This document shows positions 1-64,000 of a stretch of 64,000 nt of DNA, one piece after another. The notes under the pieces were generated by a model, which saw nothing but the letters and a program-made list of their open reading frames with translations, made no database searches and was not told where the DNA came from. This DNA comes from a virus, in IMG/VR virus record IMGVR_UViG_3300045995_000532, positions 1 through 64,000 of that record; one strand, given 5' to 3'. The stretch's first letter is position 1, and each line of letters opens with the position of its first letter. Position numbers and translations under genes: made by a program.

Positions 1-455
1 GCCGTTAGCGACCCCCGCGGCGGCTTGACCAAGTCTTGACTAACGGGGGGGGTGAGCTTGACCATCAAACCAGTTTAGGTCAAGGTTTGGGCAAGCTCGG
101 GTCGTAGGTAGGTTCGTGGCTGTCGCTTGACTCGCGCGTGACCGACACGCGGTCTGCGCTTTACCTTGGCGCTCTGCCGGCGACGACTCGCCGTTTGCCA
201 AACCTTGACCGACACGCGGTCTGACCTTTGGATTGCCGGCGATACTCGCCGATGACCAAACGTTGACGTTTCCTTGTCTCCAGCTCGTCGGGCGCGCCGA
301 TGGTTTGGCGTCGTCCAGGTCGGGCGCGCCGATGTTTGGATGCGAGATCCAAACATCGACGGGTGGACGTCGTGACGGGGGGGGAGTGCGTGACCGACAC
401 CCGTGATCTCGAGCTGACGCGCGCGCGACCTGGAACACCGCGCAGCTCGAGCTGC
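1..455. repeat. Non-coding region dense in short palindromes and duplicated motifs
   Basis: TGACCGACACGCGGTCTG twice (~139, ~206), CGGGCGCGCCGATG twice (~288, ~321), GCCGGCGA..ACTCGCCG twice, inverted pairs CCGTTAG/CTAACGG, CTTGACC/GGTCAAG, TGTTTGGAT/ATCCAAACA, CTCGAGCTG/CAGCTCGAG; no credible ORF. Confidence 0.7.
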
Positions 456-472
456 GTGCTCGGGGCATGGAA

Positions 473-503
473 GGGCCCCCCTAGCAGGTCGCTAGGGGGG
501 CCC
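473..503 (-). terminator. Strong GC hairpin downstream of 520..1812
   Basis: GGGCCCCCCTAGC-AGGTC-GCTAGGGGGGCCC inverted repeat just past the stop codon. Confidence 0.65.
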
Positions 504-519
504 GATTGAGCGGCAGGGC

Positions 520-1812
520 CTACGCGGTCGCGTAGTCCCCCGGGGCCCCCTCGTAGGCCCCTGCGCGCCATGCGAGGAGGAGGGCCTGCCGCTCGGCCGA
601 GATCTCGGCACGGCGGTCGTGCAGGGCCCCCCAGACGGCCGGGACCACGGTGGGCGCGATGTCGGACGGGACCTCATCGGCCAGCGGGCTGGGCTGGCCG
701 TAGTGCAGGACGCTCGGGGACCGCTTGACCGTGGGCCCGACGGGGGACTCCGCCCGGGCCCGCTCGGCGTCCAAGTGCTCGGTCCCGCTCTGGACGTACG
801 ACCCTCCGCCGAATCCCTCGCGCGTGCCCTCGGTCGCCTGGCCCGACTTGGGCCCCCGCCTGCCCTTAGTCCCTCGGTTCGCCTTGGGTGCGGTGCGGGC
901 GGTCGTGCTCCCCGCCGGGCCCGCCGCGCTCTGGACGTTGCCCCCGGAGTCGACCGAGCGGGAGCCGTTGCCCATGATCCCCCGGAGGTCACCCGAGGAG
1001 AGGTTGCCCCGAACCGCCGAGAGCATGGACGAAGCCTCGGCGGGGGTCCCAAGGATGCTCGCCAAGTGCGCGTATCCGTCCGCCCAGACGGACGGCCGTC
1101 CGTAGCCCAGCAGCGCCGGATACCCGCGCGGGTCGTCGGTCCGGCGGGCGAGCCATCGCGGGTCGCCCGCCGTGGCGTGGGCCCACTCGGGGCCCTTGCC
1201 TGCCGCGCCGCTCGGGCCCCGCTCGGTCCCGTCAGCAGTCGTGAGGTTGTCGCCGGTCACGACGAACCCAGAGGCCCCGAGGTCGTCTCTCAGGTCGAGG
1301 TCCGCCTGGGCCCAGACCTTGAGCGCCGCGCGCACCCTGCGCCCTCGGTTCACTCGGTCGTCTCGGTCCGCAAACGGCCGGACCGAGGCCGTGGCGGGGG
1401 TGCAGGAGGCTCCCTGGTAGGTCCGGGTGGACTGGGCCAGGGTGCAGAGGTCGCCGGTCTCCGGGTCCGCCAGCACGACACGAGCCAGGGCCCCCGCCAG
1501 CACGTCCGCCGAGTGCACGGCGGGGAGCAGGGCCCCAGAGGTCTCGGTCGGGCTCGGTTCCGTCCCGTGGCGCCGGGCGTAGCGGATGGCGTCACGGCGG
1601 GCGGACCGCCCGCCGTTGATGACGAGGCCCCGGGCCTCGGTCGACATGCCGGACAGGTCCAGCCCCGAACCGATCAGGTCCATGAGAATCGTCTGCCGCG
1701 CGTCGCGCCAGTCAGCCCCCGGAATCGTGAACGCGCACCGCTGGGCGGTGCGGGTGACGTACGCCATGAGGTCAGCCCCGATGACTCCGGGGGCCTTGGT
1801 TGTTGTGCTCAC
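520..1812 (-). CDS. Hypothetical protein (430 aa); N-terminus weakly resembles sigma70 region 2
   Basis: Long ORF with GC-rich third positions, ending at a hairpin; DWRDARQTILMDL...ARRDAIRYARR pattern is only suggestive. Confidence 0.6.
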   Translation of the reverse strand: MSTTTKAPGVIGADLMAYVTRTAQRCAFTIPGADWRDARQTILMDLIGSGLDLSGMSTEARGLVINGGRSARRDAIRYARRHGTEPSPTETSGALLPAVHSADVLAGALARVVLADPETGDLCTLAQSTRTYQGASCTPATASVRPFADRDDRVNRGRRVRAALKVWAQADLDLRDDLGASGFVVTGDNLTTADGTERGPSGAAGKGPEWAHATAGDPRWLARRTDDPRGYPALLGYGRPSVWADGYAHLASILGTPAEASSMLSAVRGNLSSGDLRGIMGNGSRSVDSGGNVQSAAGPAGSTTARTAPKANRGTKGRRGPKSGQATEGTREGFGGGSYVQSGTEHLDAERARAESPVGPTVKRSPSVLHYGQPSPLADEVPSDIAPTVVPAVWGALHDRRAEISAERQALLLAWRAGAYEGAPGDYATA

Positions 1813-1831
1813 TGTCTTTGTCCTGACTACT

Positions 1832-2200
1832 CGGGGCCCCCCAGCGGGGGGCCTGGCTCAACTATGGCGGATAGTTCGGGCCCCCGCGCGGCTTAGTTGG
1901 GTGAGCCCCGAAAGAGAGAGGGTGAAAGGCCCCCCGAAAGGGAAGAGGCCCCCGAGGCCCCCCGAGGTCCCGAGGCCCCCGAGAGGCCCCCGGATAGTTC
2001 GGGGCCCCCGAGGCTTAGTTAGTTGAGGCCCCCGAGAGGGAAGGCCCCCGAGAGGGAAGGGCCCCGAGGCCGAAAGGGCCCCCGGATAGTTCGGGGCCCC
2101 CGAGGCTTAGTTAGTTGAGGCCCCCGAGAGGGAAGGCCCCCGAGGCCCCCCGAGGCCCCCTCCCCCGAAAGGGGGAAGGGGGAAGGGGGACCGACCGGCC
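1832..2200. repeat. GGCCCCCGA repeat array with three copies of a longer GGATAGTTCGG(G)GCCCCCG..GCTTAGTT unit
   Basis: Longer unit at ~1869, ~1992, ~2084; the last two extend to a near-identical ~60-bp repeat; more than ten GGCCCC(C)CG monomers. Confidence 0.9.
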
Positions 2201-2449
2201 CCCCTTTCCGGGCCGGAACCGTGCGTTCTTGCCCTTCCTGGGGCCCACGGTGCGATTCCGCTCCCTTTCCGGGGCGAAACGCTGCTTTTTGGCCGCTGAC
2301 CTGCGGCTTCACCCTCCAGGCGCCGCCTGGACGGTAATCCTGGCGATGGCCATACCCACGGCCATCATCTTCCTGTCCAGACTCGCCTAATCTTCTAGGC
2401 GAGTGGGGTGCGATTGTTGCACCAACAGCGGGGTCCGATTCCTCGCCTG

Positions 2450-2690
2450 GGTCCTATGCCGACTGAATCATCGGCAGAGGTACGGCCACGCTTTCCGCCG
2501 TAGGTCGTATCGGGTCGAACATGGGCGACCTTAAATACCTAGTGCGGGAAAACGCCAGCAGGCCGTGCGTAGTCTGCCGCCTCTTTCGGATCAATCCGCC
2601 ACCCATTGCGGACCGAGGGCTAGAAGTGGGTTAGGTGAAAGGGGCTACCGAAATTAGCGCCCCCGCTGGCAGGCCGGGTCATGTCTGCCA
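2450..2690 (+). ncRNA. Candidate structured non-coding RNA
   Basis: Nested helices TGCCGA/TCGGCA, AGGTA/TACCT enclosing CGGC/GCCG and GGTCG/CGACC, TCCGC/GCGGA whose loop ACCCATT can pair with downstream AGTGGGT; no good ORF. Confidence 0.4.
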
Positions 2691-2801
2691 CCTTCTTGCG
2701 GTGCCCCGGTGCCACGCCCTGCGATGGGCGGACATTGGCAGGGACCGCGATTTCTTCCGCCACCTTCCGGTGGCGGACCGTGCAATCCGGAGGTGATCGG
2801 C

Positions 2802-3053
2802 ATGGCCATGGTCTTGACCCCCGAGAGCGAGGGCTCCCGGGTGCAGTACCACGGGAGCATCGTGGAGTGCCACGGTGGGGCTGTCGTGGAGTCGGTCTAC
2901 CCGTACTTCGACGGCGGCCTGCGCTGCTCACTGGTGACGGACAACGGCCCGGCCGACGTCCCTGCGCATCAGCGCCGGTTGGACCGCGTGCGCCCGGAGT
3001 CCATCACGGCGGAGCGTGCCCTCCAGCGCTCCGTGTGCGGGATCCCGTTCTAG
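2802..3053 (+). CDS. Small hypothetical protein
   Basis: GGAGGTG SD before ATG; high GC3. Confidence 0.7.
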   Translation: MAMVLTPESEGSRVQYHGSIVECHGGAVVESVYPYFDGGLRCSLVTDNGPADVPAHQRRLDRVRPESITAERALQRSVCGIPF

Positions 3054-3129
3054 TGGGGGTCCTGCACGCCGTGGTGAACCACTGCCTTCCGGTCGTCGCC
3101 CTGGCCTTCGTGGTCTGGTACGGGCGTGC

Positions 3130-3600
3130 GATCTGGACTTCCTGACCTTCGGGTCTTTCGGCGTTCGCGCCACCGCGGGCGGGCTCTTTATGGGCCTTCC
3201 CGTGGACCCTGCCAGTGCTGGGATTACTGCCCTTCTTCATGGCTCCGTGCAACCTGGCGGAGCCATGGGCCCCCGGCGCTGGGTGGAGTTCGGTCCTGAC
3301 ACACCTACGGGCCGGGCTTGCGGGCCAGAGATGGCCGGTTGCAGGTGACTCGCCGCTGATCGGTGCGGAATGTACGCCGATCCTGGGGACCGAACGGGCG
3401 AGCCTGCCCACCCCGTGACGAGAGAGGAATCGGGATACAAAACCTCTCTCACCTCTTCCCTGCCCTTCCTGGGTGGGGCCGTGCGATCCCTTACCGGTGC
3501 GCTAGCCGCACCAGCCTGCGTGGGCTCTTCATGGGTTCACATGGGCACTCTGCCCGCGAAAGCTGGCACCCCCGTCTAGGGGTCGTCGTTGCCTGGTGAA
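3130..3600 (+). ncRNA. Candidate structured non-coding RNA(s)
   Basis: UUCG tetraloop hairpins at 3144-3155 and 3160-3171; stems TGCAACC/GGTTGCA, CTCGCC/GGCGAG, GATCGG/CCGATC, GAGAGAGG/CCTCTCTC; no ORF with phage-like codon use. Confidence 0.4.
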
Positions 3601-3839
3601 CGGTGAATCTGGCCGTCCCCAGGGACAGGCAGGCTGCTGACCGCCCTCCCGCCTCGGGTGGTCACTGTTCGGAGTTCCAACGGCGGGTTAGCGCCCTTTT
3701 CATGGCGCCTCACCGCTGGCAGACCGGCACCGTTGTCTGCCCAAGCCTCACCGCCCGCCCGGCATCCGCTGGGTTCGTGTGCCGCTGGGTGCGACACCGG
3801 GCGGTGAGGCTTGCACCTTCCAGCTCGTGGGAGCCGCGA

Positions 3840-4097
3840 ATGACCAAGGAACAGATCCGCGACTGGCTGCTGAAGTACGCCTGGTCGGGTACGCCAGAGG
3901 CCCAAGCGGAGGAGGTCGCCTGCATCATGGCGCAGGACGACTGGAAGTACATCGACGCCCAAACCGAGAAGTTGGCGGGCCAAGCGTGGGATGACGCCAT
4001 GGCTGCGGAGGCGGAGGGTTACGCCCTCTCTGCCCTGTACGAGTGCCACGGCGGGCCGCACCTTGCGACCTGCCCTGACCAATCCGTTCCCGGCTAG
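3840..4097 (+). CDS. Small hypothetical protein
   Basis: GGGAG SD, MTKEQIRDWLL..., high GC3. Confidence 0.7.
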   Translation: MTKEQIRDWLLKYAWSGTPEAQAEEVACIMAQDDWKYIDAQTEKLAGQAWDDAMAAEAEGYALSALYECHGGPHLATCPDQSVPG

Positions 4098-4235
4098 GAG
4101 GGTCCCAACAATCTCCAGCCTCACCAGTACCGGACGGGCCGCGGCCTGCCGGGAGACAGTGGCACGTTCCTGTCGTTCTGGTGAGGATGGTGCCTGTCGG
4201 GACCGACAGGCTCCCCTGAAAAAGGAGTCCACACC

Positions 4236-5559
4236 ATGAAGAAGTTCTCGAGCGCACGCGACGCCATCGCGGCCGAGAGCCAGCGGCGCGCGTCCAAGGC
4301 CGCCATCCTCCAGTCCCGCAAGGGCTGACATGCGGCTGATGGCCGCCACCCGCCCGTCGTACGTCAAGACGGGCGGAAAATCGGCCTACCTCGCGTACGT
4401 CGGCGGGAAGTACGTCGGCATCGTCGCCAAGCGCGGCGAGAACTGGTACGGCACCAAGGGCGCGCGCCACGTGGCCCAGGGTGCCACCCGCGATGAGGCG
4501 GCCATCGTGTTGGCCGCCTCCGTTGAGCGGCACCGTGATTGACCTGATCTGACAACTACAAGACCCACTGGCCTTCAGGCCGGTGGGTCTTGCGTCTGCC
4601 AGAAGACAGACGGTCCCTCCGTCAAGGAGATGCACCATGCGCTACTCCACCCGCAAGGCCGGCGAGACCGGCAAGGCCCAGACCCTCGCGCGGAAGTTCG
4701 TGCGCCGGGAGAAGTACGGGCCGTTCTTCCTGCGGCAGGAGGTCTAGTGGCCCGCCACACCGAGGAAATCGCCCACGAGAATGGTGGGTCGATCTTCATG
4801 GTCACCGACCACACCACCGGCGTGCTGAGCGACGGCGGCGTTTCCCGCTGGCGTCCCTCCTGGCGGACGTTCTCGGTCACCACCTCCGACGAGCGGGAGG
4901 CGGCCACGGTGATCACCATCCGTGACCGCGGTGACATCGTGTCCGGCCAGTTCACCCTGTCCAGGGATGAGGCCATCGGGTTGATGGCTCACCTGTCGGA
5001 GGTGACTGGGTGAAGGACCTCGAGTACACGGGCCAGGTCGTAGGCGACTACCTTCCCGTCAACGGCATCTGGTCCAAGGTCGTCGCCTTCCGCAAGACCC
5101 TCAAGGGACCGCTCCTCACCGAGCCCGACAAGTACCTCGTTTTCGTCGAACAGTCGGGCGACTTCCGGCTCGGCACGGTCCGCATCAAATCGGAGGTGAC
5201 TGGGTGACCACACGTCCCGCCTACCGCCCGCCGTGGACGTCCGGCGCCTACGCCTACCCCGAGGCGGACACCTTCGCCGCGCTGGGATGACCCGCAGACG
5301 CAACGACGTCCTTTTCCACATGACCAACGATGGGGAAGCTGGCGACCAGAAGTGCGTGTGCTGCGGCGGAATCCTGCGGGAGCCGCCCGCCGGGGAGTCG
5401 TCGATGTTGGGCGCCGTCCCTCCCAAGCCTGATCGCTGGTCCACCTGGGACTACCAGGCCAAGACCAAACAGGTCGGCAACGGCCGCCACTACGTCTGCT
5501 CCTGGGGTGCCCTTCTGACGGCGGTCTTCAAGGCTGCCGATGAGGGGTGGCTCCGCTGA
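4236..5559 (+). CDS. Cluster of very small hypothetical genes (4236-4328, 4330-4542, 4637-4747, 4747-5013, 5010-5207, ~5287-5559)
   Basis: Strong AAGGAG SDs, overlapping stop/start codons, high GC3. Confidence 0.65.
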
Positions 5560-5730
5560 ACTTCCCACACTGGGGAGAGTTAAAGGAGGTGTCACCGATG
5601 TAGCACGCGCAACGGAGATTTGACCTCTGAAGCGGCACGACACTCTGACTGAACACCGCAGGTTCGCCTGCGAGCACCGAGACCGGCACGGAATCTGCGT
5701 GCCCTGGCCCCAGACGCCGCTCGGTGCTCC
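5559..5730 (+). ncRNA. Structured leader with SD plus ATG-TAG start-stop element
   Basis: AAGGAGGT 5583-5590, ATGTAG 5598-5603, CGCAGG-TTCG-CCTGCG 5657-5672, GAGCACCGAG/CTCGGTGCTC 5672-5729. Confidence 0.45.
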
Positions 5731-5765
5731 ACGTTCCCACTCCACCGTCTACAGGAAGGAGATCC

Positions 5766-6044
5766 ATGACCGTCCTCGCGTCGCCCGTCAGGGCGACCGA
5801 CACTGGTGAGGTCGGCGAACGCCGCACCCTCACCCTCCCGTACTCCGAGGTCTGCATGCACATGCGGATCGCCGGAACCACCGTCATCGGCGAGTGGACC
5901 GGCCACGGCGGCGTGCAGCTCTACGCCATGGACGGGTCCATCGTGTCCTTCCCGATCACCACCGGTGAGGCAGGTTGGGGCCACGTCGGCGCCGACCACA
6001 CCGTCACCACGTTCGACGAGAACGGCCGGTGGTCGCCGCGATGA
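5766..6044 (+). CDS. Hypothetical protein
   Basis: AGGAAGGAG SD, high GC3. Confidence 0.7.
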   Translation: MTVLASPVRATDTGEVGERRTLTLPYSEVCMHMRIAGTTVIGEWTGHGGVQLYAMDGSIVSFPITTGEAGWGHVGADHTVTTFDENGRWSPR

Positions 6045-6434
6045 CCACCGAGAAAGTCTGGCTCCGCATGGACAGCCCTGACGGGGAGTTCTCCGTGTCC
6101 GTGGCTGCGATCTTGTTCGGACAGATGGTCAAGCGCGCCCTCCCGGTCGTGAAGTTCTACCACTCCGACCTCTACCACGACGCCGTGTGGATTCACGAGA
6201 ACATCACCGGCCCCGCCGTCTTCGAGTGGGGGTGTCCGCGAATGCGGCACCGGCCTGAACATGTGCGCCGCCTACGGGTCGGACATCCGCTACCGGGTCA
6301 CGCTCACGATGGAACGGTGCACCTGGTACGCCACCTTCGAGGTCATCCCGAACGACGCGCCGCCCTTCACGTTCACACCTGCGAAGGTCCGCGACCTGGA
6401 CGACGACAAGCGACTCGTCGCGGCGCTGACCTGA
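6041..6434 (+). pseudogene. Hypothetical gene with a one-base frameshift in a G run (~6228-6232)
   Basis: High-GC3 frame switches at GAGTGGGGGTGTC; corrected reading FEWGVRECGTG...VAALT* ends at 6434. Confidence 0.6.
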
Positions 6435-6466
6435 CCTTCCCCGCCACTACTACCGAAAGGAGCGCC

Positions 6467-7471
6467 ATGTCCTCCCTGGACGTGGATGACGAGGTCGACG
6501 TCGACCTGGAGTGCATCAACCGCGGTGACGACGACGACACCTGCAAGGGTGCCGTCGAGTACCGGACGCCGCTGTCGGGCACGGGGAAGCCCTTCCCGCG
6601 CTGCGACCACCACTGGGACGTCCGCCTCAAGCAGGAGGAGGGCCTCCGCCAGCGGTACCCCGAGCAGCCGCCTTCCGACTGGTCGCCGCTCGACTGCGGC
6701 GAAGTGTGGGACGAGGACGACTACTGATGGGCGAGGACGACTGGCTCGAAGCCGCGTACGAGGACGCCAATGGTGGCGAACCCGACGACGCCCAGGACGA
6801 CAACCTGGACCTCCTCGACCACGAGGAGGACGAGTGACCGGCGATCGCGTGCCGAGCTCACCGCGCCTTCCTGCCCGAGGTCCGCTGATCGTCCCCAAGT
6901 CGTGGACGCGGCTTCCGGAGGAATGGCCGGAGGACGAGTGAACCGTCTCCTCCGGGCCAGCATCCCGCTTCTCTCCGTCCTGCTGTTCATCACGCTGTAT
7001 GGCCTCGCTCTCGGGGCCATCGGCCCGTCCTGAGAGGAGATCCATGACCAACGCCATCGGAAGTACGGTCCACGTCGGGGACACCATGTACCAGGTGATT
7101 GACCGGCGCTCCACCAACGGCTCAGGCCCCAAGTTCTTCGGCAAGTTCGTCTTCACGCTGGTGGACAACGTCGGCCTGACGTACACCACCTACGGCAAGC
7201 GCGTGGTCTGGAACTCGCGCCTGAAGGCGCAGTCGTGACCGCCGCCGAGCGTGCCCTGCTCGCCTTCGTGGACAACAACGCCTGCTCGATCAGGCAAGCG
7301 TTGCTGTCAATGGCCGAGAAGAACGAGCACGACGCCGCCGAGCTGGATGGCCAGGACGACCCCAACTTCCGCAACGTCGCCAGGGTCCTGCGCGAGTCCG
7401 GGCAGGCGTGGCGCACCATGGCCACCAAGTTCGACACCATGGTCAACGACCTCCCGGTCGCCGCCTACTAG
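6467..7471 (+). CDS. Cluster of small hypothetical genes (6467-6727, 7044-7238, 7235-7471 and shorter ones)
   Basis: SD motifs, coupled stop/start codons. Confidence 0.6.
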
Positions 7472-7502
7472 CGGCCGGGCCGCACTTCGAGAGGAGCGTC
7501 CG

Positions 7503-8069
7503 ATGAGCGTCTGGATAACCAGCGACCCCCACTGGGGACACCGGCTCGTCGCAGCCCTGCGAGGCTTCGACAACCCCGACGACCACGACGCCGCCCTTCT
7601 CGCCACCTTCCAGGCCACGGTCAAGCCCGACGATCAGGTCTGGTGGCTGGGTGACCTTGCGATGGGCAACCCGGCGAAGGCGCTCGCTCACACGGCGTCG
7701 ATCCCCGGTCATCACCACCTCATCGTGGGCAACCACGACCGGTGCAGCCCGACGTTCCGTGACTCGCACAAGCACCAGCGTGCCTACTTCGACGTGTTCA
7801 AGTCGGTGCAGGCGTTCGCCCGGCGCCGGATCGGCACGACCAACGTGCTGCTCTCGCACTACCCGTACGTCACCGACGACGGCCAGGCCGACCACGGCGA
7901 GGTCCGGTACGAGCAGTACCGCCTTCCCGACCAGGGCCAGTGGCTGCTCCACGGTCACACGCACAACGCCAACCAGCGTCTCCACGGCAAACAGATCCAC
8001 GTCGGCCTCGATGCCTGGGAGATGAAGCCGGTCAACCTCGACACCATCGCGGCGTTGATGAGCAACTAG
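7503..8069 (+). CDS. Calcineurin-like metallophosphoesterase
   Basis: SDPHWGH, LGD, GNHD, HYP, HGHTH motifs. Confidence 0.9.
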   Translation: MSVWITSDPHWGHRLVAALRGFDNPDDHDAALLATFQATVKPDDQVWWLGDLAMGNPAKALAHTASIPGHHHLIVGNHDRCSPTFRDSHKHQRAYFDVFKSVQAFARRRIGTTNVLLSHYPYVTDDGQADHGEVRYEQYRLPDQGQWLLHGHTHNANQRLHGKQIHVGLDAWEMKPVNLDTIAALMSN

Positions 8070-8405
8070 AGAGGGGGGCCGATGTCCCGCACCTTCACCC
8101 ACCGGCCGTACAAGTTCGTGCCCGAGCGTGGCCGAATGGACTGGCCTCGGATCGTCAGGCACGCCCGGCACGACGCCAGGGTTGCGATCGTTCACGCCGA
8201 CTTCGACTCGCTCCCCACCATCGCCACCGGGCGCAACAGCGCCAAGTGGCTCGCCGACTAGAGAGGAACCTGCCCATGTGGGACCTGACCGTCACGTACC
8301 CCACGGGTTACCGCAAGGTGTACCCGTGGAGGACCAAAAAGATCGCCACCGAGCGCGGGCGGTCCTTCAAGAAGCTCGGGGCCATCACGAATATCGAGCG
8401 CGCCG

Positions 8406-8720
8406 ATGGCTGACTACGCCTGGGTGATCGACAAGGATCACCTGGTGCACCCGGGGAGCGTGTGCCCGGACGAGGCGGGCGTCACCGGTCCGAGAAGTGC
8501 ACCGGACAACCTGCTGGCTCGGCTCACCAACGGTGAGGGCCACGCCTTTCAGATGTACGACGACGACCGCGAGCTGTACTACTCCGGGCGCCTGGTCACG
8601 ACCGGCGACATGGGCGACGAGGAGCACTGTGCCGCGCCGCTGTTCGACTTCGGCCTGCCCAATGCCGGATGCACCGAGGTGCACTGGACAGGCCACAAGG
8701 AGTGGGACTGCGAGGGATGA
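8406..8720 (+). CDS. Hypothetical protein
   Basis: FQMYDDDRELYYSG segment typical of small phage/plasmid proteins; high GC3. Confidence 0.7.
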   Translation: MADYAWVIDKDHLVHPGSVCPDEAGVTGPRSAPDNLLARLTNGEGHAFQMYDDDRELYYSGRLVTTGDMGDEEHCAAPLFDFGLPNAGCTEVHWTGHKEWDCEG

Positions 8721-8728
8721 CGCCCGCC

Positions 8729-8760
8729 GCGACGTTCTGAGCGACCCGTCAGAACGTCGC
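8729..8760 (+). promoter_or_regulatory. Inverted-arm site copy 1
   Basis: GCGACGTTCTGAG-CGACCC-GTCAGAACGTCGC, intergenic. Confidence 0.7.
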
Positions 8761-8781
8761 TTCAACCGAGAGGAGGACCGT

Positions 8782-9729
8782 TTGCTCACCATCACCCACA
8801 CGCACGAGGCCGGCACGCTCATCGCCGGGACCAGCCGGGGCGACGGCACGGCCGCCATCCTGAAGGCCAACGGGTGGCGTTGGGGGCGGAGCATCTCCGC
8901 CTGGTATGTCCCGATGTCGAGGGACCACCTGCCCAAGTTCCACGTCATCGAGCGCACCGAGAGTGCGCTCACGGCCGCGGGGTTCGAGGTCGAGACCGAC
9001 GTCGACCGCGCCTACCGCCCGACGGCTGAGGTTGAGGCTGGGAAGATCGAGCGACAGGCTGATCGTGTCGCAGCGCTCGACGCCAAGGCGGACCGAAAGA
9101 GCGCCACGGGCGACGCTGCATGGGCCAACGCTGAGGCCGCAACCGCTCGACTCCCCGACAACGGCCAGCCGATCTTGGTTGGCCATCACTCCGAGCGCGG
9201 CCACCGTGCCGCGCTCGCCAAAGCTGACAGTGCCATGCGCCGGTCCATCGACGCCACCGAGGACGCGACCCGCGCCCGAGCGCGCGCTGACGCTGCCACC
9301 TTCACGACTGACGCCCGCTACCGACCCATCACGGTGGCCAACCGCATCGAGACGCTGGGAGCGGAACTGCGCAAGATGGAGCGGCGCATCGTCGAACAGC
9401 GCTACGACACCGAGGTGGGCTACGTCGACGCCACCGAGGCGCAGAAGGAAGCCCGCGCGACCGCCCTTGCCCCGCACATGGCGGAGAAGCGCGACCAGAT
9501 CGCCTACTGGGTGGCGGTCCGCGCTGAACAGATCGCCGCCGGGAAAACCGGTGACTTCTCCCGAGACAGCGTGAAGAAAGGCGACGGAGTGAAGATCCGC
9601 GGCCGGTGGGTCAAGGTCGTCCGGGCCAACGCCAAGACGGTGTCCGTGACCACTGGCTACACCTGGACCGATACCGTGCCCTACGCCGAGATCCAGCAGC
9701 ACGAGCGGCCCGCCGAGGTGCCCTCGTGA
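8782..9729 (+). CDS. DUF3560-family protein
   Basis: GQPILVGHHSERGHR signature; GAGGAGG SD before TTG. Confidence 0.85.
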   Translation: MLTITHTHEAGTLIAGTSRGDGTAAILKANGWRWGRSISAWYVPMSRDHLPKFHVIERTESALTAAGFEVETDVDRAYRPTAEVEAGKIERQADRVAALDAKADRKSATGDAAWANAEAATARLPDNGQPILVGHHSERGHRAALAKADSAMRRSIDATEDATRARARADAATFTTDARYRPITVANRIETLGAELRKMERRIVEQRYDTEVGYVDATEAQKEARATALAPHMAEKRDQIAYWVAVRAEQIAAGKTGDFSRDSVKKGDGVKIRGRWVKVVRANAKTVSVTTGYTWTDTVPYAEIQQHERPAEVPS

Positions 9730-10435
9730 GCACACTCACACCCGCCGCCGCGACCGAAACGGAAGCGGAAGTGATACGCGCAGCCATGATCGCGCGCCGG
9801 TCCGGTCCGGGTTGGCGTGCGAAGGGCTCTGACCTGCGTTGGTCGCCCCTTCTTGCCGGTTGGATGTGGATGTTCGAGCACGCCACCGGATGCTTCGACA
9901 ACGTGCTCATCCCCTACCTCGACAGATCGGAGAGTGATGCGAACCGTCACTGACTTCCGTCGCGCCGCCGTTCCCGGGTCCACCTGGGAGTGCGTGAACA
10001 ACTGGCACCCGCACGTCTCTGGGCCACGAACGATCACGATGGCCAAGAAGACCGTCCTCAGCTACAACGGAACCAGGGTCGACGGCACCGCGATCGAGAA
10101 CCGTATGGAGTTCCCAAAGGCCGACGCCTGCCGGATCGAGGGCAACACGGTGTCCTTCCTGCACTACGCCCGCATCGAGCCGTCCGGCAAGCCGGTAGGT
10201 ACCCCAGAGGTGGCCTACTCGTGGACCCTGGTGCCCGCGTGAGCGACTCCTGCTCCCTTTGCGGGTCAACGACGGACATCTGGTACGAGACTCCGGGGGG
10301 TAAGCCGGCGTGCAAGAAGTGCGCCATCAAGAAGTTCCCGCCTCCCGTCGTTCCCGTCTAGGGCGCGTCTTCCGACCACCTGTCGGTGCCCCGTGCTACC
10401 TCTGAGGTACCCCTTCTCGTGAAAGGAGCACCACG

Positions 10436-11402
10436 ATGACCGATCCACAGACCATCCGGGTGAGCGACCCGGCGGAGTTGCTGGCGCTGATCCCGCACCA
10501 GCTCGGCTTCCAGCCCCACGAGAGCGCCGTGGCCGTGTCGCTGCGAGGACCGCGCGGACAGGTGGGGATGATCGCCCGCGTGGACCTCGACGGCTTTGCC
10601 GATCCTGAGTCTGGGCCGCAACTGGCCCGCCAGATGATGTCGCACCTCGTCTCCGACGGTGCGCACCGCGTCTTCCTGGCGCTCTACACCGACGACCCTC
10701 GCGGCGCCCTGTCTACCCTCACGGCCGCCAACATCCGCGACGCCGCGCTGCCGTTCTTCGACGACGAGGTGAAGGTGTGGGCGGTCCAGAGAGGAGGTGG
10801 GGCGCATCGCGCCAGTCGGACGGGGCGCGACGATCAACGCCTCGCGCGCCGCGGCCCGATGGGCAGATCACCGCAGCGTCGACCCGTACACCATGTCGCA
10901 CTGGCGCCTGGACGGTTTGGCCACCTGGCGAGCAGCACTCGCTGCACCGGAGATCACCGCGGCCACGGCCGGGCGACTCACCGCCGCGCTCCGTGACACG
11001 GCGGTCCGCGACGCGGTGATCGTGTCCCTCGTGCCCAACCAGGGCACCGTGGCAGAGGACTCGCTGACCATGGGCGCCACCCCGAACGGCGCCATCTCCA
11101 AGGCTCTCGACACCATCATGAGCCCCACCAATGGGGTCATGATGGACCCGGAAACCGCCGACGCGGCAAAGTCGGTCCTCACGGCCGTGACCGCCCACAC
11201 CGGCGAGGCGGCGTCGACGACGCTCCTCGGCTTCCTGGCCTGGTGGCAGAACGATGGCCCCCGCGCTGGCGTGCTGATCGACCGAGCCCTGACCACCGAC
11301 CCGGACTACCGGTTCGCCCACCTCCTCAACGACTCGCTGGCCTCTGGGATGGCGCCTGGCTGGATTCGTCGTGGCATCCCCGATCTCGGGATGTCGCTTT
11401 AG
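10436..11402 (+). pseudogene. DUF4192-family gene, frameshifted near 10785
   Basis: N-half PAELLALIPHQLGFQPHES..RVDL in one frame, C-half VRDAVI...AWWQNDG..A..LIDRAL..DPDYRFA.LL in another. Confidence 0.75.
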
Positions 11403-11464
11403 CAACTTCACCACATGGCCCCACCAACCGGACGGGTCATTCGTGTCTACAGACAGGAGCACAC

Positions 11465-12475
11465 ATGAGTCGCGAGACCCTCACCGACCTCAACACCAAC
11501 ACGCTGATCGGCTACACCGACAAGCGTGGCAAGGCGTGGCACTACCGGGCCGACGAGCAGGGCGGCGAGTCGAACCACTACCCGGGCGCCATCCCAGCGG
11601 CCGACGTGCGGCGGCGACTGTTCAACTGGGAGGCGGTGGAGGGTGAGATCACCGCGAACGCACTCACGCCGGACGGCGTCCTGTCCACCACCGACCCGGA
11701 CCGCAAGGCCATCATGCGGTCGGACACCGGCGCCATCCTCGGCATCTTCAAGAGGGGCTACGTTGCCCACCAGTTTGACCCGTGGCTGATCCAGAACGTC
11801 GAGAACATCCTCGACGCCGACCTGGCCATCGGGTCGGCCGGGCTCCTGTCCGGTGGCGCCAAGGCGTGGGTGCAGGTCGAGATGGTGGACACCATCACCA
11901 CCCCCTCCGGCGTCGCCTTCCGCCCCTTCCTGACGGCAGCGACCAGCATGGACGGTTCGCTCGCGTCGACCTACCTGGTCGGGGCGCAGGTGGTGGTGTG
12001 CGACAACACCCTGTCCGCCGCACTGGGAGAGAAGGTGGCGCGCGTCAAGGTGAAGCACTCCGCCAGGTCCCTGTCGAAGATCAACGACGTCCGAGACGCG
12101 CTGGGCATCGTCCACGCCGTCGCCGACGACTTCTCGGCCCAGGTGGCTGCGCTCACCGCGCAGGTGGTGACCGACCAGCAGTGGAAGGACTTCGTCAAGG
12201 CGTACACCGCCGGGACGTCGGACTCCAAGCACTCCCTGACGATCGCGGAGCGGAAGACCGGCGAGCTGTTCCAGTTGTGGAACTTCGACGAGCGGGTGGC
12301 CCCGTGGAAGGGTTCCGCGTACGGCGTCCTCGCCGCGGCGAACACCCACACCCACCACCTGGGCACGGTCCGCGGTTCGTCGCGGGCCGACCGCAACATG
12401 GAGCGGGCCATCACCAGCGGCGTCGACAAGATGGACCGCGACATCCTCGCGCTCCTGGCGACCGTGTCCGTCTGA
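11465..12475 (+). CDS. DUF932-family phage/plasmid protein
   Basis: AWHY..., SAGLLSGGAKAWVQV, SMDGS, VVCDNTL, KVKHS motifs. Confidence 0.85.
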   Translation: MSRETLTDLNTNTLIGYTDKRGKAWHYRADEQGGESNHYPGAIPAADVRRRLFNWEAVEGEITANALTPDGVLSTTDPDRKAIMRSDTGAILGIFKRGYVAHQFDPWLIQNVENILDADLAIGSAGLLSGGAKAWVQVEMVDTITTPSGVAFRPFLTAATSMDGSLASTYLVGAQVVVCDNTLSAALGEKVARVKVKHSARSLSKINDVRDALGIVHAVADDFSAQVAALTAQVVTDQQWKDFVKAYTAGTSDSKHSLTIAERKTGELFQLWNFDERVAPWKGSAYGVLAAANTHTHHLGTVRGSSRADRNMERAITSGVDKMDRDILALLATVSV

Positions 12476-12877
12476 CCAAGTGTCGGAGCCTCGCGGCACA
12501 CTAACCCTGAAGGAGAGGTGACCTGATGATGAAGCACCCCATCTGGCGGGCGCAGCGGTGGATGTTGGACCTGCTGAACCCACCGTCGCAGACCTGGCGC
12601 GGGCGCCGCAACGACCGCAAGCGCACCCGCGGCAATCTGCTCATGGGTGGGTACGTCCTGGTCAAAGAGATGAGCACCACAGAGAGGAAACCATGAAGGT
12701 ACGAGTGACCTGGAACGAGACGATCGAGAAGACCGCGACGGTCGACGTTCCTGACCTGAGCCTGTTCGAGGACGATCCTGACAGCGTGCTCGATTCGATC
12801 CTCGACGACTGCACCGACTCCGAGGAGGAGGAGTACGCAGTCCTCGATCGCAGCGTCATCCAGTTTCTGGTGGCCCC

Positions 12878-13888
12878 GTGACCATTCCGCCTCTCACCTA
12901 CGTGTCCACGTTCACGGGAATAGGCGGGTTCGAGCGAGGTCTCAACGCCAACAACTGGCGCAACCTGATGATGGTCGAGATCGACGCCCAGTGCCAGAAG
13001 ATCCTCGCCCGCCACTTCCCCAACGTCCCGCTGAGAGGAGACATCCATGACGTCCTCGGAACGGACTTCACCAGCCCCACGCTCATCTGCGGAGGCTTCC
13101 CTTGCACCGACACCTCCATCGCCGCCCCTCATCGTCTCGGGCTCGCTGGCGCTCGATCCGGCCTCTTCCACCAGTTCACCCGACTCCTCGGAGAGCACCT
13201 CCGACTCGTTGATTCTTCCCAACCCCGATGGGTGGTCATCGAGAATCCCGAAGGGCTTCTCACCTCTCCCCGCAAGACCGGACACGACATGTCCGCCGTC
13301 GTCGGTGGTCTGGAAGACCTCGGGTATGGGTGGGCCTACCGGGTCGTGGACGGGCGATACCTCGGCACAACCCAACGACGGCGTCGAGTCATCGTGGTCG
13401 GACATGCTGGAGGTGACCCCCGACCCGCATGGGCCGTTCTGGGTGACTACCGCGCAGGCAGTCAAGTTGCTGCCCCGGATCGCCTCGGCCGGCTCGCGCC
13501 GGGACCCCGCCCTGTACCAGATCCTGCTGGACCAAGCGGGGCAGTGATCTGGCGCAAGTCGGCCAGAGCTCGCGCGTCCCTCGACAAGGGCGGTTACGAG
13601 ACGTGGGTGCCGTCAGAGTTCGGCAACACCCTCACCGGCTATGACGGCGGCGGTCCGCTCCGTCAGACCCACCTGATCGCCCAGCACGGTCGCCTGCGGA
13701 CACTCACGCTCACTGAGTGGGCCAGGTTGCAGGGATTCCCTGACGATTGGCTCGACGGGATGCCTCCGTCGGCCCAGTACACCGCTCTCGGCAACGCCAT
13801 CCACACTGGCACGTCCTCTTGGTTCGCACGCAACCTGACCGCCGTGCACAACGCCGTCCCCTACCTACCAGACCTTGCATCCGCCTGA
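12878..13888 (+). CDS. DNA (cytosine-5) methyltransferase
   Basis: FTGIGG (I), GGFPC (IV), IENP (VI), QRRRR (VIII), LTLTEWARLQGFP (IX), LGNAI (X). Confidence 0.92.
   Translation: MTIPPLTYVSTFTGIGGFERGLNANNWRNLMMVEIDAQCQKILARHFPNVPLRGDIHDVLGTDFTSPTLICGGFPCTDTSIAAPHRLGLAGARSGLFHQFTRLLGEHLRLVDSSQPRWVVIENPEGLLTSPRKTGHDMSAVVGGLEDLGYGWAYRVVDGRYLGTTQRRRRVIVVGHAGGDPRPAWAVLGDYRAGSQVAAPDRLGRLAPGPRPVPDPAGPSGAVIWRKSARARASLDKGGYETWVPSEFGNTLTGYDGGGPLRQTHLIAQHGRLRTLTLTEWARLQGFPDDWLDGMPPSAQYTALGNAIHTGTSSWFARNLTAVHNAVPYLPDLASA
13047..13547 (+). CDS. Nested alternative-frame ORF inside the C5 MTase (M.EcoHK31I beta-like arrangement)
   Basis: GAGAGGAG SD just before ATG 13047; 166 open codons; W..SGM..PTG.WT...S..P.D...SS.SD.LE pattern. 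Confidence 0.6.
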   Translation: MTSSERTSPAPRSSAEASLAPTPPSPPLIVSGSLALDPASSTSSPDSSESTSDSLILPNPDGWSSRIPKGFSPLPARPDTTCPPSSVVWKTSGMGGPTGSWTGDTSAQPNDGVESSWSDMLEVTPDPHGPFWVTTAQAVKLLPRIASAGSRRDPALYQILLDQAGQ

Positions 13889-13898
13889 AAGGAGAAAC

Positions 13899-16262
13899 AT
13901 GACTCTCACAACATCGCACGTGTTCGATCCGCTCAAGGACGCGCTGTGCGACCTGGCTCAGGTGTTCGGCGATGGCATGACCGCCGACATGGTCGGTGGT
14001 CACTTCACCTGTTCGGAGGCGAACAAGATCGCTGGCGTGCTGAAGCTGTCCGGGCACACCGACGCCGCCGTCACCTGGCTCCAGGGTCACGCGATGGGGG
14101 ACGACGACCCGGACGATGACCATCGCGACCTCGCGGATCTCAAGCTCGGGCAGACTCCGGAAACCCTGGCCGCCGCCATCAAGTACGTCGCCGACGAAAT
14201 CTAGGGAGGACTGCCGTGGAGTTCATCATTCAGGTGGAAGGTTCGAGTGCTGCACGCGAGGAGATCACCGGTCTCATCGACGAGGCGCTGTCCGGCCTGC
14301 TCGAAGCGGTCGACGCCGCGAACGTAAGTGTGGTCGAGCGTGACCACACTTACGTGCTGATGACCGGAGATGCCGTCAACGGGCTGGAGTTCATCGGCCC
14401 GTTCCCGTCGTATGACGACGCCGGCACGTACGGGGACCGTCACGTCCGCGACACCTGGGTGGTCACCCGCCTGGAATCTCCGAACCCCATCTACCTCGAC
14501 AACGACAGCTACCTCGACAACGAGGAGAGTTGATGTCGACGCTCGACGAACGCCCGCCCGCCCCGCCGCTGAGCGGAGATGAGCTGCGCGATGTCGCACT
14601 CGCCACATTCAAGGCACTGATCGTCGACAACCCGGCCGCTGCGTTCGCCCTCTACCGGGAGGAGTTCGAGCCCCTCGTGAAGTCAGCTGACTACGCCCAT
14701 CTGATCGTCGACGACAAGCACAGCATGTGTGACGGCTGCGGGGAGGATATTGAGCGCGTCGACGGGAATGAGTGGGAGCACACCGCTAAAGCAAGCCCGA
14801 ATCCGGGTATGGATCGGTGGGGTTGCGCCGACGCTATATTCGGAGAGGACTCCGCCCCGATTCTGCTGGACCCGTACACCTTCGAGCCCACGACTGTCCG
14901 CGTCATCGACGTGGCCGAACGCTGGACTGACGAGGACGAGGACGGGCGCGGCAAGGACGCAATCTTCGTCGGTTACGACAGAGGGGCCGACTTCGAGGGG
15001 TTCGTCTACGTGTCCGTTGCGTCCGAGAAGCCGGTGAGCCTGCCTGCCGGATGGTCCGAGAACACCTACTGAGAACGAAGGGGAGGGGCTGATGACGAAC
15101 ACCGGCACGAGGATCGAGTCCTACCTGGACGGGGTGGAGATCACCACCTGGGTGGCTTCCGGCCCGGACACCCTGGACGACGGGGCGAAGGTGGTCCAGA
15201 TCGACACGAACGGTGACGTCGGCCGCGTGCGGGTGAACATCAACGAGTCGCCCGTCTGGGACAACGACCCGGAGATGGAAGATGGTCCTGTCGCCCAGAT
15301 CCGCAAGCTCCTGGCCGCACACGTTCCGTGGCTCGACAGCCCGGAGCGCGCCGTGTTCGCCACCCGCGGCGATCGCCCGGAGGACGACGACGTCTACAAC
15401 ATGGAGAAGGCGCTCTACTCCGACCGGACGGACCGCCTGGTCGACGCCATCAACGCCGTGCTGGCAGGAACGGAGGTGGGCGCGTGAGTAACTGGCCAGC
15501 GGACCACGACGTTACCCCGTGTCGCCGCGACGGGGACCACCACCTGACCCAGCGCCACACTGCGGCCGAGTGCCCCACGGAGACACCCGCCCCAGTGGCG
15601 TTCGCCCCCGGTGTCCGCGAGCACTACATCACCGCGTTGGACGAGTTCACGGGGCCCATCGCGGCGCCCTTCTTGGCCCCGGGCACGGCGTGTGACGCCG
15701 CCCTGGCCCGTGACCTGCTCGGGCTCGATCTGGACGACTGGCCGGCTGCGCGGGAGTTCGTCCAGCGCATGCTCGACCAGCTCAACATCCAACTCCCAGA
15801 AATGGAGGACGCGCGTGACCGTTCTTGAAAGCGTCCATCTGCACGCCCACTTCATCCCCTTCGCCGCCATGACGGCGGGGGAGCAGGCCGCGCACCTCGT
15901 GGCCGTTCACGGCATCTCCGCCGACCGCGGCCGGGAGGACTTCGAGTACCTCGTCAGCCGAGGCGGCGAGGACTACACGAAGTCGGACATCCGACGCCAG
16001 CGGGCCTGGCACCGCCGCGAGAAGGCGGTCGAGAAGAAGATCCTCCGGCAGATCAGGTCCACCTGACATGCCCGAGTTCAAGATCGTCTACCGGCGCTTT
16101 CCGCAGATCGTCCAGTGGACGGTCTGCCACGCCGACCCGGCCGAGCCCTGGACTCCGCGCTGCACAAACGGTGCAGAGAGCAACATGCGGAAGGCGAGGA
16201 AGGCCGCCGAGCACGCGCTCCGCATGGCCAATCGAACACCCATTGAGAAGGAGGATGAATGA
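13899..16262 (+). CDS. Run of small acidic hypothetical genes (13899-14204, 14216-14533, 14533-15072, 15092-15487, ~15484-15828, ~15815-16066, 16068-16262)
   Basis: Tightly packed, SD-led, high GC3. Confidence 0.65.
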
Positions 16263-17425
16263 CCGCAACCACCGAAGAGAAGGTTGTCACCAGCCTGGCC
16301 GCTGCCGTCGGCAAGGAGGAGTTCGAGGCGGCGCTGACGTTCGTCAAGCAGTCCGTTCCGAACCGTCCGCCGGTGCCCGTCCTCGCGTGCGTGGAGCTGG
16401 TCGCTGCGGGTGACACGTTGCGCATCAGCACCTTCGACTACGAGCTGAGCGCCGTCACCACCATTGAGGCCCGCAACGCTGCGGAGGGCACCGTTCTGGT
16501 GGGCCACGACATCCTCCTGAAGGCGGTGAAGTCGCTGGCCAAGCGGTCCACGGTGACCCTCACCCAGGTGGGGTCGAAACTGGTGGTGACCGACGGGCGC
16601 CGCTCGTTCACGCTGCTCATCCCGTGGGGGGAGAACTGCCCGACGCTGCCGGCCATGCCCGAGATCATCGGGTCCATCGACGGAGCCTCGCTCACCCAGG
16701 CGCTGGCCCAGGTCGTGATCGCGGCGAGCCGGGACGACACCTTGCCGTTGCTGACCACCGTTCGGATGGAGTTCGAGGGGGACAAGATCACCCTCCTCGC
16801 CACCGACCGCTACCGTCTGGTCGTGCGCGAGCTCACCTGGCACCCCGCCGCGCCGGACATCTCTGCTGTCGCACTGGTCAGGGCACGGACCCTCACTGGC
16901 TTCGTCAAGTCCCTGAAGGGTTCCGCCCAGATCAACATCGCCCTCGCGACGGGCACCCACGTCGATCGGATCGGCTTCGAGGCCGGGGGCAGGCGCAAGA
17001 CCTCGCTGCTGGTGGACGGGGACTACCCCGCCGTCCGGCGACTGTTCCCGGACGAGACGCCGATCCATGCCGTGGTGGCCACCCGCGAACTGTCCGACGC
17101 CGTCAAGAGCGTCGCCCTCTGCGCGGAGCGCAACACACCGGTCCGGCTGTCGTTCACTGCCGGTTGGGTGATGTTGGACGCCGGTCAGGGTGACGACGCG
17201 CAGGCATCCGAGACGCTCGACGCGACCCTGGTGGGCGACGACATCTCTGTCGCCTTCAACCCCCAGTTCCTGCTGGACGGTCTCGGCGTGCTCGGCACGC
17301 CGTTCGTGCGGCTGTCGTTCACACACCCGAACAAGCCCGTCGAGTTCACGGCGCAGACCACCCTCGACGGCGATGACGTCAAGGACTACCGGTACCTGCT
17401 CGTTCCCATCCGGTTCGCGTCCTGA
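16259..17425 (+). CDS. dnaN: DNA polymerase III beta sliding clamp
   Basis: FDYELSA, SRDDTLPLLT, LATDRYRL, GDYP, AFNPQFLLDGL, YRYLLVPIR. Confidence 0.95.
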   Translation: MTATTEEKVVTSLAAAVGKEEFEAALTFVKQSVPNRPPVPVLACVELVAAGDTLRISTFDYELSAVTTIEARNAAEGTVLVGHDILLKAVKSLAKRSTVTLTQVGSKLVVTDGRRSFTLLIPWGENCPTLPAMPEIIGSIDGASLTQALAQVVIAASRDDTLPLLTTVRMEFEGDKITLLATDRYRLVVRELTWHPAAPDISAVALVRARTLTGFVKSLKGSAQINIALATGTHVDRIGFEAGGRRKTSLLVDGDYPAVRRLFPDETPIHAVVATRELSDAVKSVALCAERNTPVRLSFTAGWVMLDAGQGDDAQASETLDATLVGDDISVAFNPQFLLDGLGVLGTPFVRLSFTHPNKPVEFTAQTTLDGDDVKDYRYLLVPIRFAS

Positions 17426-17444
17426 ATCAAGGAAAGGAGAAGTC

Positions 17445-17879
17445 GTGCTCAGCATTGACGAACTGACCGAGCTGGCCGAAACGCAGCGGGTCACATACGA
17501 GCTCAACCGGGAGACGATGGCCGTCACGGTCATGCAACTCCTGGCTGCTCACGCGTTGAAGGTCGCACCCCTCGCCGTTCACCTGCACCTGGAGTCGTCG
17601 GATCAGGGGGAGTACATGGTTGTCGGCGGGTTGTTCAACGCCGCCGATCTCGAACTGGCCACCGACCCCGACCCGGAGTCAGCCGAGCATTGGGGGACAC
17701 CGACGCGGTGGTCGCGCCACGTCGAGGACGCTGAACTCGACTCCATCCTCTCCTTCCTCGACTGGCACGGGTGGGGCTGGGAGCAGTTCATCGACGAGGA
17801 CGACCCTGCCACCGACATGAAGCGTGGCTACGCATCGCTCGACCTGGGTCTCATCGTCGCGTCCGCGCAGATCACCTGA
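17445..17879 (+). CDS. Hypothetical protein
   Basis: GAAAGGAG SD before GTG. Confidence 0.65.
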   Translation: MLSIDELTELAETQRVTYELNRETMAVTVMQLLAAHALKVAPLAVHLHLESSDQGEYMVVGGLFNAADLELATDPDPESAEHWGTPTRWSRHVEDAELDSILSFLDWHGWGWEQFIDEDDPATDMKRGYASLDLGLIVASAQIT

Positions 17880-17906
17880 CCGCGCCTGATCGTTCCGCTT
17901 ACCTGA

Positions 17907-17934
17907 AGGCCCCGCAGAGTGCGGGGCCTTTCTC
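17907..17934 (+). terminator. Hairpin with pyrimidine tail directly upstream of Ku
   Basis: AGGCCCCGCA-GAG-TGCGGGGCCT-TTCTC. Confidence 0.65.
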
Positions 17935-17949
17935 ATGGAAAGGAGCAAC

Positions 17950-18864
17950 ATGAACGCAATTGCGAAGGGTGTTTCCCTGAACTTGGGGGGTCTGCTCATC
18001 TCGTCCGTGACGGTGAACTCCGCGCTCGAGCCGAAGGTGGCGTCCGGGAACGTCCGGGTGTGCGACGCCGGCCACCCGCCCACCCAGGTGCGGGCACCGA
18101 ACGTGTGCAGCGAGTGCGCCCGGATCCACGACTCGTTCGGTGAGGTGCCCTTCCAGCAACTCAAGATCGCGCGGCCAATCGACGGCGGTCTGGTGGTGCT
18201 GGAGAAGGACGAGCTGGCGGAGGCGAAGGTGGACGCCGAGGCGTTCAAGAAGGACGCGCAGGTGACTGCGCACCCAGCCGAGCAGGTCACCATGCTTACC
18301 AGCACCGGCGACAAGATGTACTTCCTCTCGCCGGACGTCGACGCCAAGACCAAGCGGCCGAGCACCGCAAACGCGAACGCCTACTCGGCGCTCCAGTCCC
18401 TCGTGGCCAACCACCCGGAACTCGCGTTCATGACCAGGTGGACTCCGAGAACCGCGATGGCGCAGTTCCAGTTGGTCGCGTACGAGGGCGTGCTGGTCCT
18501 CCAGGAGCGCGTGGAGGGTTCCAACATCCGGGTGGCCCCTGTCCTGGACCTCGAGTCGTCGGAGGCGATCAACGGGGTGGCTGAGCAGATCCTCCTGATG
18601 CCGGGCCTGCCGAGCTCGGTCACGGACTACGACCCGGTGAAGTACCGGGACACGTCGGAGGAGCGCATCGCGGAACTCATCGCGAGCAAGGATGTCGTGC
18701 CCACAGGTTCGCTAGCCTCGGTCACCTCGATCAAGGCAGGCTCGGACGACCTCCTCACCCGACTCACCGCGCAACTCGCCGCGGCCACCGCCGGGCAGCC
18801 GAAGGTGGCTGCGAAGCGGGCGCCGGCGAAGAAGAAGGCGACCGCCCTTCAGAAGGTGTCGTAA
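17950..18864 (+). CDS. ku: Ku-like DNA end-binding protein
   Basis: IAKGVSLNLGGLLISSVTVNSA start, zinc-ribbon bridge with CSEC, EVP...KIA....GGLVVLEKDEL, MYFLSPD, YDPVKYRD, DDLLTRL and basic AKRAPAKKKA tail. Confidence 0.8.
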   Translation: MNAIAKGVSLNLGGLLISSVTVNSALEPKVASGNVRVCDAGHPPTQVRAPNVCSECARIHDSFGEVPFQQLKIARPIDGGLVVLEKDELAEAKVDAEAFKKDAQVTAHPAEQVTMLTSTGDKMYFLSPDVDAKTKRPSTANANAYSALQSLVANHPELAFMTRWTPRTAMAQFQLVAYEGVLVLQERVEGSNIRVAPVLDLESSEAINGVAEQILLMPGLPSSVTDYDPVKYRDTSEERIAELIASKDVVPTGSLASVTSIKAGSDDLLTRLTAQLAAATAGQPKVAAKRAPAKKKATALQKVS

Positions 18865-19167
18865 CCCCAACCGGGAAAGGCAAGCGCATGGGCATGACAG
18901 ATGAAGACGCGGTCCTCCACGCCGCGGTAGCCGCTACTCTTGACGGAGCAAAGAATATTCTCGCGGATCTTCGTTGGAGTGCGGATCGGTTGGTGACTAA
19001 CTGCTTCGACGAACGAGGTCTGGTTGAAACAGATCACTCGTGAAGAATGTGTCGCCAGCTTCAAGGCTGACGGTCTTGACCCGTCTGGTGCTTACAGCTA
19101 CATTACAGAATGCTGTGATGAAAATGATCCATGCAAGAAGCACAAAGAGATGGATGTGAACCGATAG

Positions 19168-21276
19168 ATGAAGGTCGTCCAGGTCACCCTCGTGAGCGGT
19201 GAGGTTGTCCGCGGGGATACCGCCAAAGTCACCGAGGAGGGGACGTTTGTGATCCGGAGCGGCGGCTCGCACGTCGTCCAGATCGTCGACCCGATCGAGA
19301 CGATCGAGGAGATCGACGTGCCGGACGACGACGCGCGACGAGCAAGGATTGCGGCACGGGAGCGCGCGGCAGAAGAGATGGACGCTGCGGCCGAGCATCA
19401 CTGCCGTCGCTGCCACCGCGGCGTCGAGCACATCCCTGGTGTCGGGTGGGTCGACGTCGTCTCCGGTGACGACGGTGGGACGTACGACATCTGCCCGGAG
19501 GCGGGGAGGTTGAGTAATGGCGAGGAAGACTGGGAGCAGCAGCACGAGGTTGCTCACCCCCGCTGAGTACGCGGCGACGTACCACCTCTGGCAGACGCGC
19601 AAGACCCGTCGGCGTGAGGTTGAAGACCTGCTCGAGCCGTCCATGATTCACGTGTTGGCTGAGCGGGTTCGCCAGGAAGCGGAGCGCAGGTACTGCGACT
19701 CCGAGACAACGATCGACGGTCATCGGAGAGGAGACGGGCATGGATGAGGGTGGCGTGAAGACGATCGACATGGATCGCATCGTGGAGCTCGTCGTCGCAC
19801 ACGGCGTGACCGCGTTCGTTGACCAGACCGGCGGTGGGACGGCCACCATCTACGCAGGGCTGACCCACGCCGATGCCGCCGGTGATCTTCGCTACGCCGC
19901 GTGCGCTGGTCCGGGCGAGTACGGCTGGGGCGCCCGGCCGTCCACCGCCATCGTGGAGGAGTTCTACGTCGGACTGGACGACGACGGAGAGTCCGACGCG
20001 GTCGACGTCAATGACGTCGGTGCCCACGACGAGGCGGCCATCGCGGACCTGATCATCCACCAGGCCATCCGCCTGAGCGACACACCGGTGCCCCTCTCGT
20101 TCGACGAGATCGAGCAGCTCGGGTTCGACGCGACAGGGCGGTCGTCACGGTGATCGCCCCTGAGATCGCTGGACCTCGCGAATGCTGGTGGTGCACCTGC
20201 GGATGCACGGTCATGGTCGGCAGCACGAACATGCGCGGTGTCATCCACGCGGATTTGATCCCGCCCCTCTGCCCGCTCTGCCGAGTCAGCGGCCGCACCG
20301 CGGTCATGCGACCCGGGCGCGTCGCCGTGCAGAGTGTCGTACAGTCGGATACAGTTGTCTCCAACAGCAGTTCATCGAAGAAAGGAACACCACGGTGACC
20401 GACAGCCGGCATGGCCAGACCGACATCCTCGACGTCCCCGCCGAGTATTACGGGGACTTCTACGACGACTACGATCACGACGCAATCAGGGCCGAGCACC
20501 TGGTTCTGATCCAGAAGATGCTCCCCGCCGGCGTCACCCTCCTCGGCAACGGTGAGGTCATCGTCGACCTCAACGTGGTCACCGAGCCGATCTCGATCGA
20601 CTGGCGAGAGATCGGCGAGCTGACGACCGACGAGTTCACCGAGATCGTCAAGCGGCACGACCTCTGGGCCGCCCTCGCCGTCGCCCTGAAGGCGTCGTAC
20701 GCGGAGCAGTTCGACGTCGGCGACGACCGCCCGGTCGCCCGGTTCACCTGCGGATTCCAGGTCATCGACTGGGGCAATGGGGCCTGTGGACCGGTCGAGG
20801 ACCCGGCAGTCGCGACGCTGGACGGCGAGCACACGGTCAGCATCGTTCTCGACGGCCGCGAGTTCGCCCCGGGGGACGTCTGGGATCTGGTCGACGAGGC
20901 GTCCGCCAAGCTCGCGGACTACGGCGTCACGCTCGACTCCAACGGGTGCGGGAGCGACGACCAGCTCCCGACAGAAGTCAGTTCCGGCGAGATTGTTGCC
21001 GGTCAGGCGGCGTCGGTTGCGTACCCCTGGATCGTCGTCGCCGCGACCGTCACCACCGTCCCCGACAACCTGGTTCACGACGAGCTGGGCGGCACCCGCG
21101 GCGTCATCAACCGTGGCACCGCCGAGATCGACGTCGTACGCCTGCCGTACAGCGAGGACAAGGCCGAGTGGGAGCGGCTCGCGGACGCTGCGCTTGCCGA
21201 GTCCGGCTGGGCCCGCACCGGCGCGTGGGTCGAGGACGGCGACTCACTCAGCGCTCAGGTGGAGCAGACCCTGTGA
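19168..21276 (+). CDS. Hypothetical genes (19168-19566, 19517-19747, 19740-20153, 20395-21276)
   Basis: High GC3, coupled junctions. Confidence 0.6.
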
Positions 21277-21707
21277 TCACCGTCGACTACGAAGGCGAGT
21301 ACGGCAACCTCGACCACATCACGCGCAACCAGACCGGTCACGTCCCCACCGCCGCCATCGCCAGCCTACTCGGAGTCAGGGGCGAGCAGCCCGGTCAGCA
21401 CCGCAACCGGCAAGGTGGCGAACGCTGGGAGGACTTCAAGCGGGACGTCGTCAAGTCCGGCTTCCGGCCCATCTTCATCACCGTCGACTTCCGTCAACAG
21501 CCGCGCATCAGCGAAGGCAACCACCGGCGCGACGCCGCTGTCGAACTGGGCATGACAGAGGTGCCGGTGGAGGTCCGCTACTTCGGTCACGCCGAGCGCC
21601 TGTTGTCCCTCAGTGACGAAGGTGAATGGGTTCCGTTGCCGTTCGCGCAGAACGGCCAGCCGTGGGACATCCCGCCAATCGAACGAGAAGAAGGAATCCA
21701 CCTGTGA
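21273..21707 (+). CDS. ParB/Srx-like domain protein
   Basis: PIFITV...ISEGNHRRDAAVELGMTEVPV. Confidence 0.75.
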   Translation: MITVDYEGEYGNLDHITRNQTGHVPTAAIASLLGVRGEQPGQHRNRQGGERWEDFKRDVVKSGFRPIFITVDFRQQPRISEGNHRRDAAVELGMTEVPVEVRYFGHAERLLSLSDEGEWVPLPFAQNGQPWDIPPIEREEGIHL

Positions 21708-22330
21708 CCACCACTCTGAAAACCGTCCGTGCCGCCCTCACCGACCTCGGAGAGGAGCGCGAGGACATCACCGCCGTCGCCTACGACGACACCGAACAGC
21801 CCGGCTGGTCGGGGAACGAGTCGGAGGCGCGGATCTTCCTGACCCGACGCACGAGGGACACCTGCATCGAGTGCGGTCAACCCCTCCCTGCCGGCCGGCC
21901 CGGACCTGTCACCTGGTTCAGCCAGGGCCAGGGCCAGGGAACCCACAACCACGAGCACGGGTGTGGGGTCTGGAACCTGCCCGAGGAGGTCCAGCTGCTG
22001 GTCGAGCACGACGACCTGTACAAGCTGGACGACCTGCTCGCCGGCCTGGTCGACCGTCTCGACACCAAGGTGACGACGCAGCAGAGGGAGAGCGACGCGA
22101 CCGGCGTTCGCGTCGACCTCATCAAGGAACTGCGCACGTTCCTCCGATCCCACGAGGGTGACGACGAGGAAGACATCCTCCCGACCGGCTCAGACGTCGA
22201 GCCGGGTGTCTACCGCGAGGGCGGGCGGTGGGTCGCGTGGAACTTCGACCCCCGCGACGAGACCGAGACGATCACCGTCACCGAGGACGACCTCCCCCAG
22301 AAGAAGACCATGCAGATCGAACAGGACTGA
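21704..22330 (+). CDS. Hypothetical protein with CxxC...HxCG possible Zn site
   Basis: CIECG, HGCG; high GC3. Confidence 0.65.
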   Translation: MTTTLKTVRAALTDLGEEREDITAVAYDDTEQPGWSGNESEARIFLTRRTRDTCIECGQPLPAGRPGPVTWFSQGQGQGTHNHEHGCGVWNLPEEVQLLVEHDDLYKLDDLLAGLVDRLDTKVTTQQRESDATGVRVDLIKELRTFLRSHEGDDEEDILPTGSDVEPGVYREGGRWVAWNFDPRDETETITVTEDDLPQKKTMQIEQD

Positions 22331-22338
22331 GGAACATC

Positions 22339-22809
22339 GTGGCTGAGGACAACCGGTTGCAGTTTCGTGTCGACCCGGACATGAAGGCGTGGCTCGCGGA
22401 CCGTACGTCCCGGACCATGAACTTCGGTTCCCCTGACCTTCGAGCGTTGGCCGAGCTGAGGATGTGGCGCGGACACCTGGCCCTGGAGCTCCGTCAGCAG
22501 CGCTGGACGCTGGCTGAGATCGGGTGCATCGCGGACATCCTCAACGGGACGATCTTCAACGACGTGATCGGCACCGCGGCACTGTTCGCCGAGATCGCGG
22601 ACGCCGTCGACCTCGACCCTGACATCTGGGGCAAGAAGTGGGAGATCGACGAGAAGGAACTGGTCTCCAAGGTTGGCCGACTTGGCCCGACAGCAGCTCA
22701 CGCATTGACCGACGCCGTCTCTCGATGGTGGGCGACCCAGTCGGATCACACCATTGAGGGCTGGGAGCGGGTCGGGGTCCGGATCGCAGCAGAGAGGGGA
22801 GAGTCATGA
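22339..22809 (+). CDS. Putative DNA-binding protein, RHH-like N-terminus
   Basis: RLQFRVDPDMKAWL strand-helix pattern. Confidence 0.55.
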   Translation: MAEDNRLQFRVDPDMKAWLADRTSRTMNFGSPDLRALAELRMWRGHLALELRQQRWTLAEIGCIADILNGTIFNDVIGTAALFAEIADAVDLDPDIWGKKWEIDEKELVSKVGRLGPTAAHALTDAVSRWWATQSDHTIEGWERVGVRIAAERGES

Positions 22810-23641
22810 GCACCACGACGGCGAAGTACACCGGCACCGAGAATGGTGTCTGGTCCAGCGCGGCGGGTGGCTTCATCATGGATGGCATCTACACCGCGAC
22901 CGGCGCTGACGAGGAGGTCAAGCGACTGATCGTCGCAGGTGAGGACCCGGGCGACCTCGAGGTCGTGCCCTTCTGCTCCGAGCACCGCGACGCCGAGCAG
23001 CCCGAGGATGGCTGTGAACTGTGCGACGAGGACGAGGACGAAGACGAAGACGACGAGGAGACGTCGTGAGCACGCGCCCAAAGGTGAGCGACGTCGTCAC
23101 CTACCGCGCGTTCGGTGAGGTGGTGCGCCAGATCACAGTCACGGGCGTCTACGACAACATCCAGAACGGTCAACCAGGTTTCTACGGAGTGGACGCCGAC
23201 GGCGAGGAACGTTGGGGATACGACAGGCAAATCGTCCGCAACGACGGACCCCCGTCGTGAGCCGATTCCGCGACCACCGCCCGCGGCTTGACGCGACCGT
23301 GTGCCGCACGACCCTGCCGGGTGTGAGCGCCTCTACCACTCGACTCGACACTGGAGCCGGGTGACTGCTGCGAGTGCTGCGGTGGTGACGTCTCCGAAAG
23401 ATTAGTGCCCGCTATACGACGACCAACGAGAGGCAAGATGATGACGCTCACGGAACTTCGCCAGATGCTCGACACGATTGAAGCTCCGCACGGGGCAGGG
23501 GTGCTAGTGCTGTGCGGGGGCGACACATTCGACCTCACCTCGGTGACCCCCGAGGTGGACGCAGATGGCGGCACGGTATGGCTCGTGACCAACTGACCAA
23601 CACCGTTTAGCGCCTGCTAACGACTATCAGAGAGGAGAACG

Positions 23642-24544
23642 ATGGAGCTGATGATCGAACCGATGCTGGCAGTGCCCAGCAGCGGGGCCAGCAACCGCCG
23701 GCCGATCCGGCTGGATGAACTGGCTGCCCGAGGTGATTGGGTGGCCTCCGAGAAGATTGACGGCATACGCGGCATCCTCTACTCGGACGGCCGCGTTTCT
23801 CGTCTCTTCAACCGGAAGGGTCGAGAGATCACGGAGCGGTTCCCTGAGGTCGCACGGTTGCGACTCCCGGAGGTGGTCCTCGATGGTGAGATCGTCGCGA
23901 AAGATCGCATGTTCCAGACCGTGGCGACCCGGGACAAGCAGACGACAGGGTTCGAGCACGCAGCACGAGCGAACCCTTGCATGCTCATCGCGTTCGACAT
24001 CCTGTCCAAGGGCGGCCAGTTGCTGACGAGTCTCCCACTGCACCAGCGCACCCAGCTGATGCGTGAGGTTGTTGGCCGGCGTCGCAACCTTCGACCCGTC
24101 AAGCAGTCGACGGACCTCATGAGGCTCTGGCGTCAGATCGCGGCCGCGGGCGGTGAGGGCGTGATCGCGAAGCAGCGGTCGTCCCTCTACCTCCCCGGTG
24201 AGCGCTCCGGGTCGTGGGTCAAGTTCAAGACCCTCCAGCGCATCACTGCGATCGCCGGCAGTTACAACGTCGGCGAGAACCGAGAGTTCGGCGCGATGAA
24301 CCTGTCCTTGCTCGACGGCATCAAGGAGGTAAAGATCGGCCGGGTTGGCACCGGCTGGACTGTGGCCCAGCAGAAGGACCTGAAGGCCCGGATGGATGCC
24401 GGCGAGATCCTACTGGTGGAGATCGAGGCCCTCAACCGGACCCCCGACAATGCACTACGGTTCCCTGTATTCCTGCACGAAAGGACTGATCTCGACTTTT
24501 CGGCGGCCACCGCCGACCAACTCAAGTTACTTCCCGTCTACTGA
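23642..24544 (+). CDS. ATP-dependent DNA ligase
   Basis: PMLA, EKIDGIR (KxDG), LDGEI, AFDIL, EGVIAK, WVKFK, VGTG, LRFP. Confidence 0.93.
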   Translation: MELMIEPMLAVPSSGASNRRPIRLDELAARGDWVASEKIDGIRGILYSDGRVSRLFNRKGREITERFPEVARLRLPEVVLDGEIVAKDRMFQTVATRDKQTTGFEHAARANPCMLIAFDILSKGGQLLTSLPLHQRTQLMREVVGRRRNLRPVKQSTDLMRLWRQIAAAGGEGVIAKQRSSLYLPGERSGSWVKFKTLQRITAIAGSYNVGENREFGAMNLSLLDGIKEVKIGRVGTGWTVAQQKDLKARMDAGEILLVEIEALNRTPDNALRFPVFLHERTDLDFSAATADQLKLLPVY

Positions 24545-25267
24545 TCAGGAGGAAGAAGCAATGGCACAATACGTCGCAATCGCTGGACGGTGGCCGGAGG
24601 GTCCACTTGACATGCTCGCCGGTGGACCGGACCGAGCCACCACGCGCCAGATGGCGCTCAACCTGCTCGACAAGTTCCCGTTGCCCGACGAGGGGGAACT
24701 CAGGCTTCTCCAGGTGCTCGAGACGCCGGCCGAGGTGTGGCACGCGGACGTCACCTACAACCGCAACGAAGCCGCGCACCCGACGTCGTCGTGCAGCGAC
24801 TGTGGGCACGCGAGTGACTGCGCAACCCACAACGACCCAGCGATGCCCTCGGGCGCCTGCACCTGCAAGGCGAGTGAGGGCATGTAGCGGATATACCCCC
24901 GGACCTGTGTCTTTAGTAGGTGTGTCCATCAGGAGGAAGGAGCACGGACATGAGTGATGAGGTCAGGCAGGCGCTGGCCCAGGAGCGGCACGACGCTGAG
25001 CTGGAAGCGGCCGACGACGTCAGTGGGGAGACCTTCGATCCGTCGGAGGACAACGTCTTCGACGAGGACGCCCAGTACGAGCGGCAGCGGGAGGTGAGGA
25101 AGTGGGGGCAGTGAAGAGGTCGACGATGCCCTCGTCATCCACCTGGTCGACCCCACGTCGGACGGACCAGCGCAGTCGGACATCTTCTGGGACCTGTGGG
25201 ACCTGCCTGACACGATCCCCGGTGTTCGGATCTACCACCACAACCACCTCTTGACGAGGAGCGCGAC

Positions 25268-25768
25268 ATGAAGCCGTCCGCCTACGAAGCCGTCCAGGAC
25301 GTGCTGGACGCCTCCTCGATGCTCACCCTGGCACTATCCAACGTCACCCCCGGCACGCGTCTCACAGCGCTGGCGGAGCTGCTTGACGGGGTGCAGCAGA
25401 AACTGTCCCGGGTCAACGCGCTCCTCACGATGTATCCGGACCTCACGCTCGAGTTCACCCCCGGTGAGCAGTTCACCGCCGGTGAGTCCAGCGAGATCGC
25501 AGCCTTGGCGGAGGCTGCGATGTTCTCCATCCCTGACCGGCTCGACGGTCTCCTGGTGGCCAACGCCAAGGACGGCCGAGTGATCAGCAGCGAGATCGCG
25601 GCCGCCCTTCACGAGCGTCCGGTCACCTTCGTCTGGGACGCCGCGGCTCGGCGAGGAACGGTCGACATCCGACCGCTCCTGTACTCACTTCTCGACCAGA
25701 TCGACCCGCACGGTGAAGACGCCCCAGGTTTCTGGGGGGACAACGACGACGACAAAGAGGAGGACTAA
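25268..25768 (+). CDS. Hypothetical protein coupled to RuvB-like gene
   Basis: GAGGAG SD; stop abuts next ATG. Confidence 0.7.
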   Translation: MKPSAYEAVQDVLDASSMLTLALSNVTPGTRLTALAELLDGVQQKLSRVNALLTMYPDLTLEFTPGEQFTAGESSEIAALAEAAMFSIPDRLDGLLVANAKDGRVISSEIAAALHERPVTFVWDAAARRGTVDIRPLLYSLLDQIDPHGEDAPGFWGDNDDDKEED

Positions 25769-26809
25769 ATGCCCATGCCGAGGGAGGTACTCGCTCGCAG
25801 GATCCAAGCGATGCCCGGCGCCAAAACCGGTGACCGGCTCTTCGAGGGCACCACATACCCGCGCAACTGGGATGAGTACGTTGGCCAGAAGTTGGCCGTG
25901 GAGCACATCAAGGGCTCGTGCGTGGCAGCGAAGATCCGCGGCGAGCGACTCGGCCACGTGCTGATCGCAAGTGGTGCACACGGGATCGGCAAGACCGCAG
26001 TCGCGAAGCTGATCGCCCAAGAGATGGGCGTCGGGCTGCTCGAGGTCCAGGGTGCGATGAACCTCCGTGAGGGGCTGCGCGTCTTCGCGTCCATGGCTGA
26101 CGGTGACATCCTGTTCTGGGACGAGATCCACCTAGCCGTGGTCGGCGGCAAAAGCAGGGCGGAGTGGCTCCTGCCGGTGATGACGGAGGGGCACATCGTG
26201 ACCCCCACGGGCGCTGTGATGATCCCTGACGTCACGATCATCGGCGCCACGACGGACGCTCAGAAGCTCCCGCAGACGATGCTGTCCCGCTTCCTGATCA
26301 ACCCGGTGCTCGTCCCGTACACCGACGCGCAGGCACAGGCGATCGCGAAGGTGTCCGCCGGCAAGATCTTCACCCACCCGTCGCTGGATCTGCCGAATGA
26401 CTGGGTGCTGCGAGTCATTGCGAGGGCCGCCAACAACAACCCGCGCGCGATCGCCAAGCTGCTCAGCACGCTGCGTGACTCCGCCCTGGCGGGCTTGTGC
26501 TTGCGGACACCCAACGGTGGGTACTCGCTGGACACGATGTTCCGGTGGGCCGGCGTCACTGCTGACGGGCTCGACACCCTCGCCCAGGACTACCTGATCG
26601 TGCTGTCCACCCAGCTGAACGGCAAGGCCGGCAAGGACGCCATCGCGTCAGCACTGGGGGAGCCGACTCTGCCCCGGTACACCGAGCAGCTGCTCAAGGA
26701 CAAGGGGTTCCTGACGGGCACCTCCAGCGGTCAGGAACTCACTGGTGAGGGTGCTGCTCGCGCCCTCCAACTCACGCTCGCCAGGATCGCGCAGGAAGAG
26801 GAGAAATGA
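25769..26809 (+). CDS. ruvB: RuvB-like Holliday junction AAA+ ATPase (divergent)
   Basis: PRNWDEYVGQ, AAKIRGERLGHVLI, GIGKT, ILFWDEIH, IGATT, SRF, PRAI, GLD, C-terminal wHTH. Confidence 0.85.
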   Translation: MPMPREVLARRIQAMPGAKTGDRLFEGTTYPRNWDEYVGQKLAVEHIKGSCVAAKIRGERLGHVLIASGAHGIGKTAVAKLIAQEMGVGLLEVQGAMNLREGLRVFASMADGDILFWDEIHLAVVGGKSRAEWLLPVMTEGHIVTPTGAVMIPDVTIIGATTDAQKLPQTMLSRFLINPVLVPYTDAQAQAIAKVSAGKIFTHPSLDLPNDWVLRVIARAANNNPRAIAKLLSTLRDSALAGLCLRTPNGGYSLDTMFRWAGVTADGLDTLAQDYLIVLSTQLNGKAGKDAIASALGEPTLPRYTEQLLKDKGFLTGTSSGQELTGEGAARALQLTLARIAQEEEK

Positions 26810-27104
26810 CCAATCACATGTTCACACTGCACCAGGCGGGCGCCAACCCGAGGATGACGCAGGTGAACTTCCCGAACGTGACCTTCAAAAAGGTCACCAT
26901 CACCCGCCCGCCCCGCAAGGCTGAGGTAGACACCATTCGGAGAAGCAGGATCCCCGAGAGTTCCGCGCATCCCTACGAGCCGGACGGGGTTCGTAGCCCG
27001 CTGCATACCGACCCGATGTGCCGCGCTTGCAGTCAGCCCAAGAGCCACTACCTCCACACCATCTCGGACCTGACCTTCCATGCAGGGGACATCCTGCGCG
27101 CAGC

Positions 27105-27136
27105 GTGACGTTCTGACCGATACGTCAGACCGGCGG
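27105..27136 (+). promoter_or_regulatory. Inverted-arm site copy 2
   Basis: GTGACGTTCTGAC-CGATAC-GTCAGACCGGCGG, at a gene end/intergenic gap. Confidence 0.6.
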
Positions 27137-27180
27137 GGTCCTCTTGGGCTCCGTCTTTTCCATGCCTAAAGGGACGTTAA

Positions 27181-28200
27181 ATGAGTGAACTCGGCAAGTA
27201 TCTTGAAACCACCGGCAAGTTGCCGGCGGATACCGTCCTGGGTGACCTCACCATCACCACCGTCACAGAGGGGGCATACGTGAGAGAGGATGTCGTGGGA
27301 CTGTTCGAGGATCTGGACCTGGACCCATCGTTCATCCCGCCGACGTCGACCGCCATCGACGCGTTCAACAAGGCGACTCGCCGCAAAGATCTGCAGTACG
27401 AGATGCCGAACGGTTCGATCGGATTCATCCAGGTAGACCAGGTCACCTCACCAAACCCGGCTGAGATGGTCGGGCGAATGCTGACCCGCCGGGAAATGGT
27501 TCGGTCCAAGTCGATCCTCGACTTCTCGAAGGTGGGCGAGATCCACTTGTACCGCGGCCCCCGCCGAAGCGGACCCACCAGGCGGGTCGACGACACAGGC
27601 GCCCGGCTCCTGATCTCACTGGCAAGCAACGACCCAGAACTCAAGATCAGCCCGGCAGAGAAGCACACGATCACACAGTTCGCGTACGGGATCCAGCAGG
27701 ACTACGAACGCTACTTCTCCACCCTGGATGGCAACGCGATGCGCAAGCTCTTCCGCTGCTACCAGCGGCGCCGGCTCGCGGCGACGAAGATCAAGGACTC
27801 GTTGTACTTCATTCCCGTGCAGTTCTCGGGTGAACTCGCCCGGCTCAAGGAGGCTGCTGACAACATCTCTGGATGTACGTTGGACCTAGTGCCGCTGGTC
27901 GATATGGTTGCCCAGAGGGATCACGTCATCAGGACCTTCCAAGCAGAGACGGAGGAGACGATGCGCGCTCTGGTCGTCGAACTTCAGGAGGCTCGATCGA
28001 AGGGGCGCGTCTCCGTGACCATCCTCAGCCGGCTCCGTCAGCAGTTCGACGACCTGATGGGCCGCGTAGACACCTACACCGACGCACTCGGTGAGGCATC
28101 GATCCGACCAAGCAGCACAGCCGACGTGGTCAAAGCTGCATTGGCAGCATTGTCGAGTGACTTCATCAACACCAACAGAAAGGATCACGAATGGCTATGA
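27181..28200 (+). CDS. Hypothetical protein (possibly DUF6744/DUF3150-like)
   Basis: 339-aa ORF; DAFNKAT and LYFIP segments; family call tentative. Confidence 0.6.
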   Translation: MSELGKYLETTGKLPADTVLGDLTITTVTEGAYVREDVVGLFEDLDLDPSFIPPTSTAIDAFNKATRRKDLQYEMPNGSIGFIQVDQVTSPNPAEMVGRMLTRREMVRSKSILDFSKVGEIHLYRGPRRSGPTRRVDDTGARLLISLASNDPELKISPAEKHTITQFAYGIQQDYERYFSTLDGNAMRKLFRCYQRRRLAATKIKDSLYFIPVQFSGELARLKEAADNISGCTLDLVPLVDMVAQRDHVIRTFQAETEETMRALVVELQEARSKGRVSVTILSRLRQQFDDLMGRVDTYTDALGEASIRPSSTADVVKAALAALSSDFINTNRKDHEWL

Positions 28201-28694
28201 ACGACACCAAGCCGCAGACGACCCGGGGCCTGAACATCTTCCGCGACGCCACCAGGGACGCCGAGCGGGTTGCGCTCCAGGTCCGCGTCATGAACGGGAA
28301 GGTCCTCGAACCGATCGACATCTCGCTCCTGCATGGCGTCATCCAACGTCACCTGGCCTCCCTACTTAGAGTGATCAACGTCGAACTGCACACCGGCGAC
28401 GTCTTCGACCTGGACATCGAGCCGATGACCCCACCGACAAGGCCGCGCATCGAGGTCGAGGTCGGCATGAACGAGGACGTCATCGACGGACTCGAGGAGG
28501 AGGGCTTCTTCGACAAGTTCGAGCCGGGGGAGGAGCGGTCTCGTGCGCTCCACGCCATCGCCTGCATGGACGAACTCATCTTCAGCGCCCAGTTCATCGA
28601 GCACGACGGCGGCCGGGACCTCTGGCTGGCGAACGGCCTGGAAGACGTCGTCATGAAGGCACTACTCATCATGGCCGGCAAGCCGCTGGACTAA
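28191..28694 (+). CDS. Hypothetical protein
   Basis: High GC3, overlaps upstream stop. Confidence 0.7.
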   Translation: MAMNDTKPQTTRGLNIFRDATRDAERVALQVRVMNGKVLEPIDISLLHGVIQRHLASLLRVINVELHTGDVFDLDIEPMTPPTRPRIEVEVGMNEDVIDGLEEEGFFDKFEPGEERSRALHAIACMDELIFSAQFIEHDGGRDLWLANGLEDVVMKALLIMAGKPLD

Positions 28695-28767
28695 GGTTCG
28701 ACATCGACCACGGATTCCGAGTAACGTCAGTAACTCAACTTCTAGCACAACCCGAGGAGAGTTTTCA

Positions 28768-29115
28768 ATGGCGCAGCGAGTCATCACCACCCTGGTCGAC
28801 GACGTCGACGGTGGCGCGGCCGTCGAGACGGTCCACTTCGCTCTCGACGGTGCGACCTACACGATCGATCTCAGCGAACAGAACGCAGCCAAGCTGCGCG
28901 ACGCGCTGATCCCGTACCTCACGAACGGGAGCCGGCAGGGCCGCTCCACCACGACCGCGGCGCGCGCACCGAAGGCCGGGGGCGATCGGCGAGACAAGGC
29001 CCAGACGCAGGCCATCCGAGACTGGGCCAACGCGAACGGCCACCAGGTCAGTGCCCGCGGACGACTCGCGCAGGGCGTCGTCGACGCGTACGAGGCTGCG
29101 CACGCCGTAGTGTGA
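28768..29115 (+). CDS. lsr2: Lsr2 nucleoid-associated protein
   Basis: LVDDVDG..A.ETVHFALDG..Y.IDLS...AIRDWA..NGHQVSARGR. Confidence 0.95.
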   Translation: MAQRVITTLVDDVDGGAAVETVHFALDGATYTIDLSEQNAAKLRDALIPYLTNGSRQGRSTTTAARAPKAGGDRRDKAQTQAIRDWANANGHQVSARGRLAQGVVDAYEAAHAVV

Positions 29116-29117
29116 CG

Positions 29118-29169
29118 ACAGGAGAACCGGACCGGCAAGCGCCCCCCCGCGCCCGGTCCGGTTCTCTGT
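29118..29169. terminator. Hairpin after lsr2
   Basis: GAGAACCGGACCGG ... CCGGTCCGGTTCTC. Confidence 0.7.
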
Positions 29170-29221
29170 CCCCCGTGTAGGACCCTTGACAGAGCCCACC
29201 CGTGTACGACAGTCTGTATAC

Positions 29222-29461
29222 ATGACAACGACGACCACGGCTACCGAGGTCTGGCAAGCTCGCATCGAGCACGCGCTCGCCGACCAGCTACGCGCAGACG
29301 CCGAAGTCCTAGGCCTCAACAGCCGCACGGAGATCGTGAAAGCGGCACTCCAGGACCTGCATCGGCGCGCAGTCGAGGAACGCATGGCCCAGTCCTTTGA
29401 TGACTTCTACCACGGCGAAGAGCCACCGCCACCGATCGGCGTCATCCCAGCTGAGGCCTGA
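29222..29461 (+). CDS. Antitoxin (RHH-like) of MazF-type pair
   Basis: Small gene directly upstream of toxin; SRTEIVKAALQ helix; TTGACA at 29186. Confidence 0.75.
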   Translation: MTTTTTATEVWQARIEHALADQLRADAEVLGLNSRTEIVKAALQDLHRRAVEERMAQSFDDFYHGEEPPPPIGVIPAEA

Positions 29462-29465
29462 GACG

Positions 29466-29780
29466 GTGTTTCGCGGCGAAGTATGGGATGTCCGGTTCCC
29501 TGTCTTCGGGGAGCATCCTGCGGTGATCTTGAGCGTCAATGCGTACAATCAACGACTCGGACATGTCGTCGTTGTCCCGATTACAGGAACACTGGGCCCG
29601 GTGATGTCACACGTCACACTCACTCTTGATTCTGGCCTCACCAAGTACGACGAGTCATACGCCGATATCACCACATTGCAGTCGATCGCAAAAGGCCGGC
29701 TACTACGTCGCCGCGGCCTGCTTGCCAGACCTGAACTAGCTCACATCGAAGCAACGATTCGCATCTACCTCGGCGTGTGA
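29466..29780 (+). CDS. mazF: PemK/MazF-family toxin
   Basis: RGEVWDV, HPAVILS...YN, VVVVPIT, SYADITTLQSI, RRGLL. Confidence 0.88.
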   Translation: MFRGEVWDVRFPVFGEHPAVILSVNAYNQRLGHVVVVPITGTLGPVMSHVTLTLDSGLTKYDESYADITTLQSIAKGRLLRRRGLLARPELAHIEATIRIYLGV

Positions 29781-30045
29781 CGAGATTGTAGGCCAGCAGC
29801 CTAGTGAGTGCTTAGCCCTTGCCGACGGCAGACCCTGGCGACGGCTTGAGCGAGACGGGTGACTGGTGATCTCAGGGGTGCGCGTACCGCATCAGATGCG
29901 ATACGCGCTACTCGAGTTGTCATAATATCCATTATCGGCGTACGTCAGGGAGGAGCTCGGCCGTGAGCAAGCATCCGCCGCTGCCCAATCTGCCGTTCTC
30001 CCGTGCCATGCAGGCGCTACGCATGTCCTCCGCCACCGACCGTCA

Positions 30046-30431
30046 TGCGGATGGACGAACCCGACGCGCACGCACCCGCGCCGCGGCGAAGGTCCGCGCA
30101 GTGCGCGACCAGCAGTAGCATAACCAGGGTGATCTACCGCCACCCTGAGTTGATCTGTCCCGTCTGTGGCTACAAGCAAGATGCGACAGCATTCGCCGGA
30201 GCCACAGACCTGGACAACCATATGCCGCCCGGCAACGACGACCGAGCGATCTGCCTAGCGTGCACGAGCGTCAACATCTTCACCCTAGGCGGCGCCGCAC
30301 TACGCCTGCCAACCGCTGACGAGCGCGCCGAGTTTGCCCTGAATCCGGTGATTCAGCGGGCTGTCCAGGCCATGATTAGCGCCCGAGATAGATCAAGCTC
30401 CTGGCCTAGCGCAACCAACCAGACTCGCTGA
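30046..30431 (+). CDS. Zn-ribbon hypothetical protein
   Basis: CPVC and CLAC pairs; start uncertain. Confidence 0.5.
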
Positions 30432-30777
30432 GCAGCGTCCTGCCGTACTGGAAGTGCACCACCGCCACCTGCGCCGGGTCCTCCCAGGAAGCCACCCTAT
30501 AGCCGTTCTCCGTGGCCCATGGGATGTCATGCTCAGCCCGACCGTGACATCCTGAGACACCATCTCCGTCTAGCAGAATGAGGTTCACCGCTGCGTTCGC
30601 GGCCGGATCCTTCGTCCCCCCAGCACCCCTTGCGACTCTGTGCTGAAGTGAATACTGACGCCAGGGCTCAAAACTCTCCGGGTCCACCACGGCCATCCCG
30701 CAGGCCACACAACAGCCCCCGTCGCGAGCTATCACAGCATGACGCTGAGTACGGGTCGGGCCGGTGTTTCGTGCCAT
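30406..30777 (-). CDS. HNH endonuclease-like protein
   Basis: RDGGCCVACG, QHRVARGAGG, NLILL, GCH. Confidence 0.8.
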   Translation of the reverse strand: MARNTGPTRTQRHAVIARDGGCCVACGMAVVDPESFEPWRQYSLQHRVARGAGGTKDPAANAAVNLILLDGDGVSGCHGRAEHDIPWATENGYRVASWEDPAQVAVVHFQYGRTLLSESGWLR

Positions 30778-30878
30778 GTACGGGGCATCGACGCCCACCA
30801 GGAGGCGAGTTTTGCGTCACCCTACACAGTGAAGTGGAGCGCAGAACTCGCAGGTAACCAGGCGCTATGCGCTGTTGG

Positions 30879-31565
30879 TCAGGCCACGTCGACGACGTCG
30901 AGCAGCCCTTGGTCGAGTCGCTTGGCGATGGCCTCGCAGTAGCTCTCGTCGATCTCGACGCCGAGCCAGGTGTTGCCCGTGGCGAGGGCAGCTACCGCCG
31001 ACGCGCCCGACCCGGCAAAGGGGTCGACCACGAGGCCGGTGGGGATGCGTCGGAGAATGTGCTCCCAGAGCGCCGGGGGCTTCTCGTAGGGGTGCACCCG
31101 CTTCGACGGCGGGTTGACCGTGATGACGTTCGGGATCGCAGCCCGGTCGACCACGTCCGGCTGGCCGTTGGAGGCGATGAGGATGGGGTCCCATGCGGTG
31201 CGGAACATGCCGCCCGTGCCCACCGTCGTGCGTGTCCACGCCACGCAGGTCGTCAGGCGCAGCCCTGTGAGGGTCACGAGGTAGGAGACGTCGGGGACCC
31301 AGCGCCAGTCGCTCAACAGGGCGGCGATCCCGCCGGGGCGCAGCACGCGGCGGGCGTGCGCGGCACTCTCAGACAGGAGTCGCATCGGTGCGCCCGACGT
31401 CCCCGCTGCTCCGTCGTCGCGTCCACGGATCGCGTTGGGGACCATCGAGTATGGCGGGTCAAGGATGAACGCCGACGCCGACCCGGCGGCGAGCGTCGGC
31501 AGAACGTCGAGAGCGTCACCCAGGTAGAGGGTCACCTTGTCGTTGGAGTAGTACGGCGTCGTCAT
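30879..31565 (-). CDS. Beta-class N6A/N4C DNA methyltransferase
   Basis: DPPY, HPYEKP, DPFAGSG, GVEIDESYC. Confidence 0.9.
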   Translation of the reverse strand: MTTPYYSNDKVTLYLGDALDVLPTLAAGSASAFILDPPYSMVPNAIRGRDDGAAGTSGAPMRLLSESAAHARRVLRPGGIAALLSDWRWVPDVSYLVTLTGLRLTTCVAWTRTTVGTGGMFRTAWDPILIASNGQPDVVDRAAIPNVITVNPPSKRVHPYEKPPALWEHILRRIPTGLVVDPFAGSGASAVAALATGNTWLGVEIDESYCEAIAKRLDQGLLDVVDVA

Positions 31566-31623
31566 GGCTTTCCTTCGCTGGGGATGGTCCGGGTCGCTTC
31601 CGGGGAACGCGGTATAGCGGGCA

Positions 31624-32599
31624 CTAAGCGGTGGCCGCGCGAGCTGTTGGGCAGGGACAGGGGACGGCGCACAGGATGCAAATGTTGGTGACCTTCGAGG
31701 CTGGATGGTGCAGCGCGAGCACCGCGTTGATCCGCTCCTCAGCGGGCGGCCAGGTCTCCGTCGCGTCGTCGTCTTCGCCCCAGCCCGTCCAGTCGTTGAG
31801 ACTCGCGCGGGCAGCGGTCTGCATCGCGGCGGGCAAGCTCCATGCGCGCACCGTGAGCGTGATTGGGCGTTCGCCCATCCAGTCAGCGTCGTGGTGGTGC
31901 GCCTCGCCCACTATCGCGTAACTGCTGCGCGAGCGGACCGAGATGGCGAAAGTGTGGCCGTCATCGGGGTCGCCCGCGGCGTCGGACTGGGTGGTCATTG
32001 TGCTCTCCTTCGTCGTGCGAGCTGGGGAATCGAGATCAGGACTCGGCGGAGGCAGGAGGCCACTCCCGTCCACGGGATAGCGATCACTTGCGGCCTGTTC
32101 AGCGTGATCAACTCATCCTGATGGCAAGAGATGCAGATATCCTCAACCACGCCCGGCTCGATCTGATGCAACTCAGCGCGCGGCGTGTACTTGAAACACA
32201 ACTGGCACATCACGCGGCCGTCGGTGAGGCGAGTGATGTCCACCCTCCCTCCTACTCGCACCCACTCCGCGAGAGGCGGTCCTACGTAGACGCCCGGCTC
32301 GCGATCATGTGGGCACGCGGCGAATAACTCCTCGAACACGCGCTTACGCTCAGCACGACTCTTGCGAGTGCTCATACGAGAGTGACCCACCGGAGTACGA
32401 CTTTCCGCATCTCGTCGTAGGTCCATCCGCCTCTCGCCTCGCGCAGGAAAGCCGCCCGCTCGGCGACTCCTTCGTCGCGCTCCAAGGAGTGTTCGACAAG
32501 GAAGGCGAGGGTTGAGGAACTCCCGCCGGCACGAATCTCCCTCACCTCGATCTTCGGGAACTTCGGCCCCGTCGTCGCCGACTGGTCAAGAGTAGTCAT
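31624..32599 (-). CDS. Small hypothetical genes (31624-31998, 31995-32375, 32372-32599)
   Basis: Coupled junctions; CxxC pairs in the middle gene. Confidence 0.55.
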
Positions 32600-32651
32600 G
32601 AGAAGGTGCTCCTCGTCTCGATCTCCGGTATGCACGCTGGGTCAGACAGGT

Positions 32652-33266
32652 TCATTCAGATGCGCGTCCAGTGCCCGTCTTTGCCTTCTTTGAGTTCTCC
32701 GCCTCAGCAAGCCTCGCCTGGTGTGCACGCTGAAACTGCATCCACGCGTTCGCCAGCGATCGATTATCGCTGGGCGTCCTCGGCAACGTCGTGATCGGCG
32801 CGCCGTCGCGCGTGAGGACCTTCGTGTGCCGCGTCGTGGACGACAGGTGATAGCCGAGAGCCTGGATGCGGCGGTGCATCTCTGTCATCGTCGGCGGGAT
32901 TGACGAACCGTGACCGCCGCCGGCCGAGGCACTCCTCATCGAGCGCCCCTCCCCCGGTGTCTCGAGCCTGACGAACAGGATCATCGGCTCCTTGGGTTCG
33001 CGGTAACCCACGACCACCTCGATGTCGCCCCGGCGCAGCCGCTTGATCGGGTAACCCTCTGTCGCGGAGCGCGGATCCGGCGACGTCGACGTCGGGAACC
33101 GGGCCGCAGCCTCGATGATCGCCCGGTCCATCCCGGTGTCATCGACGAAATCCTCTGCGTCCTGGTGCCACGTCAACGTCTCGACCTGGCCGGGGTCTGC
33201 GCGCTCGACCCTCAGGCGGTCATAGTGCCTGGCCGGCCGCCGTTCAACCTTCCTCCGGGGACTCAC
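32652..33266 (-). CDS. Two-domain protein: DUF4258-like N-part plus HicA-like C-part
   Basis: RIQALGYHL..TTRHTKV....G.PITTLPRTPSDNRSLANA is HicA-like; N-part call tentative. Confidence 0.5.
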   Translation of the reverse strand: MSPRRKVERRPARHYDRLRVERADPGQVETLTWHQDAEDFVDDTGMDRAIIEAAARFPTSTSPDPRSATEGYPIKRLRRGDIEVVVGYREPKEPMILFVRLETPGEGRSMRSASAGGGHGSSIPPTMTEMHRRIQALGYHLSSTTRHTKVLTRDGAPITTLPRTPSDNRSLANAWMQFQRAHQARLAEAENSKKAKTGTGRASE

Positions 33267-33843
33267 TTGGGCAGCTCGTCATAGTGCTGACCGGAAATTG
33301 CACCCTGGGCGCGACGGATGAGCACGCACATCCGATCGGCATGGTTCCGCGCTTGTGTGAGTAGGTCGATCGCAACAGACACCGCCACGGCCGGATCGCT
33401 ACCGTCATCCTCGCCGACGGCGTACATTTCCAAGGATCGCTCAAGTCCCTCGCCGAGCTCACGCAGCGCCTGGTCGAGCCCGAGGTTGCCGAGGTTGCCG
33501 AGGATCGAGTACACGATTGGTGCCGGGTGGGCCGCCGTGATGGCCGCGTGGTTGATCGCGCGGATCGCTTCGTAGGCATCCTTCGAGTGCGCAACGATGT
33601 CGCTCATGAAGTCGCCTCATCCTTCATCTGCGCTGCCACAGCTTCCGTGAGCAAGACCTGGAGGCAACCGCAGTCCTCGCCGGCGTCGTGGTGGAAGCCA
33701 ATGCACCGGTCATCCGCGCACCCGCACTTGTCACCGCCCCAGACACCATCCGCCCAGCCGAGCGCTCGTGCGTAGGCAGCCATTGAGATGCCGGCATGGT
33801 CGAGTTGCTGGCGAGCATCCTGGTTCAGTCGGATAGTGCTCAT
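33263..33843 (-). CDS. Two small hypothetical genes (33263-33607, 33604-33843)
   Basis: Coupled; second has GDKCGCADDRCIGFHH..CGC Cys/His cluster. Confidence 0.65.
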
Positions 33844-34364
33844 GCGTCTCCGCTCCCCTGCTTGATCCCCTGCTTGACGGCCACGCGCAACGCCGCGATT
33901 ACGCCGGCCGTGCGCGTCACCCTCGACGCCTCTCCCCCAACCTTCACGATCATCTCGTCGAGCACGGCCAGCTCCGGCGCACGGAACCGAAGCGTCAACG
34001 GAGCGACGTTCCCGGCCACTGCCTTCCGGCCTCGTGGTGCCCGCGCGCCGATCTGCAACGCGTGCGTCAGCTCAGCCACGGCCTCGTCCTGGTAGTCCTC
34101 GCATGTCCACGCCACTACCTGGGCATAGGACGGCTGAGCCTCGACGCCGAAGATCATCCTCCGCAGCTCGTCGTACAGCGGCTGCGGGATCCGGACCGCG
34201 ACGATCGTCAGCCCATCGACGGCCACCACGGGCCGCCCGCCACGGCCCCGCGACGGACGCTGCGGCGGCGCCTTCTTCTTGAACACCAGGTTGGTCGGCG
34301 GCGGGAGGAGGTCGTCAGTCTCGTCCTCCAGTCGCGACGGAACGAACGCTGGGCGACGATTCAC
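33840..34364 (-). CDS. ParA partner, probable centromere-binding protein with two RHH-like repeats
   Basis: Coupled to parA; VAVRIPQPLYDELRR and LTLRFRAPELAVLDE patterns; flexible basic N-terminus. Confidence 0.6.
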   Translation of the reverse strand: MNRRPAFVPSRLEDETDDLLPPPTNLVFKKKAPPQRPSRGRGGRPVVAVDGLTIVAVRIPQPLYDELRRMIFGVEAQPSYAQVVAWTCEDYQDEAVAELTHALQIGARAPRGRKAVAGNVAPLTLRFRAPELAVLDEMIVKVGGEASRVTRTAGVIAALRVAVKQGIKQGSGDA

Positions 34365-35296
34365 AGCGACACCTTCTCTCCACGTCCCTCGTAGACGGCC
34401 AACCGTGCCAGAACCTCTCTCGTCAAGTCCTGGTAGTCGTTCGCGAGACCAGACGGGTCCCGGGTCCAGAGCTGCTGCTCCTGCTTCTCCCCTGCCGCCA
34501 GGCGCTTGAGCCGGCCCTTCTTCTGCAAGTCCGATTCAACCACCAGCTCGTTGGGCATCATGTGCTGCTGGCGCAGATCGATCGACGAAGCCTTGTCGGT
34601 CCGCACGATGCTGCGGAACGCCGTCACTCCGGATCCTTCGAGCAGAATGGAGAGGTTCTCCAGAGCCTTCCCGTTTCGGCGCGTCGCCCGCGGGTTCACG
34701 TTGAACAGGACGATCCCCAGCAGATCGATGCGTGCGCCACGCTTCCGTGCACGCAGCCAGCGGCCCGCCAGCAACTCGACGCCGTCGAACGATGCCTCGT
34801 CGTCGCAGCACGGCACGATCAGGTATCGCGACACCTCCAGGAGCACGTCGAGCAGCGGCGCATCCCCCGGGCCGGAGTCGATCAGCACCAGGGCGTAACC
34901 CTCGCGGTCGCACAAGTCGCCAAGGGTCGTAGCGAAGTTCTCGGCGATGTTGATGCCTGTCTGGCCGGCGGTCGCGACCATGGATGCCATCGCGGCCAGT
35001 AGCGGGCCGCCGGGTACGACGTCGAGACCAGGACGCACATCACGAACTGGATCGAGCGCCTCGCCATACTGCAGGGCCATTGCGAGCGACTTGCCCTTGT
35101 CCCCCGGTACGCCGAGGTCGTTGCGCGACACGTTCCCCTGCTGGTCCGCGTCGATCACCAGGACTCGACGCCCGGGTCTGCAGGTCATGCCCGCCAGGGC
35201 GGCCACGATCGAGCTCTTGCCCACGCCGCCCTTCTGGTTCGCGAGAAGGATGACACGCGCAAGCGAGCCCTCCGCCTGCTTCGCTGTACGGCTCAT
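34361..35296 (-). CDS. parA: ParA-family partition ATPase
   Basis: NQKGGVGKSS, VLVIDADQQGN, VLIDSGP. Confidence 0.93.
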   Translation of the reverse strand: MSRTAKQAEGSLARVILLANQKGGVGKSSIVAALAGMTCRPGRRVLVIDADQQGNVSRNDLGVPGDKGKSLAMALQYGEALDPVRDVRPGLDVVPGGPLLAAMASMVATAGQTGINIAENFATTLGDLCDREGYALVLIDSGPGDAPLLDVLLEVSRYLIVPCCDDEASFDGVELLAGRWLRARKRGARIDLLGIVLFNVNPRATRRNGKALENLSILLEGSGVTAFRSIVRTDKASSIDLRQQHMMPNELVVESDLQKKGRLKRLAAGEKQEQQLWTRDPSGLANDYQDLTREVLARLAVYEGRGEKVSL

Positions 35297-35609
35297 CGAT
35301 TGACCCACCATCTCTCGTAACGATCTGCGCGGCTGGCCTCTCACTCTATTGCGTCGAACGTTGGTCGATGTAGCGACACGCCGTAGCAGCGCTGCCCGCT
35401 CCGCCATCGCGTACGCCATACATCCGCCCCGCTTCCGCGTACTACACCCACCAAGACTGCCCGGTTGCGGCACGCCATAGACGGGGCAACTCTCGCGCTG
35501 TCTATCGCTCTTCCCGCCTGACTGCGGCGCGCACCCTGTGCCGTCCTGTTCTCTATCGTGTTGTGGTCGATAGTGTGGTCTATATAGCGGTTAGTACACC
35601 GGGAATCCA

Positions 35610-37469
35610 TCACGCCGCAGCCAGTGCCCAGGCCATCCCGGCGGGGGAGGCGTCGTCAGGCGGCCACCAGTAGTCCTCGTCAGGCGGGGAGGACTCCGGC
35701 TCGTGCCGGGCCAACCACGTGCGCCACGCCCGGCGGTCAGCTGCGTACGCACGCAACTGGATGTCGATCTCGTCGAGCACGCCCAGCAGCTCTGCGGCCG
35801 CGGCGAGCCGGCCGGGCCGGGCCACCAGCCCGGCGGAGGACCGGTCGACGAGGCCGTAGGCGGCCATCGTGTCGATCGCGGCCGCCACGGCGGTCCGCGA
35901 GATGCCCGTGGCCGGCACGAGCGTGGTGATCGTCTTCGCCCGGCCCGCCTCGAGCGCCTCGAACACCAGCGCCGCCACGTGTCCCATTACTCGGAACACC
36001 GGCCGCAGCGCGTAGGCCTTGCCCCGGTCCCACCGCAGATCAGGCAGCATCTCCTGCGCGCTGGGCGGGATCCTCAGCTCGTACAGGTCCGCGCGCTCAC
36101 CCCGGCCCGGCTCGACCAGATCCACCCAGCCATCAGGATCAGCGGCCAGCTTGCGCAGTTCACGCAGCACGGCCGCCACCGTGGAGTAGTGGGCGCCGAC
36201 GGCGACCGCGATGTTCCTGACACCGAACTCCACCCGGCGAGAACCCGTCTTGCTGGCAGCCTCACCGAGCGCCCTCAGCACGAACCGGGGGAGGTGGCCT
36301 CGTCTCCCGGAGAAGCGATGCTGCTCGACAGTACGGAGTGCGGTTCGCCAGGTTCGGATGTACTCATGCTCAGCCTGCGTCCCACCCCACCGGTGTGACT
36401 TAGATTCGCTTGTGTGGGATTTGCGATCATGGGTATCCCCGCTGCTCAGGGCGGCTTTCTCTCGATGTGAGGCGATGAACGCCTGTGCTCGACGCCAGTC
36501 GCGCTCCAGGGAGGCGCTCCGCTGGTGGGTGCCGTATCGGGCGTACATGCCCGCCAGACCCGGCCAGCGCCCGTCGGCCAGGCGTACGCCGACATCGGAC
36601 AGGGACCACCCAGCCCGCGCAGCGCCAGCAATGACGGCTTGGCGAGCTTCGGAGGCCGACGGGTAGCGGGCGTGGTCGTAGACACCGGACTCCGCGATCA
36701 CCCGCACCCGGGAACCGAGCTGGCGTCTAAGGCCGGACGGGGTCTCCGGCTCAAGGTCGACCGGTACTAGCCGTTCGCGCCATGCCGCGATCTCTGTAGA
36801 CAGGCCCTCGCGGATCTTGTCGAGCACGGCCATGCCGTTCCGCCTGTGCACCATGTCGTAAGCCAGGGCCGAGGACATGGTCAGCTCCTGGAACCCACCC
36901 GACTTGTGCTTCGCCCCAGGAGGCCTGATGCAACCCGTCTTCAATGACCGGTGCGGCCCGGCGTCGAGTGTCGGGTAGATGGCGGCGAGAGCTTCAACGA
37001 TCTCTCGCGCCTGCTCGTAGGGCATCCGGTCGGCGAGAGGCAGGTAGATATGCCGACCGCCGGTGGGGGAGATGTCTGTGATGACTCGTGCACCCATGCT
37101 GGTCAGCCACGTGACCAGGCGCTTCTCGTCGGCGTCCACTGCGTCCCGGCCGGCACGATCTGCATCAACGGGTACACCGCCCGAGTACGTCATGCGGCGG
37201 TTGCTGCCGACGTCCAGGTCGAAGAACAGGGTCCGGCAGCAGCCGTCGTTGCCGTACGTCCTGATGGCCGCAGGCTGGGAGGGGAGCCGGTCCGTCAAGG
37301 GCCGTTCATCTCTGGACCGGTACTCAATTTCGCCCCGTGAGCACTTGACGCCGATCCGCACACGTGGTTGGCCAGCGAGGTGCGGAGCGAACGCTGGCCA
37401 GGCCTCCCGAGGCGTCAGGGCGTCGAGATGTCCAGAATCACCCGGCGTGTCGTAGGCAGGGTGTTGCAT
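35610..37469 (-). CDS. Putative plasmid replication initiator (primase-polymerase-like N-domain, HTH C-domains)
   Basis: FFDLD, SPTGGRHIY, GCIRPPG motifs; C-terminal HTH-like segments; adjacent to parA. Confidence 0.7.
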   Translation of the reverse strand: MQHPAYDTPGDSGHLDALTPREAWPAFAPHLAGQPRVRIGVKCSRGEIEYRSRDERPLTDRLPSQPAAIRTYGNDGCCRTLFFDLDVGSNRRMTYSGGVPVDADRAGRDAVDADEKRLVTWLTSMGARVITDISPTGGRHIYLPLADRMPYEQAREIVEALAAIYPTLDAGPHRSLKTGCIRPPGAKHKSGGFQELTMSSALAYDMVHRRNGMAVLDKIREGLSTEIAAWRERLVPVDLEPETPSGLRRQLGSRVRVIAESGVYDHARYPSASEARQAVIAGAARAGWSLSDVGVRLADGRWPGLAGMYARYGTHQRSASLERDWRRAQAFIASHREKAALSSGDTHDRKSHTSESKSHRWGGTQAEHEYIRTWRTALRTVEQHRFSGRRGHLPRFVLRALGEAASKTGSRRVEFGVRNIAVAVGAHYSTVAAVLRELRKLAADPDGWVDLVEPGRGERADLYELRIPPSAQEMLPDLRWDRGKAYALRPVFRVMGHVAALVFEALEAGRAKTITTLVPATGISRTAVAAAIDTMAAYGLVDRSSAGLVARPGRLAAAAELLGVLDEIDIQLRAYAADRRAWRTWLARHEPESSPPDEDYWWPPDDASPAGMAWALAAA

Positions 37470-37599
37470 CTGAAGCTCGGTGACGGTTATGTTGAGTCCG
37501 ATCGATAAGGGAGCACACCGAAGGGTGTGTCTGATCGAGGCTCTTCACTCAGTCCGCGCCGGCAAGCTCAGGAGAGGGAAGAACCTCAAACACTTGGAT

Positions 37600-37630
37600 G
37601 AAGGCCCGTCTCGCGAGAGGCGGGCCTTCG
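37600..37630. terminator. Hairpin in rep leader
   Basis: GAAGGCCCGTCTC-GC-GAGAGGCGGGCCTTC. Confidence 0.6.
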
Positions 37631-37635
37631 TATGT

Positions 37636-37854
37636 CTAGGCGGAGGCCTCCTCGCGGGCGCGGACCGGAGCGCGAACGTCCGCCACCTCTGCGGACACCC
37701 CCTCGTGCTCGGCCAGGATGGACGCGACGTAGTCACTGAGGTACTGGTAGCCCTCACGTACGGCGCTAGCCCGGACGGCGGCCCCAAGGGGCACCGATGT
37801 ACGGATCAGCAGCGCGTCCCGCTGCCCCTTGTACGGCCGTCCCAGCTTCGCCAT
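37636..37854 (-). CDS. Small RHH/CopG-like regulator upstream of rep
   Basis: GRPYKGQR..LLIR...LG..VR..A...G...LSDYVASIL. Confidence 0.6.
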   Translation of the reverse strand: MAKLGRPYKGQRDALLIRTSVPLGAAVRASAVREGYQYLSDYVASILAEHEGVSAEVADVRAPVRAREEASA

Positions 37855-37936
37855 GGGTCCACCTAAGCCCACCTCGATACCGAAAAGCGCAAAAGTCGCG
37901 GCGTGTCGCGGACGAGTTCACCCGGTACAGACGACT

Positions 37937-37968
37937 GCGACGCTCTGACGGGTCGGCCAGAGCGTCGC
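37937..37968 (-). promoter_or_regulatory. Inverted-arm site copy 3
   Basis: Minus strand GCGACGCTCTGGC-CGACCC-GTCAGAGCGTCGC, intergenic. Confidence 0.7.
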
Positions 37969-37993
37969 AGCGGGCCAGGCGTCCCGTCTGAGG

Positions 37994-38257
37994 TCACGGA
38001 CGATAGACATCCACCCGGTGCCCGATGCGGAGGATCGCCACCGTCTGGGTTGCCTCGTCGATCTCGTAGACGATCCGGTATGGCCCCCGACGTGCACCGA
38101 AGGAGCCGAGCAGCTCACCTCTGAGCGGCTTACCCACTCGCCGCGGCTCCAAGGCCAGCGGGCCGTAGATGAACTCGATGACCGCCGGGATGACCCGAGG
38201 CGGCACGGAGCGCAGGCTGCGGCTGGCAGTAGCGGTGACCACCACCTGATAGGTCAC
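37994..38257 (-). CDS. relE: RelE/ParE-family toxin
   Basis: YQVVVT..A.RSL, GKPLRGEL, RRGPYRIVYEID, IGHRVDVYR. Confidence 0.92.
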   Translation of the reverse strand: MTYQVVVTATASRSLRSVPPRVIPAVIEFIYGPLALEPRRVGKPLRGELLGSFGARRGPYRIVYEIDEATQTVAILRIGHRVDVYRP

Positions 38258-38532
38258 TGCTTCGGCACGCCGAACTCGGTGCGGATCTGCTCTTCCGTGA
38301 ACACGTGCCCGGCAGCGACGTCGGCCCTGGCTTCAGCAAGATCCTCGTAGATGTGGGGCACTGACTGCCAGTGGAGGGTCTCCTGGATCGACTCCCACTC
38401 GTCGGCGCCAATCAGGACGGCCGCAGGCACGCCGTTCTTCGTGATCGTGATCTCCTCATGCGTGGTCATGGCGGAGTCGACCAGCTCGTTGAGCCTGTCC
38501 TTGACCTTCGATATCGGCAGCATCGTCGTCAT
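38254..38532 (-). CDS. Phd/YefM-family antitoxin
   Basis: ISKVKDRLNELVD, ITITKNGVPAAVLI, SIQETL. Confidence 0.92.
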   Translation of the reverse strand: MTTMLPISKVKDRLNELVDSAMTTHEEITITKNGVPAAVLIGADEWESIQETLHWQSVPHIYEDLAEARADVAAGHVFTEEQIRTEFGVPKQ

Positions 38533-38598
38533 CGAACGAGCATAGGCCTGAATTACGGCCTTGCAAAAGGTACTGGACTGATCGACCCCGCCTGGCTG

Positions 38599-39060
38599 CT
38601 ACCTCGTGTCCCCGGACCCCTTGAGGACGTTCCGGTTCCTCCGATCCCAGAGCTTCGCGAGGTTGGCCTCCGCGATGTTAGCCAAGGGGTAGTCGATCTC
38701 AGCGGCCACCCGCGCCACGTACCAGAGGAGGTCACCGAGCTCCGCGGCGATCTCCTGCCGCTTCGCCGGGGTGATCGCACCCCCGTCATCCCGGAGGATC
38801 TTCTTGACCTTGCCCTGCACCTCGCCGGCCTCACCCAACCCCAAGGTCGCGTAGGTGAGCGCGTTGAGCGAGCCCGTGCCGGCCTCCGGGTAGATGGCCG
38901 TACAGTCCGTAGCGTTCTGGTAGTGGTTGAAGCCAACCGTCATGATTCCCCCCTGCTGTGCCTCGTGAAGGTCGGCGGGCTCGTCGATCTTCATCAAGCA
39001 GTCCTGGCAGACCCAGTACTGCCCGTCTTCGTTGCCGCACTCGCAGCAGGTGTCGCTCAC
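38599..39060 (-). CDS. MazG-like nucleotide pyrophosphohydrolase (core from 38943; in-frame CxxC N-extension)
   Basis: LGLGEAGEV..KVKK..RD, ELGDLLWY, NLAKL..R..R.V..GSGD.R. Confidence 0.88.
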   Translation of the reverse strand: MSDTCCECGNEDGQYWVCQDCLMKIDEPADLHEAQQGGIMTVGFNHYQNATDCTAIYPEAGTGSLNALTYATLGLGEAGEVQGKVKKILRDDGGAITPAKRQEIAAELGDLLWYVARVAAEIDYPLANIAEANLAKLWDRRNRNVLKGSGDTR

Positions 39061-39498
39061 AGCGCCACCACCGGCGGGCGGATCGCACGCTTCACGCTGT
39101 ACGCGGCGAGCACCTGCGCCATGCTCGTCTCAAGCAGGGCATCGATGTCCACCATCGGATCTTGACCGACCACGGTCCAGTGCGTTTCCTGCACCACGGT
39201 GACGTCCCCCAGGGGGCTCTCCACTGAGATTCGCACGTTGGTGGCCATCACTCCTCCGCCGTCTCGTCGGCCGCGGGCTGCCTCAGGTAGTTGTGCGCCA
39301 ACTCCCAGGCGAAGTCGCGTAGCTGGATGACCAGTTCTTGCGCGGCGGTGCCGAACTCTTCGTGCGCGAACGCCACGTAGAAGGTGTGTCCTCGGTCGAG
39401 GAACATGCGCTCGTCGGAGGCGTACCTGGCCGTCAGCTCCACGCCCTCCTCATGGACGGTCATCCCGACCACGTGTGTGCCGTCCAGTTCCTCATCCA

Positions 39499-39852
39499 TC
39501 AGGCCACCCCTTCAAAGGCCTTGTGGTGCACAGTCCGGGAGACGGTCACCTGAAGTTGCGCCATCGCTGCAGGGTCACGCCGCAGCCGGCGCAGCGCGCC
39601 TGGCATGAGACCGCCCCAGACACCTTCCGCGCGCACGTTCAGTGCCCCTTCCAGCCGGCACTCGAGCAACACCGGGCACTGGCCCGACTCGGACGTGCCC
39701 TGGCAGCCGCGGGCCGCCAGGGCCTGCTGGGCGCTGTGCGGGCTGGTCCACATGTCCGGGTCGACCTTCGCGCACACCACGCCGCCGCGGGGGATGAAGA
39801 CCCACTCCCAGACGGGATCCACCGCCCGCCGGCCTATTCCGCCGTAGACCAT
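39499..39852 (-). CDS. whiB: WhiB-family transcription factor
   Basis: CAKVDPDMW, C...CPVLLEC, GVWGG. Confidence 0.8.
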   Translation of the reverse strand: MVYGGIGRRAVDPVWEWVFIPRGGVVCAKVDPDMWTSPHSAQQALAARGCQGTSESGQCPVLLECRLEGALNVRAEGVWGGLMPGALRRLRRDPAAMAQLQVTVSRTVHHKAFEGVA

Positions 39853-40388
39853 TCGACAGCCTCCATAGCTTTGAGATTTAGCTCGGGCAAGTGGTGCTCA
39901 AGTGGGGAGCCGTAGTGGCGAGCACCCATGGCGGCGATGATCAACGAGTCGGCGATGTCGTTACCGGTGACCTCCACCAGGTCTCGGTACCGGTTGATAA
40001 CCGCGGCCAGCACGATGTCCTTGTCGGCCTGACCCTTCCCGGTCGCGTACTTCATCCTTTGGCTCGGAGTGATCACGTAGTAGGGGAGCTCCAGTTGGTA
40101 CAGGCGCTGGGTGATGGCCCACCAGAGGCCAGCCACCTGATGCACCGAGGCGCCCTTGGAGCCGTACGAGGGGCCCTCGATGCCAACCCGGAGATGGTTA
40201 TACGGGCACCGCGCCGCCATGTCGGTGATGGCCGTCAGGATCTCGTCGATGCGGTCGTGCTCCTGGATACGGGTGCGCGCCTTGATTGCCCTCGGCTTGA
40301 CCCGTCGAGTGTGCAGCACCACTCCCTCGGCCACCATCGATAGCCCTGTGGACGTTAAAGAAGGATCTATTCCTAATACGGCGATCAT
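39834..40388 (-). CDS. ruvC: RuvC-like Holliday junction resolvase
   Basis: LGIDPSLTSTG, IEG, KYATGKGQADK, NDIADS. Confidence 0.9.
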   Translation of the reverse strand: MIAVLGIDPSLTSTGLSMVAEGVVLHTRRVKPRAIKARTRIQEHDRIDEILTAITDMAARCPYNHLRVGIEGPSYGSKGASVHQVAGLWWAITQRLYQLELPYYVITPSQRMKYATGKGQADKDIVLAAVINRYRDLVEVTGNDIADSLIIAAMGARHYGSPLEHHLPELNLKAMEAVEWSTAE

Positions 40389-40392
40389 GGCT

Positions 40393-42604
40393 TTAAGCGC
40401 GCAATACGCCGTCATCGTCTTCGTCCGTGGGATCCCACGGCGCCGGATCGGCGGTGAGCACCTTGAGGAGATGCGTCCTGATCAGCTGGCCGTCCTTGTC
40501 GACCGCATGGTTCACGCCCGTGACGCGGGTCTCTACGATCAGGCGCACCCGGTCGTCGGTGTGCAGGACCAGCCCGTTCGTCTCGTCTAGGCTGGTCAGG
40601 CCGGTGATCTTCGTGGACGTGCCATCCACGACCCGGCCCTCAAACGTCAGCGTCTCGTTGTCGACTACCTTCAAAGTCTTCTCAGTGGATTTCACGTCTT
40701 CGACGTCCGAGAACGGGTTCGCTACAGTCATGTCACTTCTCCTCGATCGGAACACTGGGTTGGTAGGGAATGGTTCGGCTGCAGGTGCCACAGATCCACC
40801 AGGTCGCCTGGCCGGCGAGTTTGTAGAGCTGACGTTCAGCCTTGGATGCTTTACGACTTGTCGCGGGGCAGCACGTGACGGGGAGCTTGTTTTCGTTCCA
40901 CAGGGCGCGTGGGCGGCCCATCTGGCAGGAACTGCACACCTGATCCGTCGCGGGGGCGTCGCAGGCGTCTTCGTATCGCTGGTAGCACGCGGAGCATTGA
41001 TGTGCGTGCGGGCGGCCCGTAAGGTTCGCCCCCACCCCGCCTGAAAAGGTCGCAAGCTTCGGTTTCCAGATCGCCCTGGCCATCTACAGACTCCCCCCAC
41101 CGGCGGCACCACATGCCGTCCAGATACCCACATCGGCTGCACGAGCGGCCCCTCATAGGTGCAAGTTCCACGCTGCCCACTCCTCGTAGATCTCGATCCG
41201 TGCCGGCCCTGCCGCACGGATCAACCGGTCCAGCCACACAGAGTCCGTCTTATCTCCTTCAATCGCGATCGCGTCGGCGATGGCCGTCTCGAGGTTCTGG
41301 GCCTTGTCGGCCTGGTCTTCGCCGCGCTTCCACCGGCGTGCTGGATCAATCAGTTTGTACAGGTCCCACGCATGCTTGACGACCTGCCCGGTTGTTCGCG
41401 CGTACTCGATGGCGAGGAGGAGATCCGCGACGTCGACGCCGCGCTTCTCCCGGGTGCGGCGAATCTTGCTGATCCCGAGCGCCCGAGCTTCATACCAGGG
41501 CTGCACGCCGTCGAAGTCGGCGACGCCGAAGAAACGGTGAAGGTCGTCGAAGATCTTGCTGTCCGCTGGGACGGTCACCGTTCGACCAGGTGCACCTCGT
41601 CGGCGACGCCCTGCAGGCACTGGTGTGCGAGTGCCCACGCCTTGAGGATCGGCCCGAACGGGGAATCTTTACGCTGCCCGCAACGGGTGCATGTGACCGA
41701 CACGTCGGTCCATGTGAACAGATCAGTTGGCATCGGTGATCCCGACGACGATGTCAATCACGGCGGTGGCGGCCGCCGCGGACTCGGGGGAGGAGAAGTA
41801 CCCGTAGACCTCCACCACGCCGGCCTGGACGGAGTAGATCGCGACGCGCTCCTTGGTGGGGACCAGTCCGATCTGGAAGGAGAGCGGTCCGCGGCCCCAA
41901 CCGTGCCCCTCGTAGGAACGATCTGCCGGGACGAAGTCGAACCCGTCCTGCGGGATGTCAGAGTGCCGCTTGGCGATCTCGTCGTAGTCGCGGTCGGTCA
42001 CGGGAGCTCCTTCAGGTGCACATCAATGATGTCAAGGTCGATGAAGTTGCGGCGGGCGCCGCTCTGGCGTCGTGCGGTATCCAGTTCGTCGACGACGAGC
42101 ATCGCTGCAGGTCCGTCCTCGAGGAACCGGCGGATCGCGTAGCCGTTCGCAACCATGTCACTACCGCCCAGCCACTCAGTCAGAGCAGCGTCGTCAACGT
42201 AAAGATCTACGGTTGTCGCCGATGTCTCCTGATATGTGACACTCACCTTCATGACTTCTCCTTCAGGACAAGAGTTGCTTCCTGGCCCAGCCGGATGCCA
42301 TCCTTGACGTGCTTGATGGGGACCATCAGCTCCACGATCAGGTGCGTGTCCTTGTAAGGACGCACGGCAGTGACATGGGTCCGGATCTCGGTGCTCACAG
42401 GACTTCCTCGATCTCTAGGTGGCCGTGCTCGGTACGGGATATGTCCCACTCACCCATGAGGGGCGCCTCACTGGGTCCGGTGATGAAGTCGACGTTGCCG
42501 GGCATGATCTCCCATGCCATGTCCTCTGCCTCCTCGACATCTGCGGCATTAACCTCCAGCACTGCGGAGATCGTATTCTGGACGTAAATCTGGTACCGCG
42601 GCAT
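40393..42604 (-). CDS. Cluster of small hypothetical genes incl. Cys-rich ORFs (40393-40731, 40733-~41037, 41153-~41578, 41723-42001, 41998-42252, 42395-42604)
   Basis: Coupled junctions, SD motifs. Confidence 0.6.
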
Positions 42605-43656
42605 CAGAGATCCCTCCATTCGGTTGCGTAGCTTCTTCCGGGCATGGCCAGGCCGCGGGCGGCATAGATGACGTGCTCAGCAAGCAGGGGCGGTATTGCA
42701 TCGCCGGCAGACTGGTGCTGGCGCTGCTTCGTGCCGATCCACGGGTATCCAGGCGGGAACGTCTGCAACGCGGCCGCCTCCTCGATACTCACTCGGATGC
42801 CGTCGCTGCGAGACTTGATGATGGAGATGTTGTGCCGGCTGGCATTGACTCCCGGCATAGCGATGTACTCCCGGCCGATCACCACAGGGGAGGGTCGTCC
42901 TGCGGGCCAGGTGGGGTCGTAGACGACTCCGGATGGCGCGTAGATCCGTGGCGCCACCTCGGCCGCGAGAGCCTCCCCTGTACCCCAGCCGAGAGCTTCA
43001 GCCATACTCACCCAGCGGGGCAGCCCGACGTCGACGAGGTCGGGGTGGTGCATGTGGAAGCGCGAGTGTGACGGCTGGGGCATCCCGATGCGCCACTCCC
43101 GGTTGGCGATCAGGATGGCGCGGCGCCTGGTCTGCGGGACCCCGTATGCCTCCGCGTTGAGGATGGCGGTCTCCACCCAGTACCCGAGACGGCGCAGCAC
43201 CACGGCGTAGGCCTCCCAGATGGGCAGCACGGAGGGGACCTGCTCCATGGCGATCCACGTCGGGTGGGTCTCAACGATGATGCGCAACGGCTCCAGCACC
43301 AGCGCGGAGGACTCGTCTACCTCGACGCCCAGCCGCTCGAGTGCCGCCGGCGGCAGGTAACCCTCCGCGACCAGGTATACGGCCTTGATCAGGTCGTTGC
43401 GGGCAGCCAAGCCGGCGCCGTCACCCATTCGAGAGAACGTGGTGCACGGCGGTGAGGCGACCATGCCCACGTACTCGTCCGGAGCGGCATCGAAAGCACG
43501 CACATCCATGAGCGTGCGGTGATGCCCGGCCGCCTGAGCGGTGGCGAACGCATCCGGGTCCCACTCGATGCCATGCTCGGCGAAACCCATGCGCGCGAGC
43601 GCTATCGACCAACCCCCGCTTCCAGCGCACAAATCCAAGACGACGCCATTGATCAC
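42604..43656 (-). CDS. DNA (cytosine-5) methyltransferase
   Basis: LCAGSGG, SPPC, MEQV, PQTRRR, AALQTFP, GDAIPP. Confidence 0.9.
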   Translation of the reverse strand: MINGVVLDLCAGSGGWSIALARMGFAEHGIEWDPDAFATAQAAGHHRTLMDVRAFDAAPDEYVGMVASPPCTTFSRMGDGAGLAARNDLIKAVYLVAEGYLPPAALERLGVEVDESSALVLEPLRIIVETHPTWIAMEQVPSVLPIWEAYAVVLRRLGYWVETAILNAEAYGVPQTRRRAILIANREWRIGMPQPSHSRFHMHHPDLVDVGLPRWVSMAEALGWGTGEALAAEVAPRIYAPSGVVYDPTWPAGRPSPVVIGREYIAMPGVNASRHNISIIKSRSDGIRVSIEEAAALQTFPPGYPWIGTKQRQHQSAGDAIPPLLAEHVIYAARGLAMPGRSYATEWRDL

Positions 43657-44246
43657 AGGGCATCCCAGTCGACCGCGGTGGACTTCTCGATCTGGGGGAG
43701 TCCAGCACCACCGGACAGCTCGGTGAGTTCACCTGCGGCCCACGCACGAAGGACATTGGTCCGGCCATCCTTCGTCAGCCGCACCTGGAAGCCGGTGGGC
43801 TGACCGGCGGGGCGGAATACGATACCCGGCACCACCTCGCCAGTCCCCGGGTCGACCATCACCTGCGCACCGTCATCCCAGACGAGACGCTTCAGCAGGG
43901 CCGCCTTCGCTGCCGGCCAGAACTCGACGAAGCGCATCTCCTCCTGCGCCGGGACGACAACCTCGCGGACCGTGGCCGGGCTGGATACCTTCGCCCAGTC
44001 CAAGAGCGCACCTTCGTCCTCGATCTCGTAGGACTCCGCCGGCTGGACGAGCCCGATGGTCCCAACCTTGCCGACCTTGGGCAGCAGCACGTCGAACGTC
44101 TTGATGCCCTCCTCCGCCCAACGGTCGAAGAGCAGCTGCTCGTGCTCGTTGCGCTCGGATTTGAGTGCGGTGATGAACGCGTCAGAGATGGTCTTGAACA
44201 GGGCGATACGCAGGTTCCGCTCGCGCAGATTCAGTTTCTTGGCCAT
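43653..44246 (-). CDS. Conserved actinophage hypothetical protein
   Basis: IEDEGALLDWA...DPGTGEVVPGI pattern. Confidence 0.7.
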   Translation of the reverse strand: MAKKLNLRERNLRIALFKTISDAFITALKSERNEHEQLLFDRWAEEGIKTFDVLLPKVGKVGTIGLVQPAESYEIEDEGALLDWAKVSSPATVREVVVPAQEEMRFVEFWPAAKAALLKRLVWDDGAQVMVDPGTGEVVPGIVFRPAGQPTGFQVRLTKDGRTNVLRAWAAGELTELSGGAGLPQIEKSTAVDWDAL

Positions 44247-44457
44247 CAGAAGACGCCGTCTTCGACTACAGGGACCCAGCCAGCAGGCTGAATCAAGATC
44301 CCGCGCACGGCGAGCTGCTCAAGTTCATGGGCCGCCATGTCCATCGAGTCCTCATAGATCTCACCGCAGAAGCACTCGCCGTACTCCTCGGTGTCAGCGT
44401 AACCGTGGCTCCTGAGCACACTCCAGGCTGCAGCCCAAATCCGTTCAACGTCAGCCA

Positions 44458-45405
44458 TCAGAGGTCGTCCCATTCGGTCGAGGTGTGCTTGAGCCTGGTT
44501 CGCAGCGACAGGTCCAGGTACTCGGGGTTCAAGTCGATGCCGACATACTCGCGCCCGTTCCTGATGGCCGCGAGTCCCGTGGTGCCTGATCCGCTGAACG
44601 GGTCGAGCACGAGGCCACCCGGTTTGCAGCCGGCCAGGATGCACCGCTCCGGGAGCTCAGGCGGAAACGTGGCGAAGTGCGCCTGACGGGACCGTTCGGA
44701 ACTGATCGACCACACATCGCCGGGGTTCTTGCCGAGCGGGTTCGCGGTGTAGTGGGTCGTGCGGCCGACGTGCGGGACCCTGATGGCATCCAGGTTGAAG
44801 TGGTAGCGGGGGCTTTTCGCGAAGAAGAACACGTGCTCGTAGCGTGTGCTGAGTCGGTCCTGGATGGACTCTGGGATGGCGTTCGGGCGCTCCCAGATGA
44901 TCGCGTTCCGTAAGACCCAGGTGTCGTTCTGCAAGGCGAAGGCGACGCGCCAGGGGAGCCCCATGAGGTTCTTTTTCGGTGGCGCACCCTGCTTGATCAC
45001 CCCGGTCTTGCTGGCGATGTCCGGGTAGCGGTCGTCGTGGACGGGCGTCATGATTGGCCCGTTCACTGCGCGCTGGGTTCCCCGTTCCTTCTTGCGTCCT
45101 TGATTCCCCCACGAGCCGCTGAACGAATCCCCGATGTTGATCCAGAGGGTCCCATCGTCAGCGAGAACGCGTCGCACCTCAGCGAAGATGTCCCGGAGGA
45201 CCTGGACGTACTCATCCAGGGAGGACTCGGCACCGACCTGGCCGGGGATCCCATAGTTGCGGAGCCCGAGATAAGGCGGGCTGGTCACGCAACAGTCCAC
45301 CGACGTGTCTGCCATCGTGCGGAGCACCTCAAGCGCGTCCCCATGCCACAGGGTCACACCCGCGCGCTGGTGGTGGATGCGCGGCGCCGCGATCGTCGCC
45401 ATCAT
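44458..45405 (-). CDS. Beta-class DNA methyltransferase (SPPY, probably N4C)
   Basis: TSPPY, HFATFP, LDPFSGSGTT. Confidence 0.92.
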   Translation of the reverse strand: MMATIAAPRIHHQRAGVTLWHGDALEVLRTMADTSVDCCVTSPPYLGLRNYGIPGQVGAESSLDEYVQVLRDIFAEVRRVLADDGTLWINIGDSFSGSWGNQGRKKERGTQRAVNGPIMTPVHDDRYPDIASKTGVIKQGAPPKKNLMGLPWRVAFALQNDTWVLRNAIIWERPNAIPESIQDRLSTRYEHVFFFAKSPRYHFNLDAIRVPHVGRTTHYTANPLGKNPGDVWSISSERSRQAHFATFPPELPERCILAGCKPGGLVLDPFSGSGTTGLAAIRNGREYVGIDLNPEYLDLSLRTRLKHTSTEWDDL

Positions 45406-45743
45406 CCGAGCTCCTTGGCGAACGGTGGCTGCTCGCCGACGGCCGCGATGTACCCGTCGTAGGCGACATCGAAGGCCTCGCTCGTCCACGGCTCCGGCAG
45501 GGTCCCCAGCGCCACCTGGAGGCCCCGCTGCCAGCGTGCATACCGGCGGTGTTCGGGACTGAAGATGTAGCGGCACAACCACCAGGGGGCCACCACGACG
45601 CACACAGCCCGGTACAGCGGGTCGCCGTCGTCGTCGGTGCGTGATGTCCACGGCCACGGGATGACGACGGTGTGACGGAACCACTCATCGGAGCCGAGCG
45701 AAGGCCACCTGGCGCACCACTGCGAGTAGAACCAGATGATCAT
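45402..45743 (-). CDS. Hypothetical protein
   Basis: Coupled on both sides. Confidence 0.6.
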   Translation of the reverse strand: MIIWFYSQWCARWPSLGSDEWFRHTVVIPWPWTSRTDDDGDPLYRAVCVVVAPWWLCRYIFSPEHRRYARWQRGLQVALGTLPEPWTSEAFDVAYDGYIAAVGEQPPFAKELG

Positions 45744-47683
45744 CGGGTGAGCTCCTCAGTGGTAAACGGAAGTTCGTCCTGGAGCCGCACCAGCGCGGTC
45801 TGGCGGTCCCGGTTGTAGATGGACTCGTAGGAGTCACCGCGGTTGAATGCGCTGTTCTCCATGTCGACACGGTTGGTGTTGCGCCGATCGGACGGATCCA
45901 CGATCGCGAGCGACGCGTGCGACATCGACAGGGAGGCGACCCGCCCCTTGTTGCCGTGCCGGCTCTTGAGGATCTTCACCTTCAGTTCCGAGTGCACCGC
46001 GCCGGCCAGGGAAGCATCGGCGATCGCATTGGCCTCCCATGGCCGGTAGATCCCGAACAGGAAGTCGGCGGTCTCCTCCACGGCGCCGGCATCGCGAGCA
46101 TCGTCCTCGCTGATCGGCTCACCAGGTTTCGCGGACCGGTTCACCTGGGAGGGCACGATGATGGCAACCTCGTGCTCCTTAGCTAGCCGCTTGAGGTCCA
46201 TGATCGCGTTGGTGACACGCTCGTACTGGTCCTTGCCGCGTTGGGCCCTGGCGTAGTAGCCGAGGTAGTCCACGAAGACCAGCTGGGCGACCTCGCCGGT
46301 CTCCTCCGCGAACTCGTCCATGAGGGCGCCGAACTCGCTCGAGGACACCATGTTCTCGTCAACAAGCCGCAAGAGCGGGAAAAGATTCTCCAGTTCCGTA
46401 TCGCTCATTGCCGGGTGGAAGAACCGGGCGATGCGCCGCAGCCGGTTCCACGTCTCCGCCACGGTCAACTCAAGAGTGATGAACAAGCAGGGGAGATTTC
46501 GGTTGTAATAGGCGATACATGCCAGTATGACCGATTTGCCCACCCCTGTTCTGGCAAGCGGGACAGTTACGGACCCGGGGCGCAGGCCTGGCTTCAGCAG
46601 TGCATCGAGGGTGGGCCAGCCGAGCTTGATGCCTGGCTTGGATGACTCCAGTTCGCGCAGTTTCCACGCGGACTCACCCACGGAGTAGACACGCTTGTCG
46701 CGCATGTCCGCTTCAGCGAGCTGGGCCATGATGTCGGCCCAGCCATGGTTCTGCCCGGGGGCCAACCAGTCCGACCAGTCCTTGACGTCGGGAACCTCCA
46801 CGACGCGCGCCTTGGCCCCCAGGACGTCCCGTAGCTTCAGGGCGGCCCGCTTCCCGGTGTCGTCGTTGTCGAGGCCGATGTAGACCCTCTTGGCGTTCTC
46901 GAAGTAGCGCGCGAAACCCTTCTGTCCGTCCGGCCATGCCTCAGCGCCGGCAAGCCCGACCACGCGGATCTTGCGGGCACGTACATCCGGCGAAGCGGAT
47001 AGACATTGCTGGCAAATAAGACAATCCATCTCGCCCTCTGTGATGAGGACGAACTCTGCGCCGCGCAGGGCATCGGCGTTATACAGACGGACGTTCTCGC
47101 CAGGCGTGGTGACGTACTTCCCGAGCGGGTCCTTGCCGCGCAGCTGGACGACCTGCTGGCTGGACAGGTACGGGATGACGATCTTCCCAGAGAGGAACTC
47201 CCAACCCTTCTCGTTCAACAGCCCGGTCTCGCGGACCTCAGCCCGGGTGTACCCGCCAGGAACTCCAACACCATCCAAGCCGTCGATCAGGCTGACGCCG
47301 CGGGGGTGGTAGCCGAACCGCGCCTTGGCGATCGTGTCGTCGGAGAGGCCGCGGTGGCGCAGGTAGTCGAGCATCGGGGTGTTACCAGCCAAGGCAGCGA
47401 CGGCGGCCGTGAGATAGAGCTCGTTGATCTCTAGTCGGCGGGACGGCTTGAACGCGGGGGCCGACTCCTTGACTTCATCGCCGAAGTGCTCAAGCAGTGT
47501 CCGATATCCACCGGATTGTCCGCATATCTTGCAATCGAATCCACCAGACTCAGAGTTGATGTAGAGCTTGCCCTTACGGTGGGACTCCCCGCAAAAGAAA
47601 CACTGGAGGGTCAACTCCTTGCCGCTGGTCCGGTAGACCTCCAGGCCCTTGGTCTTGAGGTAGGTCTCGATGTCTTCGGTCAT
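45740..47683 (-). CDS. Primase-helicase (Zn finger + TOPRIM + SF4 helicase)
   Basis: CFFC..CKIC, TEGEMD, DNDDTG, ARTGVGKS, VFVDYL, SQVNR, KSRHG; GAGGAGG SD. Confidence 0.93.
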   Translation of the reverse strand: MTEDIETYLKTKGLEVYRTSGKELTLQCFFCGESHRKGKLYINSESGGFDCKICGQSGGYRTLLEHFGDEVKESAPAFKPSRRLEINELYLTAAVAALAGNTPMLDYLRHRGLSDDTIAKARFGYHPRGVSLIDGLDGVGVPGGYTRAEVRETGLLNEKGWEFLSGKIVIPYLSSQQVVQLRGKDPLGKYVTTPGENVRLYNADALRGAEFVLITEGEMDCLICQQCLSASPDVRARKIRVVGLAGAEAWPDGQKGFARYFENAKRVYIGLDNDDTGKRAALKLRDVLGAKARVVEVPDVKDWSDWLAPGQNHGWADIMAQLAEADMRDKRVYSVGESAWKLRELESSKPGIKLGWPTLDALLKPGLRPGSVTVPLARTGVGKSVILACIAYYNRNLPCLFITLELTVAETWNRLRRIARFFHPAMSDTELENLFPLLRLVDENMVSSSEFGALMDEFAEETGEVAQLVFVDYLGYYARAQRGKDQYERVTNAIMDLKRLAKEHEVAIIVPSQVNRSAKPGEPISEDDARDAGAVEETADFLFGIYRPWEANAIADASLAGAVHSELKVKILKSRHGNKGRVASLSMSHASLAIVDPSDRRNTNRVDMENSAFNRGDSYESIYNRDRQTALVRLQDELPFTTEELTR

Positions 47684-47878
47684 ACTGAACGACCTCCTCT
47701 CGTGGGTGGGCGGGAGATCCGGCAGACAAGCAGCACACTTGCCTGCCGGATCTGATCTGAGGGACGCCATGGTGGGTCGTTTACAGACGAGCGTTTCGGG
47801 CTTTCACCTAGCGCTGCCGTCCCGACCTAGCCGGGGATCACGCCCGTCCGGGCGACTAGTACAAACTCGGACATATCA

Positions 47879-48379
47879 TCAGAAAGGAGGCTCCGAGTCG
47901 TTCGCCCACGGGTCAGCAGAGTCGTTCGCGTCCGCAGCGGTCGCGCGGGCGTCAACGATCGTGCAGTAGTAGCCGAGCGTGCCGTCCTTCTTCTTCTGCG
48001 GTGCCTGATGTGCAACAAGCACCTCGCAGACAAGCCCTTCAACGAGGTCGGTGTCGACGTCCTGGCCGACCTCCACCGGAGCGCCCTGCAGCGACTCGTA
48101 CAGCACCTTCGCCACCGAGTCGGCCCGGGTGGACACCTTCGCGTCGGAGTCGACGTTGATGGTGTCCCCGGAACTGTCGCCGGCGGTGATCTTGAAGTTC
48201 CAGCGCCACTTGTCGAACGTCGCCTTCTGTCCCACACGGGCCGTGCCGTTCTTCACCGCGGCGTGATGGGCCTTGTACTCGAACTCGACCTTTGTCTCCA
48301 CCACGGACTCCAGGCGGGCGCGGAGCCAGCCCTCCTCGAAGTGGTATTCGGACTCTTCAACGACTGTTGCCTTGGCCAT
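47879..48379 (-). CDS. Probable ssDNA-binding protein
   Basis: Beta-rich core, acidic DPW...EPPF C-terminus, between ATPase and primase-helicase. Confidence 0.7.
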   Translation of the reverse strand: MAKATVVEESEYHFEEGWLRARLESVVETKVEFEYKAHHAAVKNGTARVGQKATFDKWRWNFKITAGDSSGDTINVDSDAKVSTRADSVAKVLYESLQGAPVEVGQDVDTDLVEGLVCEVLVAHQAPQKKKDGTLGYYCTIVDARATAADANDSADPWANDSEPPF

Positions 48380-48411
48380 GCGTTCCTCTTCCTACGTGCG
48401 TGATCGAACGG

Positions 48412-49623
48412 TCAGCTGAGCGCCTTCTTGCGGGCGGTCACCGCGCCGGTGTGCTCGTCGTGCCAGTCGGCCTTGTCCTTGTGAGCGATGTAGAAGTCCT
48501 TCAGTCCTTCAGGACCATCGATCGCCGTGATGGCCTTGATCCGCTCGAGGTAGTCGATCTCGTCGCTGGCGACCACCCCGCCGAGCTCTTCGGTCGTCAA
48601 CGCGATCGCCTCGTAGTGAGCCAGTTCCCCCTCAGAGACAACCGGCTCGGCCGCGACAGCGGTGATGGCATCCTCTGCAGCGACCTGGGCGGCGATCGCA
48701 GCCTTCGGATCCTCCTTCTTCACGGCAGCCTTCTTGGCCGCCTTGCGCGGAACCTTCGTGGCGTCCGGCTCTACCGCACCACCCTTGATGTCCGGGCCGG
48801 CGACGTCGGCAGCAACCTGGTCAGCAGGGGTCTGTTCGGTCACTACAGTGGCCTGGCCGTACTTCGCAGCCTGACCTGCCAGAGCGTCGGTGATCTGAGT
48901 GAAGTCGCTGGACTTGAACTCCACTGACGTCTCATCCAGCAGGCCCGCGGGGGAGCGCAGGATCGGGAACTTCGGTGACGCACGCCAGGAGATCTTGCGG
49001 ACAACCTTGCGCGAAGCCTGGGCCTTGGCCTTCTCGGCATCGCTCGCGTTATCGTCAACGCCGATGCCCCAGTCGGTGTGGATCCACCCAATGAAGGGAA
49101 ACTCCTTGGGCAGGTCGATCTTCGTGCCGCCAATCAGGTCAGGCTCGTACTCCTGAGAGTCAAACTTGTCCTTGAGGTGCACGTTGACGATGACGTGCAA
49201 CGGCAGTCGCTGGAGCTTGTCGAGGATGGTGGACATCGACGCCTTCAGGTCGCCCCACGCCTTAAAGCCATCCATGGACGTCATGCCATCACGGCGCATG
49301 ATGCCGTTGGCCACGTGAGCGGACAGGACGGAGAAGGTGTCCACCACGACCGTCTGGTACGGGAAACTCGGCCGCTGGGCCTGCAGGGCCAGGTAGTCGA
49401 GGGCCTCGTTGGCGGCCTTCTCGGAGGGGATCTCGATGTACGGCGTGCCGGTGATCGCCAGCGATGCGGCACCACCACGGTCGGCCATCAGGAAGATGGG
49501 CGCGGGTGCCTGCGCGGCGAAGGGGGTCTTGCCAGACCCAGGCTGGCCAAACAGGAGGATTCGGTAGCGGTCCTGTCCGTCCAAGAACTGACTGAACGAG
49601 GCCGTCTTAATCGTTATCGGCAT
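48412..49623 (-). CDS. AAA_24/Sak4-like ATPase (recombination)
   Basis: LLFGQPGSGKT, TVVVDT, WGDL; Ala/Lys-rich C-extension. Confidence 0.82.
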   Translation of the reverse strand: MPITIKTASFSQFLDGQDRYRILLFGQPGSGKTPFAAQAPAPIFLMADRGGAASLAITGTPYIEIPSEKAANEALDYLALQAQRPSFPYQTVVVDTFSVLSAHVANGIMRRDGMTSMDGFKAWGDLKASMSTILDKLQRLPLHVIVNVHLKDKFDSQEYEPDLIGGTKIDLPKEFPFIGWIHTDWGIGVDDNASDAEKAKAQASRKVVRKISWRASPKFPILRSPAGLLDETSVEFKSSDFTQITDALAGQAAKYGQATVVTEQTPADQVAADVAGPDIKGGAVEPDATKVPRKAAKKAAVKKEDPKAAIAAQVAAEDAITAVAAEPVVSEGELAHYEAIALTTEELGGVVASDEIDYLERIKAITAIDGPEGLKDFYIAHKDKADWHDEHTGAVTARKKALS

Positions 49624-50503
49624 CGAGTTTCCCTTCGATTGATGTGCGCATGAGATAATCGACTGCATTTAGTAGGAAATCGGCACTATCTCGAAACCCG
49701 CCCAGCGCCCTGTTACACGCTCCGCAGAGCAGGCCCCGCACGTACCCGGAAGTGTGGTCGTGGTCGATTGAAAGACGGCGGTCGTCCTCAACTCCAGAGC
49801 AGATGGCGCAGACACCATTTTGGTCGGCGAGCAGCACATTGTATTCATCAGGGGTTATGTTGTATAACGCCATGATGTAGTTTGACCGAATCTGATCGCG
49901 CAGGTCCGGATCATCGCGATACTTCTCACGTCGCTTCTTCCGTCGGTCCGATGCCCATTCCGGGTCAATTCGTGACTTGTGGGCTTTCCAATCCGCGTGC
50001 TGAGCCCTCATGTAGTCTCCGTAGTCACGGTCGGCTACCCTGCGCTTAGTCCGAAAACAGGAGACGCACAGTTCCGTCGCGCTTGAGTATTGTCGACGCT
50101 CCGGGTGGCATGTCGAAGCAATCAGACTTACGCGCACCTTGGCCAGATCCCCTGGCACGTGACTTTCTTGACCGTATGCTCTTCGTGGGCGGCCGTGAGT
50201 TCTTCGATACTCCGCGCCTATGGCGCGCTGCCGAAGAACAAAGTCAGGATCCTGTCGGCGCCTCGCCCTGTAGCAAGGCTGACATAACCCCTCGCCAGTA
50301 ACCTTGGCGCGCTCAGGGTGGCAAGTTGCCCGGGGTGACGTCTTCCGGCGAGCTCGCTCAAGTTCAGCGAAGACCGGATCGTCACGCCGGCGCCTAGCTA
50401 CATAACACGACTGACATAGCCCGTCACCAGTAACCCTCGCCCGCAGCGGGTGGCATGTCGCGCGAGGAGGAGACGACCTTGCGACATCAAGCTTCGCTGT
50501 CAT
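49607..50503 (-). CDS. Endonuclease VII-family (homing-type) endonuclease with three N-terminal Cys/His repeats
   Basis: QNGVCAIC, IDHDH..G.VRGLLC..CN..LG; lower GC than neighbours. Confidence 0.9.
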   Translation of the reverse strand: MTAKLDVARSSPPRATCHPLRARVTGDGLCQSCYVARRRRDDPVFAELERARRKTSPRATCHPERAKVTGEGLCQPCYRARRRQDPDFVLRQRAIGAEYRRTHGRPRRAYGQESHVPGDLAKVRVSLIASTCHPERRQYSSATELCVSCFRTKRRVADRDYGDYMRAQHADWKAHKSRIDPEWASDRRKKRREKYRDDPDLRDQIRSNYIMALYNITPDEYNVLLADQNGVCAICSGVEDDRRLSIDHDHTSGYVRGLLCGACNRALGGFRDSADFLLNAVDYLMRTSIEGKLDADND

Positions 50504-50718
50504 GCGATGTCTCCGTTGGTTGCCTTGGGATACTTCTTCCGCGGGTGCGTCTTCCGGTACTCGAGCACCCATGCCGCCTGGTAGGCCCGCATCTGCTGCG
50601 CATACACGGGGTCATCCCGGCGCCGGCGGGCGTTGTAGCAGGACGGGCACAGTCCGTCCCGCGTCACCTGCGCTCGTGACGGATGGCAGGTCGCCCTGGG
50701 GGCGTTCGCTCTAGCCAT
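50500..50718 (-). CDS. Stand-alone copy of the Cys/His repeat
   Basis: RATCHPSR..VT.DGLCPSCY.ARRRRDDP. Confidence 0.7.
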   Translation of the reverse strand: MARANAPRATCHPSRAQVTRDGLCPSCYNARRRRDDPVYAQQMRAYQAAWVLEYRKTHPRKKYPKATNGDIA

Positions 50719-50724
50719 GGGTAT

Positions 50725-50973
50725 TTACGGCTCCTTTTCGATAACCCCGATGCGCCGCAGATCGGCAACAAGATTCAGATGAGCCCGATGGTCCGATGGG
50801 CCGAAGTGAGTTCCCACCGTGCCGTTGCCGTCCTCGCCGTAAATGACGACCCCGCACTTGGTCTTACGCATCCGAACTCCACAGTCGAGAAGCCCCTTCA
50901 GGAGTTCCTTCGATTGCTCAGGCAGGCCCGACCGGGCGATCAGTCGGCTCAGGTCCGGCCTAGGCGGGGGCAT
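50725..50973 (-). CDS. HicA-like small protein
   Basis: KELLKGLLDCGV....TKCG.......G..V..H..PSDHRA..NL.ADLRRIG. Confidence 0.55.
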   Translation of the reverse strand: MPPPRPDLSRLIARSGLPEQSKELLKGLLDCGVRMRKTKCGVVIYGEDGNGTVGTHFGPSDHRAHLNLVADLRRIGVIEKEP

Positions 50974-51706
50974 CTGGCTCACTGATCCGGTCAATCTCGT
51001 CGACGAGGCAGGCGATAGCCTTCTCGAGGTCATGCACGCTGGCTGCATGCCACAGGTAAGTCAGCGCGTTCCCGCAGTTGAAGTTCCAGTGCCGGGCGAT
51101 CTGGACGCACTCCACACCAGGACCGCCCGTCCACTGGGATCCGCTGGGGCCCATCACGTCCGCCACCGCAAGCGCCAGGCGCGCCTCGTCGTCTGCGACC
51201 TGAGCCGTGTAAGCCGAAGCGTCCGCCTCGGCCCACGCGTCCGATTCGTTGCGAGCTTGCAGTGCGCTGGTCACACGGCTCACCGGTGTGTCCGCGACAG
51301 CGCGGATGAGCTCCCTGGTATTGAGCAGCACCTGTGCAGTCATAAGCTGGTTGACTGCGCGGAAATCATCGAGGTAGCCGGCCTGAAGCCCAAGCGCGGC
51401 GGCCACGCTCAGTTCGGCGACCGATCGAGCGTCATCCTCCCAGCCGGGCAGCAGGCATATGGCCTCCGCATGGGCAGCGATCCAGGCCACATCCTCACCG
51501 AGCGACTCGCGTGCACTAAAGCGATGCGTGCCGTCGGCGAGTTCCTCGAAGGACACCCCTTCGGGCAGGATTCCGCGATCCAAGTCCCGCTCGACAGGCT
51601 CGAACACGTCATGCCCCCAGTCGCAGAGCACACTGAAAGCCGTCGTGGATGCAGGGAAGTTGAACCGGGGGACACCGACCATGGGGCCGGAGATGAAGAT
51701 CCTCAT
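50960..51706 (-). CDS. DUF4406 + DUF3310-like fusion
   Basis: IFISGPM.G...FNFPA, AICLLPGWE; C-terminal VEC.QI.....FNCGNA..Y.W...DLEKA. Confidence 0.75.
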   Translation of the reverse strand: MRIFISGPMVGVPRFNFPASTTAFSVLCDWGHDVFEPVERDLDRGILPEGVSFEELADGTHRFSARESLGEDVAWIAAHAEAICLLPGWEDDARSVAELSVAAALGLQAGYLDDFRAVNQLMTAQVLLNTRELIRAVADTPVSRVTSALQARNESDAWAEADASAYTAQVADDEARLALAVADVMGPSGSQWTGGPGVECVQIARHWNFNCGNALTYLWHAASVHDLEKAIACLVDEIDRISEPDAPA

Positions 51707-52626
51707 CAGTCGTCAACACCTTCCTGGAAGTCGGGCAGTGGGGCCTGGCCGCAGACGTCCCGCCAGGCGCAGAAGTTGCACTTCTTGGTGTCCGTCGTCA
51801 TGGGATGCACGCCGGCGCGCTGAGCGCGGATGTACTCACGGATGTGCACCATGAGGCGGCGGTAGTGAGCCTCAGTGCGCTGACCGGTGTTGTGGGCCTT
51901 GAACTCGCCGTTGCGGATCGCCAGCCACCTGCCGGCACGTCCCATCGGCGGATGATCTTCGGGGGTTCCGCCCCACATACTCAGCCCCTTGGACTCGACA
52001 CGGTCCATAAGGTCGTAGAACGACGGCATGGCCAGGAAGTCCGTCCAGAACGCATCTTGCAAGGACGCGTAGGAGTAGACGGTCCATTGGTTCGCGTATT
52101 GGAGATGGTCAGGCCGAAGGCCCGTTTTTAGGTCATCTACTGAGAGGTACGGAATGCCATAGTTGAAGCGAATCCCGAGGCGGTCCACGGTGCCGTGCAA
52201 GGTGTGGTCTTCGCCGTCGATCCTCAGTGGCACGTTGAAGGTGTGCTCGACGCCGAGCAGGACGAACTTGTCGTGACGGATCCACTCCGCGGCCGCCTTG
52301 ATACCCGCCCTGCCCTGAGCAAGATCCAAGGCCCAGGTGTGCCCGCGCACCCACTCGTTGGGGAACCCTTCACTGATCTCTGCGGCGTGCTCAGGGGACC
52401 AGTAGTGCTCGAAGGTCGCCAAGGCCACCTTCTCAGCGTCCTCGCGGCCCTCATGGTGAAGCTGCTGGAAGATCTGCATGGCGTAGTGGATGTGGGTGCC
52501 GAGGATCGTCGCCGACAACCTGGCCGGCTCGATGCCGTTGGCGCGGCCGAGGATGTCATAGTGCTGGCGCGCCGCACAATACGAGAAGGACGACAGTGAA
52601 CTCTGGCGGATGAGGATTCGACTCAC
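51706..52626 (-). CDS. PD-(D/E)XK (RecB/Cas4-like) exonuclease
   Basis: C..., GTHIH, GTVDRL, DDLKTG, Q..VY, CNFCAWRDVC. Confidence 0.88.
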   Translation of the reverse strand: MSRILIRQSSLSSFSYCAARQHYDILGRANGIEPARLSATILGTHIHYAMQIFQQLHHEGREDAEKVALATFEHYWSPEHAAEISEGFPNEWVRGHTWALDLAQGRAGIKAAAEWIRHDKFVLLGVEHTFNVPLRIDGEDHTLHGTVDRLGIRFNYGIPYLSVDDLKTGLRPDHLQYANQWTVYSYASLQDAFWTDFLAMPSFYDLMDRVESKGLSMWGGTPEDHPPMGRAGRWLAIRNGEFKAHNTGQRTEAHYRRLMVHIREYIRAQRAGVHPMTTDTKKCNFCAWRDVCGQAPLPDFQEGVDD

Positions 52627-53272
52627 GCCCCCCCGGTGGCATGCGCATTGCGCTTGCGCAGGCAAACCTCGACGGAATCGGGGATGACGTCCTGCCTGCT
52701 GGTTTCACCGGCCATCGCATGCAGTTCGCACGGCCGACGGCCCCACCAACCGTGGTTGCGGCAGCTCGGGTCATCACCCTCCTGATGAGCACAGGAACAG
52801 CACCAGCAGTTGGTGCGCTGCACCATGGACCACGACGTCGTAGTGAGGTGTCGTTGCTCGATGACACCGTCATCCCAGCGCACCTCGTCCCACTCCATGA
52901 CCCCGGTCGCGGCGTCGTAGTGGTAGGCGGTGCGCTGGGATGGCTGGGGGTTGATGTTCGCCTTGTTGTAGGCGATGACGTTCACCACTCCACCCTGGAC
53001 AGCAGAACGTGCCAGCCCGCGCACAGCGGATGCCTGCAGGTGGGGAACCTGTCCTTGTGGTCGACGTCACGATGCCACTGGGTGAGGACGGCCTCGAACT
53101 CGACAAATGGGGAGAAATCCGCGGGCTCCACCACGGTGGACAGGCGGTCCTCGAGGATGTCCATCGCCGTGTTGATCGCGCCGGCGCCGATGGGGTTCGA
53201 CGGGTACTGCTCAGCGAGGAACTCGGCCAGGCGTGAAACCTGAGACTCGAGCGTCTCGTGGGTGGTGGGCAT
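52623..53272 (-). CDS. Two hypothetical genes (52623-52985, 52982-53272)
   Basis: GGAAGGAG SD at 53272 start, coupled junctions. Confidence 0.65.
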
Positions 53273-53292
53273 CCGTCTCCTTCCATGGGTAC

Positions 53293-53346
53293 AAAAAGAG
53301 GGCGGCACCCACACCGCGGCCGAGGCCGTTCGTTGGATGCCGCCCT
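53293..53346 (-). terminator. Intrinsic terminator in the leader of the replication operon
   Basis: Minus strand AGGGCGGCA...TGCCGCCCT-CTTTTT, ~20 nt before the first start. Confidence 0.7.
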
Positions 53347-53464
53347 TGGCTCTTCAGCTCTGGGGGCCGTGGGAACCTCGTGGTTCGCCGCCGGCGACCT
53401 ACTGCTCAGGTCGTGATGAAGTTGTGGTCTGTACCGTAGCTCCCGCCTCCGACGCTCTTCGGCC

Positions 53465-53496
53465 GCGACGTTCTGACGGGTCGGTCAGGGCGCCGT
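53465..53496 (-). promoter_or_regulatory. Inverted-arm site copy 4
   Basis: Minus strand ..GGCGCCCTGAC-CGACCC-GTCAGAACGTCGC, intergenic. Confidence 0.7.
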
Positions 53497-53640
53497 CTGG
53501 TCATAGCGGACGAACCACTCTGCGCGACCGGCCACAACGTCTCACCCGGTCACCACTATTCCCTCCGCCTGCCTTCAGGGTCATCTTGTGGGGAGACACC
53601 GCATCGCAGGGGTGACAGGAACGAACAGGAGCTGGTTGAC

Positions 53641-54170
53641 GTGGTGGGCACCAACGAAAACCCGGTCAAGTCGGACAATTCAGCCGAGCGTGAGATCAAC
53701 TCACTCGGCGTCGCACTCCTCGGGAATGCCGAAACCGCGAACTTGCGGCGCATCTCGATGTTCAACCTCCGGGCTGGCATCGAGGCTATCCGCGGATCGT
53801 ACGGCGGCCAGCTCGTCATCGTGGCCCCGCACAAGCCGGGGGATCCGATCGAGTTCATCTACGACGGCATGGCGACCCGCCGATAACCATGAGGATCTCC
53901 TTGATCGCCGACCTCGACGACGGCACACGTGAGTACGCCACCACGGTGACCTACTGGGATCTGAGCCGCAACGAGCTCGGTCAGTTCGCCGCCATGCTCG
54001 CCGTGCGCCTCGCCGATGAGCTGCTCATCCCGCACACAGACCATGACAGCGCGAAGGCCATGACTTGGGAGTCACGGCCTTGGCACTGCGTCACCTCTGA
54101 CAGTGGATGCACTCACAGTTCTACCAGCGCAGACGACCCTGTCAAGCCGAACGGGCCCCACCCGACTTGA
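53641..54170 (+). CDS. Two small plus-strand hypothetical genes (53641-53886, 53889-54170)
   Basis: AGGAG SD; divergent from replication operon, convergent with tail operon. Confidence 0.55.
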
Positions 54171-54396
54171 TGAACCCCACCGGCGCCGTGTCGGGGTCAA
54201 CCTCCCACGCGATGCCCGCCAGGACGGCCCCCTCGAACGTGGCGTAGCACCAGAACCGGCCGATCGCCCGGAGGTCATCCACGGGCACCTCCACGAGGCG
54301 GAACAGGTACTGGGGGCGCACCTGCACCTGGTAACCGGCCGCGGTCTTCACGATCCACCCACCAGAGATCTTGACCAGCTCGGGGGGAAGAATCAT
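54142..54396 (-). CDS. Small hypothetical protein
   Basis: Coupled to upstream gene; RFWCY..F..A.LA...W motif. Confidence 0.6.
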   Translation of the reverse strand: MILPPELVKISGGWIVKTAAGYQVQVRPQYLFRLVEVPVDDLRAIGRFWCYATFEGAVLAGIAWEVDPDTAPVGFIKSGGARSA

Positions 54397-54782
54397 ACGA
54401 AATATCCCTGGTTCGTCGTCGAGCCCTGTCCGCCGAACGTGGTGTACGCCAAGACGCAGTCCGTCACGAAGACGAAGCATCCACTACCGGTCATCAGGTT
54501 GAACCATCCCTCGTTACCAGTGAGACCCGCCGCCTCTGCGCTGTTGAACCGGACCGCGGTCTTCAGCGTGTGAATCCCGGCGACATTGGGGAGCACCAAG
54601 AGTTCCGACTCCCCATACGCCCACCCGAAGCACCGTCCGGTGAAGATCCCGATCGTCACGGCGTCGATCACCTGTCCAGGATCGAACGTGTTGCCCTTCG
54701 TGCTGCTTGTCTCGACTCGGATCGTCAGATCAAAGACGAGGCCCGCCTTCGGGTCGAAAGGGGGAAGCGAAAGGCGAATCAT
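54393..54782 (-). CDS. Tail-region protein B2 (paralog of 55834..56214)
   Basis: Shared LP.FDPK..L.FD, GLTG.EGWF.L, VFVTDC...Y, NQGYF. Confidence 0.8.
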   Translation of the reverse strand: MIRLSLPPFDPKAGLVFDLTIRVETSSTKGNTFDPGQVIDAVTIGIFTGRCFGWAYGESELLVLPNVAGIHTLKTAVRFNSAEAAGLTGNEGWFNLMTGSGCFVFVTDCVLAYTTFGGQGSTTNQGYFV

Positions 54783-55837
54783 CCCAGCCCTCCGACGCCT
54801 ACGCGCTCAACAAACCTGTAGCGCGAAGGCAGAACCTCGATCGTACAAGTAATCTTCTTAACAGTAGCCGTCTGGTAGATGGTCGTATCGTTCGTAACCT
54901 CTCCAATCTGTTGATTCTGCCCAGTATAGATTTCGCTGCCGACAACCGCCAATGTGATCGGCCAATGATCTGTAGAGAATGTCGATGTCACCCATCCTGT
55001 ATCTTGCCCGACGTGACCCCCCGCAAGTTCACCGCCCAAGGCCTGTGCCCGGACGATGCCAGACCTGAACAATGCGCTCGATTGCGGGTGATGGGCATCG
55101 GCTTCGCTTGTGTTGCGCATATAGGGCAGCGATGGTAGCTCGACCAGGTAGGCAAGGTCCGGCTCCGCGAGCGGCACAATGCCTGCATAGTTGTAAGCAT
55201 CGGAGTTCGCTTCCCATTCGACCGTAACACTGACTGGCGAAAGGTTAGTTCCGTATCCGTTTCCCTCGTATTCGACGTCGCAGCCATCGGGGCGCGTCGT
55301 CGGGCCAATGGCATAAACGCCAGCCGCGTCTAGGCTTTCACTTCCAAACTGGAAGTACGAGACCTGCCCTGAACTCGTAAAGAGCGTAGGAGAACCGTCG
55401 GGTTGCCACGTATAGGCCCCAAAGTGGCTTGCGGTCCGGAGTGGCCCGCCATCCCATTGCGTCGGGATTCGCCCCGATTCATCCATAGAGAGAAAATTGA
55501 AGCCGCGGGCCGTGATGTCCTCGAAGGAGGCAAGCCCTAACGAATTGGCCGGAACATATCCCTCCCACCAGAACATGCGGAATCTCCCTGACAAGTATGA
55601 CGCTGTCACGGGTGGTGGCTGCACCCAGGGCGAACCACTCGTCAGTGCTATACCCCTGGACTCATCCGCACCCAACGCGCTGTAGGGCCAGGAGCCAACT
55701 TCGTATGGACCGTCCGCTGCACGGCTCGTGGGGGCTGCCCCGTCCACGTCGTGGAGGCCATCCTTGAACGGGTAGGCGAGGTTCAGGACGTGCGGGCCCT
55801 TGACGGACTGGAGGATCGACGGGCGGTACCTGGTCAC
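54779..55837 (-). CDS. Tail-region protein A2, possible receptor-binding protein
   Basis: Aromatic/Gly-rich, lower GC; N-terminus YRP...QS...PFKDG shared with 56211..56429. Confidence 0.7.
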   Translation of the reverse strand: MTRYRPSILQSVKGPHVLNLAYPFKDGLHDVDGAAPTSRAADGPYEVGSWPYSALGADESRGIALTSGSPWVQPPPVTASYLSGRFRMFWWEGYVPANSLGLASFEDITARGFNFLSMDESGRIPTQWDGGPLRTASHFGAYTWQPDGSPTLFTSSGQVSYFQFGSESLDAAGVYAIGPTTRPDGCDVEYEGNGYGTNLSPVSVTVEWEANSDAYNYAGIVPLAEPDLAYLVELPSLPYMRNTSEADAHHPQSSALFRSGIVRAQALGGELAGGHVGQDTGWVTSTFSTDHWPITLAVVGSEIYTGQNQQIGEVTNDTTIYQTATVKKITCTIEVLPSRYRFVERVGVGGLG

Positions 55838-56214
55838 GAGAAGTACCCCTGGTTCACGGGAGCTCCCTGCGCACTGGCGGGCGCATAGGTCACGATGCAG
55901 TCGGTGACGAACACATAGGTGCTCGCGAGTGCAGTGAGGCGAAACCACCCCTCCCCGCCCGTCAGGCCGACGGACTCGGGAAGGGTGAACCGCGCCTGGG
56001 TCCGGAAGGAGAAACCGCCGGACTCAGGCGCAATGACGGCGTCCACGCTGGCGATGGCCCAGCCAACGAAGTCCCCGGCCCAGAGTTCGACGTTGAACGC
56101 GTTGAAGGCGCCGCCTGGTTGGACGCCCGCCGACCCACCGACCCGGGCGAAGCACACGAAGTCGAAGGCGAGCGGCTGCTTCGGGTCGAAACTCGGCAAT
56201 AGAGCCTTAATCAT
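55834..56214 (-). CDS. Tail-region protein B1
   Basis: Paralog of 54393..54782. Confidence 0.8.
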   Translation of the reverse strand: MIKALLPSFDPKQPLAFDFVCFARVGGSAGVQPGGAFNAFNVELWAGDFVGWAIASVDAVIAPESGGFSFRTQARFTLPESVGLTGGEGWFRLTALASTYVFVTDCIVTYAPASAQGAPVNQGYFS

Positions 56215-56429
56215 GAGTTTTGCGGCTCGGAATAGAAAGTGACGAAGACGCCCGACCGAGGGTCGTCGCTGAAAGGGCGATATGCCCAGTCGGCAGGAGT
56301 GTAGGCGCCGTACTGAGCCTGGGTCACAGGTCCGTAGCCGGAATTATTTCCGTCCTTGAACGGCACTGCCACGGTGATGTTCTTGGCGTCGGCGATGGAC
56401 TGCTCAACCGCGGGGCGGTAGGTCGCCAT
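56211..56429 (-). CDS. Tail-region protein A1 (short paralog of A2 N-terminus)
   Basis: MATYRPAVEQS...VPFKDG...W.Y...D..SG. Confidence 0.65.
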   Translation of the reverse strand: MATYRPAVEQSIADAKNITVAVPFKDGNNSGYGPVTQAQYGAYTPADWAYRPFSDDPRSGVFVTFYSEPQNS

Positions 56430-56523
56430 CAGGGCACGAGTTCGCTCGGGATGGATGCGCCCAACCCGTTTACCGCCAGCACCTGGATGGCAGTGGCGCC
56501 CACAACTGGGACCGTGTACGCGC

Positions 56524-57438
56524 TCATGCGAGCGTGAAGTCCGCGGGAACGGACTCCCCGAGCGTGTTGACGGCGACGACACGGGCGGCCACCAGCCCGG
56601 CCGGAACTGTTGCCGACGTCTCGCCGGCGGGAACCTTGTACTCAACCACCGCGCCTGCTGTGTCCAAGGTGGTGACAACGTAGCCGGTGATCGCTGATCC
56701 ACCATTCGCGGGCGATCCCCACGAGCACAACCGCGGAGCGCCCAGGGTTCGGACACGCAAGAATACGGTTGCGCCACTTCCCCCTGGAGTGAGGTTGGCA
56801 AACATGTCAGCCGAGTTGACCGCGGTGGTTACTGTGCCGGTGTCTGCCCGGAAATAGCCGCGGTTTCCGGTGGCGTGCGAATGTTCTAGAACAGGAACGT
56901 CCGCAGTCGTGCATTGCACCATCGAAATATCATCTCCGATACGCGCGTCAGTCCACACAGAAGCATCATTCGCAGACGAAGAGATCGCAATGACAAAGTC
57001 GCCCAACGCCGCCTGCAACCCGGGAGTGGCATACCAGTAGGTGTTGACTCCGGCCGATTCGGCACTCAGCCCCAAGATCGCCCCCCACGGCGCGGCGGTT
57101 CGATAAGCGGCAATTATGAACGCGAAGGGACCGCCGGTGGCGGCCGACAAGGGTTGGCTAATCGCAGTTTCCGACGCCGTAGCGATCTTCCACCAAATCT
57201 CTGCGCCGGCTGGCCCTACACCGGCGCCATAAGTTCCCCCGCCACCGCTGATGCTAGCCCCCTGAGTGAAACCGCAGGCAGCAAAGGCGGATGACACTGC
57301 AACCGGTCGGCCCCACGCCATCGCGACGAGTAGATCACCGGCCTGCCACCCCGCCGGCAACGCGATGTCGAGGGTACCAGTCGGCCCATCGGACCAGCAG
57401 GGAGTTCCTGCGCTGACTAGCGTGATCGCAGCGGGCAT
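56524..57438 (-). CDS. Minor tail protein with C-terminal partial FN3 domain
   Basis: LPAGWQAGDLLVA; SWGSPANGGSAITGYVVT...RVVAVNTLGES. Confidence 0.75.
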   Translation of the reverse strand: MPAAITLVSAGTPCWSDGPTGTLDIALPAGWQAGDLLVAMAWGRPVAVSSAFAACGFTQGASISGGGGTYGAGVGPAGAEIWWKIATASETAISQPLSAATGGPFAFIIAAYRTAAPWGAILGLSAESAGVNTYWYATPGLQAALGDFVIAISSSANDASVWTDARIGDDISMVQCTTADVPVLEHSHATGNRGYFRADTGTVTTAVNSADMFANLTPGGSGATVFLRVRTLGAPRLCSWGSPANGGSAITGYVVTTLDTAGAVVEYKVPAGETSATVPAGLVAARVVAVNTLGESVPADFTLA

Positions 57439-57439
57439 A

Positions 57440-58612
57440 TCAAACCACCGTCAGGTTGATGGGGGCCGCAGGTGGGCCAGGGAAGAGTGTCGGCGTGGTC
57501 GCCAACGAGCCGTCATCTTGGACGTGGACGGCGAACCGTGATCCGTTCGGGCTGGTCAGGATCGTCGTAGCCGGCGCGCCACCGCCAAGTTCGACCCATA
57601 CGCCAGACCGCTTGGCGTGAAGCACTGAACCGACGATGAGTGGGTAGCTCTCCGGGTAACCTGCTGGATCCGGCAAGGACAGCGCGGTGTCGAGCGTGAA
57701 CGACATGAAGCGCATATTCATGTCGGAGCTCATCGGCTTTCCGGTCACTGCCGGCATACCGGTGTCGCGCCAAGTACGCACCAGAGGCGTGGCCAGGTCC
57801 CATTCAGACGTTCGCTCGACAACCTCATGCACAAGGCTCGCCGAGGAGTAGATCCCTGGATACACGGTGCGGTACAGCCGCCACGACCGTGCCGCGGTCA
57901 GATCAATGGCGGCCGAAAGTGTGACGTTGACGGCATAGGACCGGATGCCGGTGTTCACCTGCGGAGGAGAGTTGCCGGGATCAGAACTGCACGGGTCAGC
58001 GGGGACAGTACCCAGGTCGGTGTAGGTGGTCGTCGGAGAGTTGACGATCGCGATCCTGGTGTACCCGGGCTCCGTGGTGCCCATGCGCCAGATCCGAAAG
58101 GAATCAGCAGCCCCATACGCGGGCAGGTCGAGGACGACCTTCGTGTCGCCAGCCTGCAACCCGATGACGACCGCGGGCCCGAGCGGCGTCTCCTCGGTGC
58201 CCTTGATGGCCGTCAGCCCGTAGTAGTAGATGCCCGGCGTGAGCGTACCGGTTCCTTGGCCGCTGGACAAGCCGGGCATACCTGGAGAGACAAGAAGTGC
58301 AGGTGTGACGAGCTCGGCCTCAGCACTGGCTACCGACTCGTTGCCGAACTCGTCCACAACTGCGTACCGGTAGAAGTACGAGAACCCGCCCTGCATGACG
58401 CCTGCCCCCAGCAGCAAGCCGGTAGTAGGCGCTGGATCCGTCGCCCCGGTATCCGCCCGAACCCTGTAGTGATGGTCGTGAGCTTCTACTGCGGCGAGAA
58501 GCCGGTCCAAAGTCAACCTGTCTAGGCCGGTGAACTTCTGCCCGTCCTCGTTGATGGTTCCCGGGACAGATCCGCCAAAGTGCGACAATTTGAAACGCGG
58601 GGTCAGGCCCAT
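57440..58612 (-). CDS. Minor tail protein
   Basis: YFYRYAVVDEFGNES, YYYGLTA...ET, YTDLG beta-sandwich repeats; LTSPNGSRF. Confidence 0.75.
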   Translation of the reverse strand: MGLTPRFKLSHFGGSVPGTINEDGQKFTGLDRLTLDRLLAAVEAHDHHYRVRADTGATDPAPTTGLLLGAGVMQGGFSYFYRYAVVDEFGNESVASAEAELVTPALLVSPGMPGLSSGQGTGTLTPGIYYYGLTAIKGTEETPLGPAVVIGLQAGDTKVVLDLPAYGAADSFRIWRMGTTEPGYTRIAIVNSPTTTYTDLGTVPADPCSSDPGNSPPQVNTGIRSYAVNVTLSAAIDLTAARSWRLYRTVYPGIYSSASLVHEVVERTSEWDLATPLVRTWRDTGMPAVTGKPMSSDMNMRFMSFTLDTALSLPDPAGYPESYPLIVGSVLHAKRSGVWVELGGGAPATTILTSPNGSRFAVHVQDDGSLATTPTLFPGPPAAPINLTVV

Positions 58613-59058
58613 CAGAGTCCTCCAAAACCAGTTGGTCGAGTTTCAAGAACCTGAGCATCCGTCGAGACTTCCTGGCCCAAGTCTTTATATGCGATGCCCG
58701 CGAAGATGAAATGATGTTGTAGGACTGCCCCGATCGAGCCAGACTTGACGCCAATATAGACGTAGGCGCCGATGTAGTTCCCCTTAGGGTTGCGGTGCCA
58801 CTGCCAGACGCCTGTGTTGCAGTCGGGGATCCACCCGCTGCTCGAGTCGTAGTCGGTTCTGATCGCGGTGCTTGTCGCGATCGCGGGCGGCGCCATGAAC
58901 GCGACCTCGAACATAATCGGCTCAGCGATTCGCACCGAGGTCGTGCCCTTTGTGTCGATGGTGTGCGTCGAAAAGGCCAGCCGTGCGGAGTTCTGCTGCT
59001 GGGCCGCTCGAGCAGCGTTGCCGGACTCCTGGGCGACGATCAGGTCGAAGAACCCCAT
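58612..59058 (-). CDS. Tail-region protein
   Basis: Coupled within tail operon. Confidence 0.65.
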   Translation of the reverse strand: MGFFDLIVAQESGNAARAAQQQNSARLAFSTHTIDTKGTTSVRIAEPIMFEVAFMAPPAIATSTAIRTDYDSSSGWIPDCNTGVWQWHRNPKGNYIGAYVYIGVKSGSIGAVLQHHFIFAGIAYKDLGQEVSTDAQVLETRPTGFGGL

Positions 59059-61337
59059 CAGGGCGTCTCCCCCAGTCCGCCACGGGACCACTCGGGGCCG
59101 CCCTGAAGAGTGTCGACGTAAGCGATCGTCGTGGAGTTCAACGTAGCCTTGTCCATCGCCCATTTTCCGTCGGGGTCGTCACCGAGCCAGTATGTGGCCA
59201 ACGTGTACTCCCAGTTGCCGCTCGACAGGTCGTTGTTGCTGCTGATGCCCTTGACGTAGTGGACGAACCCTTCCGAGGTGGTGCGCTCGAAGACCTGGAT
59301 CTGGTCGTCGATCTGGATCCCTGGGAACGCAGAGATGATGACCCGGTCTTGGCGGTACGTGAAGAGTTGGCGGACGGCGATCAGGTCGGCCATCACGCGC
59401 GCCTCGCCGATGTTCGCCAGGTGCTGGTCGGTCCATCCGGAGATGCGCCGCATGCCGGTCGGGTTGGGGTTGTAGCCGCCGACCATTGCCCCCAGCTTCC
59501 CCACCTCGTTGGCAACAAAGATCCCCTCACGAACGTTGCGCGACTGGATCGAAGCGTCCAGACCAAGAAGCACCTGGCGCTCGTCGATAGTGAACAAGCG
59601 GTTCGTACGGCCCGGGTTGGGTGCCATTCCGCCGATCCAATTGCCCTTCGACCAAATATTCGGCATGCGCCATTGAGCCGCGCCGGTCTCGTCAATGAAG
59701 AATATAAACCCCACCATATCAGCCACGTAGCGAATCGTGTCAGCAAGACTTTTCTTATCAAAGTTCGCCGCGGTCATCTGCTCCGGAGGTGCCGTTCCTG
59801 TCTGTAGAAAATCACCCCAGACGCGACCCGGGACAACAGCACCCAGCACATCGGTATCCGGGCAAGCCGGAGCGAGAAGGTGCCGGCTTCCGTCGCTGTG
59901 CAACTGATAGGAGTCCGACGGCCAGTAAAGCCCTGCCCACGCGCAGCAGAGCTTCACTATGTCCGTAAAATCCAGGATCATGCCGGGGTTCGACCCTGCC
60001 GGCCCCGGCGTAAGGTTGACCTGGGAAATGTCGGTAACAACATTGGAGCGATTGACCGGGCCCCACGCGGCAACCTCACGGATCCCCGCACGGTACTTCT
60101 GCCCCGGCAATCCGAAGTCCTGCAAGTTGCCGAGCCATAAACGGACCAACTGAACCTCGGCGATCGGACCAATCTCGATGACATGCTCTCCCTCACCGCC
60201 CAAGCCGCCCACCGACGCCACGTATGGAACTCCGACTTCATACCGGCCACGACCGTCCCGCTCGTAGGGCATCCGCGCCCCCCCCACCCAGGCCCCGCCC
60301 ACCTTCACGGAGATGTACGCGTTGTAGCCGGAGCCAACAGTCCAGAAGCGAACCTGCGAGACGGTGCCGGAGACTGCGAAGTCGACGTACTCGTACGCGG
60401 AGCGATACCCCGACGACGCGTTGCCGACGCTGAGCCAATAGCTTGCTGGGTTGTTATCGAACGCCTCCGCCAACGCATGCCCATAGACCCTGGCCCCCAC
60501 GTACGCACTCTCCGGCCACAGATCATCACCGCTGCCGACCGCGGACGCGGCCAGGCGTTCGGTGTTGTTCGTTGTCACGGTCCGCTGAGTCTGGGTGGTG
60601 ATCTTCTCCGACCAGTCACGGAACGTCGTCGGGTAGAAGTCGTCCGGGACGACGGGCAGGAAACTCATCTGATCCATGAGGAGTCGCCCCGTATCGCGAC
60701 AGGTGCACGACAACGTGCCATCAGCGGAAAGCTTGACCTCATCGATCATCCAGACCCCGGTCAATGTCAGGTGCGGATCAACCTCAGGTGCCACGCTGGC
60801 GTCAAACCCGTAGCCTTCAAATGTGCGTAAAATGTTGTCCGGCATCAGCATATTCACCCACTCGTTCGGGGTATGCCCCCAACGTGCGGAGAACTTCGCC
60901 GTGCCGCGGCCCGCCGTAAAATATCCGGGACGGTCCAGGTCCATGTTTTGTGGCTTCTGGCCCAGCGGCAGCGGCGAGGTGTTGTAGAACTCGATGGTGG
61001 CCGACGCGACGTCGGTGTCAGTGGAGCGTGACCAGGAGATGCTGGCGACGTTGGGGAGCTCCTTCGGCGCATCCTCAGCCGTAAACAAGAAGTCGGCGTA
61101 CGTGTTAGTGATGGGCTCACCGTGGGTGGGGTCAATCCCTGACGGGTACGGGTTGAACGACGGTACGTCGCCGCCGAAGATGGCCGGCACCCGGCGGAAC
61201 GTCGACTGCATCGCGAACGTGTCCAGACGCATCTTCGGGTGCTGCACGGTGACCCGCCCGAACGGGCGCCGCTTGCTCCCCGTATAGTCCCCCGAGCGCC
61301 AGATCTTCTCCATGTCGTCCGGCAGGTTGCCCCTCAC
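59058..61337 (-). CDS. Large tail/baseplate hub-like protein with inserted discoidin-like domain
   Basis: Follows tape measure and Dit-like gene; AFDNNPASYW and IREV motifs; start uncertain. Confidence 0.7.
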   Translation of the reverse strand: MRGNLPDDMEKIWRSGDYTGSKRRPFGRVTVQHPKMRLDTFAMQSTFRRVPAIFGGDVPSFNPYPSGIDPTHGEPITNTYADFLFTAEDAPKELPNVASISWSRSTDTDVASATIEFYNTSPLPLGQKPQNMDLDRPGYFTAGRGTAKFSARWGHTPNEWVNMLMPDNILRTFEGYGFDASVAPEVDPHLTLTGVWMIDEVKLSADGTLSCTCRDTGRLLMDQMSFLPVVPDDFYPTTFRDWSEKITTQTQRTVTTNNTERLAASAVGSGDDLWPESAYVGARVYGHALAEAFDNNPASYWLSVGNASSGYRSAYEYVDFAVSGTVSQVRFWTVGSGYNAYISVKVGGAWVGGARMPYERDGRGRYEVGVPYVASVGGLGGEGEHVIEIGPIAEVQLVRLWLGNLQDFGLPGQKYRAGIREVAAWGPVNRSNVVTDISQVNLTPGPAGSNPGMILDFTDIVKLCCAWAGLYWPSDSYQLHSDGSRHLLAPACPDTDVLGAVVPGRVWGDFLQTGTAPPEQMTAANFDKKSLADTIRYVADMVGFIFFIDETGAAQWRMPNIWSKGNWIGGMAPNPGRTNRLFTIDERQVLLGLDASIQSRNVREGIFVANEVGKLGAMVGGYNPNPTGMRRISGWTDQHLANIGEARVMADLIAVRQLFTYRQDRVIISAFPGIQIDDQIQVFERTTSEGFVHYVKGISSNNDLSSGNWEYTLATYWLGDDPDGKWAMDKATLNSTTIAYVDTLQGGPEWSRGGLGETP

Positions 61338-61768
61338 GGCGTCGGCCCCCCGTCGCCGACAGTTGCACTGGACACCGAGATGACGATGGCCGTGATGGTG
61401 TACGTGTGATACCAGTAGCGACCCACGCGCATCTTGTCCCCCGGATCCGGTTTGAACTCCTGCAGCACAAGAATGAGCCGACGCCCGAAATGGTCCCAGA
61501 GGAACAGCCTGCCTTGGCGGTCGTAGACCCAAGACCGCAACGCCTCATAATGGGCAGCATCCTTGATGGCCCCCGTGAACGACCAGCTGGACGGCTGGCG
61601 CATCCCCTCCCACATGAGCACCTGCCCGTCGACGGCCGTCGTGCCCTTGGAGGTGATCGTGCGGATCGGGAACGGCGACGTCATGGCGTGCGGGTTCCAC
61701 GCGAACGTGTACGTGCCGGCCGGCGTCGGATCACTAGGATCCTGGAACTTCCAGCGGAGGACGCCCAT
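61334..61768 (-). CDS. Distal-tail-like protein
   Basis: Immediately after tape measure; YTF.WNP, WSFTG, DHFGR. Confidence 0.6.
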   Translation of the reverse strand: MGVLRWKFQDPSDPTPAGTYTFAWNPHAMTSPFPIRTITSKGTTAVDGQVLMWEGMRQPSSWSFTGAIKDAAHYEALRSWVYDRQGRLFLWDHFGRRLILVLQEFKPDPGDKMRVGRYWYHTYTITAIVISVSSATVGDGGPTP

Positions 61769-64000
61769 CAGATCTTCCTTCCGGTGGAGGCCATGACGAC
61801 CTGCGCGCCAGCCCCGAGATACGTCTTCAGGTACTCGACCACCTGCTCGAGCGGGGCGCCGTTGATGTTCACCACGTTGTTCGAGTTGGAGTAGTCACCC
61901 ACCTGGGTGGGCGCGCCCGACTGCATGGCACGGCGCACCTCGTAAATGGTGGGCAGCTTGATGTCCCCGATGTTGAACTGCCCCTGCAGCGCGTCGCCCG
62001 CCGACTTCAGCAGCTTGTCAACCTGGTCGAGATCTTCCTGCTGCTGGCGGGTCTTCACGGCGATTGCCGCCAGCCGGTCATGCTCGCTCTGCAGGTAGCC
62101 GATGTACGCCGTGTGGGTGATCCGACCCAGGTCTTCAGCGGTCTGCAGGTCGGAGATGCGCTGGCTGAACGCCGCCTGCTCTGCCGATGCCTGCGTGTGC
62201 TTCAAGTCCAGGGAGTCCTGGCTGAGTGTGTCGACACCCTGCCCAGATGCCCGATCTGCAGCGAGCTGGTCCTGGGCCTTCTTGACATCGTTGATCGCCT
62301 GCGCCACTGGGTCAGTGATGTCCGACCCCAGCTGGCGGAGCCGGTCTACCTGGTCGCGTTCCTGCTGAGCGAACTCAGCCTTCGCCTCCACCAGCGCAGT
62401 CGACGCGTTCCAGTAGTCCTCAGTGCCCACCCTCGTCAGACCCAGATTCCGCGTCGCAATCTCGATACCAACCTTGGCCTTGTCGATGCCGGACCGGTCG
62501 CCGGCGATCGAGTGGCTGTCGACCGAGTTGGCGATCCCAACCACATTTGCGGCCTGCTGAAGGTTCAGTTGCGTGATCTGGTCCCGATACTGGCCCGCCT
62601 GCGCATCCCCCGCCGGCAACTGAGCCATCAAGTTTTGCGTGTTGGCGATCTCCTGGGCTGTCCGGGCGAGCTTGTCGCGAGGGTCAATGTTGGCCATCCG
62701 GTTGGCATTTTGCCCGGCGATGACGGCGCTTACGTACGCGTACTGAGCGTCCGTGACCGCCTTCTGTCCTGCCGAAAAAGCGGCCGTATCCTTCGTGAGC
62801 ACCGTCAGTGCGAGCTTGGCGTTATCTAGTGAGGCGGCCGCCATGCCAATCGAGTCGCCAGGGTTGATGTTCTTCAGGTTATTGTTCTGCTGCCGGCTCA
62901 GCGACTCCATCTTGTCGCTGTAGTCCTTCGTGTTCTGAGCTTGCTGGGTAGCCATCTCCCCGGCGGCAAGTTGGGAGTTCAGTGCGGCAACCCGGTCCGC
63001 CGCAGATTGTTCGATCGCGGCCTGCGCGGCTGCCGCTTTTTTATATGGGCGAGAATCGTTGTCGTTTAACTTCCCTTTTGGCCACGGATTTTGCGCCAAT
63101 TGAGCCTCAGTGTCTGAGGAGATCTTCGCCATACCTTCACTGCGAATGTTAGCTTGCTGCGTTCTTTCTGCATCGAGAACAGACTGGTCAATTGCGTTCG
63201 CGCCGTGGATGTTGTCTGGAGTCAGATAAGACTTCTGCATGCCTGCAGCCGCCTGTAGATCGGTTACATTTGCATTGTACACGGCTACCTGCCCGGCGGT
63301 AACCTGGGCACCCGCGTGAGTCAGAATCCTTGCATCCTTCTCAGTCACGTAAGGGTGACTTTTGATGATCTTAGTCGCCTTGTCTTGCGCTTCTTGTAGG
63401 CCTTTAAGACCTACTGCTGCGCCCTGCGACTTACTGCCCGTATCAGCCTCAACTCCAGCTGCGGCTGCCGCTGCCTGGGTCGCCAACCCGTCAAAGATTA
63501 TCGCTGCGTCGAGCTTTTGAGGACTGTATGTTTTCAACATCTCAGTGATCTTTTCCCCGACGAGCGAGTTTAGTTTTGCTTTTCCCTCCGGCGTCAGGCC
63601 AGGCGCCGCTTTATCTGCTACGTCCTGCGACGTCGCAATAAGCGTATTCAGCTCATCCGGGGTAATGACGTTATCTGCAAGAACAGACTGAAGGCGTGAT
63701 GAAATATTTCTTTGAATTGCGTCAGATACTGCTTTGCTCTGATCTGCGCTCAATAGCGTTGCGTCAGAGTTGCCTTGAGCTTCCGCTGCCATCTTCACAG
63801 TCTTATACTGATCAGCCCCAGGAGGCGGGCCAGCAGGATCAACCTGCCCATTCGGAAGATACCTAGTGGCAGCAAGAGGATCGGGCGTGACGTTACTCGC
63901 GAAGAATCCGGCCGTATCGCCAATTGCAGAAAGTGTTGCAGAACCGATGTCAAGAACCAGTTGATCTCGCTGCGCAGGTGAAACGACAGCGACGGCATTC
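61768..64000 (-). CDS. Tape measure protein, C-terminal part (5' end outside window)
   Basis: Long Ala/Gln-rich helical ORF; frame stays open from 63798 to the window edge; NNVVNING C-terminal motif. Confidence 0.8.
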   Translation of the reverse strand, partial: NAVAVVSPAQRDQLVLDIGSATLSAIGDTAGFFASNVTPDPLAATRYLPNGQVDPAGPPPGADQYKTVKMAAEAQGNSDATLLSADQSKAVSDAIQRNISSRLQSVLADNVITPDELNTLIATSQDVADKAAPGLTPEGKAKLNSLVGEKITEMLKTYSPQKLDAAIIFDGLATQAAAAAAGVEADTGSKSQGAAVGLKGLQEAQDKATKIIKSHPYVTEKDARILTHAGAQVTAGQVAVYNANVTDLQAAAGMQKSYLTPDNIHGANAIDQSVLDAERTQQANIRSEGMAKISSDTEAQLAQNPWPKGKLNDNDSRPYKKAAAAQAAIEQSAADRVAALNSQLAAGEMATQQAQNTKDYSDKMESLSRQQNNNLKNINPGDSIGMAAASLDNAKLALTVLTKDTAAFSAGQKAVTDAQYAYVSAVIAGQNANRMANIDPRDKLARTAQEIANTQNLMAQLPAGDAQAGQYRDQITQLNLQQAANVVGIANSVDSHSIAGDRSGIDKAKVGIEIATRNLGLTRVGTEDYWNASTALVEAKAEFAQQERDQVDRLRQLGSDITDPVAQAINDVKKAQDQLAADRASGQGVDTLSQDSLDLKHTQASAEQAAFSQRISDLQTAEDLGRITHTAYIGYLQSEHDRLAAIAVKTRQQQEDLDQVDKLLKSAGDALQGQFNIGDIKLPTIYEVRRAMQSGAPTQVGDYSNSNNVVNINGAPLEQVVEYLKTYLGAGAQVVMASTGRKI

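Follow-up and report, generated by a model that had tools for sequence, protein, structure and literature searches.

The 64,000-nt window analysed here, the first 64 kb of a 102,678-bp virus record from IMG/VR, carries an array of nine units at the start of its early genes, in which a TTC is followed by a GTGCR-type box and is often looped out by a hairpin. This motif shows extreme clustering and strand bias, and the array belongs to this genome alone. We tentatively read the units as cassettes that would combine an ECF-type promoter with a stem-loop and be read by a phage sigma-like factor, and we put this reading a little short of an even chance.

Genomic setting of the array

The record (64% GC) carries genes for tail, portal, primase-helicase, DnaN and Ku-like proteins and an IS21 element. 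Its largest ORFs encode a tape measure protein, an intein-bearing terminase-like protein and tail proteins that are conserved with relatives, and numerous metagenomic homologues of the portal protein share 40-59% identity with it. Because the IS21 transposase is closest to copies in Actinomycetota genomes (best identity 77%), the host is, judged by this gene, an uncultured actinobacterium. A Cro/CI-type double-HTH gene of the phage group is split by the IS21 element in this genome. The record does not represent a closed genome, since its right contig end interrupts a CHAP-type lysin gene (read from the translated sequence) and no end repeats are present in it. Searches for tRNA and tmRNA genes returned nothing, and positions 1800-5000 have no DNA similarity to known phages.

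Genes lie on the + strand from 2.8 to ~29 kb, and almost all remaining genes lie on the - strand. The array sits exactly where the plus-strand (early) arm starts, in a non-coding gap, facing a minus-strand gene. The initial annotation had described its 1.6 kb as mostly non-coding, and third-position GC across the region bears this out, with a coding signal only at 2802-3053 and 3840-4097; the array stretch as a whole is 67% GC. These two intervals are the first and second early genes, both on the + strand and both orphans. The first (2802-3053, 83 aa) has unit 5 ahead of it and a 14-bp hairpin (3033-3069) behind it, and the second (3840-4097, 85 aa) has unit 9 ahead of it. Cumulative GC skew peaks at ~3-4 kb; a replication origin or terminus at this peak was considered and rejected, the skew being weak and asymmetric.

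Clustering and strand bias of the motif

Six copies of TTC-N12-GTGCR, all on the + strand, begin at 2206, 2235, 2393, 2765, 3466 and 3774, and an N11 copy begins at 3233. These are the seven copies on one strand that the initial annotation had reported, and every one was found in its place. Two further copies had been missed: a degenerate one (TTC at 2267, GCTGC at 2281, with the TG in register) and one with an N16 spacer (TTC at 3107, box at 3126). With these looser copies included, the array comprises nine units, whose boxes begin at 2221, 2250, 2281, 2408, 2780, 3126, 3247, 3481 and 3789.

A comparison with shuffled sequence and with the rest of the genome had been proposed for this motif, and it comes out clearly in favour of enrichment. 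TTC-N12-GTGCR occurs 12 times in the window against 5.0 +/- 2.2 times in shuffled sequence, and 12 or more copies were reached in 0 of 100 shuffles. The longer form TTC-N12-GTGCRAY has five copies on both strands of the whole 102,678-bp record, all of them on the + strand at 2235-3795. In ten related phage records (~876 kb) there are seven copies, dispersed without clustering, and at this rate ~0.013 copies would be expected per 1.6 kb; a search of IMG/VR with the long exact form gave zero matches. The word GTGCG alone is similarly biased between 1813 and 3839, with 12 occurrences on the + strand (2.9 expected) and a single one on the - strand. Hairpins of at least 7 bp that hold TTC in the loop and end 1-6 nt before GTGCR number four in the genome, all within the array, and the same definition recovers one among ~1,550 GTGCR sites in three relatives. 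Three whole related records (G001, G003 and G004), compared by synteny, have no DNA similarity to positions 1-4300 and lack the array.

Anatomy of the nine units

All nine units read on the + strand. The first three are spaced 29 nt apart, and between the others lies either a small gene or non-coding sequence of 120-370 nt. Unit 1 (2195-2227) has a 7-bp hairpin at 2195-2216 with the loop CCCTTTCC, a TTC at 2206-2208 and the box CGTGCGTT, in which GTGCG begins at 2221. The box of unit 2 (2231-2256) follows 29 nt after that of unit 1 and reads GTGCGAT (2250-2256); its TTC (2235-2237) belongs to a 5-bp hairpin with one G-T pair (2231-2244). Unit 3 (2259-2287), with a hairpin at 2259-2276, a TTC at 2267-2269 and GCTGC at 2281 in place of the usual box, is a degenerate paralogue of unit 1 (78% identity) whose T and G (2283-2284) remain in register with those of the other units. 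In unit 4 (2381-2414) a 9-bp hairpin (2381-2404, loop ATCTTC) precedes the box GTGCGAT (2408-2414), which doubles as the 5' arm of a small hairpin at 2407-2423.

Unit 5 (2756-2786) combines a 9-bp hairpin (2756-2777, loop TTCC) with the box GTGCAAT (2780-2786), 22 nt upstream of the ATG of the first early gene. Beyond that gene, unit 6 (3103-3132) is off register, with the N16 spacer, a weak 4-bp hairpin containing one G-T pair (loop TTCGT) and the box GTGCGAT (3126-3132). Unit 7 (3233-3253), the N11 copy, combines a TTC at 3233 with the box GTGCAAC at 3247; its TTC is not looped out by a hairpin, and its box lies inside the loop of a 13-bp hairpin at 3236-3269. Unit 8 (3458-3487) returns to the common arrangement, with an 8-bp hairpin (3458-3478, two G-T pairs, loop TTCCT) and the box GTGCGAT (3481-3487). 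Unit 9 (3774-3795) has its TTC at 3774, outside any hairpin loop, and its box GTGCGAC (3789-3795) is in frame with the ATG at 3840, 51 nt downstream.

The TTC is thus found in the loop of a 5-9 bp hairpin in five or six units, with arm sequences that differ between units, and in six units a hairpin spans the interval from the upstream TTC to the box. The four hairpins quoted in the initial annotation (2195-2216, 2381-2404, 2756-2777 and 3458-3478) are real; its description of the TTC as looped out does not extend to the copies at 3233 and 3774, and the hairpins at 2231-2244, 2259-2276 and ~3103-3115 are weaker. What stays constant is the spacing between TTC and box; the stem (5-9 bp), the loop (4-8 nt) and the gap between stem and box (2-5 nt) all vary. 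The conserved measure is therefore one of primary sequence, and it is around the TTC that the hairpin is built. Four stems (units 2, 3, 6 and 8) contain five G-T pairs in all, and because of such pairs the hairpins are stable on the + strand only; the hairpin of unit 8 is absent from the list of minus-strand hairpins. This strand-specific stability fits an RNA-level role in rightward transcripts.

The segment 2125-2425 is far more structured than its shuffles on the + strand (z = -5.3) and also on the - strand (z = -6.1). As a candidate structured non-coding RNA, 2408-2780 reaches a z of only -2.1, with -2.2 on the other strand. No Rfam family reached its gathering score in the window, and matches in 1800-4300 at E up to 5 were at chance level. 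A terminator scan lists none of the unit hairpins as an intrinsic terminator, their tails being S-S-GTGCG with no T-run. A good Shine-Dalgarno sequence lies at 2789-2793, downstream of unit 5. We also considered whether the GTG of each box might start a small leaderless ORF. Such ORFs exist (31-57 aa); as an explanation of the units in general the idea was rejected, third-position GC being coding-like only at 2250-2390 and the GTG of unit 5 being out of frame with the gene that follows.

The box resembles an ECF-type -10 element

Together with its flanking base the box reads S-G-T-G-C-R-A-Y. In the numbering used for ECF promoters the T would be -12, the G -11 and the A -8, which places the TTC at -28 to -26. 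The T and G are invariant (9/9), A at -8 is present in seven of the nine units and C at -14 in five. For sigma L of M. tuberculosis the measured -10 consensus is T-G-N-C/A-A-G, with CG preferred just upstream and specificity strongest at the G (PMC6372665). The box resembles this element, a likeness seen by eye and not with a scored model, and it departs from the consensus at two positions, -9, where G prevails, and -7, where Y stands in place of G. Two conserved blocks are held at a fixed spacing with variable sequence between them, which is how sigma-dependent promoters are organized.

The upstream block is less conventional. Nothing resembling GGAAC is conserved in the units at the position of a -35 element, 16-17 bp upstream of the -10; the only upstream block is the TTC, 11 nt before the S. 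It sits 5-6 bp nearer to the box than a canonical -35 and is too close for a standard one. Housekeeping promoters of the sigma-70/SigA type (TTGACA-N16-18-TANNNT) were not found in 1800-4700. Standard sigma geometry gives no explanation for a fixed spacing from TTC to box within a hairpin that itself varies.

A candidate sigma-like protein encoded beside the array

The minus-strand gene that faces the array (520-1812) is an orphan of 430 aa, transcribed away from the units. Its N-terminal 185 residues model as sigma-factor-like, with a sigma-2 domain and a possible sigma-4 domain. On balance we think it somewhat probable that the protein is sigma-like, an assignment that leans on structure models.

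Sequence searches say little in its favour. Only four homologues were found among 1.8 billion representatives, one of them in the related record G004; G001 and G003 have no homologue. Searches with the 430-aa protein of phages, IMG/VR and a 5.8-billion-protein set returned only itself, and a metagenome scan and an IMG/VR scan for contigs of the three other homologues (P0123, P0125 and P0126) found nothing. Homology within the family is confined to residues 1-190, where conservation of D14 and Y18 favours the GTG start at 1812, and the family alignment is too variable for a pattern scan. Pfam gave no match at E up to 10 for the six alignment rows (five distinct proteins), a PDB profile search gave no sigma factor, and a genome-wide search for Sigma70_r2 (PF04542) was negative; the search for Sigma70_r4_2 yielded only two weak HTH matches, far away. 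Aligned with hhalign to 8-12 Nocardioides sigma factors, the family gives P values of 0.004-0.03 and probabilities of 2-8%. These alignments are colinear with regions 2 and 4: the family stretch G-x-D-x-x-D-x-x-Q-D-I falls on sigma region 2.1-2.2, and helices further along fall on region 4.

An AlphaFold model of residues 1-200, which rests on a shallow alignment of only five sequences, has confident helices, with pLDDT of 81-91 over most of 10-80, 100-120 and 150-180. Searched with VIA-align against 48,161 representative chains, the model finds the S. coelicolor sigma factor ShbA first (78-79 residues, rmsd 4.2) at Z 6.9-7.2, values around 7 being below the caution level of the tool and in a range it calls common for helical models. 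About 21 of the best 50 matches are sigma factors, among them SigL, SigH, SigJ, SigK, SigC, SigR, SigW, BldN, CnrH, sigma 28, SigB and domain 2 of sigma A. Several whole ECF sigma factors align over model residues 1-178 (SigL over 154 residues, for example, and BldN over 121). The top Foldseek matches are SigE-N and sigma 28, at E ~1.

Most self-regulated ECF sigma factors have their own motif upstream of their own gene; no copy of the motif lies upstream of 520-1812. The homologue in G004 is present in a genome that nevertheless has no such array, and a private motif for it was not found.

Promoter-like units upstream of the array

Just upstream of the array, and pointing toward the early arm, lie three tandem units of another kind (1868-2123, +), which we call class A. 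They repeat with a period of ~92-122 bp, and each consists of GGATAGTTCGG, ~10 nt and then GCTTAGTTRGKTGAGS. In G001, G003 and G004 a class A-type box (YTAG, 3-6 nt, TGAGR) also heads the early arm and points in its direction, with a GGAAA/GAAAC-type element before it, often within a short hairpin. Four tandem copies directly follow an intrinsic terminator in G004, G003 has six, and G001 has two matching and two looser ones (judged by eye). The box is absent from five more distant relatives. Because these three relatives have class A units and lack the array, the array has been added in this genome alone, downstream of a promoter-like unit that the family shares. Transcripts from the class A units may run through it.

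Discussion

The initial annotation had offered promoters for a phage sigma-like factor as one of several explanations, and this is the one we favour. The likeness of the box to an ECF -10 and the sigma-like model of the neighbouring protein speak for it, indirectly; sequence profile searches for a sigma factor do not. In our reading, the S-GTGCRAY box would act as an ECF-sigma-type -10 element, with transcription starting ~7 nt after the Y, and the TTC would be a non-canonical upstream contact. The factor recognizing the box would most likely be the phage's own highly divergent sigma-like protein (520-1812, -), acting on host core RNA polymerase; alternatively, a host ECF sigma factor may read the boxes. 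Read-through transcripts would arrive from the three class A units and from earlier cassettes. It is possible that the hairpin acts in these RNAs, attenuating or insulating the arriving transcripts as the PeSL stem-loops of T4-type phages do.

The position of the units fits promoters, the first two start codons being preceded by units 5 and 9 at 22 and 51 nt. Among the points against promoters, the 29-nt spacing of three units is tight for RNA polymerase, and a start ~7 nt past the box of unit 5 would remove the Shine-Dalgarno sequence at 2789-2793.

If our reading is correct, a stretch of 4 kb would contain a cryptic sigma-like phage protein together with its nine cognate promoter cassettes, in a group of phages that only metagenomes have revealed, and actinobacterial phages would have sigma factors that current profiles miss. 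The idea of a cassette joining promoter and stem-loop would also reach beyond T4-type phages to high-GC hosts. It is tempting to speculate that such a pair of sigma factor and promoter could be orthogonal, and of use in actinomycete engineering.

A less probable but serious alternative is that the units are RNA cis elements, with 2.1-3.8 kb transcribed from the class A units. A nuclease or RNA-binding protein, of phage or host origin, would then use the hairpin with its GUGCGAY tail for binding, processing or antitermination, and a long leader might be cut or scaffolded into small RNAs and monocistronic mRNAs. RNA processing or protein binding had been listed among the initial explanations, and it has become more plausible because the array is directly preceded by the conserved promoter-like class A units, which are common to four related phages and oriented toward it. 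The G-T pairs specific to the + strand, the pairing kept while hairpin arms vary, and the strong + strand folding of 2125-2425 (z = -5.3) are consistent with it. So is the Shine-Dalgarno sequence downstream of unit 5, which is intact only if the mRNA starts upstream of that unit. The early region of T7 has RNase III sites flanking its segments, and the units here similarly flank 100-370-nt non-coding segments and two small genes. However, RNase III needs longer stems than the 5-9 bp seen here, and sites 29 nt apart in tandem would yield useless fragments. The conserved spacing is counted from the TTC in the primary sequence while the gap between stem and box varies (2-5 nt), and units 7 and 9 retain both TTC and box in the absence of the hairpin; an RNA site accounts for neither of these features, nor for the resemblance to an ECF -10. 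The - strand of 2125-2425 folds equally well (z = -6.1), and no Rfam family matches.

It is unlikely that the units are operator-type DNA sites through which a phage or host regulator controls early transcription, in the manner of stoperators or repressor sites. Many copies in one orientation, restricted to a control region, would suit such sites, GGTGCG-like words occur inside the class A units of G001 and G003, and the phage group has a Cro/CI-type double-HTH gene. The sites are asymmetric, however, and cannot be a common dimer site because the inverted repeats around them vary in sequence. Moreover, relatives that have retained the HTH gene lack the exact motif, and here that gene is split by IS21.

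At a slightly lower probability still, we consider a structured promoter in which the sigma-like factor would contact the TTC in an extruded or RNA/DNA hairpin loop, at a fixed distance from the ECF-type -10. Such a promoter would be recognized by shape as well as sequence. It would parallel the N4 hairpin promoter with a sigma factor in place of the polymerase, the factor having diverged too far for profile searches to pick it up.

We give little credence to a structural role of the array at the DNA level, as a replication origin, a packaging site or an injection-stop region of the kind that a repeat-rich non-coding block forms in T5. It is a large non-coding block rich in repeats and palindromes, near a contig end and close to the GC skew peak at ~3-4 kb, but strand-specific orientation and G-T pairs are not expected of such a block, and the contig end is an assembly break within the lysin gene and no true terminus.

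Least probable of all, and the one initial proposal that we set aside, are N4-like structure-specific promoters, at which a phage single-subunit RNA polymerase would start ~12 nt from the loop of an extruded DNA hairpin: the loop centre does lie 13-16 nt before the box and the stem end 2-5 nt before it, and stems vary while the base content of the loop is kept, but no ORF of the size or kind of a virion polymerase was seen, the suitably sized ones all being accounted for, and the G-T pairs place the stable hairpin on the + strand, the non-template strand for rightward transcription. The Pfam RNA_pol profile (PF00940), the one RNA polymerase family covered by the search, had no match in this genome, and since the control genomes were equally silent this result is uninformative.

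Comparison with known systems

N4 uses a template-strand hairpin, and its hairpin promoters have 3-nt loops and lie at the early-gene end of the genome. The array shares with this system short hairpins of variable stem and conserved loop content, a fixed distance to a conserved downstream sequence, and clustering at the early-gene end. It differs in its loops of 4-8 nt, in the strand on which the hairpin is favoured (non-template) and in that a polymerase of this kind did not turn up among the ORFs or in the RNA_pol search, itself uninformative. The N4 hairpin promoter system, read by the virion RNA polymerase, is listed in PMC4496689.

The units can also be compared with ECF (group 4) promoters such as those of sigma L (PMC6372665). 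The two share a bipartite motif with fixed spacing, a -10-like box in which CG or GG is followed by T-G-N-R-A with invariant T and G, and a candidate sigma gene that is divergent from and adjoins its targets. The upstream element, however, is TTC at about -27 here and GGAAC at about -33 in ECF promoters. Unlike the sigma factors of known ECF systems, the candidate here is invisible to Pfam, has a 240-residue low-complexity tail and shows neither an anti-sigma partner nor a motif before its own gene.

The PeSL cassettes of the T4-type phages RB49 and phi1 have stem-loops between or over their promoter boxes, drawn with G-T pairs, that behaved as terminators or attenuators in reporter tests (PMC2839356). 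Both PeSL and the present units are short cassettes repeated in an early region, join a promoter (predicted in our case) to a stem-loop with G-T pairs, and flank orphan ORFs. A stem-loop overlapping the promoter boxes, as in PeSL, is found in six of our units; the strong sigma-70 boxes and AT-rich upstream tract of PeSL are not found, and PeSL stems are of the GGGG/CCCC type. Whereas promoter and terminator activity has been measured for PeSL, activity here is predicted from sequence, the boxes are not of the sigma-70 kind, the host is probably a high-GC actinobacterium, and the flanked segments are mostly non-coding.

Phage sigma factors with private promoters have well-known precedents in T4 gp55, SPO1 gp28 and phiEco32 gp36, which serve middle and late genes genome-wide. 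The candidate described here would resemble them as a divergent phage sigma factor that redirects the host core polymerase onto a phage-specific motif. In contrast to their promoters, the motif here is confined to 1.6 kb heading the early arm.

A conserved unit where the early arm begins

A second repeated unit, which we call class A, is common to this genome and three related phages (G001, G003 and G004). Each copy consists of a GGAAA/GAAAC-type element, frequently lying inside a hairpin, followed by a box in which YTAG and TGAGR are separated by 3-6 nt. In all four phages the units are confined to the start of the early arm, and in every case they are oriented in the early direction: at window positions 1868-2123 in this genome, upstream of the array of TTC and GTGCRAY-box units, at 19865-20190 (minus strand) in G004, at 78370-80763 (minus strand) in G003 and at about 36765-37530 in G001. 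The class A unit does not match the housekeeping promoter consensus.

The left-end non-coding block (window 1-520) contains numerous CTTGAC words and shares with G004 (about 21900-22150, minus strand) a stretch made up of ACTAAC, a run of G and TGAGCT. The G004 block is situated upstream of that phage's sigma-like gene and is oriented as the gene is; relative to this arrangement, the sigma-like gene of the present genome is inverted.

Further elements within and near the unit array

A second family of small hairpins, with loops of the form CTCTTYATGG, occurs at window 3181-3197, 3229-3246, 3520-3540 and 3691-3708, and the segments that follow units 6 and 8 of the array (3166-3213 and 3507-3554, respectively) are 67% alike. 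A 46-codon ORF (2250-2390) begins with the unit 2 GTG and terminates inside the hairpin loop of unit 4; the C-terminal half of its product is hydrophobic, and its GC3 signal is coding-like but weak. Between two early genes, a very strong 15-bp hairpin with a TTCA loop (4559-4592; about -29.5 kcal/mol) precedes the sequence TTGCGTC, an arrangement that loosely recalls the layout of the array units.

Features of the wider record

Judging by the translated sequence, the contig end falls within a CHAP-type lysin gene bearing peptidoglycan-binding repeats (record positions 102103-102678, minus strand), and the CheckV value of 100% therefore overstates completeness. LAGLIDADG and homing-endonuclease domains are present in a 1303-aa protein (82791-86702, minus strand).

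An IS21 element encoding IstA and IstB (91900-94187) appears to split a single gene into pieces at 91502-91780 and 94309-94686. Uninterrupted homologues of 272-286 aa are found in G003 (6862-7680) and G001 (24453-25313). The G003 homologue has weak, sub-threshold matches to Cro/CI-type and ParB-like HTH domains, and the G001 homologue has no such HTH match. It is possible that the split gene is the phage repressor, inactivated in this genome.

Follow-up and report, generated by a model that had tools for sequence, protein, structure and literature searches.

Nine dispersed copies of a 32-bp imperfect palindrome in non-coding gaps of an actinobacterial phage-plasmid, possible operator sites of one regulator

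The window considered here is the first 64 kb (64,000 nucleotides) of the virus record IMGVR_UViG_3300045995_000532 (102,678 bp, and 100% complete according to CheckV). The virus is an actinobacterial phage that also carries plasmid-maintenance genes (a phage-plasmid), and the only transposase found in the record belongs to an IS21 insertion. Four palindromic sites are present in the window (Table 1), all at the coordinates that an earlier note had given for them. The phrog_12268 gene stops 8 nt before site 1, and a DUF3560 gene starts 21 nt after it. The first 4 nt of site 2 overlap the stop codon of an ORF (26806-27108), with a DUF6744 gene 44 nt further on; a terminator-like hairpin directly adjoins site 2, its 5' stem sharing bases with the degenerate right arm. 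Site 3 is 25 nt past the stop of a ParE-toxin gene and 64-82 nt ahead of the first gene of the rep-parA operon, which is RHH-like. Site 4 occupies a divergent gap, between a leftward recombination/replication arm (start 53272) and a rightward two-gene island (start 53641). Near this fourth site, a half-site-like sequence is present at 53450, and 53512-53543 forms a very weak palindrome.

Table 1. Palindromic sites and neighbouring features in the window
Feature	Position	Strand	Description
Site 1	8729..8760	+	Strongest copy; 12 perfect pairs; spacer CGACCC; leave-one-out score 37.9
Site 2	27105..27136	+	Left arm good, right arm degenerate; spacer CGATAC; leave-one-out score 27.4
Intrinsic-terminator-like hairpin	27137..27165	+	10-bp stem followed by U-run (fold of 27095-27185)
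Plasmid module	33840..37469	-	Rep (619 aa), ParA (370 aa) and 174-aa partner; Micrococcales plasmid backbone
rep-parA gap	35474..35609	-	ATAGAC-type repeats, direct and inverted, in a cluster of their own
RHH-like ORF	37636..37854	-	72 aa; immediately downstream of site 3; RHH by eye, no Pfam match
Site 3	37937..37968	-	Full palindrome; C at position 7 of each arm; leave-one-out score 30.8
Site 4	53465..53496	-	One consensus arm, one degenerate arm; leave-one-out score 28.9

When the whole record was scanned with a PWM, as the earlier note had proposed, a 32-bp imperfect palindrome was found in nine copies, five of them past the end of the window (at 76726, 79097, 90524, 90753 and 90829). These nine non-coding sites were the only positions of similar score, and none was in coding DNA. 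Their leave-one-out scores range from 20 to 38, every other position in the genome scores 9.5 or less, and the top score in 100 first-order Markov genomes was 19.3. Chance is excluded as an origin of the family, because the motif had no match in any of 100 shuffled sequences and because the PWM scores are far above background. Each arm contains the core CGACGYTCTGA, and 8 bp separate the two cores; the layout may thus be described as 13-6-13, or as 11-8-11 if only the conserved core is counted. The spacer is CGACCC at four sites and CGATAC at two, the three others being different, and one arm is degenerate at five of the nine sites. The arms of site 1 form 12 perfect pairs, the left arm having G instead of C as its innermost base.

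The non-coding placement described for the four sites in the window extends to all nine (in a genome with a coding share of at least 82% by a rough gene call), and a start codon follows each of them at a distance of 21-192 nt. Three sites cluster in a divergent control region at 90.5-90.9 kb, the outer two being 305 bp (about 29 helical turns) apart, and one is in the divergent gap at 53.3-53.6 kb. Copies 90524 and 90753, which are the weakest of all, are less than 340 bp from the strong copy at 90829, and such weak copies beside a strong one in a divergent gap are the usual layout of cooperative operator arrays. The same motif stands at the head of the replication arm, of the late arm and of the small rightward island, and its copies in internal gaps precede the DUF3560 gene, the DUF6744-Lsr2 block and the RHH-rep-par block. 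The arms are symmetric and the spacer is the asymmetric part of the site. It had been thought always to point along local transcription: this is true of all four sites in the window, but across the genome it applies to seven of the eight callable sites, 76726 being oriented the opposite way. The bias is suggestive and not statistically significant.

Inverted arms of 11-13 bp flanking an asymmetric spacer of 6-8 bp, with CGACCC common to four copies, are reminiscent of loxP, dif and FRT sites, and it had been suggested that the sites might be recombination cores allowing modules to be excised or inverted. We regard this as highly improbable. The statement that the window has no recombinase proved to be correct, and applies equally to the whole record, in which Phage_integrase (PF00589) and Resolvase (PF00239) had no match (control genomes were positive); since neither a tyrosine nor a serine recombinase is encoded anywhere in this complete record, the recombination reading is weak. 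The degenerate arm at five sites and the spacers, which are not all identical, are further differences from recombination sites of the loxP, dif and FRT type, and with the sites in mixed orientation, recombination between them would cause essential modules for replication or structure to be deleted or inverted. The sites have no known resemblance to the AT-rich dif cores of Actinobacteria.

Might the palindromes act instead in the transcript, as stem-loops between cistrons? They could then serve as terminators or attenuators (factor-dependent or 'I-shaped'), as sites of RNase processing, or as 3' or 5' stabilisers, the conserved loop perhaps being recognised by an RNA-binding protein. Such roles would fit the strictly intercistronic positions of the sites (8-68 nt past upstream stop codons) and the prevailing co-orientation of the spacer, which would form the loop. 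Stable sense hairpins are predicted at four copies (z = -3.8 at site 3, and z = -8 at 79097, where the stem extends to 17 bp), a true terminator adjoins site 2, site 76726 comes after the terminator of the capsid gene, and L007, a relative, carries a terminator-like hairpin at the place that corresponds to site 79097. However, what has been conserved is the sequence of the arms rather than their pairing. Standard pairs made up 81.2% of cells, compared with 82.5% in shuffles (408 of 500 shuffles being equal or higher), and the covariation score of the arms was under the shuffled mean: base pairing is not maintained by covariation, and each half-site is conserved in its own right. The compensating change that had been noticed in copy 3 is literally there, at arm position 7, but this position is freely T or C, and the arms are unmatched at it in seven of the nine sites (a T/C mix in five, T against G in two), so the change is no evidence for selection on pairing. 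As to folding, the sense strand clearly gives the better hairpin at three sites and the antisense strand at three. At five of the nine copies (27105, 53465, 76726 and 90524, and 90753 on either strand) the sense fold is -13.5 kcal/mol or weaker, and the same five have no more than six contiguous pairs in the 32-nt fold. No U-tracts followed the site hairpins in a terminator scan of two regions and in flanks that were read directly, the only U-run being in the separate hairpin after site 2; moreover, three copies are within a divergent promoter region, and Rfam gave no match. Given the lack of both covariation and a sense-strand energy advantage, a dimeric DNA-binding protein is a better fit than an RNA hairpin, and we consider a role in the transcript doubtful.

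The strict palindrome pattern had no match in 185,579 species genomes (GTDB) and none in IMG/VR, and the sites are therefore not part of a host regulon; a host REP element or MITE-like repeat is ruled out on the same grounds. The pattern did occur in 10 metagenome contigs, as a single copy in each. No protein of this phage matched any of these contigs by tblastn, and seven of the 10 have the same flanks and seem to represent one gene family. A further scan of IMG/VR, with an asymmetric 18-mer, gave four matches, which were set aside as all represent one unrelated coding sequence without the palindrome. When 24 kb of the window was compared by megablast with phage and plasmid collections there was no match, and a portal scan of GTDB genomes found nothing. 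Relatives were recognised through their capsid and portal proteins (L007, G001 and G002, at 45-60% amino acid identity), and in these three, all of them at most 60% identical, neither the motif nor any repeated palindrome family was present; the operator reading discussed below gains no comparative support from these nearest relatives.

What, then, might the nine sites be? We see about an even chance that they are operator or stoperator-like sites of one phage-encoded regulator. A master operator was the other alternative offered by the earlier note, and it is the reading best supported by the shared motif, the independent half-sites and the presence of weak copies beside strong ones; the operator function itself is inferred, as are protein binding to the motif, the repressor role and the identity of the protein. 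Dispersed repeats of operator type have precedents in actinophages and phage-plasmids (PMC9283540, PMC4351075). One sequence-specific, two-fold symmetric protein of the phage-plasmid would bind all nine copies. In the divergent regions at 53.3-53.6 and 90.5-90.9 kb, it would occupy a strong site and its weaker neighbours and control the outward promoters, and the spacing of the outer sites in the latter region could allow looping. In the five gaps inside long operons, it would exert control at a local promoter or else, in the manner of stoperators, be a roadblock to elongating RNA polymerase. One regulon may in this way take in the replication and late arms as well as the early genes and the plasmid rep-par operon. 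Certain features speak against the operator reading: site 1 is only 8 nt from a Shine-Dalgarno sequence, leaving no room for a promoter, and the conserved asymmetric spacer, co-oriented with transcription at most sites, is unexplained by a simple symmetric dimer. A simple sigma-70 consensus scan of the two divergent regions found no promoters.

Our best guess for the regulator, and the top candidate, is the RHH-like protein encoded next to site 3 (Table 1). HTH_3 and sigma domains were absent from the whole record, and no recognised repressor family was found. Several small ORFs appear RHH-like or HTH-like by eye. Further candidates are the products of 33840-34364, 52982-53272, 53641-53886, 76361-76648 and 91502-91780, and Rep. 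Those adjoining the sites had no match in Pfam, PHROGs or the ESM Atlas.

The plasmid module deserves separate attention. Its ParA matches AAA_31 and CbiA, and the gene for the 174-aa partner overlaps the ParA stop codon, a gene order that is conserved in plasmids p110066 and pTL2A. Homologues of the Rep protein are plentiful in Micrococcales plasmids, the closest having 61% identity. There is a small chance that a regulator from this module (the RHH-like protein at the head of rep-parA, or the ParA partner) binds the dispersed palindromes. If so, maintenance, prophage silencing and perhaps partition would all be run from the same nine sites, and the phage-plasmid would parallel, in Actinobacteria, the arrangement of N15, the polarity residing in the asymmetric spacer of an otherwise symmetric site. 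It seems quite unlikely that the sites are dispersed parS-like centromeres, of which N15 is the precedent, bound by the ParA partner, with possible side effects on transcription. That idea agrees with the phage-plasmid character of the genome (a Rep of Micrococcales-plasmid type, ParA, two toxin-antitoxin pairs and no integrase), with two RHH-like strand-helix motifs discernible by eye in the partner protein, with the absence of both ParA and the motif from the related genomes G001, G002 and G003, and with the N15 centromere, which consists of four separate IR sites (PMC7205306). However, partition does not need placement at gene starts or clustering in divergent control regions, and the partner protein has no homology to any known centromere-binding family. 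Moreover, the ATAGAC-type repeats of the rep-parA gap are in an ordinary location for a par operator or centromere, at a place where the related plasmid pTL2A has palindromes of its own, and they are more likely to serve that purpose than the dispersed palindromes are. In the two plasmid loci compared, no similar palindrome was found, and half-site matches occurred at the background rate.

By analogy, the arrangement belongs to a known kind, represented by the C1 operators of P1, the stoperators of L5 and the 17-bp repeats of Cluster O. The C1 repressor of P1 has well over a dozen operators over a plasmid prophage of about 94 kb, through which it controls replication, late-activator and accessory operons; these operators are 17 bp long and asymmetric, some of them are paired, and the repressor gene is known. 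One immunity repressor acting at dispersed operators would be the point of likeness, whereas the sites described here are palindromic, and no homology to P1 was found. In Cluster A mycobacteriophages, stoperators bring about genome-wide silencing by one repressor of the L5 gp71 type (PMC9283540). As with the present sites, one short motif recurs many times over the genome, mainly in short intergenic gaps of long operons; stoperators are also placed at the early promoter and have an orientation tied to the direction of transcription, features that may have parallels here. However, a stoperator is an asymmetric site of 13-14 bp to which a monomer binds, and a genome has about 25-35 of them. The present site is a palindrome of 30-32 bp in nine copies; its asymmetry is confined to the spacer, and seven of eight sites obey the orientation rule. 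The 17-bp repeats of Corndog (Cluster O) are likewise dyad-symmetric, spread through an actinophage genome and in many cases intergenic, and although their function is unknown, a dimeric protein is predicted to bind them; they have a 7-3-7 layout, more than 30 copies, about one-third of these in genes, and no orientation bias (PMC4351075). The present family differs in its layout (11-8-11 to 13-6-13), in having nine copies, none of them in a gene, and in placing three of these at a divergent control region. The IR sites of N15 are reportedly dispersed among phage genes. In N15, also a phage-plasmid of ParA type, the palindromic centromere sites (IR1-4) are separate copies rather than an array (PMC7205306). 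SopB of N15 is a ParB-family HTH protein, whereas the partner protein here is unclassified and the rep-parA gap has a separate repeat cluster.

If the nine sites are operators, they would reveal no new principle. They would define the regulon of an actinobacterial phage-plasmid of which the nearest sampled relatives have at most 60% amino acid identity, a regulon that would span all modules (early genes, plasmid rep-par, replication and late genes). The logic of one repressor with many dispersed sites, familiar from P1 and Cluster A, would thereby be extended to a palindromic site and to a Micrococcales-type host, and the sites themselves would provide a direct handle for finding the master regulator.

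The four palindromes that the earlier note had picked out in the window (sites 1–4) were all recovered, and a half-site search and a palindrome position weight matrix run over the whole 102,678-bp record, the latter as that note had proposed, added five more (named below by their start coordinates). With a matrix that omits the site being scored, the nine copies score 20.0–37.9 bits and every remaining genome position 9.5 bits or less; the top score in 100 first-order Markov genomes was 19.3, and when repeated palindromes were sought de novo, this 32-bp family alone was recovered. The nine copies are thus a real, statistically solid family of cis-elements. The 13-6-13 layout first described holds for its interior, an invariant 11-8-11 core in which each arm reads CGACG + Y + TCTGA, but the extra base that it adds on either side of an arm's core is weakly conserved.

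Palindromes, gene blocks (from a rough codon-usage gene call made for this analysis) and neighbouring features; L005, L006 and L034 are stretches of this record, L009 is plasmid pTL2A
Feature	Position	Strand or direction	Setting
Site 1	8729–8760	+	gap before DUF3560 gene
Site 2	27105–27136	+	gap before DUF6744–Lsr2–MazEF block
Site 3	37937–37968	-	gap before RHH–rep–parA operon
Site 4	53465–53496	-	divergent gap, 53.27–53.64 kb
Site 76726	76726–76757		gap before 95-aa ORF that follows capsid-gene terminator
Site 79097	79097–79128		gap before scaffold–capsid genes
Site 90524	90524–90555		436-bp divergent gap, 90.49–90.92 kb
Site 90753	90753–90784		same gap
Site 90829	90829–90860		same gap
Early arm	2.8–29.5 kb	rightward	
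Replication arm	53.27 down to 30.9 kb	leftward	
Two-gene island	53.64–54.17 kb	rightward	
Structural arm	90.49 down to 54.1 kb	leftward	
Island split by IS21 element	90.9–94.7 kb	rightward	
Further block	to record end	leftward	
Intrinsic terminator	27137–27165		directly 3' of site 2
GGTACAGAC	37924–37932; 53427–53435	+; -	near sites 3 and 4
ACAGGTRA	L006:6567, 6726, 6871 (genome 90567, 90726, 90871)	+, +, -	90.5–90.9 kb control region
12-bp tandem duplication	33854–33877		3' end of ParA-partner gene
95-aa ORF	L005:12361–12648 (genome 76361–76648)	-	
1303-aa ORF	L034:791–4702 (genome 82791–86702)	-	
IS21-type element	L006:7900–10187 (genome 91900–94187)		beyond the window
pTL2A hairpin pairs	L009:11615–11643/15574–15602; L009:12995–13027/14979–15011		intergenic

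The record, of which the window forms bases 1–64,000, is a single contig of 64% G+C, classed as 'linear' in IMG/VR and rated 100% complete by CheckV. Its replication arm encodes a PD-(D/E)XK nuclease, an AAA_24 protein, a Toprim–DnaB primase-helicase, three DNA methylases, a ParE/YefM toxin–antitoxin pair and a plasmid module (an RHH-like ORF, Rep, ParA and a 174-aa partner encoded beside parA). Because capsid, portal and tail genes stand beside this module and there is no integrase, the element is, by its gene content, a phage-plasmid. The Rep family is present in 204 actinobacterial plasmid records, with top matches (56–61% identity) in Actinotalea, Cellulomonas and Cellulosimicrobium, and the order Rep–ParA–small partner is kept in plasmids p110066 and pTL2A; the host, we infer, is probably a member of the Micrococcales. 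The 1303-aa ORF is probably a large terminase split by one or two inteins, since it contains LAGLIDADG_3 and Hom_end homing-endonuclease domains and its pieces align separately to the terminase-region proteins of relatives.

At least 82% of the genome is coding by the rough gene call. The non-coding placement noticed for the four window copies extends to all nine (site 2 alone runs into a stop codon, with its leading 4 nt), and the chance of seven independent loci all being non-coding is 0.18^7 (c. 6e-6). On the local sense strand, a start codon follows every copy at a distance of 21–192 nt; four copies lie in two divergent control gaps and five in short gaps within long operons. The two weakest sites are neighbours of a strong copy within a divergent gap, a layout like that of cooperative operator arrays, and 90524 and 90829 are 305 bp (29.0 helical turns) apart. 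The three ACAGGTRA copies in this region occupy AT-richer patches beside its three palindromes, while the genome's other five are all coding. The 9-mer GGTACAGAC has just two copies in the 102.7-kb genome, both non-coding, within 30 bp of their palindromes and in opposite relative orientation. The 95-aa ORF, RHH-like by eye at its N-terminus, is inserted past the capsid-gene terminator and ahead of the next structural gene, 77 nt 3' of site 76726; it is moron-like, as complete relatives G001 and G002 (found through capsid and portal proteins) have no homologue. Only about 15 nt separate the strong terminator beside site 2 (10-bp stem and U-run) from the gene 27181 ribosome-binding site, so the DUF6744–Lsr2–MazEF block must rely on read-through or an unseen promoter.

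Might the sites work as hairpins in the transcript? Strong stems are possible at sites 1, 3, 79097 (17 bp, z = -8) and 90829, a genuine terminator abuts site 2, the capsid terminator precedes site 76726, and relative L007 has a terminator-like hairpin at the place of site 79097. The spacer, said earlier to run with transcription each time, does so at seven of the eight callable sites genome-wide. However, in a sense-strand alignment of all nine copies against a full 13-pair helix, standard pairs filled 81.2% of cells, compared with 82.5% when 3' partners were shuffled among sequences (408 of 500 shuffles reached at least the observed pairing), and the covariation score fell below the shuffled mean, although with nine sequences this test has little power. 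The change in copy 3 that had been read as compensating loses its force as evidence of pairing: most arms carry T or C at arm position 7, and agreement there between the arms of a site is limited to two of nine sites. Folded as 32-mers, three copies are clearly better on the sense strand and three on the antisense, the rest differing little or not at all; five have sense-strand energies of -13.5 kcal/mol or weaker (for 90753 this is true of both strands), with at most six contiguous pairs. From these results, it is the sequence of each half that is conserved, not pairing between halves, and this is the hallmark of DNA binding by a protein with two-fold symmetry; a hairpin function seems unlikely.

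The earlier note had weighed a master operator against recombination sites, and of these the operator is favoured. The halves are conserved independently, and the lack of a recombinase in the window extends to the whole record, where searches for Phage_integrase and Resolvase domains were negative (control genomes were positive) and the sole transposase is the IstA/IstB pair at 91.9–94.2 kb (IstA with rve and Mu-transposase C-terminal domains; IstB matching IstB_IS21 at E = 1e-70). Moreover, the arms are degenerate, the spacers differ and recombination between the observed orientations would be destructive, so that site-specific recombination is scarcely credible. Dispersed centromeres are improbable, if less so. 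Phage-plasmid N15 shows that separate palindromes, its IR sites, can serve in this way (PMC7205306), and here ParA is present, with a partner carrying two RHH-like motifs by eye; but the 137-bp rep–parA gap (35474–35609) holds a separate cluster of direct and inverted repeats of the ATAGAC type, and pTL2A of Cellulosimicrobium cellulans has plasmid-specific palindromes in the equivalent position, making this gap the more conventional candidate for a par operator or centromere. The 3' end of the ParA-partner gene contains a perfect tandem duplication. Repeated intergenic palindromes do occur in plasmids with the same Rep family, as pTL2A carries two pairs of hairpins, identical within each pair, among its DUF4192, ParB-N-terminal, DUF6573 and DUF3560 genes.

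We therefore propose, with moderate confidence, that the palindromes are operator or stoperator-like sites of a predicted phage-encoded, symmetric DNA-binding regulator; the remaining probability falls to something other than operators, hairpins, centromeres or recombination sites. Searches of the record for sigma-70 and HTH_3 domains were negative, and the ORFs flanking the sites have no match in Pfam, PHROGs or the ESM Atlas. None of 185,579 species genomes contains the strict palindrome pattern; a host regulon or host REP family is accordingly unlikely, and the phage itself probably encodes the binder. Directly 3' of site 3, a 72-aa ORF shows by eye the strand-helix-helix pattern of RHH repressors, and an RHH gene with its own operator just upstream is a common autoregulatory layout. 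G001 and G002 have neither plasmid module nor motif, whereas G002 retains homologues of the HTH-like ORF 91502–91780 and ORF 94309–94686 (which flank the IS21 element here and are direct neighbours there). This co-occurrence weakly favours a genome-specific binder, for example the RHH-like protein, above the HTH-like one that G002 shares, its weight being limited by the 87 of 133 called genes that are likewise specific to this genome.

That a single protein-binding motif can recur at scattered positions is already well documented, as in the C1 operators of P1 and the conserved inverted repeats of phiC31. Cluster A mycobacteriophages have stoperators (PMC9283540), and those of Cluster O have 17-bp repeats with dyad symmetry and of unknown function, in more than 30 copies (PMC4351075). 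No sequence homology to the Cluster A, Cluster O, P1, phiC31 or N15 systems was found, and no relative in the present collections carries the motif. Unlike these, the present family is long (30–32 bp), of few copies, strictly intergenic and palindromic with an oriented spacer. It is spread like a regulon over all the modules of a novel phage-plasmid.
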